A stretch of 60,298 nt of DNA from Chiloscyllium plagiosum. Lineage: Eukaryota. The DNA lies in contig NC_057751.1 in assembly GCF_004010195.1 (NCBI RefSeq), positions 19,306,300 to 19,366,597 of the forward strand, given 5' to 3'. Shown here in pieces: positions 1-60,298 of the stretch. A program made the translations under genes and the position numbers. Position 1 is the stretch's first letter, and every line of letters begins with the position of its first letter. Below the pieces are notes generated by a model. It was not told where the DNA came from, searched no databases, and worked only from the letters and a program-made list of their open reading frames with translations.

Positions 1-387
1 ATGATCAAATGGAGAATTAGAGTTTGCAAGCAGCACTTTGTTGATTGAGCCAACTGAAATTTCCACTGAATGGAATACCCTCACCCCCTTCCCTCTCCAC
101 CCTCTTTGCCCTCTTCCCTCATGCTCTCACGCACACTTTCTCCATCTCTCGCGTGCTCTCTCACATTTGAGTAAAACCGTCATGTAACATTAATATATCA
201 TCACAAGACATGTACTAAAAAGCCGGAAAAACAAGCTTGACTTGGGAACCCTTGAATTCCCTGAATCTGTAGGTACTGCAGAAATTAAATCACTTTCCCT
301 AGTATAAACCCAAATTTGCTTTCCTTTGTGAAATTGGGAATTGTCATAATTCTCTTAGAAATGTCTTGTCTTGTGCTTTTTCTGCAG

Positions 388-439
388 ATTTTCAAAACAA
401 CAAATACTTGAAAACCCGTTTAATCGTGGTGTCAGAAAG
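388..439 (+). CDS. STAT2: STAT2-like, exon carrying the phospho-tyrosine: (D)FQNNKYLKTRLIVVSE(R)
   Basis: Acceptor tttttctgcag|, donor |gtgagc, 52 bp (phase 1 to phase 2). Resembles mammalian STAT2 KYLKHRLIVVSNR (Tyr690). Tyr codon at 405-407. Linkage to GLS2 supports the call. Confidence 0.8.
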
Positions 440-555
440 GTGAGCAAACCATTGTGCCGATAACTCTGTGCATTTACGTCATGAGGTTTGTATTCATGAT
501 CAGAAATCTTGGGAAGTTAATATTTATAAATGATGTGGACTGGGGTGGACAAGGT

Positions 556-675
556 CAGAGGTCACATGACACCAGGTTATAGTCAAACAAGTGCCCTGAC
601 AAAGGGGCAGCGCTCTGAAAGCTTGTGATTTTAAATAAACATGTTGGGCTATAACCTGGTGTTATGTCACTTCTG
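556..675. mobile_element. Penelope-associated short fold-back repeat with degenerate hammerhead core
   Basis: Imperfect inverted arms 556-589 and 642-675 flank ctgacaaaggggcagcgctctgaaagctt (596-624). Same family as 55054-55142. Confidence 0.55.
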
Positions 676-1646
676 AGACTATTCCTAAAAGAACAGCATA
701 ATAGGAGGGTGTTGAAGGGGCTTTGTCAGTGGCATTCGAACTCTGAAAATGGAGACTTTCGTTATGTGCAAATGCTGCAGTATTGTGCGCCTGTGCAGGT
801 AGCATAGTTTCAAACTAAAAGTTCTGGTTTACTCATGCGTTTTGCAGTTCATGTCAAGCCCTTAATTCAACTCTGATACAAATGATGTACGTAAAATGTA
901 AGCTGGAAGCCTGTAGAGCTTAATGCTATCTCACTTATCACTTCAATCACTGCCATGTCATTGAAGTCAGGAAGTTGCATATTTGCAGTCCCTGATTGTG
1001 TCTCAGAATTATCCCAAAACATTTTGCTTGCAATGAGTTTGTTCAAAAGGCAGTCACAGCAGTACCCATTTCACGTACAATGTTGTCCCAGAGCCAGCAA
1101 GGAGGTGGCTACGTAATCTCTCTTTTTAAATGCTGCGAGTTGAGGAATTGAATTGAATTGACTCGAATTTGTTGTCATGTGTACCAAGGCACAGTGGAAA
1201 GCTTTGTCTTGCGAGCAGTACAGGCAGATCACAGAGTTAAGTAGCATAGGTAAACAGCAAAACAAAAACACAGGTACAGGTGAATGTTTGAGTCCATTCA
1301 GTATTCTAACAACAGTAAGGTAGAAGTTGTTTTGAAACCGGCTGGTGCGTGTGTTCAGGCTTCTGTACCTTCTCCCCGGTGGTAGAGATTGTAGAAAAAC
1401 GTTGCCAGGGTGGGATGGATCTTTGAGAATGCTGGCGGCCTTTCATTGACAGAGGGCCTGGTAGATGGATTCTATAGATGAGAGGTTGGCCTTTGTGATT
1501 GTCCCGGCCGAGTTCACCACTCTCTGTAACCGTCTCTGATCTTGAATGGTACAGTTGCCATACCAGGTAGTGATACATCCAGACAGAATGCTCTCGATGG
1601 CACATCTATAAAAGTTGGCAAGAGTATTCACCGTCATGCCAAATTT

Positions 1647-2144
1647 TTGTGGTTCTGTTCGCTGAGCTGGGAATTTGTTACGGACGTTTCGTCCCCTGTC
1701 TAGGGGACATCCTCAGTGCTTGGGAGCCTCCTGTGAAGCGCTTCTGTGGTGTTTCTGTGTGTTTTTGCATGAGCAAAACCAATGTAATGTACAAAATCCC
1801 ATGCAAGGACTGCACAAAACACTACATAGGACAAACAGGAAGACAGCTAACGATCCGTATCCATGAACACCAACTAGCCACGAAACGACATGNNNNNNNN
1901 NNNNNNNNNNNNNNNNNNNNNNNNNNNNNNNNNNNNCGGACAGCTGGAACTGACAACCGGAAGCAGCAGAGACAAACCACTATAAATGCCAAAGGAAACA
2001 ACACAGGAACACTTCTCAGGAGGCTCCCAAGCACTGAGGATGTCACCTAGACAGGGGACGAAACATCTGCAACACAAATTCCCAGCTCGGCGAACAGAAC
2101 CACAACAACGAGCACCCGAGCTACAAGTCTTCTCTCAAACTTTG
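1647..2144 (+). mobile_element. Penelope-like element fragment (GIY-YIG) with inverted terminal repeats and 14-bp TSD
   Basis: KTNVMYKIPCKDCTKHYIGQTGR. TSD gtcatgccaaattt at 1633-1646 and 2145-2158. Hammerhead cores at 1683-1716 (-) and 2034-2067 (+). Contains the N gap. Confidence 0.85.
1893..1936. other. assembly gap (44 N)
   Basis: Run of n in the sequence. Confidence 1.
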
Positions 2145-4128
2145 GTCATGCCAAATTTCCTCAGCTGCCTGAGGAAGAAGAGACATTGTTGGGCCTTTGT
2201 AACCAGGAAGCTTGTTGTGGCTGACCACTCCCAGGAGCTTGACACTCCCCATTCGTTCTACCTCTGTGCTGTTAATGTGTGTGGGGGGGAAGGGGGGGCT
2301 GACTAACATCCTGCCGAAAGTCAATAATGAGATCCTTGGTTTTTCCAGCATTGAGAGCTAGGTTGTTCTCAGTGCACCATTTTTCCCGGTCTTCCACCTC
2401 CCGTCTATAGTCTGTCTCATCGCCATCTGAGATTCGACTGACTATGGTGGTGTCATCAGTGAACTTGCAAATGGCATTAGTCTGGTATTTGGTGATGCAG
2501 TGATGGGTATACAGTGAGTACAGTAGGGGGCTGAGTACGCACTCCTGGGGGGCTCCAGTGTTGAGTGTTAGTGAGGATGAAATATTATCCCCAATCTTCA
2601 CTGGTTGTGGCCTGTGGGTCAGGAAACTGAGGATCCAGTTGCAGAGAGTGAGGCTTAATCTGAGATCACTAAGTTTAGTAATCAGTCTCGAGGGGATAAT
2701 AGTGTTGAAGGTTGAACTGTAGTCAATGAGTAGGATTCTTACGCAGCTGTTCTTGGTGTCAAGATATTCTAGGGAGGAGTTCAGGGCAAGTGATATGGCA
2801 TCTGACTTGAATCTGTTGGTCCGATAGGCAAATTGGAGTGGGTCAAGAGTAGTGGGCAGGCTGGAGTTGATTAATGCCATGACCAGCCTTTCAAAGCACT
2901 TCATGACCACTGAAGCTAGGGCCACTGGGCGGTAGTCATTGAGACATGCTACATGAGCTGCCTTAGGCACAGGGATGATGATGGCCCTCTTGGAACAGGC
3001 AGGGACAGTGGCCCTGCCGCAGGGAGAGGTTGAAGATGTCCGAGAAGACCTCTGTCAGTTGATCTGAGCATGCTCTGAGTGCACGGCCTGGTACTCTGTC
3101 TGGTCCCATCGTTTTCCTTGGATTCACATGAAGGAAAACTGATCTGATCTCTGATTCAGTGACTGTTGGGATAAGTTAGTCAGGACCTGTCAGAATAGGT
3201 GTTACCCCTCCGCCGAAATTCTGCTCAAAGCGAAGGCATTGAGATGACCTGGGAGGGATGTGTCATCGTTTGCTATCTTGCACTGTCTCTTTTTAGAACC
3301 TGTGATGTCATTCAGGCCTTGCCATAGTCGCTGGGTGTCTGTTTTTGTCTCTAGTTTGGATCGGTACTGGTCCTTGGCTGTCTTAATGGCTCTGTGAAGG
3401 AATGAACGTTAGCCAGGATGTCAGAACAACTTTGAATCCTCCTTTTTTAAAAAAAAATACACCATTTAAAATTTTCAACATTCATCAGAACAAATTGAAC
3501 TATCCTATCTATCTCATTCATCTATTTTTGAATTTTCTGTATTTTTGATTGTGGACTGAAATGGGAAAAGACTGGTTTAAAACCAAACCGTTGTGGAAAG
3601 GATTGCTGCACTTTTTAAAAATGAGAAGGAAGTTACTGAAGCACTATTTACACAGATGTTTATTCAAGCAGTGGGAGAAATCTAATTACAGACAAGCTGG
3701 ATATGTGTACAAATGGAAACTTGGCCAGCAAAAAGTAGCTGATTGCTCGGGGGAATGGGGACCTGTTGTTGATGACAAAGACTTGCTGCCTGCCAACAAC
3801 TATGTGATTGGTTCCTAGGTAGCTCAACAGCTTGTGGCTGTGAATATTGGCACTAGAAGCCATCAGACCTCTGGAAAGGAAGACACTGTCCTTTCTCCAC
3901 AGTAAAACACATCCAGCCTGATGACAGCCAGTTTACTTCCCTTCTCAGTTTCTGTAAGCTGTGGCCCTTAACAATAAATCAGACACTTTCTAAGTTGCTT
4001 TTTGCCTCCTGTGAGCCTGGGGAAGGTAGGTTGAGGAACAGGAAGTCTTGATGAGCAAAAGAGGATCATTTCAGCAAACCCTTTTGGACAGTGACCATTG
4101 AACTGCCTGTTCAGTCTTTCCCACTACC

Positions 4129-4132
<4 letters not shown>

Positions 4133-4170
<38 letters not shown>
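4133..4170. repeat. (GT)19 microsatellite
   Basis: Read directly. Confidence 0.95.
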
Positions 4171-4172
<2 letters not shown>

Positions 4173-4701
4173 GGGGAGTTTCATAATGAGGGTACAATTT
4201 TAACCAGCAGACTTGTATTTTGATCCATAATTGTTCATCTAGTTATTTGCAAACATTGTAATTCCTGTTAAGTACAGCAATGTGGTCCATGCTTTCTGCA
4301 AACCTGGGTCTGAAAGACAGAGAAATTGGTGGGGGGTAGAGGGAAAACTGGTTTTATGAACTTCTATAAATCTTTAACTTTTGTGATGACTCTGGGAATT
4401 GCAGAGCTTCATCTTTGGCACACTTGCCCCATGAGGATGAAACCTCTGAGGCAGCGCACTGAATGTTGCTCCAATGTGTCAGCCTCGATCTTTTTTGCTT
4501 GATTCCCTAATTGGGATTTAAGCCCATCACTTTCTGACTGTTGGCCACAATGCTGCAGAAGAAGTGAAGGTGGTCTTTCATGTTTCCTTCTGTTGTATTG
4601 GGATGGATGTAAAACTGCTGCATTAAATTGTGAAGAGAATGTATTCTGGATTTTTGAGGTTTCTCTCCTTTCTGCCGCTCCCCACACCCACCCCTCTGCA
4701 G

Positions 4702-4769
4702 ACGGTCTTCTGATCTTCCCAGTGACGAGATCATGGATGATTGTCAGCTGGGTAACCTTCAATTATCAG
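4702..4769 (+). CDS. STAT2: STAT2-like penultimate coding exon: (R)RSSDLPSDEIMDDCQLGNLQLS(D)
   Basis: Pyrimidine-rich acceptor cccctctgcag|, donor |gtaacg, 68 bp (phase 2 to phase 1). Phases match both neighbouring exons. Acidic, transactivation-domain-like. No homology recognised directly. Confidence 0.6.
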
Positions 4770-5139
4770 GTAACGTTATTATTTACTTGGAAATGTTTGT
4801 CTTGCCAAACTGTTTCGGTTCTGTGGTAAGACCATGAAATTTGTTGTTCTGTGACTGTGCCTCCTCTAGTTCTTTTCTCTTTTGTTTTTGTTTCTTGCAT
4901 CATGTTTTAGCTAATTTTCATTGAGGAAATTATTGTGCCCCTCTCCATCATGGCACTTTGGGGCAGGAGAATGAATCCAGTTTTCATGGGGGACCATTGC
5001 TTTGTTTTAAACTAATTTTAAGGTTACAATCTTATATTACTACATGCTTCTTTTCACACCTCAACATGACAGCATTGCACATCAGTTATATCTGATGTGT
5101 GTTCTGATAACACAGTTTTGGGTTAAATTGCAATGAGGA

Positions 5140-5960
5140 AATAAGAACCTTACAAATGGATATAGATAGATTAAGAGAGTGGGCCAAAATGTGGCAAATG
5201 GAGTTTAACCTGGATAAATGTGAGATTGTCTATTTGGGTCGGAAAAAAATGGGAAGGTGACTTATTATCTAAACAGGCAGAGACTTCGAGGTGCTCTGGT
5301 GCAGAGGGATCTGGGTGTCCTTGTTCATGAGTCACAGGAAACTAGCATGCAGGTACAGCAGATAATAAAGAAAGCAAATGGAATGTTGACTTTTATAGCT
5401 AAAGGAATAGAATATAAAGGTGTTGTTGCAACTATACAAGGTATTGGTGAGACTGCACCTGGGGTATTGTGCCCAGTTTTGGTCCCTTTATTTGAGGAAA
5501 GATGTCGTGGCATTGGAGGCAGTTCAGAGGAGGTTCACTAGATTGATCTCAGAGATGAGGGGCTTTGTCTGATGAAGAGAGATTGAACCTGTACTCTCTG
5601 GAATTTAGAAAAATGAAGGGAGATCAAATTGAGATATTCAAGATGATAAAAAGTATGAATAAAATAGATATGGAGCAGATGCTTCCATTTGTGGTCATAG
5701 CCTTCAGATAAGGGGGTAGTAAGTTTAAAACCGAGTTCAGGAGAAACGACTTCTCCCAGTGGGTTGTGGAGCTATGGCATTCCCTACCCCAAAGTGCTGT
5801 GGGTGCTGGGACAGGGAGTAAAGGTAAGGAGGAGTTAGACAGATTTTTATTTGGTAATGGGTTGAAGGGTTATGGAGAGAAGGCAGGAAATTGGGAGTGA
5901 GCAGCATATCAGCCATGATCGAATGGCGGAGCAGACTCGATCTTATGAACTTATGAACTA
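5140..5960 (+). mobile_element. CR1 LINE 3' fragment, degenerate
   Basis: RDLGVLVHES...QVQQIIKKANGML; CR1-type 3' end. Confidence 0.85.
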
Positions 5961-6387
5961 AACTCTAGTTGAGGTCTCATGCCACTTTTCAACTGATCAG
6001 GAGCTTTTTTTTTGTATGATCTCGAATTGGGGGAACCACTATTGCCATGTTGATGACATGTATATGTTCCTCCAGAATCTATGAAGTTGGACAATGTTCT
6101 TAGGAAAGATCTACAAGGTAGATTCTCCATCTTGTCTCTCTCTGCTGTCTTTCATAATTTACATGTTTAACTGGTTTTCATTCCACTCTTGCATATGACC
6201 TAACACTTAATGACTGAAAGGCTGAAATATACAGGTATTCTATCATGTCTCTTCTTTTCAGCCTTGAGGTGTTGAGGGGGAGTGGAGGCAGTGATACAGA
6301 ACCGGGCTTGTTTCTCGCAGAATAATTTAAATACACCACTTTAATACACCTCATTAAATGTACACTCGGGTAGTAATATATAATGTA

Positions 6388-7028
6388 CAGAGGAACCTCT
6401 ATCTGGCATTCGATTAACCGAATTTTGGATTATCTGAACAAGATCTCAAGGTCCTGCAAAAACGTTACCTCGGAGAGGTAAGTGTATTTGATTTATATGG
6501 ACTGAAGAAGATGTGAAAACACTGGAAAAAACAAAGAAACATAAGCAGCTCAAGCATCAGCAACTGGATATCTTTTAGGTAAGGGTTAGTTACCCAGCCC
6601 TTTGCAAAACTAGGTGTTTTACAGTTTTCCTGTCACTTTACCGGGCCGTTCATGGAAAAAGAAGGCCATGAAAGTAACCGCATGCATGAGGCGTTTATGC
6701 TTCTGTCTTTCTATCGCAAGACTGAGTTCCTAGAACCTGACAAATGCTCTTGTGATCGTAGAAGCTATTCGAGACCTTGTTAATGCTGGGATTTCCTCTA
6801 CAGTATTTATGTGGTGGTAAGGGTTTAGTCCTTCTCAGTTTAACCTGTAATTTGCAGAATGCAAGATTAGTTTGTTTAAATAGCAGACTCATTAAAATTA
6901 TAGATTTAAACAAATTCTCTAGTAGAGCACAGTGTTAGATCAGTATGGCTTCCCTTGTTTAAGGTAAAATTGATTATCTGAACAAAATAGTGCCCACCCA
7001 TCTCATTCAGATAATCGAGGTTCCTCTG
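6388..7028. mobile_element. Tc1/mariner-pogo (Tigger-like) non-autonomous DNA transposon
   Basis: Terminal inverted repeat CAGAGGAACCTC...GAGGTTCCTCTG, flanked by TA at 6386-6387 and 7029-7030. Confidence 0.75.
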
Positions 7029-7199
7029 TACATGCCACGTTACTACTTTCCTCCATTTTGCCAGTCTCTCGCAATGCGATAGCCTCCAGTCTGTGCTTGT
7101 GAACACTTAAGAATGATAGCTCTATAACAATTTGACAGTAAAGACCCTTTCCAATCCATCACATTCTCACTTCACTCTAATTGTGTTTCTCCCCTACAG

Positions 7200-7237
7200 A
7201 TTTAATGGAATTTCTGGAATCTGATTCGATGATTTAG
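7200..7237 (+). CDS. STAT2: STAT2-like terminal coding exon: (D)LMEFLESDSMI*
   Basis: Branch-like ctctaat plus strong acceptor ttgtgtttctcccctacag|. Phase 1 matches the upstream exon. TAG at 7235-7237. Confidence 0.55.
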
Positions 7238-8483
7238 AACCAACGGTGAAATTATCCATGGGGGATCTCATCTTTCTACTGCAAAATGAATCGTCAAATT
7301 TCTAGAATGTGGACTTTGTTCCATCATCTTAACTCTGTACACTTCATAGGATTATCTTTCGTAATGTTTTCAATTCTGAGATTGAGCTGTCACTGTAAAC
7401 AGCAAAACTGTTATGTTGCTAAAATGCAATCTTGTGTGTACGTAAAAACAAGCCAACACTGATGATACATGTGACAAGAGCTTGGAAGAGTATCAGTGAA
7501 CCATTTCGTTCCCATTCCAATTTATGTAGGAAATTAAAGGGGAAATGTGAATGTTGTTGTTTGCTGGAGCAGTGTTGCCTCCAATGAATCTTGTTTTCTG
7601 CTTAACTGACCAGGAGAAACCGGTGTTCTGGTCCATGCTATCCCCATCATGTTGGAGGTGGTGTAGCATATAAATTCATGTAAAACATTATTCTGCTGAG
7701 ACAGGAAGAGGCCAGGCCACAAATGTTTTTCCCTCCCAACCCCCCCCCCCCCAAAAAAAAAACTTATAACAACACTAACCTCACTATTGTTGCTTCTCTC
7801 CCCCACCTGTATCATTAAATGGCCCTTGTGGGATCACAAGTCATCAATTTGATGATTAACCTTATGCTTTCTTCTGCTTTGCAAAATATTCTTGTAGCTG
7901 TAGAATATGTTTGAAACTAAGAATTTTTAGGATAAAGCAAAGAAAGTAACTCCCAACAAGCCAGTGCTGCTTAAAGTTTTCAATCTAAGAAAGCATCTTT
8001 ACAGAGACTTGCTTGTTTATCTTTAATATTTGGACTGACTATATTTTTTTATCCATCTTGAATAGGCTTATTATCTAACTGGGAGAAACTGATGGAGACT
8101 TCCTGTCCACAAATTTTATACTGACTGATAATTTGAGAGATAGACATAAAAAAGGAGCTGGATAAAAAGTGTAACTATAGCTTACTTTGATGACTTTCTG
8201 CTGTTCAGTGCTGGAAGAATTAGGAAAGCAATCTTTCCTTTTTCACCAGATTGACTGTCGCAGAGTTCTTGAATCCTGTTCCCAAAGTGATCAAGATTTC
8301 ACAAAAGTAATCCTGGTTTATTCTAAATAATTGAGTTAGGATTATATGCCAAATTCTTTTAAAAGGTGTTCCTCATGTTTGAGGAACAGACTTGTCATGT
8401 GTGACAGTTGCTGGTATAGTTGAATGTAATAATTAGGATATATCAACATTGAACCAAGTGAAATACTCATGAAGGCTTTTAAG

Positions 8484-8489
8484 AATAAA
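8484..8489 (+). terminator. candidate STAT2 poly(A) signal (alternative candidate at 12799-12804)
   Basis: AATAAA followed by GT/T-rich sequence. Cannot be verified without RNA data. Confidence 0.25.
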
Positions 8490-8974
8490 TCAAATTGTGG
8501 TTGACATTAAGTCTTAGAGGTTTTTCTGTGAAAGATCCCCTTGAGGTACAGAAAAGGAAATTTTTAAGTCTTGTGCATTACAGTTGTTGCACAATTTACT
8601 TTCTGTTTATATGTGGCTACCAAATAGCCATTACATCTCAACATATGTCAGTTGTGCAATTCATTCCCTTGCACTCGCTCTCCTACATGTGTGCATTCAT
8701 GCCCTTGCTTGTTCTCATGTGTATTCCCACTGCTGTTTAACCTCTCTTCTTCTATGCTTTGTCAATGACCCAATTAGCTTTTTACAGTGGCTATCCTGTG
8801 TAAATATCTGGTATAGAATATGGGTTCATTGTGAATGGTGTTTCAAATCTGTATGAGATAAAGATAATAAGGTACACAAACGTTCCAGACATTTGATTTT
8901 TCTGATGCTTGGACTACTGAGTTGGTTCTAATTATTATTTGAACCTTAATGTGTGCATCATTGTTAAGGTGCTT

Positions 8975-9370
8975 TATTTACGGATTGATTCCTGGGATGG
9001 CAGGACTGATGGATGAAGAGAGTCTGGATCAGTTAGAACTGTATTCATTGGAGTTTTGAAGAATGAGGGGGTGGGGGATTTCCACAGAAGCCTGTGAACT
9101 TCTAATTGGACTAGAAAAGGTAGATGTAGGAAGGATATTCTTGATGGTGGGGCAGTCCAAAACCAGGGATCGCAGTCTAAGGATATGGAGTAAACCATTA
9201 AGGACTGAGATCAGCAGAATTGGGGGGGGCAGGGGGGCGGGCGGCATGTACCATTCTCTGCCACAAAAAGTGGTCAAAGCCAAAACACTGAATGTTCTGA
9301 AGAAGGAGTTAGACATAGTTCTTAGGGGACAGGGGACTAAGTTTGATGATCTGTGTTTCTATGTTTATGA
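8975..9370 (+). mobile_element. CR1 LINE 3' fragment
   Basis: KTRDRSLRIWSKPLRTE...SLPQKVVKAKTLNVLKKELD. Confidence 0.8.
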
Positions 9371-9929
9371 TGATGGGTGCTCCATTGTTTGATGGGAGTC
9401 AGAAGTTCACTTGAAATTTAGGTATTAGAGACTAGTGGGAATTTCAGAGGTAAAAATGAAGATTATTGAGTGAGAAATGAAGTAGCTGTTAAGATTATTG
9501 AACCAGAAATGAAGTAATTGTTGTAATGTTTCACACCCTGCACATTTTATAGAGTGTATGTTAAGGGACCAACTCCACTGTTCCTCAGTGTATATTCTCC
9601 ATAACAGGTTTGTCGAACCTCCTTGCAGTCCCTAAAAATGAGATGACTATTTTCTGGCCTTCTCTGATATTGCCTTTACTTCCAAAAGAAACCAGTGCCT
9701 GCCCATTTGCTTACTGCAGCAATGCTGAGTATTCCACAGATGCCTGTCTCCCAGGAATCATTTCGCTTTCACCCATATTTGCACATGATGGACCACGTTT
9801 TGTTTTTATTTCCTCATTCATAGGGACAAGTGTGCAAATCTTAAGAAGAAAAACATCAGATGTTTGGAAACTTATTTTACTATCAATTTAAGCCACTATT
9901 TGAACAACCTAAAAATTGGAAACCAATTT

Positions 9930-11310
9930 CTCACCTGCCCAACTCAAAATTGAACACTAATTCAGTAAGATACCTGGCATTGCCTTTGCCTGCATAAGAA
10001 GTCAATGTCTGCCCATCCTGTTGATGTAGCAACATGGAGTATTCCAGATTAATGTCTGTCTTATCAGAAATGATCATGATTTTGATTTGATGTTTTTCAT
10101 TCTTGCGAAAATCTGTGGCAGTGAGATGTGCTGCCAAATCGTGTAATGAATTGAAGGGCTTGGTTCAATAGATTTGGGCAAGACACCGTAGGAACATAAT
10201 GACTAAAATGACCTAAAGTCACATTCTGCAACAGCTCTCTTCAGGTCAGTCATTTTACAGCTAAAGCTTCATGTGGAACGGGTTATGGATTTCAGTGGCA
10301 TCTGTTCCAAGTGGGTCTGCAAATGTTTGAAGCTGCCAATCAGTGCAGTGTAATTTTCATTGACTGAGCATGTCTCACTGGTGTTGTGAAATGAACAACG
10401 TCCTTAATTTTCAATGTTTCTGAAGCAGTTCCAACCTCTGAAGGAACATTTGGGCATGTTCATACAGTTTGTTGATAAACTGACCCTTCCCTTTCATTCA
10501 AAGTTGAAGACTGAAAGTAACTTAGTGTCAATCAGGAATTCGAAGTCATTCAACCACTCGTCAGTCGGGAAGCTCACATCTTCTGCTTTGTTTGCCATCG
10601 AGGGTTTTAATCCCTTCTTACAGTGCCCAGAATCTGCACTTTGATGAAAATGTCTTACCCCAACGTTGTGCCTCTCTTGCAGTTTCTCAAAGTCTTCCAA
10701 TTTTTATGACGACTCATTAAAAGATTACTTGCTGAACTGTAGCACATCCATGGTGTTCTCTGGCTCTAAACTGATGGAAAGCAAGCTTTTTATGATCAGG
10801 GAATGTTGAATGTTCGATGCAAGGTTCTCCACTCTCCTAGCCATGGTTTGATGTGAAAGGCAAGTTTTCTCGGGGTGTGCTACAGTTGTAAATACATCCA
10901 GTCTTTCAAAATCCCCATCAGATTGGAGTTTCCCAAATTATATAATAGCAACTGGTCTTTGTTTACAGTTTCATTTACAATTCTGAAGAATGATTGATAG
11001 TCAACCAGGATTTTGTGATTTTTTTTTTTTTGCTTGCTTGATTCTCACCTGAACTTTTGAGGTTGTCGAACATGCCAGCATGTTTTGTACAATGGTACCA
11101 TTTGGTTTTACTCCTTAAAACCAGCTATCTTCTCCAGACACAACATGACCCTGTTGTGCTCAAGAACAAAGAAGACATTGATCTAATGCCTACATTGTTA
11201 ATTGTCTTGCCTGAGACAAAGGGGGTCAGCATCTTTGTATTCCCATGTGTTATGGGTAATAAACAGATAATATCCAATCCCATTGCAAGAATGTTGTTTA
11301 ACTGAATAGC
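9930..11310 (-). mobile_element. decayed hAT (SPIN/Charlie/GTF2IRD2-like) transposase fossil
   Basis: Frameshifted motifs in transposase order: CLEKIAGFKE (N-terminal Zn-finger region, ~11130), DEWLNDFEFLIDT (~10540), FGSTS...QIFARMKNIKSK (dimerisation domain, ~10100). Confidence 0.65.
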
Positions 11311-12459
11311 TCCTTCTGGAATCTAAGTGAGAGAAGCTGCCTTCAAGAGTGAGGAGAGGTACAATATCAGAATTCCTTGTACATTTTGCTGCCATTGTAG
11401 CTGAGCTGCATTCTTGCCACTTCTGTCCTGATGAAGTTGAACCTGTTCCCCACCCTCAAATTAGCAACCTCTCTCTGGCAGTGGCCACCTTTCTTAACTC
11501 TGCAGCCAAGTTCCACAGTGAGGCCTCTATTTACTACATCTGAGATTCTCCTGGTTTCAAAGAGAGGCATGGGTCTCTGGTTTCTGTTTACTCTGTCTCA
11601 CCCCAGTCACCATCACTGCAAAATTAAAACCACCTGGCCAGTGCTTCTCCTGTCAGGAGTGAAGTCTTGGGCTGCAGCTTCTCCTGAGTCAGTTGTCCCT
11701 TTGCTGTTCCCCTGTTTACTCACTGCACAACTTCAGTGCTGTGAAAATTCAAAACGCTCATCTCTATGTACACTTCCACTGTTTTCCTGCTCATTCAATC
11801 AGAGGCTCTGTTTTACCCACATTTAGTTTCTGATCAAGCCTATTGGCAGGAAGATAACAGATTCTGATTGGCTGAGCAGCTTGTCACATTTCTCAAAAAC
11901 CGTGTATCTTTCCACAGTAACTTGGACAAGGACTCTTCCATTACAATGTTGGCCAGTCACATGGCAGCCAGTGGACTGCCTGTTGACCAGGGCTGGTATA
12001 CACCAGGGCTCTGATAGGTCATGCACAGAATATCAGCTGGATAAAACTGGTGTTTGATTTTCAAATACTTCAGGATATTAGGAGCTTGCTAGGGCACAGT
12101 TTGTGTGTGGATAGACAAAGCAATTTACTGGAATATGTATTTAAGTTTGGTTTACTCTGTGGTTTATATTTTTACTCTTAGCTTTGCACTTATCTGCAAT
12201 ATATATTGTACAAGTCAAAGTGACAGTAAACATGATGATAATTCAGGCTCATTGCAGATGCAAATTCCCATCATAGTTAATATTTTGCTAACCTTCCATG
12301 AGTAGTCTTTACATGATTCATCTGGGAAGGAACGGTGGGAGGAATAACATTCAGGACTGTTTCTTTTTTCCCTCCAAATACCGGAGAACTAGTCATTAAA
12401 ACTGTAGAGTTAAGACCACTACTGTTCATGCAAAATGTTGGCGTTGGGGAGGGGGACGG

Positions 12460-12570
12460 AGGGTAGCTCTTATGGTGCGGTGGTAGTGTCCAGGCAAGCC
12501 AGGTTCAAGTTCTCACCTGCTCCAGGGGTGTGTATTAAAATGTTTTGAACAGGTTGATATAGAAAGTATC
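12460..12570 (+). mobile_element. short tRNA-headed SINE; further copies near 34500-34580 (-), 36115-36330 (-, two in tandem), 42925-43015 (+), 57935-58045 (+)
   Basis: A-box-like tggtgcggtggta, B-box-like ggttcaagt, shared tail tgaacaggttgat. Confidence 0.6.
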
Positions 12571-13540
12571 TGCATGCAAAATGTCTGAGTTTTCAGCAAC
12601 CTGGAACAAGCCTGGCTTTTTGCAGATATATCTCAGCTCCTCTTGGCACGTATGTTCTGTTAACTGACTGAGACCAGGCTCTACCTATATTTTATTTCCA
12701 CAGGACCAAAAATAATGCCATTAGTTTGTGTTGTTTTTCTTTTGGTTAAGTTTGTCTGATCAATTTATCACTGTTTGTGTAATTTTCATTCTTTGATCAA
12801 TAAATAATGTAAAACAACCTGTATGGAACTTTTATTCCAATTAATTTTTTTCTTCCTGGGGTTTGGAAGGTAGACCATGCGGTATCGTATTTTAGCTTTT
12901 TTGTTATATAACCAAATCTTGCAGAGTGCTCAACTGTTTGGTACAGACTGAGGCTCACTGTGTCATTATGCCCTCACAAAAGTGGTCCTCATGATGGAAA
13001 TGCATCTTGGGAATAGAGGATATTTTTTCAGAAGTGTAGAACTTAATCTTACAAATACCAGTTATTTAGGTGTCATCTACATGTCTGAAGCACCAAGAAG
13101 ATGAAAATGCCCCTTAAATAATTGCTCAAGTGCTCATATCCTGAGGTCTTACTAATTACTGATGGGGATATTGCAATCTACTCTTTCATGTTTTCTATGC
13201 GCCCTTTTGATCACCAAAAGGAAAGTTCTGTATAAACACTCCTTGGTCCTGGAATGGCAGATAAAGTAAAACTCCAGAACATTAATCTTTCTACACTCCT
13301 CCAACATTCAACGCTGGCCTGTTGCTTTCCATAAAAATTGAGGAACTTGTTCTGTTTTCAATGGCTCCTCTTTAGTGTCTCCAAGTTTGCTTCTCGAGTG
13401 TTCTAAATATTAGCTTAATCTAAAACACTCTACAGGAGTAAAATGATCACTTTATTTTATGATTAAAGGGCAATATTAGCCTTATTAATTACAAATCTAA
13501 TGATTTGGAACAACAATTATCATTGTACAGTAATTGTATT

Positions 13541-13546
13541 TTTATT
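13541..13546 (-). terminator. candidate GLS2 poly(A) signal
   Basis: AATAAA on the - strand followed by a GU-rich tract (ttgttgtt), about 1.4 kb past the stop codon. Confidence 0.25.
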
Positions 13547-13869
13547 TCATCACAACAAAGTAAATAGCAATCTAGAACTCTGAGCATTAGTCAGAGTTTG
13601 TTTCAGTTACACAGTGACACCTCCAACTCCAATGTGCAGACATTCCTTCAGTTGCCAAAGGGATGGTCATCATAATCCATAATATATAAGTACAACATTA
13701 CTGCATTGACAACTATCATTCTACCAAAGCTTGTTATCCAGTTTAAACATTAACTGTCCTTGATGCAGTGAGCAAATAACGCATTTTTTCTGTTGGTAGC
13801 AACACCAAATAGTCTCAGATGGTCATGTTTGAGAGAACACTATTTCAAGCTTGTTATACACAATAGAGT

Positions 13870-14126
13870 TTCTGGATTAGTGATGCTGGAAGAGCACAGC
13901 AGTTCAGGCAGCATCTGAGGAGCAGTAAAATTGACGTTTTGGGCAAAAGCCCTTCATCAGGTATTCCTGATGAAGGGCTTTTGGCTGAAATGTCGAATTT
14001 ATTTTATTTTATTTTTGTTTTTTTGTTTTTTTTAACTGCTCCTCGGATGCTGCCTGAACTGCTGTGCTCTTCCAGCACCACTAATCCAGAATCTGGTTTC
14101 CAGCATCTGCAGTCATTGTTTTTACC
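13870..14126. mobile_element. head-to-head fold-back of the Penelope terminal repeat with two degenerate hammerhead cores
   Basis: Arms 13870-13961 and 13966-14091 centred on cttcatcaggtattcctgatgaag. TSD atacacaata(g/t)agt at 13856-13869 and 14127-14140. Confidence 0.8.
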
Positions 14127-14254
14127 ATACACAATATAGTAACTGCTATATAATTACATGGGAATCTCCCCCAAGAGAAAAGTAAAAGTCATCACCAGGG
14201 AAGTATAATCTTTTAAAAATCTTGCTTCCATCTTCTTCTATCATTCATACACTA

Positions 14255-14730
14255 AATAGGAGCAGGAGTAGACCATATGGCCCTTGGGCCGCTTCTGCTA
14301 TTCAATACGATCATGCCGAGATTTGATTTCAATATTACTCACCCACCTGCTCCCCATATACCTGAATTCACTGAGATTCCAAAAATGTCTATCCCTGCCT
14401 TGGATATATTCAATGATGAAGCATCCAAAACCCATTGCAATACAGAATTCAAAAGAATCTCAACTCTTTATTATAATGTAATTTCTACTCTTAGTCCTAG
14501 ATTTATTGGCCCCTTATCCTGAGACCGTGCCCCTACTATGTCTCAGATCTCCTGACCAGTGAAAACTATTTATGTCAACCCTTTTTTTTTAGAATCTTCT
14601 TTCTTTCAATTAAATTGCCTTTCGTCGTTGGTCCTTGGAATGAAAGTGTTGTCCTATCTCGTGAACCTTCTTTCTACTGCCTCCAATGCAAGTATATCCT
14701 TCCCTAAAATATGGGGAGCAAAATGCTGGT
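14255..14730 (-). mobile_element. old CR1 3' fragment
   Basis: aggagcaggagtagacc CR1-type end; degenerate. Confidence 0.65.
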
Positions 14731-14931
14731 GACCTCTTGTTTTGAATTATTCAGTGGTGTTTTTTGGTAGTTAGCCACCCGACCAAAGTTGTGGTGATTT
14801 TATAGGTGTGAATATTGATTTTTGACTTTGCTGTAAGACAAATAGTTCTATTGTACATTCTGGCAGATACAGCTGTTTGCATTAACTAGACACCTACATC
14901 ATGGGCAACACATGAGAACCAGGACTGGTAT

Positions 14932-15118
14932 TCAGACTTTTGTGACAAAAGAGGTTGGTGGATTTTCACTACTCTCCCCTGTATTTTCATCAGGTGTATT
15001 CTCACAGTTGCTCTCTGCTGTCTCTGGTAGGGAGTAAGACATCTGGTAGTTCCTTAGCAGCTTTGCAATGTGGTGATGGTTGAAGTGAATTGCATCATCA
15101 AGTGGAGTATTACCCCAT
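14932..15118 (-). CDS. GLS2: glutaminase last exon (18): [33 protein letters not shown]...SFVTKV*
   Basis: Acceptor cag|A. Closer to GLS2 (WGNIPLDDAVQFNH...SYTLSET) than to GLS (WNNTPMDEALHFGH). Confidence 0.9.
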
Positions 15119-15215
15119 CTGTGGATAGGTAAAAGAATGACTGAAGACAAAATTTATAGATTACAATTTTTTTTTACTGTTGTCATCTCAATGGATGTTA
15201 ATTTTAAGATTGGAT

Positions 15216-15508
15216 GATTAGATTAGATTCCCTACAGTATGGAAACAGGCCCTTTGGCCCAACAAGTCCATACCTATACTCCACAGAGTACCCCAACCAG
15301 ACCCCTTCCCCTACATTTACCCCTGACCTAATACTCTGGGCAATTTAGCATAGCCAATTCACCTGACCTGTACATCTTTGGATTGTGGTAGAAAACCCAC
15401 GCAGACACTGGGAGAATGTGCAAACTCCAGACAGCTAGTTGCCCGAGGTAGGAATTGAACCCGAGTCCCTGGCACTGTGAGGCAGCAGTACTAACCACTG
15501 TGCCGCCT
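15216..15508 (-). mobile_element. HE1-type V-SINE
   Basis: tRNA head, conserved V-domain (ggagtttgcacattctccc), (atcta)n tail. Confidence 0.85.
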
Positions 15509-16675
15509 GATATGTTTGAGTTTCTTGCTTAAGGTGGTCCAACATGTGCAACTACGTCACAGTAATGGGAAGGATACCAGACCTGCACTGCAGCAGCATG
15601 TAACCAAAATTTGCATCTTTCATATTGCTAGAACTTAATCCAATGAATGATTGTAGTGCTTTCAGGAAAAGTCCTGCTACATTCCATTCCTAGATCATAA
15701 GCAAAAGACTCTAAATCTATACCAAGATTATACGAAGCAGAACCCAGCTGATATTACTACTGGACAAGTCACATCTCAGAATTAAACCTGGGCTGTAAAT
15801 TCTCTTTTATGTAATGAACTGCTATTTTATTGTAAAAGAAAAATAATAAACCAAGCTATATAAATTAGAACATAAGTTGAAAGATCTTACAATCCCATCT
15901 ATTTTCCCAACATGTTAAAGTGTTTCAGATCTAGAGATATTATCCTTCTATATCAGGTTTGACTTGACTGCTTCTCTCCAGTTTTGTGAACTCTGAGATC
16001 TTCTTACATGAATACTCTCAAAACAGAATGATTGATGAGATTTTGTCAGTCTTTTAATAATCTGCAGTTTAATTTTAACCGTACACCCCTGGTCAGGAAC
16101 TTCACAAGCTACACTTTTACACAAAAGTAATTGTTTTCCCTAAACTGTCTTATGCTCCTTTTTAAGTGAGTAACAATATTTGCTTCTAACCCCAGTTCAG
16201 TCTGGTCTCCTCAAATTTTTAATTTCCTCCAAAACTGACCAAAAAGCTTTTGATTGCTGGGTTTTTCTAAGCTAAGATCAATCTTTGATTATTCTAAATC
16301 AAAAGCAAGTTAAGCCTTTCAAAGTTTACTCTGCCGGTCATAAACTCCATAGTATAAACCAACCAATCTTCCATTAATGCTCCAGAGGGCTTGCAGTCAT
16401 GTGCTCTCTGACACATAGTGGATGAAGCCAGGGTTCTCTGGCCTTTCCTTTTAACCCCTTCACAAAAGTAACCAACACCCATTTGCCACTAGTTTGAAAG
16501 CCAAGCTCGAAATATATATTTCATTAAACTTGTAACTGGAAGAACACTAATATCCATCTCCAGGTTAGACTAGTCAAAGTTGGAGTGGAAAAAAATCATG
16601 TTGAAGCTGAACTGAAGAGCAAGAATGATCTAAACCTTATTTATATTTCTTCAACTTCTGCGATTTTTCACTTAC

Positions 16676-16739
16676 CTGTCCTTGCAAAAGGGGTTTACAC
16701 GACAGCCATCGAGAAGAAAACTGACCACTTCCACATGAC
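16676..16739 (-). CDS. GLS2: glutaminase exon 17: (G)HVEVVSFLLDGCRVNPFCKD(R), ankyrin region
   Basis: 64 bp, tag| and |gtaag. Confidence 0.92.
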
Positions 16740-17129
16740 CTACATAAAATTAATAAACATTTAAGTGTGTTAAAGCAATAGCAATGAGTCTGGGAATAGA
16801 TATATTGTGGGTCACATCCTACTGTTTCACTTCTGGAACATGGGTTGGAACCTATGATACGAATGTCTCATCACAATTATGAATGGAGTTCAAACAGTTT
16901 CCACCAATTAAAATGGCTAATTGGTAGAGGCTTGGAGCAGAAAACAACTCCAAATTTGGCAGTTGCTCTAAACTGATGGACTTACTCCAATACCACAGGA
17001 TAACTGATGTGGGAAGCAATGTTTCACTGGTTCAGTTGAAGATGCTCTTCTGTGGAACACTGATGATGTGAAAGTTTTTTTTTCCCCCCTGTTGATAGGT
17101 TAAGTAGGATGTTTGCTGAATATTTCATG

Positions 17130-17480
17130 CCACCTCCCTGCTCTTACTTCAACCCCCCCAAAATCCTCATCCATACCAATGTTACCACTAGACTATTTCA
17201 GCTGGTGCCTGACTCACTTTCCACTTCCACCCAATGTAAAGCTCACACTCATCCAAAACTCTGGTGCCCATTTTGTAAGTCACTCTAAATCTTACTGACC
17301 CATCATCCCTGTTTTCCTAACCTTCACTGGCAACTGATACAGCAATAATTTTTAAATCCTTATCTTTGTTTTCAAACCTCGCCATAACCTCATCCTTCAT
17401 TACTTTGTAGCCTCCTTTGACCTTCAATACTGGTCTCTTGCACATCCCAGTTAAGTGTTTCCTTGGTGGTTGTGCCTTCA
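17130..17480 (+). mobile_element. L2-type LINE 3' fragment
   Basis: LIQNSGA...PIIPV...LHW...FKILI-like remnant. Confidence 0.55.
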
Positions 17481-17494
17481 TTCACGTCGTGTAG

Positions 17495-18000
17495 GAGTCA
17501 TTGGCTAAGCCAGCATTTATTGTCTATCCCTAACTGTCTTTGAGAAGGTAGTGGTGAGCTACCTTCTTGAACCACTAGTTGCAGGATTTTGACCCTGCAA
17601 CACTAAAGGAACAGTGATATACCCCAAGTCAGGATGGTGAATGGCTTAGAGGGAACTTGCAGCTGATGGTGTTCCCATGTATCTGCTGCCCTTGTCCTTC
17701 TAGATGGATGTGGTTGTGGGTTTGGAAGGTGCTGTTTAAGGAGACTTGGTGAATTTCTGCAGTGCATCTAGAAGATGGTACACACTGCTGCTACTGAGCA
17801 TCAATGAATAGGCTGGACATGAGCTAGGTGTTTTCACTTTTATGAACAGAGGAGCAGTAGAGGGAAAACTAGCTGGGTGGTGTGGTTCTCATGCCCTTTC
17901 CAGTGGATGGCTACAATGTGGAATTGGTAGAATTCAAGCTGGTTGCCTCCAGACACCAGAGTGTGTTCAGTCTGAGAGGAGAAAGAGATACTAAATGTAA
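17495..18000 (-). mobile_element. CR1-clade LINE 3' fragment (same family as 44450-45370)
   Basis: Shares the ccagcatttattg...tgagaagg...cttgaac end and the acaagggcagcagatacatgg motif. Confidence 0.7.
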
Positions 18001-18052
18001 TGAAAATTGGAAGGCATGCTGCTACTTTAGTAGTTAACAACTTCATCCATAC

Positions 18053-18129
18053 CTTCAGCTGCAGCTATGTGCAGCGGTGTACGTGAATCATAGTCTTTCT
18101 GTTCCATATCCATGGCAGAGAGTGCAAAT
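18053..18129 (-). CDS. GLS2: glutaminase exon 16: (R)[25 protein letters not shown](G)
   Basis: 77 bp, ccag| and |gtatg. EQKDYD is the GLS2 state. Confidence 0.93.
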
Positions 18130-20306
18130 CTGGAAAAGTGAGCACACTGTCAGAGTACACACTGGTCTCAAACTCCTCTGCCCCAATTTGGCTTGGTTTC
18201 AAAATGATTTTATTAATAATGCTCCATTCAAACTGCTTGTAACATTTTGCTACATTAAAGGCACTAATGTAATTTTGATTTTGCAATGAAATTCAATGCA
18301 ATGGAGACTTTAAATATAACATTAACATTATGTATTTGTGGTGGGACACAGCAAATGGAAGCAGTGAGGCAGTAGTTTGCTTGCACTATTTACATCTAGT
18401 TTGTGCTGTTGAACAGTAAGGCTGAGCTGAAATCAGGCATTTCCTGATAAAAGGAGAGGAGAATATGGAAACAGTCCTCTGTTTCACATGCCTATTTTGA
18501 GCCCTGATAACATTTGAACAGATGTAAATGCCAGCCTGTTTACCTTCCATCTTGGTCAGATTGTGGATCGAGGAGGGCTCATGTTTGGCAAGACCTCAGG
18601 CCTGTAATATAATCTCTGACAGACACACAATTGGTCCATCCCATCCCATCAAGCTTGTGCCAGCTGAGTGCACAACTCCAGATTCTCCTGCCATATTGAC
18701 TACAAATTGGATGGCTGACGGGGTGGAGCAGCCAAAAGAGAGAGTAATGTAGAATGCAAACAAAAGATGCCAACATGAAAGTGTTTTTACTGAGAAACAG
18801 GACTGAAATTCACCTTCAGCCCAATTGTTATACAGCCTGGTGGATTTTCCATTCTGGGCAATGAAATGAGCTCTGTGGCAGTGGTCCTGATCACAGCACT
18901 TCTATGCACCAGTGCAACTGAGTGCAGGTCAGGAACTACCTTACCCTCTTCAGCCCATCCAAGCCGAGCACTTCCACTTAGCAGAGGAAAGGCAGATCGA
19001 CATGTATGTATAAAATATAGGAGCAGAATTAGGCCATTCGGCCCTTTGAGTCCACTCCACCATTCGATCATGGCTGATGCATTTCTCAACCTCATTCTCC
19101 TGCCTTCTCCCTGTAGCTCCTGATACATCTTATTAATCAAGAGCTTATCTATCTCTGTCTTAAAGACACCTAATGTCTTGGCCACAACAACCTTCTGTGG
19201 CAATGGGTTCCACAGGTTCCCCACCCTCATTGAAGAAATTCCTTCTCCTCTCTGTTCTAAAGGGTTGTCCCATCACTTGGAGGCTGTGCCCTCTGGTCCC
19301 AGTCTCTCCTTAATGGAAACATTTTCTCCACATCCACATTCTCCAGGCCAGCAGTATTCTGTACAATGTCAATGACATCCTCCCCTCATCCTGTTATCCT
19401 CTATCAAATGCAGACCCAGAGTCCTCAACTGCTCCTCATCTGACAAGCTCTTCATCCCCAGGAATATCCTTGCAAACGCCCTCTGGACCCCCCCTCCAAC
19501 ATTCATCCTTAAATACGGAGCCCAAAACAGCTCACAATATTCCAAATGCAGTCTGACCAGAGCCTTATACATCCTCAGCAGTACAACTCTGCTCTTATAT
19601 CTAACCCTCTTGAAATGAATGCTAACATTGCAATTACCTTCCCAAATGCCAACTGAACTTGCATGTTAACCTTTAAGAGAATCCTGAACTAGGACTCAAG
19701 TCCCTTTGTGCTTCAGATTTCCAAAGTCTTTCACCATTTAGAAAATGGTCTCCACCTCTATTCTTCCAAAATACAGAATACGTTCCCTCTTTGTATTCCA
19801 TCTGCCACTTCTTTGTCCACTCTACAAGCCTGTCCAAGTCCTTCTGCAGCCTCATCGTTTCCTCAACACTACCTGTCCCTCCACCTATTTGTCATCTGCA
19901 AACTTAGCAACAGTGCCCAAAGTTCCTTTGTCCAGATCATTAACGTATCATGTAAATAGATGGGATCCTAACACTGACTCCTGTTGACCTCTACTGGTCA
20001 CCCGCTTTCATTCCCCACTCCCTGCTTTCTGCCAGTCAGCCAATCCTCTGTCTATGCCAATATCTTGCCTCTAACACCATGGGCTCTTCTCTTATTTAGG
20101 AGCCTCCTATGTGGCAGCTTGTCAAAGCTGGAAATCCAAATAGATCACATCCACTGGCTCTCCTTTGTCGAACTTGCGTGTTACCTCCTCAGAGAATTCT
20201 AACAGATTTGTCAGGCATGACCTTCCCATGATGAAGCCATGCTGACTCTGCCTTATTTTACCATCCACTTCCAAGTACTCCACAATCTTGTCCTTAATAA
20301 TAGACT

Positions 20307-20811
20307 GAAAATGTGTTGCTGGAAAAGCGCAGCAGGTCAGGCAGCATCCAAGGAGCAGGAGAATCGACGTTTTGGGCATGAGCCCATCTTCAGGACCTCG
20401 ACACGGTCTTGTCCCCCTTAGTCCAAGAACTCCCCACCTACGTTCGGGACACCACCCACGCCCTCCACCTCCTCCATGATTTTCGCTTCCTCGGTCCCCA
20501 ACGCCTTATCTTCACCATGGACATCCAGTCCCTGTACACCTCCATCCCCCATCACGAAGGACTCAAAGCCCTCCGCTTCTTCCTTTCCCGCCGTACCGAC
20601 CAGTACCCTTCCACTGACACCCTCCTTCGACTGACTGAACTGGTCCTCACCCTGAACAACTTCTCTTTCGAATCCTCCCACTTAAAAGCCTGAAGAAGGG
20701 CTCATGCCCGAAACATCGATTCCCCTGTTCCTTGGATGCTGCCTGACCTGCTGCGCTTTTCCAGCAACACATTTTCAGCTCTGATCTCCAGCATCTGCGG
20801 TCCTCACTTTC
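20307..20811 (+). mobile_element. Penelope-like insert: inverted terminal repeat, RT fragment, then terminal repeat; 16-bp TSD
   Basis: PLE RT PTYVRDTTH...FTMDIQSLYTSIPH. TSD tccttaataatagact at 20291-20306 and 20812-20827. Hammerhead core at 20690-20717. Confidence 0.88.
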
Positions 20812-21150
20812 TCCTTAATAATAGACTCTCAAATCTTACCAATGACCAAGGTCAGCCTAACCAGCCTATAGTTACCTATCTTCTGCCTCCCTCCCTTCTT
20901 AAACAGGGATGTTACATTTGCAATTTTCTAGTCCTCTGGTACCCTCCCTTACTCCAGTGATTCCTGAAAGATCACCACAAATGCCTCCACAATTTCCTCA
21001 GCTATCTCCTTCAGAACTCTGGGGAATAGTCCATTTGGTCTGGGTGATTTATCCACCTTCAGACCTTTCAGCTTCCTCAGCACCTTCTCTTTAGTAATGG
21101 CCACTCCATTAATCACTGCCTCCCGACCCTCTTGACGTTTTGGTATGCTA

Positions 21151-21240
21151 CTGAAGAAGGGCTTATGCCCGAAACGTCGATTCTCCTGTTCCCTAGATGC
21201 TGCCTGACCTGCTGCGCTTTTCCAGCAACACATTTTCAGC
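21151..21240 (+). mobile_element. 90-nt hammerhead-headed mini-insert
   Basis: Starts CTGAAGA-AGGGC-ttat-GCCC-GAAAC-GTC (21151-21178). Flanked by tatgcta(ctg) duplication at 21144 and 21241. Confidence 0.8.
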
Positions 21241-21787
21241 TATGCTACTGGTGTCTTCCACTGGGAAAACGAATGCAAAGTACCTGTTCAGTTCCTCTGC
21301 CATTTCTTTGTTTCCCATTACTACTTCTCCAGTCTTGTTTCCAGTGGTCCAATGTCCACCCTTGCCTCTTTCTTACCTTTTAAATATCTAAAAATACCTC
21401 CTACAATCTTCTTTTACAATACCAGCTAGCTTAACCTCATTTCATCTTTTCCCCCTTATTGCTTTTTTAGTTGTCTTTTGCTGGTTTTTAAAGGTTTCCC
21501 AATCTTCTCGCTTCCCACTAATCTTCACCACATTGTTTGCTTTTTCTTTTGTCTTTATGCTGTTCCTGACTTCCCATGTCAGTCAAGGTTGCCTCATCCT
21601 CCCCTCAGCATGTTGCTTCTTCCTTGGGATGAATTTCTGCTGTGCCTCCTGAATTACCCCCAGAAACTCCTGCCGTTGATGCTCCACCATCTTCCCTGGT
21701 AGGCTCCCCTTCCAATCAACTCTAGCCAATTCCTCCCTCATGTCTTTGTAGTTACCTTTACTCAATTATAATCCCATTATAGCTGAT

Positions 21788-22227
21788 TCCAAAAAACTAG
21801 CCACCAGGATACACAAACACCAACTAGCCACCAAAAGACATGACCAGCTATCATTAGTATCCTTACACACAGACAAAGAAGGATACTGCTTCGACTGGGA
21901 CAATACATTCATCCAGGGACAGCCTAAACAGAGACACACATGGGAAGGCCTAGAGGCCTGGCATTCAAACCAGAACTCCATCAATAAGCACATTGATTTG
22001 GACCCCATTTACCAACTCCGAAAAAGAACCCGAAATGATACCATCCACCTTAACAAACCAAGACACATAAATAGAAAGTGAAACGGTACACCAGTGCTTC
22101 AATGGAGGCTCACTGATGGTGTTACCTGGCATGGTGACGAAACATCTGAGAAGAAACCTACCGGCTCAGCGAGCAAATTTACAAACTGATCCTCAACCTG
22201 AGCTACAAACCTTCTCAAAAAATCGCA
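21788..22227 (+). mobile_element. Penelope-like 3' fragment with terminal repeat
   Basis: KLATRIHKHQLATKRHD. Variant hammerhead core at 22113-22146, with ctca/tgag stem I. Confidence 0.8.
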
Positions 22228-22646
22228 TTCCAGTAATTTTCTCCATAACTACATTTCTCTTTTGTACCTCAGTGCTGAGGTCAAATTGCTTATCCTCCCT
22301 ACAGCCCCTGCTCTTGTCCACACAGGGAGTATGACTCTCAAACCTGCTGACAAGCTCAAGGGCTGAGGCTCCTATATCATTACCTCCTGGATGCCTCCAC
22401 CTGCCTCGCTCATACTCACACCCTCCTGTCCCTGGCCACTGACCAAATTCGAGGTAGTTAATCTAGGAGATGTGACTGCCTTCTGTAACACAGCATCCAG
22501 GTAACTCTCCCCCTCCCTGATCTATCGCAGCATTTGAAGCTCTTGCTCCAGCTCATGAAACAACCAGCACTTGCTACAGATGTGATCACTTTGAACCACA
22601 ATGTGATCCACCACCTCGCGCATCATGCAGTTACAACACATTGGGG

Positions 22647-22771
22647 AGGAGAAAGTGAGGACTGCAGATGCTGGAGATCAGAGTTGAAACGTGTGGCACT
22701 GGAAAAGCGCAGTAGGTCAGGCAGCATCCAAAGAGCAGGAGAGTCGACGTTTCAGGCATAAGCCCTTCATC
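22647..22771 (-). mobile_element. Penelope terminal-repeat copy, truncated within the hammerhead core
   Basis: Matches the reverse complement of 20692-20811. Confidence 0.75.
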
Positions 22772-22930
22772 GCCTGGCCCTGCATGTCTATTTTATTTAC
22801 TTAGTTCTTTATTTGTTTTTTTAAAAAATTCTGCAAGTATTATGGTTCATAACCTGTAATTATTTCTCTCATGTCCCTTCAATAGGAAGGTAATTTATAA
22901 TTGATAGTCAAATTAGCAGCTCTTACTTAC

Positions 22931-22992
22931 CTGCGCAGTGCAGCTATGTCACCACTATATGCAGCAAAGAGCAAGTTCACCACTGATTCCTC
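22931..22992 (-). CDS. GLS2: glutaminase exon 15: EESVVNLLFAAYSGDIAALR(R)
   Basis: 62 bp, ccag| and |gtaag. VVNLLFAAYSGD is the GLS2 state. Confidence 0.93.
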
Positions 22993-23835
22993 CTGGTAGA
23001 ATCAACAAAATAGCATTTGTTTTTAAAAGATTTCATGTTCTTTGGTTTCTATTTAAATGCTTAGTTATAACAGTAAGAACAAACTCAGAATGTTCCTCCC
23101 TGTACTTTCTACACCATCATGATTTCTCCACATCCATTTGATCTTCTAGAAGGAAGTACTATGTAAATATTATCTGATCTAAAAAGTAATAAATCAAAAT
23201 GTTCTTCCATGTCCACACTTATTTCAAACTGACAGTGGTGCCTGCATTCATGGACAAATACAGCACTGCTCCTAGCTCCTATCTGATTCTCTGGAGGCTG
23301 GGACACTGCTGTTTTCCATGGGCAGACATTCTTGTGATATTTTTTAAGGTCACAAATTCTTGTCCACAGCACATTGCAGAATTCCACTTGCAAAGCAGAA
23401 ACTACATCAACATGGCAATGTGGAGGGAAAGATTGTCAAAGTGAACGGCTTAATTAAGGGCAAAGAGCACTTGCATGGACTAACAGGAAATAGGGGATAT
23501 AAAGTAACATTATGAACTGAGGAGAGGGCAGGAAACAGAGGGGCTCTAGGTCAGCCCACAGCAAAACCCAAAACATTAGTTGAGGGCAAAGAGAGGGTTA
23601 TTTCCATATTTCTGTATAAACAACTTAGCAATTGAAGTCAGGAATTATCAGATGACTTTCATATATTTTGGGGTAGGAAATAGTTTAGGATTTCTTTTTT
23701 TCTTTCTGGAAGTGATTGTGCAGCAGCTTGTCTCTGGCTGTGGGTTAGCCCTGGTGAAAGTGTATCAACTGAGCCAAGAGCTGGAGTAGCTGGCACACAG
23801 TGTATTCTCAGATGTGGACTCATCAGATTTCTTAC

Positions 23836-23928
23836 CTTGACTTCACTTCCGTTTCTCCGTGGGTCTAGTTTCCTGGCAAAATGCCTCAGATTATCATAGT
23901 TGTGAAAGTTGAACAGAGAAACCAGCTC
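23836..23928 (-). CDS. GLS2: glutaminase exon 14: [31 protein letters not shown]
   Basis: 93 bp, cag| and |gtaag. Confidence 0.95.
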
Positions 23929-24028
23929 CTGAAACATAAAGGACCAATCACTCCCTGAAAGGATTTGCTCAATTAAGTTCAGGTAAGACGTGGACATATA
24001 CATAAAAGGGAGATAATTGTGTTGTGAT

Positions 24029-26140
24029 TGTAATGAGGTCAGCCAGGTGGTCATCATAGAATATGAGTTCCCTAATTAACAGCCCCAATCTGATCCAATA
24101 AGGGAGCTCTGGCTGACACATAAATGGGTGTGTCAGGAGTTTTGTTCACTGAGAGAGCTGGCTCTGAAGAAGCTGGATCAGTGTCAAGCACTCTCCCCGT
24201 GTAAATAAAGGATGACTTGGTAACAGGATACCAGCTTATGTGGAATTATTTCAGAGATAACAAGAGGAGGATTAATGATTTAACCCTGCAAAAGCGCCTA
24301 CTAGCTGAAGGCCAACTGGACATGAAAACTGGCATTATCATCGGAAAATTCAGCAAGTGGAGCATACAAGTTACAGGGTATTCCAATGGAAGTCCTGAAG
24401 AAGGGCTTATGCCCGAAACGTCGATTCTCCTGTTCCCTGGATGCTGCCTGACCTGCTGCACTTTTCCAGCAACACATTTTCAATTCCAATGGAAGTGGAC
24501 ACCAATCTGACTGGGCTTGGGGGACACCACTTGAGTGAAGGCAATCACTCAGGACATGTGCTGAACAGAGGGGCTCTAGGTCAGCCCACAGCAAAACCCA
24601 AAACAAAGCCACACTCCAGCCAAGTGATTAAAATCTTCTTCAGGGTCCAGGCCAACTCGAGATGGCAAAAGAGTAACAGAACTTATCGGCTGGTATCCAG
24701 CAGAGTGCATACCCTGGAAAGTCCGCTTAAATCCGGTTTGAAACAGTTAAATAAATGTCTGGTTAAATGGTCACCTGGTTCTAAAGGAGGCCAATACCGG
24801 CGTGGCAGTTTCAGTGATCACAGAACAAAATTTGCTCTGGACCTCAACCCTTAAGTTTGTGCAAGACCTCGGCTAGACTGAGAACCTGTACTGGGAACCT
24901 TACAGATTAAGGGGGCAACTTTGATTCCAGTCTCTTGTGAGAAGCAGCTGGTGCAGTTACCATTGATTGTGGTAAAAGGCTTGGGCCCAAGCCCGATGGG
25001 GCAAAATTGGTTGAGAAAGATTCACAGAGATTAACTCAACATTTTTGGTTAGGAAATGGCTGCCTGAGTGAAGTCTGAATTAAATACCTGTAAGTTTTTC
25101 AGAAATGTCTAGACACTATCAAAGGAGCCAAAGCCACCTAGCATGTTGACCAAGAAACAATTGCATGATTCTGCAAGGCCCGCCCAGTGCCATTTGCCCT
25201 ATGGGCAAAAGTAGAGGCATAAATCAGGAGCCTGGAAAGGGAGGGAATCGTCAGACCAGTCCAGTTTGCGGAATGGGCAGCACCGGGCGTACTGATTGTG
25301 AAGCCCGATGGGTCAGTTCCCCTTTGTGGAGATTTTAAACAAAAGGTAAACTGCTTTGCATAGTTGGATAAATATCCAATCCCTCGCATAGAGGATTTAC
25401 ATGCAACACTGGCATGGAGGCTGTCCTTCATGAAGCTGGACATGAGTGTACTTGCAATTGCAGTTACCTGAGGATTCCCAGAAGAATGCTTCTATTAATA
25501 CCCATAAGAGTTTGTACCAATATACCAAACTGCCACTTGGGGTATCGTTAGCCTGTGCAATTTTTCAGCGGATAATGGAGAACGTTTTACAAGGTCTACC
25601 CCAAGCCAGCCTTGGAAAGGGTCGCTTGGCCAAGCCAGAGCTTTCAGGGAAGTGAAGAAACAGCTATCATCCTCTAAGGTGTCAGCACACTGTGATCCCA
25701 AGCAAGATTTGGTACTGATATGTGATGCCTCCCCATACGGCATCGGGGTAGTATTAGCTCAGAGGTGGCCTAATGGAGAGGAATGCCCAACAGTGTATGC
25801 ATCCCGGACTTTGGCTAACACAGAGTGTAAATGTGCTCAGATAGAGAAGGAAGGTTTAGCAGTCATATTTGGAGTCAGGAAGTTCACCAATACTTTTACA
25901 AACGTAAATTTGTAATATTTAAAGGACCACAAACCCCTGCTAGATGTACTTAAAGAGGACAAGGCAGTGCTGCCCATAGCTTCAGGCTGCATTCAGCGGT
26001 GGGCTTTAATACTAAGTGCATTTAATTAAAAGTTGAAACACTGTCCAAAAGGCCAAGTAGCAAATGTGGATGCATTGAGCTGCCTCCCACTGGCAAATGC
26101 ACCTCTGGTGGTACTGTGACTGGAAGATCCGTAATGGATT
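24029..26140 (+). mobile_element. decayed Gypsy LTR retrotransposon (putative LTR 24029-24253, TG...CA; gag/pol remnants)
   Basis: RT EWAAP...KPDGSVPLCGDFK...YPIPRIEDL; RNase H CDASPYGIGVVL...YASRTL...QIEKEGLAVIFGVRKF. Confidence 0.85.
24394..24482 (+). mobile_element. 89-nt hammerhead-headed mini-insert with 14-bp TSD
   Basis: TSD attccaatggaagt at 24380-24393 and 24483-24496. Core CTGAAGA-AGGGC-ttat-GCCC-GAAAC-GTC at 24395-24422. Confidence 0.85.
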
Positions 26141-26278
26141 TTATTTATTCTGTGACAAACATTCACAACACCATTGGATGTTCGGTGGCATTACAAAGTT
26201 GGACTGTTACTGAATGAGATATGCTGCTCTCACTAATTCTATTGAGTTGTGGAGTCTCACTCTGTTGTGATCTCTTAC

Positions 26279-26410
26279 CTGACAGAAATCGATACCTCTC
26301 ACACTATTTCCAACTTTGTCCAAGGCAGGAGACCAACACATGATGCCCATCACATTGGGCACTACCAGCAGAACACCACCAGAAACACCAGATTTTGCTG
26401 GAAGGCCAAC
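26279..26410 (-). CDS. GLS2: glutaminase exon 13: [44 protein letters not shown]
   Basis: 132 bp, cag| and |gtaag; PAKSGV motif. Confidence 0.96.
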
Positions 26411-28289
26411 CTGCACACACACAAGAAAACGTATGTGACAAACACCAAAGACAATAGACAAATCATTAATGCCATGTTGTTAGGCCACATCTTCCAGCTG
26501 GATAATAAACTCACATATGAGACACCAACTAAATAGCTTTACTCTACTGGGTAGGAGAAGCCACAACATGAAAAAGCTGCTGGAGAGTTTCAGGAACTGG
26601 AAATAATTTCAGCCACAGTTTGGTTTGGTTGGCAAAATCTGATTCATGCTGGTCAATGTTCCTGGCCTCATCTGAGCTTTGCTGATTGTAGCCAGGATGG
26701 ATGGTAAGGAGAGTGCCAAATGGTCTCAGTGCCTGAGCTAAGGAGTGGAAAAAAGTGCTGCTGCAGTTACTGCTTTTAAGTGCTGCCCAGTGGCTCCTAT
26801 CCCCTTGTTGCAAAATATGCCTGAATAGATGTTGGGTAAAGCCTGAACCGAGCTTGCCTAGAAAGCTCCTGCCCCCATTGATGGTCCCCCCAGCCAGATA
26901 GCTAGGTAATCACGATCGACATTCAAATATGAATGAAAGATACTATGGAATAAAATCCCTGCTGAAACAAAACCTGAACAAGAAAATTTGGCAAAAAATG
27001 TAAATAGCTTAATGTGTCATTGGCTGGTGCGAATGAATGTAGAAACTCTGTGGAAACACAGAGTTATGAAAGTATTAGGAAAAAAAAGACTTGTTGAAAG
27101 CTCTCTTAATCTGACCAATTTCAAAAACTTTACTTAGACTGATAATGAGATACTGATGAGTACTTAGAGAACAAAGTTACTTTGGCAAAATGAATTAAAG
27201 ACAGATCTTAAAAGTGATTCTGCACTGCATGATAACTCTACTGGTCTATTTTTCTTTTTCTGAGACTTTATACCCTACTACTGTATATGGTTACTGTCAG
27301 GGGCCTGTATACCATCACAAGTGATCTCTTGCCTTATCATTTCTCATCTCCACCCAAATGTTTCCACATCATGGTTTCCTTAGCTCACCCTCTCTATTGA
27401 GCCAGTAGAAATAGTGAACTGAACAATGTAATTGTTCTTTTTTTGTTCCTTAGCTCTAGCCAAATCAAATCTGACCTCAATCTTTCTGAGACATTCTTTT
27501 TCCTCCAGCAGTGCAATGCTTTCCTGGTCATTACTACCACACTTTTGTGCATTCCTATCTTTCCTGAACAACTTCAAGAAAATTCAGACCCAGTCCTGAC
27601 CTTCCTTGAGCCAGGTCTCTGATGTAACCTCAACATTATGTTTCTACATGGCAATCTGTGTCTGTGGGATTTGCCAATCTTATTAATTTTACTCTTTCAT
27701 TCTTGCGTTGCCTCCTGCTTTTGCAGATAAATGTGTAACTGATATGGAAGACACTTTCCAGTTGGAACTGCAAAATAACTATCAGAATTGGCTGGTTTTC
27801 CACTTACAGATCAGAAGTGCTGAAGCCAATTGTCCTGCTGGCAACAGCTCCCAACTAAGATCTCTCAATTTTCTGAATTCAGCACAGATTGAATGGGTCC
27901 TTTACGGTCTCTCAGATTCACAATGGGGGGTTTTTAGAAATTATTCTCAGCCATCGTCGGGCTCAGGATCAGCATTGCAATGGCAGTACTCATCTTCACT
28001 CAAAATTGTGTCTTATTGACATACATTCATTTGTAGGTTCCAACTGCCCAAAAACATGTGATCTCACCAATTGATATTACTATTATTTATGACTTAACTG
28101 AACAGTCTTTGTAACATCACTTATTTTAGCAATTTAAAACTCACCACTCATCGCTCGTGTAACTGCATATAGGCAAATAGCAATTAATGACTTTGTAACC
28201 AACTTCTTTGTTTATAATCAAAAAGATTAGAAGGACCACAGAAAGGGTTAATTTATTCACACACTCGTGAGGCTCCCGATGGGAGTTTC

Positions 28290-28650
28290 ATACATTCAGA
28301 CAGTGCAGAAAAGGCCCTTCAGCCCTTTGAGTAAGCACCAACATAACTACCACTAAAAGTGTGCTAATCCCAATTTCCAGTATTTGGCCCATATCCTTGA
28401 ATGTTAATATATTTGAAGTACTCATCCAAATATTTTTTAAAGGTTGTACGTTTCCAATCTCCACTACCTTCCCAGGCAGTGCATTCCAGATTCTTACCAC
28501 CGGTTGAGTGAAAATGTTTTTTTCAAAATTTCCTTCGAATCTTCTGCCCCTTACCCCTAAAACTATGCCCTCTTGTGATTGACCCCTCAACCAAGGGGAA
28601 ACAGCTGCTCTCTATTCACACTGTCCATATTCTTCATAATCTTAATCGCA
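28290..28650 (-). mobile_element. CR1 3' fragment
   Basis: FTQPVVRIWNALPGKVVE. Confidence 0.75.
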
Positions 28651-28682
28651 TCCCTATTGGCAGAATAAAGGCGAATATTATC

Positions 28683-28821
28683 CGGATAAAAGCAAGTTAC
28701 TGCAGATGCTGGAATCTGAAACCAAAAGAGAAAATGCTGGAAAATCTCAGCAGGTCTGGCAGCATCTGTAAGGAGAGAAAAGAGCTGATGTTTCGCGTCT
28801 AACTGACCCTTTGTCAAAGCC
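28683..28821 (-). mobile_element. Penelope terminal-repeat variant with divergent hammerhead core; 9-bp TSD
   Basis: - strand reads ttgacaaagggtcagttagacgcgaaacatc. TSD aatattatc at 28674-28682 and 28822-28830. Confidence 0.65.
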
Positions 28822-28894
28822 AATATTATCTGAACTGGTTTAGACTGGGTGGTAAATCTACATGGTCAAAATGCGTGGCACTGGAAAAGCACAG

Positions 28895-31505
28895 CACTGC
28901 CTCCTGCCGGCCGACTGTCACCTACAGGATGAGCAGCAGGCTGGTAAGGGAACGTGGAAACTGAACACTAAGCTGTTGACCCTGGGAAACATTGAGGAGC
29001 TCAAGAGTGATTACGCAGGTTGGACAACCATGAAGCCCCTCTTTGAGTCCCCAGCGGACTGGTGGGAAACAGTAAAAGGGAACATCAAGAGGTTCTTCAT
29101 CCTCAAAGGTGTTCAGGAGGCGAGAGAGAGGCGGGGAAAACTGTCCCAGCTCCAGGGAAGTATGCAGACTGCAGACGATGGGGGTGGATGTCACGGAGGA
29201 CCTCCAGGAGGTGAAGGGTCAGCAAGCCTCGCTCTTTGCTTCGGAGGCCTCCAAGATAATCTTCCGGTCCAGGGTCCGCTCGATGGAGCAGGACGAGACA
29301 TGCTCACTTTTCTTCTTCCAGAAGGTGCACAAAGAGAGCTCCATGCTCAGCAGCCTGAAGGAAGAAGATGGCTCGGTAACGTCATCTCAGGCTATCTCTG
29401 GACGAGCTGACCAAGGCCCTCGAGTCCTTCGAAAAGAATAAAACTCCCGGAAGCGACGGCTTACCGGTTGAGCTCTATTCTGCTCTGTGGGACTTGATTG
29501 GCCAGGACCTACTGGAGGTGTATGTCAGTATGCTTCGGGCAGGTACCATGAGTGAATCCATGAGGAAAGGCATCATCCCCCTCATCTACAAGCAGAAGGG
29601 GGAGAGGGAGGAAATTAGAAATTGGAGACCAATCTCACTGTTAAACACAAACTACAAAATCTTGTCAAAGGTCATCGCCAACCGGGTCAGGTCTGCTCTG
29701 GGGTCGGTGATCCACTCTGACCAAACCTGTGCTGTACCGGGCAGGAAGATCGCTGAGAGTCTCGCACTCCTCCGAGATACGATTGCCTACGTGCAGGACA
29801 GGGGGGTGGACACCTGCCTCATCAGCCTGGACCAGGAGAAAGTCTTTGACAGGATATCGCATACATATATGAGGGATGTCCTCTCCAAAATGGGCTTCGG
29901 GGAGGGAATCGCTAATTGGATCAGACTGCTCTACACCAACATTGTCAGTGCAGGTTAAAGCCTCCCTGTACATGGATGACGTCGCCGTTTTCTGCTCGGA
30001 TCCGCTGTCCGTGCACAGACTCATGTGCATCTGTGACCAGTTCGAGCGGGCCTCGGGGGCCAAGGTAAACTGAGGCAAGAGCGAGGCCATGCTCTTCGGG
30101 AACTGGGCCGACCAATCCTCTAGCCCCTTCACTGTCAGGACCGACCACCTGAAGGTGCTGGGTATTTGGTTCGGTGGGGCTGGGGAAATGGCCAAGACCT
30201 GAGAGGAGCGGATCAGGAAGATGAGACAGAAACTGAGCAGATGGGAGCAACGGTCGCTCTCCATCGCCGGGAAAAACCTGGTCATCAGGTGTGAGGTACT
30301 CTCAGTATTGTTATACGTGGCACAGGTCTGGCCTATCCCCAGAACCTGTGCCACCGCAGTCACCCGGGCCATCTTCCACTTCATGTGGAGATCAAAGATG
30401 GACCGGGTCCGAAGGGACACAATGTAAAAGACCTGTATAAAGAACGGGGGAAAAATACACCCAATGCCACCCTCACCCTGATGGCCACCTTTGTGTGTGG
30501 CTGCATCAAGCTGTGCGTGGATCCCCGGTACGCAAACACCAAGTGTCACTACGTACTGAGGTTCTACCTGTCCCCGGTGTTGCGAAGGATGGGCCTCGCC
30601 TCGCCGCCGCGGAACACTCCGAGTGGTTGGACCGTTCCATACCACCTGTCCTTTGTGGAGAAATTTATGAAGAAAAACACCTTTGACCACAAGTCCATCA
30701 GGAAGTGGTCAGCACGTAGTGTCCTTGAGACCCTTCGGGAAAAGGAGAGGGCGGATCCTATCGAGTGGTTCCCTGAGCAGACTGTCAAAGCCATTTGGCA
30801 GAATGCCTCATCGCCAGAACTTCCCAACAAGCACCAAGACATGGCTTGGCTGGTGGTGAGAAGGGCTCTGCCTGTGAGGTCCTTTATGCACGCCCGGACT
30901 CTCTGCCGCACTGCACGCTGCCCTCGAAGCGGCTATGGGGGGTCGAGACTGTCACACACCTCCTTCTGGAATGTGCCTATGCATAGGTAGTCTGGAGAGG
31001 AATGCAGTGTTGTTTGTCAAGGTTCGTCCCGAGCAGCACCGTGACACCGGGATGCACACTGAGACGAACTTCAACTGTGCCTGGAGGATCATCAACTCGG
31101 TGAAGGACGCTCTCTGGGCGGTCCGAAACCTGTTGATCTTCCAGCTGAAGGAAGTGACCCCGACTGAGTGTTGCAGACTGGCACATTCCAAGGTCCAGGA
31201 CTACGTGTTGAGGGACGCACTGAAGCTTGGGGCAGCTGCCGCCAAGGCACGATGGGGAAAGACTGTCTTTCCCCGCCTAGGCGCGGTGTAACGTCTGCCT
31301 GCCTAAGCACAGGGGCCGACACAGTAAGGGGGCCCTGCTGACCCCCCAGCTAAATATGTGGAGTAATCGTACAGACCTGTAAATATGAATGATTACTCTG
31401 TCTCAGTATGCAAATAAATGGAATGTTTACATATGTATGGCATGACCAATTGTACAGATCATCAAAGTATTTTATGAATAAAGTATATTTTTGAAATAAA
31501 AAAAT
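28895..31505 (+). mobile_element. Tx1/L1-clade LINE, 5'-truncated, with internal deletions and a poly(A) tail
   Basis: WRPISLLNTNYKILSK, DQTCAVPGR, SLDQEKVFDRISH, LYMDD, ETVTHLLLEC. Ends aataaag...aataaaaaaa. Confidence 0.9.
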
Positions 31506-31711
31506 ATAGATAGCAGCAGTTCAAGATGTCAACTCACAATCACCCTCTCAAAAAATAATTAGGGATTAGCAACGGTTATTAACTGTTCCAGTCACACCCA
31601 CAGAGCATGAATCTGAGAAAACAGAAGTCCTTGCAAAAGTTGCAGTAATGCCATCAATTGCATAAATGGCTTCCATTAGGAGTAATCTCAGGTTATTGCA
31701 TAAATGCTTAC

Positions 31712-31888
31712 ATGGAAAGCAAATTCGCCGGAAAAATCATACATGCCACACGAGTGCATCAGGCTGAGGGTGTTCCTCACTGCCTCAGCGCTCAGGACCC
31801 GCTCTCCTGTGATTGGGCAGATTCCCCCATTGGCTAAGGTGGCAGCCATGACTCCACCTGACTCACATGTTACCTCGATCGAACACAG
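31712..31888 (-). CDS. GLS2: glutaminase exon 12: [59 protein letters not shown]
   Basis: 177 bp, cag| and |gtaag. Catalytic Tyr in GMYD. GGICP and LSAEA are GLS2 states. Confidence 0.96.
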
Positions 31889-32149
31889 CTGTAATGAGGA
31901 AAAGAAAAGGAAAACTTGTGTTGTAGAAATAAACAAATGCAAAGATTAGCAAGTAAAAAACTTAAGTGTGATTTAGACGTCCTTTGTGGAGACCATTAAT
32001 GTCAACGTTTGGTTATTGCAGAAAATTAAAGCCAGTGATAGCTAGCGACCTTTTTTGAACGATGAGGCAGTTACAACAACAGCAAAGTATTGCAGGCAAT
32101 TGGAAATGTGAAAACAGAAAATGCCAGAAACACACAGCAGGTCAGGTAG

Positions 32150-32700
32150 CCCAGGCTAAACATAGAAGGTTCAAAGGGGAATTGAAAAACAAATAAGGGA
32201 AGCAAGAGAGAGTATGAGAAACTGGCAGTTAACATAAAAGAGAATACAAAGCTTCAATAGGCAATGATTAGTAAAAGGTGGTAAAAGGTCCGAGTGGGGC
32301 TGATTGGTACTTGAGGACATAGCTAGACTGGAAATGCTGGGACTGTTGTTCTCGTTAGAAATGAGATTATGGAGAGGAACTTTGACAGAGGGCCGAACAG
32401 AATAGATAGGGAGAAATTGTTCCCACTGGTGGCAGGATTGGTAAACAAGGAGCTCAAATTTACAGGTAATTGGCAAAGAAAGAAATAGTACCATGAGGCA
32501 CAACTCTTTCACATGGTGAATGATCTCGAGTGCGGTGGAGGCAAGGTCAATCAGGTACTCAGTGAATTGAATTATTATCTGAGAAAGAAGTGATGCAGGT
32601 TTACTGGGAGAAAGGCGGATCCATTATTTGTCTGTTCAGAGAGAACCAGGACGTATACAAGGGGGCCGAACGGCCTCCGATGTAACATCATTCGATGAGA
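32150..32700 (+). mobile_element. decayed CR1 fragments
   Basis: gagtatgagaaactggcag...aacataaaag and a CR1 3' end (gggccgaacggcctcc). Confidence 0.6.
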
Positions 32701-32990
32701 GACAGAGAAAGTGGCATAGCTGGACGGGCTGAAGCGACTTGCTACCATGACAACACGCTCTCCGTTATGGTGCACCCTCCCTCCTACGTGGCTGCTCACT
32801 CTGGGCCTCGCGCTTTTGGCGTGCGCGCGGGAAGCGGCTTGCTGAAGATCTCACTGGGCAAGGAATCACAGGGAGTCCGGCTATCCCGGTCCGCACTACA
32901 GCCTTCCTGAATGGACGTTTAAAGGAAAAATCACTAATACCAATCAATTCTTGAGGTGCGTGAAACCGCTAATCTGTTGCCATTCACGGA
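32700..32990. promoter_or_regulatory. CpG-rich promoter/enhancer-like island in GLS2 intron 11
   Basis: Dense CpGs. RFX-like gctaccatgacaac (32741-32754), tacgtg (32785-32790), gcgtgcgcgc (32819-32828), cgggaagcgg (32828-32837). Confidence 0.4.
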
Positions 32991-33275
32991 GACAGCAAGT
33001 AGGAATTTTGGCCTCGTATACAAATTCATTGTTTTGGTGGGAAGTCAATGTGGAGTCACCGGTAGTACAGAAGAGCTCCCAAAAGTAAGGCAGAACTGAG
33101 GAGCATTGGAATTCGACAGAAAGGAAACTGAGAATATGCTGTGAGTAAAAGGGAAGTAATAGAGGGAAACAAAAGTATGAAGTAATGGAGAGAAAGATTT
33201 CAATAGAGATCATTGGACATTTAAAACTTTTCAGCTTCATATCAAGTTAATGAGATTCTCCTGCCATTTGAAGCC

Positions 33276-34005
33276 ATAAGACCATAAGACATAGGAGCGG
33301 AAGTAAGGCCATTCGGCCCATCGATTCCACTCCGCCATTCAATGATGGCTGATGGGCATTTCAACTCCACTTACCCGCATTCTCCCCGTAGCCCTTAATT
33401 CCTTGTGACATCAAGAATTTATCAATCTCTGCCTTGAAGTCTTTTAGCGTCCCGGCCTCCACTGCACTCCGGGGCATAGAATTCCACAGGCCCACCACTT
33501 TCTGGCTGAAGAAATGTTTCCGCATTTCTGTTTTGAATTTACCCCCTCTAATTCTAAGGCTGTGTCCACGGGTCCTAGTCTCCTCGCCTGACGGAAACAA
33601 TTTCCTAGCGTCCACCCTCTCCAAGCCATGTATTATCTTGTAAGTTTCTATTAGATCTCCCCTTAATCTTCTAAACTCCAATGAATACAATCCCAGGATC
33701 CTCAGCCGTTCCTCATATGTTAGACCTACCACTCCAGGGATCATCCGTGTGAATCTCCGCTGGACATGCTCCAGTGCCAGTATGTCCTTCCTGAGGTGTG
33801 GGGACCAAAACTGGACACAGTACTCCAAATGGGGCCTAACCAGAGCCTTATAAAGTCTCAGTAGCACAACGGTGCTTTTATATTCCAACCCTCTTGAGAT
33901 AAATGACAATATTGCATTCGCTTTCTTAATCACGGACTCAACCTGCATGTTTATCTTTAGAGAATCCTCAACTAGCACTCTCAGATCCCTTTGTACTTTG
34001 GATCC
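33276..34005 (-). mobile_element. young 5'-truncated CR1 LINE with an open 205-aa ORF2 end
   Basis: ORF 33361-33978 (LYKALVRPHLEYCVQFWSP...RRLRGDLIETYK); ccataagaccataagacatagga tail. Confidence 0.92.
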
Positions 34006-34299
34006 CTTTGTTTAATTCCTGTAATTTAGTGATAAAGGTTGTACTGAGGTAGAAATGTCTCTATTTGTGCTAGGATTATGATTTAGAAGGAAAACAAAAC
34101 CAAGACATCAGTCAACAATGTTGGACGGAAACAAATACCAAATGGACAGCGATCTAATTGGTATGTCAGTTACAGATAATTGAGTATTTATTAAGTGTCA
34201 TCGCTGTTGTATGGTTAGATTACAACCATCTCAATGAGGGCTGGGCACCTATCCAGCTGGTTTTTCAACGCCAACATCAACAGGGGGTGCTCTAATTAC

Positions 34300-34350
34300 C
34301 TGGAAGTAGAAATCTAATGTAGCGATCATATCAACACCTTCTGGAAAGCA
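34300..34350 (-). CDS. GLS2: glutaminase exon 11: CFPEGVDMIATLDFYFQ
   Basis: 51 bp, ctag| and |gtaat. Confidence 0.94.
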
Positions 34351-34845
34351 CTAGGGAGGGAAAGATAAGCAAGGGTTATTTTATTAAATATACTTCCGAG
34401 TTCCTCACATCAATAATCAAAGCTGCAGTACTAGGATTTCGGTCAAAGACCAGTTCAGTTTCCTGTCTTACTGAATGCTCACAAGCAGCATAACATTTTT
34501 AAATCAACCTGTTCAGACGTGTTATGGCACACCTTTAGAACAGGCGTGACTTGAACACCTGCCTCTCGCCCACAGATGGGGCCCGTGCAGTATAATCAAA
34601 ATGAGCTCAATTGACTTGAGCTGATTGAAGGAGAGTGCCAGATGGGTCTACTAAGGAGTAACTCTGATACGTGTTTTTGTTTTCTAACAGATTTCTGAGA
34701 TCAGCTGGCCTTTCGCCCAACAGAATAATGTTTAAAGGAGTACTTTTACATCAATACCAAGTTATTGCAGGAACACACAGTGATGGAACTGGTGTTTGAA
34801 ACCAGCCTCATTGCAGATGGGAGAGTAAAAGGTCAAGGATTCATA

Positions 34846-34977
34846 TTCCTGATGAAGGGCTTTTGCCTGAAACGTCGATTTTCCTGCTCCTCGGATGCTG
34901 CCTGACCTGCTGTGCTTTTCCAGTACCACTCTAATCTTGACTCTGATCTCCAACATCTGCAGTCCTCACTTTCGCCT
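34846..34977 (+). mobile_element. Penelope terminal repeat with canonical hammerhead core
   Basis: CTGATGA-AGGGC-tttt-GCCT-GAAAC-GTC at 34849-34876. Confidence 0.8.
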
Positions 34978-35092
34978 ATTATTCTAGCTATATATATTTT
35001 AACACGCTGTAACCCAAACCTCCCATCTCTACAACAGCAACTTAAGAACTTAATGAACACTACAGATGTTTATTGTCTGCCTTTTGACCTAC

Positions 35093-35159
35093 CTTCTTCT
35101 CTTTCAAGTAGTATCCAATGGCAAAATTCCTGTCTCCTGTCTCTTTTTCTGATTGAAAC
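35093..35159 (-). CDS. GLS2: glutaminase exon 10: (T)[22 protein letters not shown]
   Basis: 67 bp, taag| and |gtagg. SEKETGD is the GLS2 state. Confidence 0.95.
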
Positions 35160-35735
35160 CTTAATTATGGAAAGGAAAAAAATGCAATATTAATGACTTG
35201 CAGTCAGTCCTAATACCAGAACTTAACCAGCTTCATGGAAAGAAGATAAGTGTTGAATGGAAATAAGAATTTTCAGCAATAGGAAAGCACTTTTGGCTTT
35301 TTTTTGTAAATTAACTATTTTCTATTCAACTGTTTAGAAATTCCCAGACAACAGCAACAGACTGGCAGATTCCCCCAGCCCCAGATTATTAGGGCTGTTG
35401 TTTGTTGTTCCTGTTGATACTGTATGTTTCACTCTTCTCTGGTAACTTATTCCACCACGCAATTACTTTTTTGAGTGAAAATGTCACCCCTGACTTTCTT
35501 TCTGTCTAACTCCTTTATGTTTAACTTGTGTCCTCAAGGATTTGAGTCCCTTTCCACAAGAAATAATTTGGCTCAGTAATATTTGTCGGCCCCTTTTGGA
35601 ACCAACAAAAATGTAATTGATCATCTCAAAGTTCTCTCTTCTGAAGAAATAACTTCCTTAATCTTCTTTCATAACTTAAATCCCTAATACTTGGAATAAT
35701 GCTTAATGTCCCACATTCCCTCTGAACCCCAATAA

Positions 35736-36008
35736 CATCATAGAATCCCTCCAGAGCAGATGGAGGCCTTTTGGCCTATTGAATTAGCACTGACCCTCAG
35801 CAACCCACCCTACTTCCATAACTCCACATTTACCATGGCCAATCCACCTAACCTGCGCATCTTTGGACTGTCAGAGGAAACCGGAGCACCTGGAGGAAAC
35901 CCATGCAGACACTGGGAGAACATGCAAGCTTCACACAGTCCCCCTAGGTTGGAATTGAACCTGAGTCCCTGACACTGAGGCAGCAGCGCTAATCACTCTG
36001 TGCCACCC
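35736..36008 (-). mobile_element. HE1-type V-SINE
   Basis: V-domain and tRNA head. Confidence 0.8.
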
Positions 36009-36444
36009 AAGGTCGTGATTCTTGCATCAAAACTCAAAACTGAACGAATAAACAAGCTCATTGCTTGATCCTCCAGTGGTTCAAAGGGAATGATTATTAT
36101 TCTCTATTTTCTGTTTTAATCAACCTGTTCAGAGTTACTATCACACACCTCTGGAAGCAGTGGGACTTGAACCTGAGCCTCCTGGTCCAGAAGTAGGGGC
36201 ATTACCACTGCACCAAAAAAGAGTCCTATCAACCAACCTGCTCAAACATATTAGGATGTATCTCTAGAACAGATGGACCATGGCCTCCTGGATCAGGGAT
36301 AGAGACACTACCACTGCACCACAGGACCTTATACTCTGTTGTCTGGAACCATTTGAAAAATGAAGTTAGTTGATACTGTTCTCATGGCTCAAAATAACAT
36401 TTTTAGGAATGGACAATATAGGGGGACAAGGCACAAGCCTGTAA

Positions 36445-36860
36445 AACTGTATTTACATAGCACCTTTCACATCCTTAGGATATTCCCAAAGAACTTTACA
36501 GACTAGGAGCTACTCTAGTGATAAACACAATTACTACTGTTCTGGAAAACATGCAGGTAATTTGCCCACAATGAACAAAATAATGAACAATTAATTCATT
36601 TCTTTGATCTTGATCAAGGGAGAAATTTTGCCAGGATACCAAGGAAAGCTCACTGGTGCCTCAAGAACCTATACATTCACATGAAGCAATGTGTGGGAGT
36701 TTTGGTTTAATGTCAAAAGACAAAACTTCTGGTGTTGCAGCACATCCTCAGTATTGTACTGCAATTCTCAGCATAGATTATGTAATGAGTCCTGGAGTGG
36801 ATCATGAACCCACAAGGTACATTCTTGAAGTAAAACAGGCACAGATGAGCAAAGCTGAAA
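36445..36860 (-). mobile_element. Deu-domain SINE (SacSINE1/AmnSINE-like), old; a second copy at ~38158-38850 is interrupted by a CR1
   Basis: tttacatagcacctttcac tail, ggtttaatgtc...gcagcacatcctcagtattgtactg core, tRNA-like head. Confidence 0.55.
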
Positions 36861-36961
36861 GGACGGTAGTGGGCTCACTAGCGAAGTATCCTCAGTTTAA
36901 CAGCAAACCACTGTTAGAGGCATGAAATTTGGCAGATATAGGAAAGCAGTTTGGTACTTAC

Positions 36962-37020
36962 GTAGCATTGCTGAAGCCCACATATTCATTACCAGCCATC
37001 TTATTCAGAAAATTCATAAC
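36962..37020 (-). CDS. GLS2: glutaminase exon 9: VMNFLNKMAGNEYVGFSNA(T)
   Basis: 59 bp, cag| and |gtaag. Confidence 0.95.
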
Positions 37021-37899
37021 CTGTGTAAACAAAAACAGAAACTTTAGAGCCAGGCTCCCATTTCAAAAACAGTGAGGCTACTCTGCTACAGACAGGATGG
37101 AAAGCACAGCTGCATGTCAGAATCATGTAGGTCTGGCAAAATTTAAGCTTCCTTTAGAGTCCGTGGGAAATCCTTTATAAGATACTTTTGATTCCTGTTA
37201 TGCAGGCATTGTCTGTAATTTAAATATATCTAACAAAAAATCATTTTAATTTTAAGTGTGATTAGCATTAAGCAACATAGAGTGGAATCAGATTATGTAC
37301 ATTTGCGATGTTACTTACCAATATGTCAGGAGGGCATCTAATCATGAAAAGGAGAGTACTACTGTATCACTGTTTGAAACCAGTCAATGCTTTGGGTGTT
37401 CACAGTGGGCCCACATCTGATGAGACACATAGTGTAGCATTGCTAAAGAATAACGGATCGCTGGGTGTGATTACTGAAGAGTTATCTAATCTTTAGAGTT
37501 CAGATTACACGGGAACTCACCTACAAAGGCACAGTTTACCTATTTAGTGGCAATAATATATAGTTGGAAAAAACACGACAAGCATTGAATGCATACCATG
37601 AACCAATAGTGATGGATTACACAAGGTAACACAGAGATGAGGTTAATAATGTGGAGTTTTTTGCACTTTATGAAGCTGTTGTAGAGATATCTCTAGTGTT
37701 TTTTGCTATCCTAACAGTGCCAATCTTGCCTTTTAAATTTAAACAGTCCAATCATGCAAGCATGTATTTAAGTTCAGCAAATTTGATCTTCTGCATCTCC
37801 AGTCAGATTATGAGATGTTTGCATGTATCCTACCAGATTAAAGAGCCTCAAGGTAAATCACTGATTTTGTTTGTATACTGCTGTTTGTGATATACTCAC

Positions 37900-37932
37900 A
37901 CAGTCAAACTTCTCCGCTTTGTTAGCTCCAGG
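37900..37932 (-). CDS. GLS2: glutaminase exon 8 (33 bp): PGANKAEKFDC
   Basis: cag| and |gtgag. NKAEKFD as in GLS2. Confidence 0.92.
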
Positions 37933-38299
37933 CTGCAAATACAAGAGGAAATTAGCATCAGTTTGAAAAATATTCCACAGGTACTTTGTTGAAAAGCAAA
38001 TGAAAATATAAAGTATTAGCAGATGCTATGTTGCATCTTAAATATTGTTTTTCTTCCTGTGGTTGGAGAAAGGGAAAGTAGGAAGAAGAGATAGGGACTC
38101 TCAATGATACAAGTGAGAGGGATAGAGAAATAAAAAAGAAACAGAAAAAATGAAGAACTTACATTTATATAGCACCTTTCACAACCTCAGGATGTCCTCA
38201 AGCACTTCAGAGCCAAATAAGTACTTTGAAATGTAAGTAACACAGCAGTCAATTTTGTGCATGTTTTTGCAAACAGCAATGTGTTAATAACCAGATAAT

Positions 38300-38730
38300 A
38301 AGACATAGGAGCAGAAATTTGGCCCATTGAGTCTGCTCTGCCATTCAATCATGGCTGATAGGTTTTTCAACCCCATTTTCCTGCTTTTTCCCCATGACCT
38401 TTGATCCCTCTTGGTAATCAAGAACTTATCTATCTCCATCTTAAATATACTCAATGACCTGGTCTCCACAGCCTCTATGGCAGTGAATTCCACAGATTTA
38501 CCATTCTCTGACTGAAGAAGTTTCTCCTTATCTTTGTTCCAAAGGGTCTTCACTTTATTCTAAGGCTGCGCCCTCGGGTCCTTGTCTCTCCTGCCATTGG
38601 AAACACCTTCTCAACAGCTCCTCTGTTCAGGCCATTCAGTATTCTGTAAGTTTCAATCAGATTCCCTCTCATCCTTCTAAACTCCATTGAGTATAGTCCC
38701 AGAGTCCTCAACATTCCTCATATGTTAAGC
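38300..38730 (-). mobile_element. CR1 3' fragment
   Basis: EAVETRSLSIFKMEIDKFL; acataggagcaga end. Confidence 0.8.
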
Positions 38731-39491
38731 AATATGTTGATTGAGAAAAAAATATTGGGTAGACCATCCTCTTTCCCTGGGATCTTTAGTGCAAATGGGC
38801 TGGGTCTCGGTTTAATATCTCAACCGAAAATGCCAGCTCCAACAGAGAGATGTATGGATACCAAGTGAGAGAGACGTGTAGTGATGTTACAAACAACAAT
38901 TTTCTGTCTGCACTTATTTGATGTATTGGCCTGACTGCTGCAGAAGCCACCCATGATATAAATGAACCAATTTCCACAATCAGACAATTGTACGAAAATA
39001 GTCCTTGAAGTAATTGCACAATATATTAAACCATCTGACTTAACAATTGACCCTAAAGTGAGGGACCAGAATTTGATATTAAAGCAGGAATTTGGGATTT
39101 ACTCAAGCACACTGTAACATATTTAACATTAACCAGCCAGTATTAACTGAAATGTAAATGAGCTTTGGAACAGAAAGATTGGGGATGTGCAGGCAGGAGT
39201 TAGCAACAATAAGAGAGCTTTTTATTTTTATAGGGATTGTGTAATATTAGTCAGTGTGATTTCTGATTACCGAAGGTATTAAATACTGGCTAAATGCAGA
39301 TTGTCAGCAGCCGACTGAATGTATTTACTCTCTTCTAATGGGTCTACTCGTCACTCCATCTGACTGAAAAACAACCTTGCTCTGCAGTTTTGTTGAAGTC
39401 TTAAAAGACTTGTGTGTCTAGAATAGAGATTGTTAAAAGCCACAGTACAAAGTGAAACAGCAGATTTCTCATTAATTCTTCCCAATGATGA

Positions 39492-39843
39492 TAGAATCAC
39501 AGAATCCCTATAGTGTGGAATCAAGTCATTTGGTCTCTCGAGTCCACACCGACCCTCTGAAGAACATCACACCCAGACCCACTCCCCTACCTTATCTCTG
39601 TAACCGTGCATTTGCTGTGGCTAATCCACCTAGCCTGCACATCCCTGGACACTATGTGTAATTCAGAATAGCCAATCTACCCCAACCTGCACATCTTAGG
39701 ACTGTGGGAGGAAAGTGGAGCACCTGGAGGAAAGCCACACAGACAACAGAATGGGCAAACTCCACATGGACAACCGCCTAAGGCTGGAATCAAACCTGGG
39801 TCCCTGGTGCTATGAGGCAGCAGTGCTAACCACTGAGCCACCG
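39492..39843 (-). mobile_element. HE1-type V-SINE
   Basis: V-domain, tRNA head, CR1-like tail. Confidence 0.85.
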
Positions 39844-39987
39844 TTTTAGGTTTTAAAAATAAAATATATATTATATGAATCAAGAAGGTTTCAGGTTTAA
39901 ACTGCAGTTTCTGTTCATGTAACTCATCTCAACAGGCAGTAGGTGTAGCACTGTTGGAGTGAGGATGGAAAGAACAGAACTTCCATA

Positions 39988-40606
39988 TCCGCCACAAATT
40001 CACCTGCACTTCCACACACATCATCTACTGCATCCGCTGCACCCGATGTGGCCTCCTCTGTATTGGGGAGACAGGCCGCCTACTTGCGGAACATTTCAGA
40101 GAACACCTCTGGGACACCCGGACCAACCACCCTGTAGCCCAACACTTTAACTCCCCCTCCCACTCCACCAAGGACATGCAGGTCCTTGGACTCCTCCATC
40201 GCCAGACCACAACAACACAACGGTTGGAGGAAGAGCGCTTCATTTCCACCTGGGAACCCTCCAACCACAACGGATGAACTCAAGATTTCTCCAGTTTCCT
40301 CATTTCCCCTCCCCCCACCTTGTCTCAGTCAAATCCCTCGAATTCAGCACCACCTTCCTAACCTGCAATCTTCTTCCTGACCTCTCCGCCCCCACCCCAC
40401 TCCGGCCTATCACCCTCACCTTGACCTCCCTCCACCTATCGCATTTCCAAAGCCCCTCCCCCAAGTCCCTCCTCCCTACCTTTTATCTTAGCCTGCTGGA
40501 CACACTTTCCTCATTCCTGAAGAAGGGCTTATGCCCGAAATGTCGATTCTCCTGTTCCTTGGATGCTGCCTGACCTGCTGCGCTTTTCCAGCAACACATT
40601 TTCAGC
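39988..40606 (+). mobile_element. Penelope-like 3' fragment (GIY-YIG) joined to its terminal repeat
   Basis: FTCTSTHIIYCIRCTRCGLLCIGETGR...PVAQHFNSPSH. Hammerhead core at 40517-40544. Links the short repeat to an autonomous PLE. Confidence 0.88.
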
Positions 40607-41229
40607 AAAGAAAAGGATTACCCAGGGAGCAGGAATCTTTCCCACTGCCGACCAGGGATAGTGAGGTTAGTTGTCTCTCTAGAACACCAGTGATGTGATA
40701 GAGCTTGTGTTAACTCAGAGTTCTTGGCATTGCCTTAGCTTTGCTTTTTGGGGCAAGTGCCAGCAGAAAGGGCACAACTCACCTCAATGCCAACTTGGGC
40801 AAAGCCTACATCAGATTTGAAGACATGATCCCAAACTGTTTCTGTTGTCTGGCTTTGTGGACTTGGTATCAAGTAATAACCTTGAGAGAACAGACAAGCA
40901 AATTGTTCTGATGCATCTGCAATTTTGTTCTGCAGCCAATGTCTGTAACTGTTATTAAGTGGCTCACATAGTTCAATGCTTAACTTCTTGTCAGTACCTT
41001 CTCTGAAGATTACTTGGAACCCACCAAGTAGGGAATCATGGAACTAAACATCGTTCTTATGAGATGCATTATATTAATTCACAGCCTACAGTAGTAGACT
41101 GGTCCAACCTATATTCCTACTATTGTCCTTCATTCTCATCTTACACCTATTGAGCATTAGGTGCAACTAATTTAAGAAGAGAGTTATTGTGACATTTTCA
41201 AACCCTGCAGTGATACCTTTATGTTGAGT

Positions 41230-42420
41230 CTCCCAGATGGTGCATCCTGGCGACTCGTTTCTTCCACAGGTTGTGTGACCTCAACTATGACATGCAGCAC
41301 CTGTTTATTGACTTTGCGGGTCTTCAGGTCTCCCTCAGGGTGCTGCCTGTCTTTTACCAGGATCTGATTAATGTCTGGAACATGGTCGACTCACACCAGG
41401 TCTTCCTGTCATCAGGAGTAGAGGCTATTGAGTGGCTGGTGGAGAGGAGCGCTGTGGCCACGGGGATGTCCAGAGTCGGACATGCTGGGTGACGGAGGCC
41501 TGGTCTGGATGTCGCTGCAGGAAATGGCAGCGATGGATGTCCAGTTTGCAGCCAGCACCATCTGTCACCTGAAAACAGCAGTACTCGGACCTAACGTCGT
41601 GCACCAGTTGGAGGATCCACAGATGTGCGGTGGAATCTCGTCACTGCTGACCCCTGCTTGGATGGAATTTCACATTGGCCCCAAGGTCCTGAACTTCCCT
41701 CAGGAGCCTGTGACCCACAACCTGAACTGCCTCATGGGAATGTCCTGTGTGTTCTTCTGACTGGCGCATAGGGGTGTTTTTTACAGGTTGCTGTTGCACA
41801 CCAGCCACCCCGACTCCTTCATCTACCATCTGGACACCCTGGGCAATGGAGATCTCCAGTAGAGGTTGCTCAACACAGGACTCCTCCCATTTTCCATCAG
41901 GGACCTTGAATAGAGGGTATTGCATGTAGCAGTCTCTTATATCCTCAGGTTACCGTGGTTCACGGACTTCCAGCCCAACAGTTTATCTTGCGATGCTGTG
42001 GAGTCCATGTATTTTATTGGTTGTGGACAATTGCACCCCCTTTTTAGTGTTTGAGAAATGTTTTGCTGTGCTTTTGATTGCACTTCAGACTCATATTCCT
42101 AATCTTTGGATATCCGGTATGGAGGGATATGGGCAGATTGAAGGGCCTCCTGGTGGGTCTGCTCCTGGCCTGACCAGGCTGGCAGTAAATCGGTCCAGGT
42201 AGCAGGCTGTGGGAGGGGGTCATATCTGTTGGCTGTCTGACCTTCCTCTGCAGCTACATGTCATTGGAGAAGGAGTATGTGGTATCCACCAATACTCTAT
42301 GCCTTCAGAGAGAGGTGGGCACTGCAGGGGATACAGTGCGTTATCTCTCCTTTCAGCTCCATTTTGGTTTAGCCCCTTCCCACTCTCCCTCATATTTAAT
42401 GGCCTGCATTGCCTTAATAG
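41230..42420 (+). mobile_element. decayed Tx1/L1-type LINE 3' region
   Basis: LPVFYQDLINVWNMV and a Cys-rich C-terminal remnant; many stops. Confidence 0.55.
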
Positions 42421-42489
42421 GCTTTGCACGTAAATTATTCAGTTCGAAATAGTGATGATTTATGGTAGTGGTAGTGGATAATAGAAGTG

Positions 42490-42822
42490 GGGCAGCACGG
42501 TGGCTCAGTGGTTAGCACTGTTGCCTCACAGCACCAGGGTCCCGGGTTCGTTTCCCGCCTCAGGCAACTGTCTGTGTGGAGTTTGCACATTCTCCCCGTG
42601 TCTGCGTGAGTTTCTTCCAGGTGCTCTGGTTTCCTCCCAGAATCCAAAGATGTGCAGGTTAGGTGAATTGGCCGAGCTAAATTGTCCATAGTGTTAGGTG
42701 CATCAGTCAGGGGTAAATATAGAGTAGGGGAATAGGTCTGGGCGGGTTACTCTTCGGAGGGCGTTGTGGACTTGCTGGGCCGAAGGGCCTGTTTCCATAC
42801 TGTAGGGGATCTAATCTAATCT
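42490..42822 (+). mobile_element. HE1-type V-SINE, full length
   Basis: A box tggctcagtgg, B box ggttcgtttcc, V-domain, (atcta)n tail. Confidence 0.9.
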
Positions 42823-43020
42823 CAAAAAATACCACAGGTGATTTAGTGATGGGGGGGCAGGGCTACAATGCTCAGTTGTGTGTAAGAGCACTTCTGGATA
42901 TAAAAAATAAAACAAAATGACAATTTGAGGGCTCTTATGGTGCAGTGGACCTTTGAGCTAAAAGGTCTGGGCTAAGTCACACCTGCTCCACCAGTGTGTT
43001 ATATCAGGACAGATTAATTT

Positions 43021-43692
43021 AAGGTGTAGGTTTGCTCACTGAGGTTTGATATCCAGACGTTTCATTACCTGGCTCGGTAACATCATCAGTGGCGACCTCC
43101 AAGTGAAGCGAAGCTGTTGTCTCCTGCTTTCTATTTATATCTTTCTCTTGGATGGGGTTCCTGGGGTTTGTGGTGATGTTATTTCCTGTTCGTTTTCTGA
43201 GAGGTTGATAGATGGCATCTAGATCTATGTGTTTGTTTATGGCGTTGTGGTTGGAGTGCCAGGCCTCTAGGAATTCTCTGGCATGTCTTTGCTTAGCCTG
43301 CCCCAGGATAGATGTGATGTCCCAGTCGAAATAGTGGGTTTTTTCATGCGTGTGTAGGGCTACGAGGGAGAGAGGGTCGGGTCTTTTTGTGGCTAGCTGG
43401 TGTTCGTGTATCCTGGTGGCTAACTTTCTTCCTGTTTGTCCTACGTAGTGTTTGTGGCAATCCTTGCATGGAATTTTGTAGATGACGTTGGTTTTGTCCA
43501 TGGGATGTACTGGGTCTTTTTAAGTTTGTTAGTTTTTGTTTGAGAGTGTTGGTGGGTTTCTGTGCTACTAGGATTCTGAGGGGTCTTAGTAGTCTGGCTG
43601 TCATTTCTGAAACTTCTTTGATGTATGGTAAGGTGGTTAGGGTTTCTGGCTGTGTTTGGTCTGCTTGTCGTGGTTTGTTCTTGAGTAATTTT
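43021..43692 (-). mobile_element. Penelope-like 3' fragment with GIY-YIG endonuclease
   Basis: TLPYIKEVSE...; KTNVIYKIPCKDCHKHYVGQTGRKLATRIHEH...REFLEAW. Confidence 0.9.
43053..43092 (-). ncRNA. minimal type I hammerhead ribozyme motif
   Basis: CCA-CUGAUGA-U-GUUACC-gagcca-GGUAAU-GAAAC-GUC|UGG: complete core, 6-bp stem II, 3-bp stem I. Activity untested. Confidence 0.7.
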
Positions 43693-43960
43693 ATTGAAAA
43701 AAGTGTCATAACTACCTTAGCAACATTGACCGATTATAATTCACCACATTAGGTTGATTACTCTATAGGGTTGTTTCTGAAAGGAAGTAAAATGTAGTGT
43801 AAACAATATTGTGACAATACTTTTAAGATCATTTTATTGTGCCTACTGTAGGGCTGAATTTCCCTCCAGGTGCTAGCCTGTTAGCACAGTTTGTCACACC
43901 AATTAGTTACTCTGCCCAAGACCTCCTTCAATCCCTGTCCAAGTTGCCTTGTTATCTTAC

Positions 43961-44019
43961 CTTGATAAGTGAGGTAACAACAATTGCTCCTGCATTGACC
44001 ATGGGATTGTGGGGTTTAT
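43961..44019 (-). CDS. GLS2: glutaminase exon 7: (D)KPHNPMVNAGAIVVTSLIK
   Basis: 59 bp, ttag| and |gtaag; NPMVNAGAI motif. Confidence 0.96.
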
Positions 44020-44449
44020 CTAAAGAGAAAACAACATGTTTAGATTAATGGTATGAAGTTTTGATATGACATTAAAGCACACGCAAATCTGAAGATCATG
44101 AAACAGGGATTCTTTATTTCACTGCATCAGGTCTTTACAAATATGAAGGGAAATTAAGGCTTAACTAGGAAAGCAGTGTAAGTACATGGAATTAAGTCTA
44201 GCTCACATCAAGCTGAGGAAATCCTTTGTCTGTGTCTACCTGTCTCCATGAGGCTTAATTTTGACAAAGAACGGTTTCCTCCAGAGACAGTCTGTACAAC
44301 TGCTCAAGTTCCCCTGCTCAGTACACTTCCTCCCTGTCACCATCTCCTGCTGGAGGCACCATGACATGTTTCCCTGCTTGATATTTTCCAATCAACCTGT
44401 TCAGAGATATTACACACTTCTGGAGCAGGTTGATTAGAGCATGACAAAT

Positions 44450-45370
44450 CTTACAGCAGCTCCAGGACATCTCTTCAGGAGTTCCTCAGGGTAGTGTCCT
44501 AGGCTCAACCATCTTTAGCTACTTCATCAATGACCTTCCGCAATCATAAGGTCAGAAGTGGGATGTTCACTGATGATTGCACAAAGTTCAGCACCATTTG
44601 TGACTCCTGCGATACTGAAGCAGTCCATGTTGATATGCAACAAGATCTGGAAAATATCCAGGCTTGGGCTGACAAATGGCAAGTAACATTTGTGTCACAC
44701 AAATGCTCCTTGACATTCAATGGTGTTATCATCACTGAATCCCCCACTATCAACATCCTGGGGGTTACGTTTGACCAACTGGACTTGCCACGTAAACGCA
44801 ATGGCTACAAAAGCAGGTCAGAGGCTAGGAATACTGCAGCGAGTAACTCACCTCCTAAATTCCCAAGGCCTGTCCATCATCTACAAGATACAAGTCAGGA
44901 GTGTGATGGAATACTCCTTACTTGCCTGGATGGGTGCAGCTCCAACAACACCCAAGAAGCTTGACACCATCCAGGATGAAGCAGCTCCTGCTTGACTGGC
45001 ACCACATCCACTCCCTGCACCACCAACGATCAGTAGCAGCAGTGTGTACTAGCTACAAGATTCACTGCAGAAATTTACCAAGGCTTCTTAGACAGCACTT
45101 TCCAAACACACAACCAATTCCATCTCGAATGACAAGGGCAGCAGATACATGGAAACACCACCCCCTGACTTGGAAATATATTGCTGATACTTCATTGTCA
45201 CTGAGTCAGCATCCTGGAATTCCCTCCCTAAGGATATCGTGGGTCTACCCACAGCAGGCAGACTGTAACAGTTCAAGAAGACAACTCACCCTCACCTTTT
45301 CAAAGGCATCTAGGGACAGGCAATAAATGCTGGCTAGTGATGCCCACATCCCACAAATGAATTTTTAAAA
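44450..45370 (+). mobile_element. CR1-clade LINE 3' part, apparently inserted into a short SINE (halves at ~44388-44432 and ~45375-45440)
   Basis: GVPQGSVLG, FTDD, MQQDLENIQAWADKWQVTF, YKIQVRSVMEYS. Confidence 0.85.
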
Positions 45371-46339
45371 ATGGTCAGATTTGAACTTGGGCCTTCTGGC
45401 TTAGAGGAAGGGACATTACCACTGTGCAACAAGTGCCCTTCAGTTCCCTACTTGGGACGTGCTATTCTGGCAATGACATATAGCACATAACAGCAGTCAG
45501 CGAACATTTATCTGATCAGGAAATACACTAGCGCCTCTTGCTTCAGTTACTACCTCCCAGCGTCTCTTCTAGGGCTGGAGTAGGCCTCCTCACACCAGAT
45601 GAGCACCCTAGATTCACAACATATGGGTCACTCCAGAATTTCTCATTGCTGTCTGACTCCATTTCACTTGAGCCATCACTCACCAACACTTCAGGTTCTG
45701 TAATACAGCGGAGTAGGCTGCTTGCTTCCACATCATCCACCAGACCTCTGGCCTTTAGCAGCTCCCTCTGTGAACTAATTTCCAAAGCTGCCTTCCAGCT
45801 ACTGGTTCAACAACATAGGTGTGACCACGAATGTCTGGCTGTTTGATTACTGAGGTTCAGGATCCCAAATATCTGGGGCCTTTTGGTTAAAGGTGGGAAG
45901 GGCCTGTATGAACTTGGTGAAGATATACATAAGTATGCGAACATGCTGCTGGGTTTAAAAACCATAACATCCATTGTAATGATTTCTGGAGCTCTCTTGG
46001 CAATTAGGGATTTTGTGCTGGGGTGAAGTCACTTCCCTGCTTTGGCCAAAGTCCACCTCTCTCAATTTCAAGAGTAGTCATCAATATCAGCTACAATCCC
46101 ACGCAATGGCCAAGTTAACGCGCAACTGCTGGTGAACTCTGCACACGCCAATTGTCGTGTCACTGCATGGCTTCTGCTTAAGAAGCTGTTGCTGTGCACA
46201 GATCTTGAAGGTCCACAGAGGAGGAAGAAAATGTAGAGGGAATATTGATCCTAGTAACACCATAGTTTGGTCAGTGCAGTCATCTTTTCTGTTGCTTAGT
46301 ATCCTGTTTGATCATGAACTGGTACCAACGCTTAAAATT

Positions 46340-47500
46340 TGAGAGTGTCAGGAAGGATGAGTTGCTTCACCTCACTCTCCTTGTAATGAACCAACTGATA
46401 GAGGATACTATCCCTTCCCTGATCCTTTTGAGGAAGAAAGGTGGAAAACTGCGAATCTCTGATTACCAGGCACTCAACACAAAGGATGCCTACCCTCCAC
46501 CTACGATTAAGGAAACATAACAAATTCTTAAAAAGTGCAAAGTATTTCTGCAGCCTCGATTTGTCCCATGGTTATAACCAGCTACCTATTGTTGAACAAG
46601 ACGTTAATACAATTTCATTCCAAATGGGTACTGGGGGATTTTACAAATTCATGAGAATGCTGTTTACCCCTGCCAGCTTCATGTATGTGATGGACAAAGC
46701 GTTGGTAACCTTAATTTCCAGTCACCTCTTGTGTGTTTGTACATACTCATCTTTGCACATGACATTCAAAGAGCCCTTACAGACTAGACACCATCTTAGC
46801 CTGCTAGTCAAAGTTCAACTTGAAAGTTTGACCAGAGAAATGCCAACTTTTCCTGACAAAAGTACAGTATCTTGTGCACTTCATTACTAAAGAAGGTGAG
46901 TATGATGATGAGTACATCCGAGAGATATAGAGGTGGCCCAATCTAAGATGAAGAGGGAATTGCACAAGTTCTTTGGTCTAGCTTTTTATGTTGAGGTTAT
47001 GTGCTCTACACCACACTTCATGATTTGCTGAGGAAATCCAAGAATACTGAAAGAACGGTGGAAAAGAATGTACAAGGTGCAGTAGTGAATGAAGCATTAT
47101 AGGGACTTTTTCTGTTCCATCAAACTGAAGCTTGTCTTATCACCTATCTTCAGCTATTCAGATTTCCATCTCTCTTTTATGCTGGAAACAAACACCAGTT
47201 TATTTGGTCTACTGTTGCTGTCACAGATTCAAGGGTAGAAGGAATGATTACTGGTTATCACTTACACCAGAGCGTCCAATTGAACAAGAGGAATATGCAA
47301 AATCACTTCAGAATGAAACTCGAACTGCTAACTTTGAGATGAGCTATTTTCCAGAGTTCATGACATTATGACTGGTGCAGCATTTTAAATGTTTATAGAC
47401 ATCAACTCACGTGGCTACTTTTAAATATCTACTAAGTTGGAAGCAACAGAGACCCAATGGGCTACTGAACTCGATCTGTTCCAATTCCAGATTCCAGACA
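46340..47500 (+). mobile_element. decayed Gypsy pol (RT/RNase H)
   Basis: RKKGGKLRISDYQALN...DAYPPPTI...AKYFCSLDLSHGYNQL...YKFMRM. Confidence 0.75.
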
Positions 47501-48131
47501 AAAGTAATGTACTTGCTGATATCCTTGATCAGAAGACTGACCATGGGAGGGAACCCACTCATTGAAAGGGGCTGTGGCAGTTGCTGTGTCCATTGCCCAG
47601 GTGAAAGACAGCATTCTGACCCTATTCTTTGTGACATTCGGACTGAGTCACTGGAATGTCACCAATGCACTTATGTGAGATCAAAACCAGGTCAAATCAG
47701 ATCCAAATCATCCATGTCGCCAATTAGAAGTTTACATTCAAAGCCCATTATGGGCAGTGTGAACCATCAAAATTGAGTTAGGGTAGTGGTGGAGGTAAGA
47801 GAAAGCATAACGGACTAAATCACAATACAGATGCTGGTGTTGGGTGCACAAATTAATCTGGCACAGCTGGTTTTGAATGATTAATGCCCTGTTAGTGGGC
47901 AAGGTGGCCTAGGAAAGAACACTGCTGTTGATTGCCCTTCATTCCACCAGATTTGGAGAATCCTGTGAGGCACTACAGATGGTGCTTCACCAGTGCTTTG
48001 CTTCAAAATTCCTGCTGTTGTTCATCCAAGTCTCTGACGTAAATAGAAGAATGGGAATCACTGCTGCCTGATTAAACAATGACATTCTTCTCCAGTTTGG
48101 GATCCTGGTCCTCGGATCCTCTTTTCCTCCA

Positions 48132-48420
48132 TTAGATTAGATTAGATTACATACAGCATGGAAACAGGCCCTTCAGCCCAACAAGTCCACACTGACCCTC
48201 TGAAGAGTAACCCACCCAGTCCCATTCCCCTCTGACTAATGCACCTAACACTACGGGCAATTTAGTATGGCCAATTCACCTGACCTGCACATCTTTGGAA
48301 TGTGGGAGGAAACCGGAGCACCCGGGGAAACCCACGCAGACACTGGGAGGATGTGCAAACTCCACACAGTCAGTCGCCCGAGGCTGGAATTGAACCTGGG
48401 ACCCTGGTGCTTAAGGCTAA
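48132..48420 (-). mobile_element. HE1-type V-SINE
   Basis: V-domain, (attag)n tail. Confidence 0.85.
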
Positions 48421-48763
48421 GCTGGTGCATTGGAGGTGTTGATAAATTATCTCTCCCAGTGGGTGACAAACCCTTTCCAGAATCACTGCAGTTAATGCCC
48501 ATCAAGAGGCACAACAGTCATGATTTCCTTTATACAGAAAATTCAAGAAACACCGCAAATCCCTGGCCTTTGTCAACTGTGAAGGCTTCCTGAAAATTGC
48601 TCTCAGGTTTGGCGGTCCTCATAGAAAATTTGTCTTGCACTGAAGGTCTGGAAATGTAAGGGCATTTCTAATCAGCTCCAACATTCCAATCCTCTCTCCC
48701 CCCCCATTTAAGATCAATAGTGAAATACTAGAAAATATGAACTGTTTATCCTTTCTTAGGAAG

Positions 48764-49048
48764 GTAGAATCCCTAATGTGCAGAAAGAGATCATTCAGCC
48801 CATCGAGTCTGTACCAGTCTTCCAAAGAGTATCTCACTTAAATCAAATCCCCAACCCTATCCCCAATGGCCAATCCACCTAACCTGTACATATTCAGACC
48901 ATGGGAGGAAACCAGGACACTCAGTGGAAACCCATGCAGACATGGGAGAATGTGCAAACTCTACAGACAGTTGCCCAAGACTGGAATTGAACTGAGGTCC
49001 CTAGTGCTGTGAGGGAGCAGTGCTAACCACTGAGCCACCATGCCACCC
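48764..49048 (-). mobile_element. HE1-type V-SINE
   Basis: V-domain and tRNA head. Confidence 0.8.
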
Positions 49049-49485
49049 AAATATCTTTTCAATAAAGGCAGATTGTGGCACTATCAGTAGTTGTTATTTT
49101 AAAAAGATTGAAGCTGTAACATTTTATCAGTGTTTATCTTCAATCAGTTTATACACACAAAATATATACATGCAAGAAAACAGCTGTCATATGCACCTTT
49201 GAAATGTCCACACCTTTTATTTTCCTGACTCCATTTATGTGTAATATTCACACTCCAAGTGCTTGAAGTCACTTTTACTTTTTGTTGTCGATGACAGATG
49301 TACTGTTAGTTCTATTATTCTACAGTAAATTACACCTCTATAGCAACAGCTAATCCATAGATGAGATGAAATCTCCTTTGTGTATTTTGTTGCCAAGGGG
49401 AGATGGAACTCTGGTCCTGTATGCTCATCAATTGGGCTAAGACTAGGTGCTTATGAGAGCACTTACACGTTGCTGTGATACTCAC

Positions 49486-49649
49486 CTTCCTCGTTCAAAA
49501 AGACCTTATTGAACCGTAGTCCACTGGGCTCTTTGCCCACATACTGGTGAACATAATCAGTGTTGAACTCATTAACTGCAATGGCATACTCCAATGGCTT
49601 TATGCAGGATTGTAAACAGAAGGGGATTTTGGTGTCTCCAACAGAGTGT
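49486..49649 (-). CDS. GLS2: glutaminase exon 6: (R)[54 protein letters not shown]
   Basis: 164 bp, cag| and |gtgag. Catalytic SxxK (SCIK) and the activation loop. Confidence 0.96.
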
Positions 49650-50330
49650 CTGTGGAGAGAGGGATAAAACAAAATAACCATCTTCAGATAACTACATGAA
49701 GCAATCGGTTTTATTTTTACACACTACAAACACCATTACAACTGGTTTGGCTTTAATTCTGATTTTGCCCAGGTTCTAGTTGCAATAGTGACGTGGTAAA
49801 ATTCTTTTAGGTCAGATTGTATTCAGTGAGTCATTTTGTACCACCCAGATGATGAATAATTTAAAGAGCTTCATAACACTTGGGCACCAACAGTGCTTCA
49901 AGAATAATACCCTGCATCAGCTTCTCAAAGGCAAGGGCTGGGTTAATAAATGCTGGCCTTGCCAGGAATAACAGGAAAATTGATTTAAGTAAACACATCA
50001 ATTATGAATGCAGCCATGGACAAAGTGGTCATATATGGCATGGGTAAATTCAGTGGACTGTACCATTAACAATTCAGCTGCCCATATAGTGTTCACACAA
50101 TCCTCAAGTAGGATTCCTGTTAACCATTGTGTTTTTATTGAGGTGGTTTGAATGGGGAGACCATCCCTCTGCCAAAACTTTTCTTCTCTGAAAACAGGTC
50201 TTCAACCCTTGTTCCCCTTCCCGAGGGGATACAGCAAGAAGACTTGCTATTTACAGATAAGATATATCAGGACTGTCCCATTTGCAGTGCGATGACCTCC
50301 AGTTTATGTGATGGTGAGTTTAAAACTTAC

Positions 50331-50410
50331 CTCTGTCCATCTACGGTACACAGAGACACCCCCCATAGATCCGGGCTGAACTTTGCCAGCTGTGGGATAT
50401 AGTCTGCAAC
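50331..50410 (-). CDS. GLS2: glutaminase exon 5: [26 protein letters not shown](R)
   Basis: 80 bp, cag| and |gtaag; YIPQL motif. Confidence 0.96.
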
Positions 50411-50620
50411 CTGTGAATGATACAATTGCTTTTAAGCCTGGGTATAGGAGACTTTAAGACAACAACAGCAACCTATATTTATATAATGCCTTTAATGGAG
50501 AAACACATTCCCAAAGTGCTAAATAGAGCAATATGGAAAACAGATACTTAGCCAAAGTCAGAGATAACAGAAGATATCAAAGGCTTGGTCAAACAGCTAC
50601 ATTTCAAAGACAGTCTTAAA

Positions 50621-50825
50621 CTTCAAAGTTTGTGCGAAGATTTGGTGCACCCGTTTGTGCTCGGGTGCTCGTTGTTGTGGTTCTGTTCGCCGAGCTGGAA
50701 GTTTTTGTTGCAAACGTTTCGTCCCCTGGCTTCACAGGAGGCTCCCAAGCACTGATGATGTCGCCTAGCCAGGGGACGAAACGTTTGCAACAAAAACTTC
50801 CAGCTCGGCGAACAGAACCACAACA
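50621..50825. mobile_element. Penelope terminal-repeat fold-back insert
   Basis: Perfect 61-bp inverted arms at 50671-50731 and 50767-50827. TSD acagtcttaaa at 50610-50620 and 50826-50836. Same family as 1647-2144. Confidence 0.85.
50749..50788 (+). ncRNA. minimal type I hammerhead ribozyme motif
   Basis: GCA-CUGAUGA-U-GUCGCCU-agcc-AGGGGAC-GAAAC-GUU|UGC. Activity untested. Confidence 0.65.
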
Positions 50826-51171
50826 ACAGTCTTAAAATGTGGAGTGGGTGTTTGTGTAACTTAGAGGATTTCAGAGCTTGAGGTCCAATTGGTTGTAGGT
50901 GAAATTGCTATGTCATAAAAGATCATAGAATTAGAGTATTCAAGAATGTAATAATAACCTGAAGTTAAATCCACAAGTAGGGAGCATTTAGCCATGATTT
51001 AGCATACCTTCTCACCATGTGGGATAATCACCTAATACCAGAACCAAATTTGATGTCAATTGATGTTGGACCCCATTGACATAAATTGTAGTCAAAATCA
51101 CCTGCTTACACTCTCCAAGGAATTCTGCAATTATCTACAACACACTGTAAATCTAATTTTTCATGCCTTAC

Positions 51172-51301
51172 CTTACCAGAGGTCTTCTTTCTTGCATTCT
51201 CATAAAGCCGGTTTATGTGTGAGGAAAATACTTCAAAGTCGGGAATGACAAATTTTTTCCTGAAGGCCTGGGTAAGCAGTACAATGTTACTCCCAAAGAC
51301 C
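51172..51301 (-). CDS. GLS2: glutaminase exon 4: (K)[43 protein letters not shown]
   Basis: 130 bp, taag| and |gtaag. Confidence 0.95.
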
Positions 51302-52097
51302 CTTAACCAGAAAGACAATTGGTGAAAACAATCAGCACAGCTGACCCGTATGGTGTAGAACAACAAAGGTGCATTCACATTTCAAATTCAGAGTCAGCAC
51401 AAAGAAGTAATTACTTCACTCCAGTGCCAAAGGTAGCGTAAAAGCAACTCAAAGATAAAATCTCTATTTTTACTCTCTAAATGCTGTCAATCATAAAGCT
51501 ACATTCTTATTCAACAGTAAAGATATGATAGTGAATCATAATTTCAATAGATGTCATTCCACTTTGTACCATCTCCAGCATCCTGAATAAACCCGTGAAT
51601 GCAGTGACTTAGTTCCTTCAATTATCAAAATCATGCTTGTTGAGATCCAAGAGCAAGTAGAAACAACTTTAATTGAAGTAAAACTCCTAATATGTTTTTA
51701 GTTAACTAATTTAGCGGTTGACTATAGTAGCTATAGGTTCAGTGCAATAATTGGAGAGAGTCTAAAGGATCTGGTAACTCCTGGGTCAATGTTTCGGTTA
51801 ACTATTTTGCTCACCATTCCTTTTTCAAACATATCTAATTTTAAATCTCCTATGTGAACCACTTTATTTGCTTTGTTTCCTGAATGAGAAGCAAAAGCTG
51901 TGATTTCAGATAACTTTGTCCCTCAGGGTGTACAACTTCAGTCACCCAAGTAGGGTTACCAACTCTGGATACATTCCTTAAGGTTTCATTATTTGACTTT
52001 AAACTACCCCGGCACTCTACCAACCTTGCCATTGGTCCATCTTTCAAATGCACAGTTTTTCCATGCTAATTGGAAAGGGAAGAAAATTGTATTAATC

Positions 52098-52559
52098 TTG
52101 ACTGTTCATGAAACAGCCTATCCCTCTGGCATGTTATATATTTTAATAAGTAATAAATGAAATGGTCAAAGAATACTTTATTAAAATAAAGTTCCATGAT
52201 TTTTTTTCTGGGTTGACATGAGGAAGAACTTTTTTATATATTGAGTGGTAATGTCTTTGAACATAGTCCCCATCAGGCGAGTGGAAGCAGAGAGGATGGC
52301 ATGAATTGAAAAGGAAATTGAAGGGGCACTTGAGGGAAATAAACTTACAGAATGGATTACTTTAGAGGAACAGCAAGAATTTGATGGGTCAAAATGGGCT
52401 TCTCGTATGCTATTATGACTCTAATACTCTATGCTGCGAGCAACCTAGAAAAAGAATTCATGGAACTTTATTTTAATAAAGTATTCTTTGACCATTTCAT
52501 TTATTACTTATTAAAATATATAACATGCCAGAGGGATAGGCTGTTTCATGAACAGTCAA
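52098..52559. repeat. perfect 102-bp inverted repeat (52098-52199 / 52458-52559) around a CR1 3' remnant
   Basis: Base-by-base reverse-complement match. Confidence 0.95.
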
Positions 52560-55053
52560 CATATTTTGCTCCAAGCCTGAATATGTATCCTCTAGTTTTT
52601 TTTTACTTTATCTAAACCACTCATCATTTTGTACACCTCTATTAGATCTCCCTTCAACTTCTTTGCTCAAAGTAAGCAGTATCCAGAAAATTAATCTTCA
52701 ATTCCAGAAGATGTCAGGGTAATTTGGAGAGTGTTGAAAATCTACCACTCATTGTCAACCATCAGCACCTTTTCAGGACATGTGTTTTGCTAAAATAGTT
52801 TAAATACGTTCTTTGGTTTTTGCTGCAAGGAAAAGAATTTGTACTGCCCTCTGGAATAGATTCCTTCATTAAAAATGACTAGTTATGTTTGAAAAGGCTA
52901 AAGTCACAGATATATACAATTGCAAAACAATGTGCAGTGAAGTGTATCCATAAATGAATTCTGAGCCATTTTTTTATAGCTGGTTTATTTGCTACTATAA
53001 GAACCTGGCTGTCCTACAGAACAAGATTTGATTCCAATTATGACATCTAATGAGAAGATTAAATATAAACTCAGCCCTTGAAATATGAGCATCATGTGAT
53101 AGGTTGATTTATAACCTTTCCAGCAACAGCAGGTCCAGGGCACTGGAGGGTCAGTACTATCATTTGAAGAATATCCTTGAGGCCTACATGTGCTCACTTA
53201 AACACATTGCAGCTCACACATTTGACAGGTCTTTGTGGTTGAAGCTGTTATAAACACCCTCTGTTAAGTACCTGATCAGAGACACCCAAGCACAAAGCTG
53301 TGTCGTTGCATTTCACTGAATATTTTAAAGCCCCTCACCTCACAAAATTAATGATGAGAAAATTGGAGGGGAAAAGGGACTAAAGGAAAAAAAAATCACA
53401 CCAAGCATGATATACAAAATAAAGCTTACACTTAGGGTAGTTTTGTTGAACCCAAACACCACATCAAAACAAGATTGTGTGCCCTTGCAAAAAAAAACTA
53501 GCATTGCCAATAGAATTATATCCCAGTGCTATGGTTCAAACATGGAGTTGTGGGAAAGACCAGTATGGATTTAGGAGGTGTCAAGGATTGAGAGGAAAAG
53601 GATTTGGAAGGCTAAAGAATTTAAGGGTGTAACATTTGAGGAAAAGGGTGATGATTTGAAAAGAGAGAGGTACAATACTTAAAGAGAGGGAACTATCTAT
53701 AATATCTGCTAGCAAGAGGGCCAGGAAGGTAAATTGGGTAGTCAACATTTAGTGGGAATAAGATCAATAAAGCAGGAGGTGCATCCAATGTATATCTTTT
53801 CCAGATTGGAGACAAGATGAGACTCCAGAAGCCTATCTTGGAAAAGACAAGATAGAACATGTTTCAGTGACAAATGTCTAAGCGGCTCATTTAAAGTGTT
53901 CATTTAAAAACATCTGTTCACCGTCTTGAGGGAGCTGTATGAAGCAGTGACACTAGTTCCATGGGTGAGATGTGCCTTTCAGATCTCTCCCAACTGACTG
54001 TTTTGCATATATCAGCCAAAACAGTGAGTGTCAGCATATTTTTTAACATAGGAAGGTCACAGACAATACACACACAAGGGCCTTCATGAGTGTATCAGGA
54101 GCACAACTGCCTACTTCATCCTTCGCCAGGAGGTTGAAACTGAGATCTACTAAGACCTTTACAATCCTTGTAATGAGTTTTACAGCTCCCTCAGCACGTT
54201 TAAATATTGAGGGCACATAAAATAAAGCAGGTGGCGAACCTACCATTCTTCCTGACCACTCCTGAGCTGCCGTCATATTATGGGAGGGTAAGGGAGATAA
54301 GTTATGGGGTAGCCTGCCCAACCTTGGGCCTGCTGGTCCTTAAGATGCCAATAAATGGCCATTTAAGGACTTCAAACCATCTCCACTATAATAATACATG
54401 CTGCCGGGGAAGGCAAAAGGAAGATAGCCAGTTCATACCTTTCACAGCTTGGGCTAAAATGTGGAAAAGGTGGGGGGGGGGGGCGGGTGCAGTTTCCTCC
54501 TTTGGGGGGGAAATCTCCCACTTTGTGCCTCAAACCCTTACCTTTAACTCTAGGAGACATTTTCATCTTCTTGGGACTGCCTGTAGTCTTCACTGACCAC
54601 TAGATTCTGGTGCCACTGGGACTACTCAGTAGCAGGCCAGTCAGATTGGCTGGCACTTCATGTCCCTTTGTTTCTATTATACAATATATTACGATAAAGT
54701 GCTAAGATGTTTAAGGAGTACATTGACATTTACTTTGAAAATATTTCACTATCCCACCCTATGTGCAAAGGGATAGTCAAAATTTCTGGTGTGGAATTCT
54801 GTAGGGAGCCAGTGATCCCTTTGAGCAAGCACCTTCTGCCAATCCCTGCAACTGAATAAATTACATATGTAGGGGCTTCTAGTTTCCCCTGGATTCAACA
54901 TAAAAGAAAGATCAAGGAAGAAGTGCAGATGTTGGGTAAAACTGTCTCTCCAAATTCTGTTCAAGCTTTGCAGCCATACTTCACTCATCTCTATCCCACA
55001 TTCCCCTTTTACTGGAATAATGTGCCTATCATATTATGATGTGGAGCGGCCAG

Positions 55054-55142
55054 TCAACCACCTGATAAAGGAGCAGCGCTCCGAACGCTAGTGCGTCCAA
55101 ATAAACCTGTTGGACCATAATCTGGTGTTGTGTGAGTTTTAA
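55054..55142 (+). mobile_element. Penelope-associated short repeat with degenerate hammerhead core
   Basis: cctgataaaggagcagcgctccgaacgctag...aataaacctgttggac. Confidence 0.6.
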
Positions 55143-55215
55143 CCCCATCATATTAGCATTCCATTTTCTCCTGACTCAAATCAGACTTGTGTTGAGCTGA
55201 CCTGTAAACACAGTA

Positions 55216-55510
55216 TTAGATTAGATTAGATTCCCTACAGTGTGGAAACAGGCCGTTCGGCCCAACAAGTCCACACTGACCCTCCAAAGAGTAACCCACC
55301 CAGACCCATTTCCCTCTGACTAATGCACCTAACAGTACGGTACAATTTAGCGTGGCCAATTCACCTGATCTGCATATCTTTGGACTGTAGGAGGAAACCC
55401 ACGCAGACACGGGGGAGAATGTGCAAACTCCACACAGACAGTCACCCGAGGCTGGGATTGGACCTGGGACCCTGGTGCTGGGAGGCAGCAATGCTAACCA
55501 CTGAGCCCAC
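55216..55510 (-). mobile_element. HE1-type V-SINE
   Basis: V-domain, (attag)n tail. Confidence 0.85.
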
Positions 55511-55577
55511 AAAGCAATGTGCCAATGCTGATACAGCACTGCAAATATCACACACTCGCCAATCTCGGCACTACACT

Positions 55578-55651
55578 TGGTCAGTGTGGGCACTGAATCC
55601 ATGACCTTGGCCTTATTAGCACCATGCTTTAACCATCTGAGCTAACCGACC
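55578..55651 (-). pseudogene. tRNA-Ile(AAT) pseudogene
   Basis: GGTCGGTTAGCTCAGATGGTTAAAGCATGGTGCT-AAT-AAGGCCAAGGTCATGGATTCAGTGCCCACACTGACCA. Acceptor stem pairs fully; D, anticodon and T stems have mismatches; B box is damaged. Confidence 0.75.
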
Positions 55652-56181
55652 AACGTATGTTGGTTTGAGAGTCGTGTGACCTGTTGCAATATCTAATATA
55701 CAGTAATTGTATCTGCAGTCCTTAAATGAGATGCAGACCAGCTCGCATTACTGACCTACCAATTGACTGGTAAGCCCCAAAACTCCTCCCCATCGTTCAT
55801 GACATTTTACAGCCATTGGTTGGCTCTTACTTACAATTTCTAAAAGTGTCTACACCTAAAATTTTAAAGCCGTTCAGCTCCCAAACAGTTTCTGTCTGTC
55901 TTCACTGGGGTTAGCTATGCTTTCGTTGTTAACATTTTTTTTTCTCTCAAAGCTAGTTCCTCGAATGTTTATTTTCTATCTTTCCTGCCTTAACTACACC
56001 AGGCCACTTTCTTTAGCAAGATTAAAATGTTAAAAAGCTCAAATTATTGAATTTGTATTTTTCCCTGAGCTGTTGGTGGGATTAGAGAATACAGTTTTGG
56101 GTTATCTGGAAACATTAGTCTCTTATAAAAAAAGTCTCCTTGGAAATAAAACAGAAGACTCAATGGGATAGGTTACTCATA

Positions 56182-56937
56182 GAAAAAGTGAGGACTGCAG
56201 ATGCTGGAGATCAGAGTCAAGTCTGGTGCTGGAAAAGCACAGCAGGTCAGGCAGCATCCGAGGGGCAGGAAAGTCGACGTTATGGGCAATAGCCCTTTGT
56301 CAGGAATGAGGTTTGTGAGCCAAGGGGGTGGAGAGATAAATGAGAGAGAGGTGGGGCTGGGGGGAAGATAGCTGAGAGTGCGATAGGTAGATGGAGGTAG
56401 GGGTAATGGTGATAGGCGGAGGGGAGGGTGGAGCGAATAGGTGGGAAGGAAGATGGACAAGTCATGAGGGCAGTGCTGAGTTGGAAGGTTGGATCTGGGA
56501 TGAGGTGGGGGGAGGGGAAGTGAGGAAACTGGTGAAATCCACATCGATGCCGTGTGGTTGGAGGGATGGGGTTCGAGGGCAGATGTGTGGGAAGTGGGTG
56601 AGTTGCACTGGAGGGCATCATCAATCACATGAGGGGAAATTGCAGTCTTTGAAGAAGGAGGCCATCTGGTGTGTTCTGTGGTGGAACTGGTCCTCCTGGG
56701 AGCAGATGCGGTGGAGGTGGAGGAATTGGGAAGAAGGAGGCATTTTTACAGGAGGCAGGGTGGGTGGAGGTGTAGTCCAGGTAGCTGTGGGAGTTGGTGG
56801 GTTTGTAGAAAATGTCCATGTGGAGTCGGTCACCATTGATGGACATGGAAAGGTCCAGGAAGGAGAGGGAGGTGTCCAAGATGGTCCAGGTGAACTTAAG
56901 GTCCGGGTGGAATGTGTTGGTGAAGTTGATGAACTCA
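56182..56937 (-). mobile_element. Penelope-like fragment (RT thumb plus terminal repeat)
   Basis: SFLDLSMSINGDRLHMDIFYKPTNSHSYLDYTSTHP. Degenerate hammerhead near 56275-56303. Confidence 0.85.
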
Positions 56938-57189
56938 TAGAGGCCACCAGAGCAAATTTAGACTTGGTCATGATTATGACATTTGAACAATTGGAGTTCT
57001 TTTGAGTGTGAATGGCTGTTTTGAAATCCACCTGTTGTGCAACCAACCAACTCCAAGAGTTCAGAACCCATCAACTCCCAATCCAGCTGCAACCAAAGGA
57101 AGAGTGAATGTCAGGAAAGGAGAGGAGGGGAGCTTTGTTTTTAAAATGAATGAATGACTTAGTAATGATAATGTGTAATAAATTAGTAC

Positions 57190-57311
57190 TTTCTGAAGAG
57201 ATGTCTGTCCAGGGTAATTCCACTTGAGGAACTCTGTACTGTTTGACGCAGAAGATCCATGCAGTATTTAAGCCGGGGGTCAGAGGTCAGCAGTCCTGTT
57301 GACTTCAGTGC
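57190..57311 (-). CDS. GLS2: glutaminase exon 3: [40 protein letters not shown](K)
   Basis: 122 bp, tacag| and |gtact. VQxSSSG..LDR.LFRK is GLS2-like. Exons 1-2 were not found in the window. Confidence 0.94.
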
Positions 57312-58519
57312 CTGTAATTGGAAAAGAAAGGGCAAAAGTGAGATGATATTTGAATCAAATGACATGAACTGCAATGAGTTATCTGGAAGCAGAAATCATG
57401 TTTTGAAATTAGTGCTATTTCTTCAATGAATGACATCAATTTATCAGGATTTCAAAAGAAGATAAAATAAGAACAGCAATATTTTATTTCATTTTAGTTT
57501 TTGAAACTTTTTCAGGAAAAGTTCCCTTTTATCCCCCCTCACCAACTTTCTCTCTGCCTGCTCTCTTCTCTCCTGAAGGTGCTGACTTCTTGCTGGGGTA
57601 AGATTTCACCTGACATTTCATCCCAGGTATTCATCCTTCAGGAAAATAATCTGGATACTTGAATAATGATAGGCTATTCAACACTGCTGGACATCACAGC
57701 CATCTAATTCTCATCTGATTTCCATATGTGTGCACTTCAAGCAGAAGTTATTAGACAGCCATCAAGTGCAATCATCCTGGCTAATTTATCTCTCTCCCAG
57801 AAAATTACTGTGCTCCTTCTGCCTCTTCAGCTGAGGTCAGTTAACTCAGCACATTTACTTTTAATAATTTGTTTTCATTACTTGTAATAAATATACATTT
57901 GAAGAGATTATAGAATGAGCTTAGATAGGAACAAGTACCTGTGGTACAGTGGTAGTGTCCCTGTCTCTGATCCAAGATGCCTGAGTTCAAGTTCCATTTG
58001 CTCTTGAGGTATGTCATAATGTTTATGAATAGGTTGATTAAAATGTATCTAGAAACAAATACCTGTTGCTACACAGCATTCTCAAACTGCAGTGTGAAAG
58101 AACAGTCACATTAAGTTCAAAGTCTTGTGTCATTCTTGTACACAGGGAGACAACAAGTCTGTTCCTTTAATGCCTGAGTCAATGACCGCACTCCCTGTTG
58201 TAGTATTAAGACATTCAGACCAGGTCAAATCATTTGTTTGTATTGAGTTGATACTAATAGTGTGGTTGCTACAATTACTCTCCAATTGCCTAAAGGAGAG
58301 CAAAACAAAATCAGCGTTCCTGGTTCTGATCACTATCCACTGGGTTCTATGGATTTGGAGGCATTAGATGGGAGCTTGCTATGATGACCATGCATAAAGA
58401 GTGATCACTTGGGTCAGGCTCTGTGTGTGACTAGCCCCCGTAGATCAAGCAGGTCCACTGCTTGACATGTTTGACTTCTATCTGACTAAGTCCTATTTAT
58501 TTGAACAGGATTTTTCCAG

Positions 58520-59160
58520 ACATGGAATATAATGTGGGAAAATGTGAGGTTTTTGAGAGGAAGAATAGAAAAACAATATTATTTAAAACAGAGAGAGAAA
58601 GACTGCAGAATTCTGATGTACAGAGGGATCGGAGTGTCCTTGTACATCACAAACGTTAGTATGCAGGTACAGCAAGTGGAATGCAAATGGAATGTTGACC
58701 TTTATTACTGGAGAGATGGGATGTAAAAGTAGGGAACTCTTGCTACAACTGTACAGGGCAATGGTGAGACCACACCTGGGATATTGTGTACAGTTTTGAT
58801 CTTCTTACTTAAGAGGAGATATACTTGATTTGGAGGTAATTCAGAAAATGTTCACTGGACTGATGTTTAGGATAAAAGGGTTTGTATTATGAGGAAAGAT
58901 TGACCAGGTTGGGCCTATGTCAGTTGAACTTTAGAAGAATGAGAGGTGATCTTATTAAAATGAAAAAGATTCTGTTGGAGCTTCGACACTGTGGATGCTG
59001 AGAGGATGTTTCCCTATTGAGGGGTCTAGACTAGAGGACACAGTTTTGTAATAAAGGGTCTTCCAGTTACAAAGTAGTGAGGAGGAATTTCTATAATGGG
59101 TTGTTAGTCTTTGGAGTTCTGTCCTACAGAGAACAGTGGACTGTGAGTCATTCCCTATAC
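58520..59160 (+). mobile_element. decayed CR1 3' fragment
   Basis: LYRAMVRPHLGYCVQF...RRMRGDLI remnant. Confidence 0.8.
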
Positions 59161-59304
59161 TCTAGCCCCCAATAACCACATGGACAAGACATAACAGTCC
59201 CGTGATTATGAATTTAAGCCCAGGTGAAAACAGAAGTGCATCCAGTCCTTTTTGAAAAACAAGAACAGCTTAATGTATGCACACCATTGAATGCTAATTA
59301 CAGT

Positions 59305-60298
59305 CATTGAGTCATAGAGATCTACAGCATGGAAACAGACCCTTTGGTCCAACTCGTCCATGTTGACCACAGATCCCAACCCAAATCTAGTCCCACCTGC
59401 CAGCACCTAGCCCATATTCCTCCAAACCCATCCAAATGCCTTTTAAATGTTGTCATTGTACCAGCCTTCACCACTTCCTCTGGCAGCTCATTCCAGACAC
59501 GTACCACCCTCTACATGAAAATTTGCCCCTCAGGTCTCTTTTATATCTTGCCCCTCTCACTCTAAACCTATGCCCTTTAGTTCTTGTTTCCCCCACCCCA
59601 GGGAAAGGACTTTGTCTAATTATCCTACTCATGCCCCTCATAATTTTATAAACTTCTATAAGGTCACCCCCTCAGCCTCCGATGCACCAGAGAAAACAGC
59701 CCCAGCCTATTCAACCTCTCCCTATAGCTCAAACCCTCCAACCCTGGCAACATCCTTGTAAATCATTTCTGAACCCTTTCAAGTTTCACAACATCTTTCC
59801 GATAGGAAGGAGACCAGAATTGCACACAATTTTCCAAAAGTGGCCTAACCAATGTCCTGTACAGCCGCAACATGACCTCCAAACTCCTGTACTCAATACT
59901 CTGACCAATAAAGGAAAGCATACCAAACACCTTCTTCGCTATCCTATCGATCTGCAACTCTACTTTCAAGGAGCTATGAACCTGCACTGCAAGGTCTCTT
60001 TCTTCAGCAGCACTCCCCAGGACCTTACCATTAAGTGTACAAATCCTGCTAAGATTTGCTTTTCCAAAATGCAGCACCTTGCATTTATCAAGATTAAACT
60101 CCATCTGCCACTCCTCAACCCATTGGACAATCTGATTGAGATCCTGTTGTAATCTGAGGTAACCTTCTTCGTTGTACACTACACCTCCAATTTTGCAAAC
60201 TTGCTAACTATACCTCTTATGGTCACATCCAAATCATTTATATAAATGACGAAAAGTAGTGGATCCAGCACCGATCCTTGTGGCACTCCACTGGTCAC
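59305..60298 (-). mobile_element. CR1 LINE 3' part running off the window end
   Basis: ORF 59763-60179 (LQQDLNQIVQWVEEWQMEFN...LYRTLVRPLLENCVQFWSP). Confidence 0.9.

Follow-up and report, generated by a model that had tools for sequence, protein, structure and literature searches.

Minimal hammerhead motifs in decayed stubs of at least four Penelope-like element families in Chiloscyllium plagiosum

Hammerhead motifs at the glutaminase locus

The analyzed stretch of 60,298 nt from Chiloscyllium plagiosum (hereafter the window) contains exons of a host glutaminase gene on the minus strand (26279-26416, 31703-31894 and 49466-49654), none of them overlapping a motif, together with 18 hammerhead motifs and one 3′ half-copy (50655-50731, -). 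The initial annotation had placed about 15 motifs, at 13 listed positions, across two genes. A family motif is present at all 13 positions (the one given as ~55061 begins at 55062; for two minus-strand motifs, 1683 and 43056 give the lower coordinate); of the genes, the glutaminase was found and a second one was not identified. The motifs belong to five families, designated A-E.

Family A occurs as solo stubs on the plus strand at (i) 21151..21240 (~90 bp), which begins at the intact core 21151-21178 and has a short target-site duplication, (ii) 24393..24482, with an intact motif at 24395-24422 and a 14-nt target-site duplication, and (iii) 34845..34960, a stub with a tail, whose intact motif occupies 34849-34876 and which begins at ATTC, the putative transcription start. 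The core of a minus-strand stub (22664..22773) is truncated and lacks C3 and U4. The head-to-head stub pair 13876..14110 holds motifs 13933-13960 (-, G12>A) and 13967-13994 (+); it forms one long predicted hairpin (z -10.9), in which both cores would be sequestered, and the Rfam miRNA matches in the window are confined to this hairpin (13876-14085). Coding remnants accompany family A motifs in (i) an insertion at 20305..20815, composed of an inverted stub (motif 20366-20393, -, G12>A), an RT fragment (20394-20687, +) and a stub motif with a decayed palindrome (20690-20717, +), (ii) a 3′ fragment at 39960..40606 (+) with a Neptune-type GIY-YIG remnant, a 3′ UTR and motif 40517-40544 (palindrome decayed), and (iii) a fragment at 56197..56950 (-) with an RT-thumb remnant, a 3′ UTR and motif 56276-56303 (G8>A, G12>A, A13>U).

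The family B insertion at 1644..2134 comprises an inverted pseudo-LTR (pLTR) with an intact motif (1683-1716, -), a GIY-YIG fragment (~1780-1891, +; E 0.061) followed by a gap, and motif 2034-2067 (+), with a decayed palindrome and TATAAAT 53 nt upstream. A head-to-head pair of the same family, at 50655..50827, joins the 3′ half-copy (-) to an intact motif (50752-50785, +), whose copy starts ~23 nt upstream of CUGA. Family C is present as 3′ fragments at 21798..22216 (+), with a frameshifted GIY-YIG remnant and motif 22113-22146 (A9>G, palindrome decayed), and at 43030..43620 (-), with an intact motif (43056-43089) and TATAAAT 50 nt upstream. The GIY-YIG match of the latter fragment (Pfam E 0.0039) is below cut-off, and its endonuclease frame continues through the motif; in relatives this frame ends at a TAG in loop II. 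Family D was found at 596..624 (+; stem II GGGGC/GCUCU, helix III AG-CU, G8>A), with an inverted partial partner at 555-592, and as a solo stub at 55055..55140 (+; motif 55062-55090, G8>A, A15.1>C). The family E stub at 28724..28817 (-; motif 28787-28817, C3>U, G8>A, palindrome decayed), absent from the initial annotation, has a 3′ flank in common with family A.

A descriptor (CUGANGA, optional bulge, stem II of at least 4 bp, GAAA-XY-U-H) was compared between the window and 100 dinucleotide shuffles. With a palindromic XY it gave 6 matches against a shuffle mean of 0.01 (maximum 1), and 9 against 0.12 when the palindrome was not required. An Rfam covariance-model scan of the window returned eight matches at E up to 10, none of them to a hammerhead family, and the folding z-scores of monomers were weak (-1.0 to -1.8). 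Core and helix III palindrome are both intact in 6/18 motifs (1683-, 21151, 24395, 34849, 43056-, 50752), the core is kept and the palindrome lost through CpG decay in 4/18 (2034, 13967, 20690, 40517), and 8/18 carry core lesions (55062 scored by eye); the core required of a minimal type I hammerhead of Penelope-like elements (PLEs) is present in 10/18 window copies and in the family majorities. With both core and palindrome intact in so few copies, the core that had been described as constant while stems are swapped is constant between family masters, and not in each copy.

Being decayed, often arranged as head-to-head hairpins and in no case a tandem unit, most window copies cannot function as ribozymes. 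No array of direct tandem repeats with one hammerhead per unit, the arrangement of retrozymes, was found in the window; outside it, one direct motif pair, 355 nt apart, was observed. The window motifs are unremarkable dead stubs, and nothing points to a function for the host gene.

Families, parent elements and genomic abundance

Judged by sequence, the motifs are almost certainly minimal type I hammerheads in the pLTRs of PLEs, a known kind of arrangement. The Penelope link proposed initially is borne out by RT or GIY-YIG remnants directly upstream of six window copies: RT remnants precede motifs 20690 and 56303, and GIY-YIG remnants with CCHH lie 230-480 nt upstream of motifs 2034, 22113, 40517 and 43089. 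In fetched genomic loci, RT and GIY-YIG share one frame ending in the motif. Since Pfam GIY-YIG hits are below cut-off (at locus L145, RVT_1 had E 2.6e-8 and GIY-YIG only E 0.032), the GIY-YIG assignment in families A-D rests on motifs. Families A and D possess a CX4CxxC linker and CCHH, and families B and C are without the linker; on linker presence, and not on an RT tree, A and D appear Neptune-like and B and C Penelope/Poseidon-like. Three loci with colinear upstream DNA confirmed the linkage of family D. For family E no ORF was found, and 23 copies yielded no linked endonuclease. At least three ribozyme-bearing Penelope families had been suggested, and several from two PLE clades were found, at least four being PLE families.

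Further traits of Penelope-like (EN+) elements were observed, i.e. inverted 5′ copies, an optional 30-40-bp tail and variable target-site duplications. Among family A copies 77/172 were inverted, ends lie near 88 and 125 nt, and target-site duplications measure 8-16 nt. No full-length unit, with a single intact ORF enclosed by two direct pLTRs, was found among 20 targeted 10-kb stretches, which are interrupted by assembly gaps; frames of 800-2,400 aa in these stretches were rejected as giant ORFs because they were N runs (assembly gaps). The family C protein gave no match to solved structures.

The stems of the five families are unrelated, as are the flanks (except those of A and E), and the core is common to all. 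The G10.1-C11.1 pair and the 9.1 bulge are retained across families. The loopless, palindromic 15.2-16.2 is CG in A, B, C and E and GC in D, so that the AC-GU helix III described at first holds for the former four, while family D has GAAAG-CUH, with AG-CU. The family D AG-CU was present in 19/19 sampled copies, where the pattern permitted only C or G, and AGCU in ~93 of the first 100 matches listed with both bases free (by eye). Stem II also required revision: GUCCCCU/AGGGGAC is restricted to 1683, family B usually having an A.G or G.G mismatch at pair 4, and 13967 has GGGC/GGCU rather than GGGC/GCCC.

Covariation was tested in 87 copies on helix I, which was absent from the search pattern. 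Its first two pairs were formed in 72/87 copies; pairing within a family was 0.90 (A), 0.91 (B) and 0.81 (D), compared to 0.00-0.05 across A, B/C and D, and helices I of B and C were interchangeable at two pairs but not at three. Helix I comprises 2-4 family-specific bp; pair 3 is a U.U mismatch in most copies of family A, and the helix is weak in family E, whose copies are often truncated. Every catalytic position is the majority base in every family, in both clades, and helices I, II and III covary. It should be noted that core positions belonged to the search pattern, and that flank-anchored family A copies show the same majority.

A genome-wide search gave 225,481 core-pattern matches against 6,449 in the reversed control, an excess of ~219,000, and the genome contains ~220,000 intact-looking cores, the copies being mostly short stubs. 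In 1.41 Mb of unselected DNA there were 91 matches against 1 in the control, and 89/91 could be assigned to families A-E by eye. Flank-anchored family A copies (n=110) kept the core in 66 cases and core plus palindrome in 43, with core loss at about the flank rate (non-CpG 0-10%, CpG 15-30%, G12 17%).

Copy ends and U6 junctions

The 5′-end census comprised 206 family A copies, after removal of 51/257 anchor matches that did not reach beyond -8 and were either very short stubs or copies resembling family E. Eighty-eight ends lay 26-35 nt upstream of the cut and 3 at the cut itself; the flanks are heterogeneous, and the ends are spread over ~10 nt. A class of copies starting at the cut site was rejected (3/206, one really family E). 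Families B and C (22 copies each) displayed no clear 5′-end pile-up. TATAAAT stands at a fixed distance in families B, C and D; family A has an initiator-like TCATTCC, and TATAAAT in 0/65. Transcription would start upstream of CUGA, by 4 nt in family A and by 8 nt in family D; the predicted capped ends are the A of ATTCC and that of ACAACCAC.

A G precedes the start in 69 (A1), 54 (A3) and 58 (D) of the first 100 matches listed, scored by eye, compared to 20 of the first 100 listed for a control start inside the core (Fisher p 3e-12, 1e-6 and 5e-8, respectively). These listings include inverted junctions, and A1 without 16 perfect fold-backs gives 53/84. No overall G excess was detected in 43 sampled solo copies (10/43 over all start positions), nor was a clear extra G present in any of the 10 copies that have a target-site duplication. 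The cleaved GAUUC end, reached by a jump, was rejected as the source of the G, which also occurs in D and in A3; A3 could not donate it by a jump, since its 3′ product begins GAAUC. Extra G at full-length L1 junctions has been interpreted as cap copying (PMC11702581), and the stubs are likely to have been copied from capped, uncut RNA by run-off at its 5′ end. In RNA run X21, neither starts nor ends piled up among 1,574 reads from both strands, intronic repeat copies being a confounder; X22 had no reads, and X1 and X4 are contigs.

Forty U6 copies were examined. Five join the element at the predicted cut site, four at position 1.1 of family A and one at position 1.1 of family B (inverted arm of locus L299), and 0/40 join at the putative transcription start, the numbers being small and the exact junction being uncertain by 1-2 nt because of the U6 T run. 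Of these 40 copies, about 15 join a tRNA-like SINE, and U6 fusions therefore also form without a ribozyme. U6/L1 chimeras made by RtcB ligation likewise join the U6 3′ end and T run to a retroelement; their truncation is variable, whereas the junction here is one fixed, ribozyme-predicted bond (PMC6789731). Such ligation requires a 5′-OH (PMC6789731), which hammerhead cleavage would yield. Indirectly, the junctions suggest that some minimal hammerhead cleavage probably takes place in vivo.

In the proposed mechanism, RT would prime at the target nick, begin at an internal position (short or tail end), 60-100 nt past the cut site, and on reaching the cap copy it as G, giving a 90-130-bp solo stub or, on fold-back, a head-to-head pair. 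The ribozyme would likely be off by default, with the core of monomers predicted to be paired to the helix III palindrome, and might be switched on by dimerization or by an element protein. On cleavage the RNA would lose its cap, and that of families B and C its start codon as well; the resulting 5′-OH RNA would rarely be copied and could be ligated, e.g. to U6. In families B and C stem II begins with an ATG, whose frame is open in 25/27 (B) and 21/26 (C) copies, and cleavage could tentatively be regarded as a translation off-switch.

Relation to known systems and alternative explanations

Minimal hammerheads of metazoan PLE pLTRs, for which dimeric cleavage is the published model, have the same core, 9/10.1 bulge, G10.1-C11.1 pair, palindromic 15.2-16.2 and short helix I, and likewise form several families per genome, mostly as single motifs with close opposite-strand pairs (PMC4209133). 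That survey, using different descriptors, gave ~4,000 matches in coelacanth and ~9,000 in Xenopus, compared to the excess of ~219,000 here; the text consulted does not name cartilaginous fish or describe start-site and U6 footprints, and stem II here has 4-7 bp. For anole Poseidon, an internal RT start, the use of uncut RNA as template, cleavage aided by protein and an ORF that begins at stem II have been reported (PMC11167929). Families B and C resemble this element (PAc, Anolis carolinensis) in the ATG at the stem II start, followed by the cut after 28 nt (26 in PAc), in two 3′ ends (tail) and in uncut RNA as the main template; the Neptune-like families A and D, by contrast, have no ATG at that place. 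No RNA-seq ends are reported at the PAc cut, whereas genomic U6 junctions here point to cleavage in vivo. The Neptune clade (PMC8557442) shares with A and D the CX4CxxC linker and a CCHH GIY-YIG upstream of the motif, as well as inverted 5′-truncated copies and a 30-40-bp tail; the placement is based on such features, and Nematis with a reduced linker is an alternative. Non-LTR retrozymes, for which a PLE origin has been proposed and one chondrichthyan was surveyed, also carry abundant type I hammerheads (126,247 in axolotl), but as direct tandem repeats with a canonical helix III, unlike the dispersed or inverted stubs of the window (PMC7229834; bioRxiv 10.64898/2026.07.22.740005). A prior description of these families or of U6-PLE fusions was not found among the titles and passages screened, and may exist in Repbase, Dfam, subscription journals or supplements, which were outside the search.

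Hammerhead-like folds of PLEs might be kept for protein binding, as a promoter or for the start codon, without cleavage in vivo, the U6 junctions being template jumps at a structured pause. Consistent with this, metazoan minimal hammerheads are weakly active in vitro (PMC4209133), anole Poseidon has no reported RNA-seq ends at the site and needs no cleavage for insertion in vitro (PMC11167929), Naiads thrive without hammerheads (PMC8557442), just 3/206 family A copies begin at the cut, and the stem overlaps coding frames in families B and C. We consider this unlikely, given that each catalytic position is the majority base in every family of two clades while helices I-III covary, and that U6 joins the cut site five times and the far commoner start-site end never. 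The 5′-end pile-up, in turn, could reflect an RT block by the hammerhead fold or an endonuclease cut at ATT, with an untemplated or microhomology-derived G. The anole Poseidon endonuclease favours ATT near the ORF-pLTR junction (PMC11167929), R2 junctions also have non-templated G and T (PMC13000458), and the scatter of ends over ~10 nt and the small solo set (n=43) without G excess point the same way. However, the G is specific to position, as the control inside the core indicates, and is also found in A3, whose GAAUC product cannot donate it, and in family D, where ATT is missing at this place and TATAAAT lies 32 nt before the base in question; this explanation is equally improbable, and run-off at a capped end is preferred.

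The possibility that genomic copies cut or regulate the host glutaminase pre-mRNA draws on the six window copies with intact cores and palindromes, of which 43056-43089 lies on the host gene strand between mapped exons. It is very unlikely: in flank-anchored family A copies the core decays about as fast as the flanks, monomers without helix III are predicted to misfold, and head-to-head pairs form hairpins. Chance matches amplified within a repeat would agree with the absence of Rfam hammerhead matches at E up to 10 and the weak monomer z-scores, and a single master might account for many copies. This origin has practically no probability, as five families with unrelated stems share the core and have a family-specific helix I at the published PLE place; the shuffled, reversed-genome and helix I comparisons had already disfavoured it.

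Taken together, hammerheads reside in the pLTRs of at least four PLE families, and the window copies are mostly decayed stubs that, with good confidence, derive from the 5′ end of capped, uncut RNA. The in vivo cutting and the purpose of PLE minimal hammerheads have been stated as open (PMC4209133, PMC8557442, PMC11167929). A more speculative possibility is that the genome has preserved the PLE RNA cycle in fossil form. Hundreds of thousands of cap-marked run-offs would map the transcription start to a few bases before the ribozyme, U6 fusions at the scissile bond in two clades would reveal germ-line cleavage, and loss of the cap (in Poseidon-type elements also of the start codon) would be a switch, triggered by protein, that stops the element RNA from being translated. 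The genome is a very large natural data set, whose ~220,000 intact cores exceed the canonical type I motifs reported for axolotl, and it supplies exact predicted start and cut sites, along with rare U6 fusions from which cleavage can be read.

Hammerhead motif families and their abundance

A family motif was present at all 13 positions named in the initial annotation, and the window holds 18 motifs in total plus one 3' half-copy, families A–E being set apart by stem II. A structural descriptor gave six matches in the window versus a mean of 0.01 per shuffle (100 dinucleotide shuffles); for a nearby 200-kb stretch (30 shuffles) the figures were 15 and 0.07. None of the Rfam models matches the window motifs. 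The core (CUGANGA/GAAA) is constant across the families, as had been proposed, but not in single copies: core and helix III palindrome are both intact in six of the 18 motifs, with the palindrome lost through CpG decay in four and core lesions in eight. Two generalizations had to be amended, since family D has AG-CU in helix III instead of AC-GU, and a stem II mismatch is the norm in family B. The original observation is confirmed and its interpretation as hammerheads of Penelope-like elements (PLEs) is supported; these families are further members of a kind already on record, and most copies in the window are dead.

Genome-wide (3.56 Gb), one family A 28-mer has 33,157 exact matches, a B/C pattern 20,111 and a D pattern 3,454, with no matches to the respective reversed controls. 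The generic core pattern yielded 225,481 matches versus 6,449 for its reversed control. An unselected sample of 1.41 Mb, made up of the window, 200 kb adjoining it and 24 blocks of 50 kb each, contained 91 matches to this pattern versus one in the control, and 89 of the 91 were assigned by eye to the five families. For comparison, which is rough as the descriptors are not alike, ~4,000 minimal motifs are reported in coelacanth and ~9,000 in Xenopus (PMC4209133), and the axolotl count of canonical motifs is 126,247 (PMC7229834).

Parent elements and decay of individual copies

The proposed link between the motifs and Penelope elements was borne out by translated remnants upstream of six window motifs: GIY-YIG at 2034, 22113, 40517 and 43089, and reverse transcriptase (RT) at 20690 and 56303. 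At L145, a locus elsewhere in the genome, RT and GIY-YIG share a single 415-residue frame whose stop lies inside loop II of a family C motif. Family D is linked to its element by three colinear loci, and no endonuclease was found upstream of family E motifs in 23 copies. The CX4CxxC linker is present in A and D and absent from B and C; by the motif criteria given in PMC8557442, A and D would be Neptune-like, and B and C Penelope/Poseidon-like. Three features match the described PLE layout: inverted 5' copies, which account for 77 of 172 in family A; two 3' ends ~37 nt apart; and target duplications of 8–16 nt. No intact full-length element was recovered from 20 targeted 10-kb stretches, because the long reading frames listed there proved to be assembly gaps. 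In families B and C, A9-U-G10.1 forms an ATG followed by a similar open frame, with no stop within 23 codons in 25 of 27 family B and 21 of 26 family C copies; an ATG at the same place is described for anole Poseidon (PMC11167929).

Helix I was absent from the search pattern and provides a test of structure that goes further than it. Subfamily A3 has a complete helix I of 4 bp. Its pairs 1-2 are formed in 72 of the 87 classified copies (four unclassified rows excluded). Strand pairing within families was 0.81–0.91 in A, B and D and 0.60 in C (five copies), falling to 0.00–0.05 across A, B/C and D; family E was weak (0.32; five copies, several truncated). These pairings are covariation between family masters. 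Single genomic copies are not maintained, their core bases differing at a flank-like rate: among 110 family A copies found via the 3' flank (at most nine changes from the motif), non-CpG core bases were changed in 0–10%, similar to flank bases. CpG bases were changed at 15–30%. The core is retained in 66 of these copies, and the palindrome as well in 43. In predicted monomer folds stem II is formed, and the CUGAUGA strand is paired with the palindrome in three of five; the head-to-head pair at 13930-14000 is predicted to fold as a single hairpin.

At L032/L033 (G000:C1:17711314 and 17711669), two family D units in direct orientation are spaced by 355 nt and accompanied by an inverted copy, which would be a dimer-competent, retrozyme-like arrangement; a mean retrozyme unit of 363 bp is reported for the one chondrichthyan surveyed (bioRxiv 10.64898/2026.07.22.740005). 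At 20305-20815, a 294-bp internal RT piece is flanked by two outward-facing family A stubs (short copies around a motif), an order that corresponds to a template switch leading from stub to mid-ORF. Three family A copies (13995-14035 in the window and two places in L069-L088) show expansion of the short T run immediately past the cut site to long T-rich tracts.

Neighboring features include RVT_1 (2272-3054, minus strand; E 8e-23), LTR-type RT RNase H-like (25508-25915, plus) and RVT_1 plus zf-RVT (29380-30990, plus) remnants, and a tRNA match (55578-55651, minus; 33.4 bits versus a gathering threshold of 29), perhaps a pseudogene or the head of a SINE. Glutaminase gene sequence lies at 26279-49654 (minus), and a second glutaminase locus is on C7. 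A short exon-like frame near 22950 (~22900-22970, minus) presumably resembles the C-terminal ankyrin part of glutaminase.

5' ends and promoter-like sequences

Of 257 anchor matches, 51 that did not reach past -8 were dropped and 206 family A 5' ends were counted. Relative to the cut site (the predicted scissile bond between N17 and position 1.1), 88 lie 26–35 nt upstream, 50 at 1–25, 21 at 36–99 and 28 farther upstream, with 16 just downstream and three at the site itself. A missing subfamily was rejected as the source of this pile-up because, among the copies listed, the flanks are unrelated or are inverted partners. Family D ends pile up at 28–37, and no clear pile-up was seen in families B and C (22 copies each).

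Among the first 100 matches listed for each start and read by eye, the base before the A of ATTCC, the inferred family A start, is G in 69 for subfamily A1 and 54 for A3. For family D copies starting at ACAACCAC the count is 58, and 21 of the remaining 42 are long copies with a C-to-T change; a control start inside the core gave 20. Fisher tests against the control start gave p values of 3e-12 (A1), 1e-6 (A3) and 5e-8 (D), and base composition predicts ~27% G. An extra G at full-length L1 insertions has been interpreted as cap copying (PMC11702581). The excess was absent in 43 solo copies with all start positions pooled (10/43), and a clear extra G was not seen in 10 copies with target duplications. 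An identical 10-nt upstream context in 13 of the 100 listed A3 copies suggests that one inverted structure was amplified again.

TATAAAT is located upstream of CUGA by 53 nt in B, 50 nt in C and 38–40 nt in D, in the last case 32 nt ahead of the G-marked base. Family A carries only an initiator-like sequence. In other Penelope elements, TATA and Inr motifs are described in rotifer pseudo-LTRs (PMC3846280), and an internal promoter without TATA in Drosophila (PMC2377424).

U6 junctions at the predicted cut site

An Rfam search for U6 gave 48 matches; six in one cluster were taken as real U6 genes and left out, three overlapping ones were merged, and 40 stretches were fetched. In four of the 40 (L270, L287, L297 and L303), a small number with the junction blurred by 1–2 nt by the T run, the U6 3' T run joins the first base past the predicted family A cut, and the joined tails belong to distinct subfamilies. 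An inverted arm at L299 joins U6 likewise at the predicted family B cut, the other arm having diverged. In two of the 40 the U6 junction falls within endonuclease coding sequence, and no copy is joined at the inferred start. This is opposite to the pattern expected from template jumping from common cDNA ends, because ordinary copies show 88 start-region ends versus three at the cut. The junctions at the predicted cut fit ligation of the U6 cyclic phosphate to a 5'-OH end, a reaction reported in PMC6789731. In one RNA run, 1,574 reads on both strands showed no accumulation of starts or ends, a result confounded by repeat copies in introns.

A frequent chimera class, about 15 of the 40 copies (L275, L276, L280, L285, L288-L295, L298, L306 and L307), has U6 fused to a tRNA-like SINE, at its 5' end or close to it; this SINE also makes up window repeat families D2/D5. 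At L271:107-190 (minus), U6 is followed by a few bases and then a tRNA-like sequence, which we take to resemble tRNA-Lys.

These families add scale and two footprints, the start-region ends and the U6 junctions, through which cleavage in vivo can be tested.
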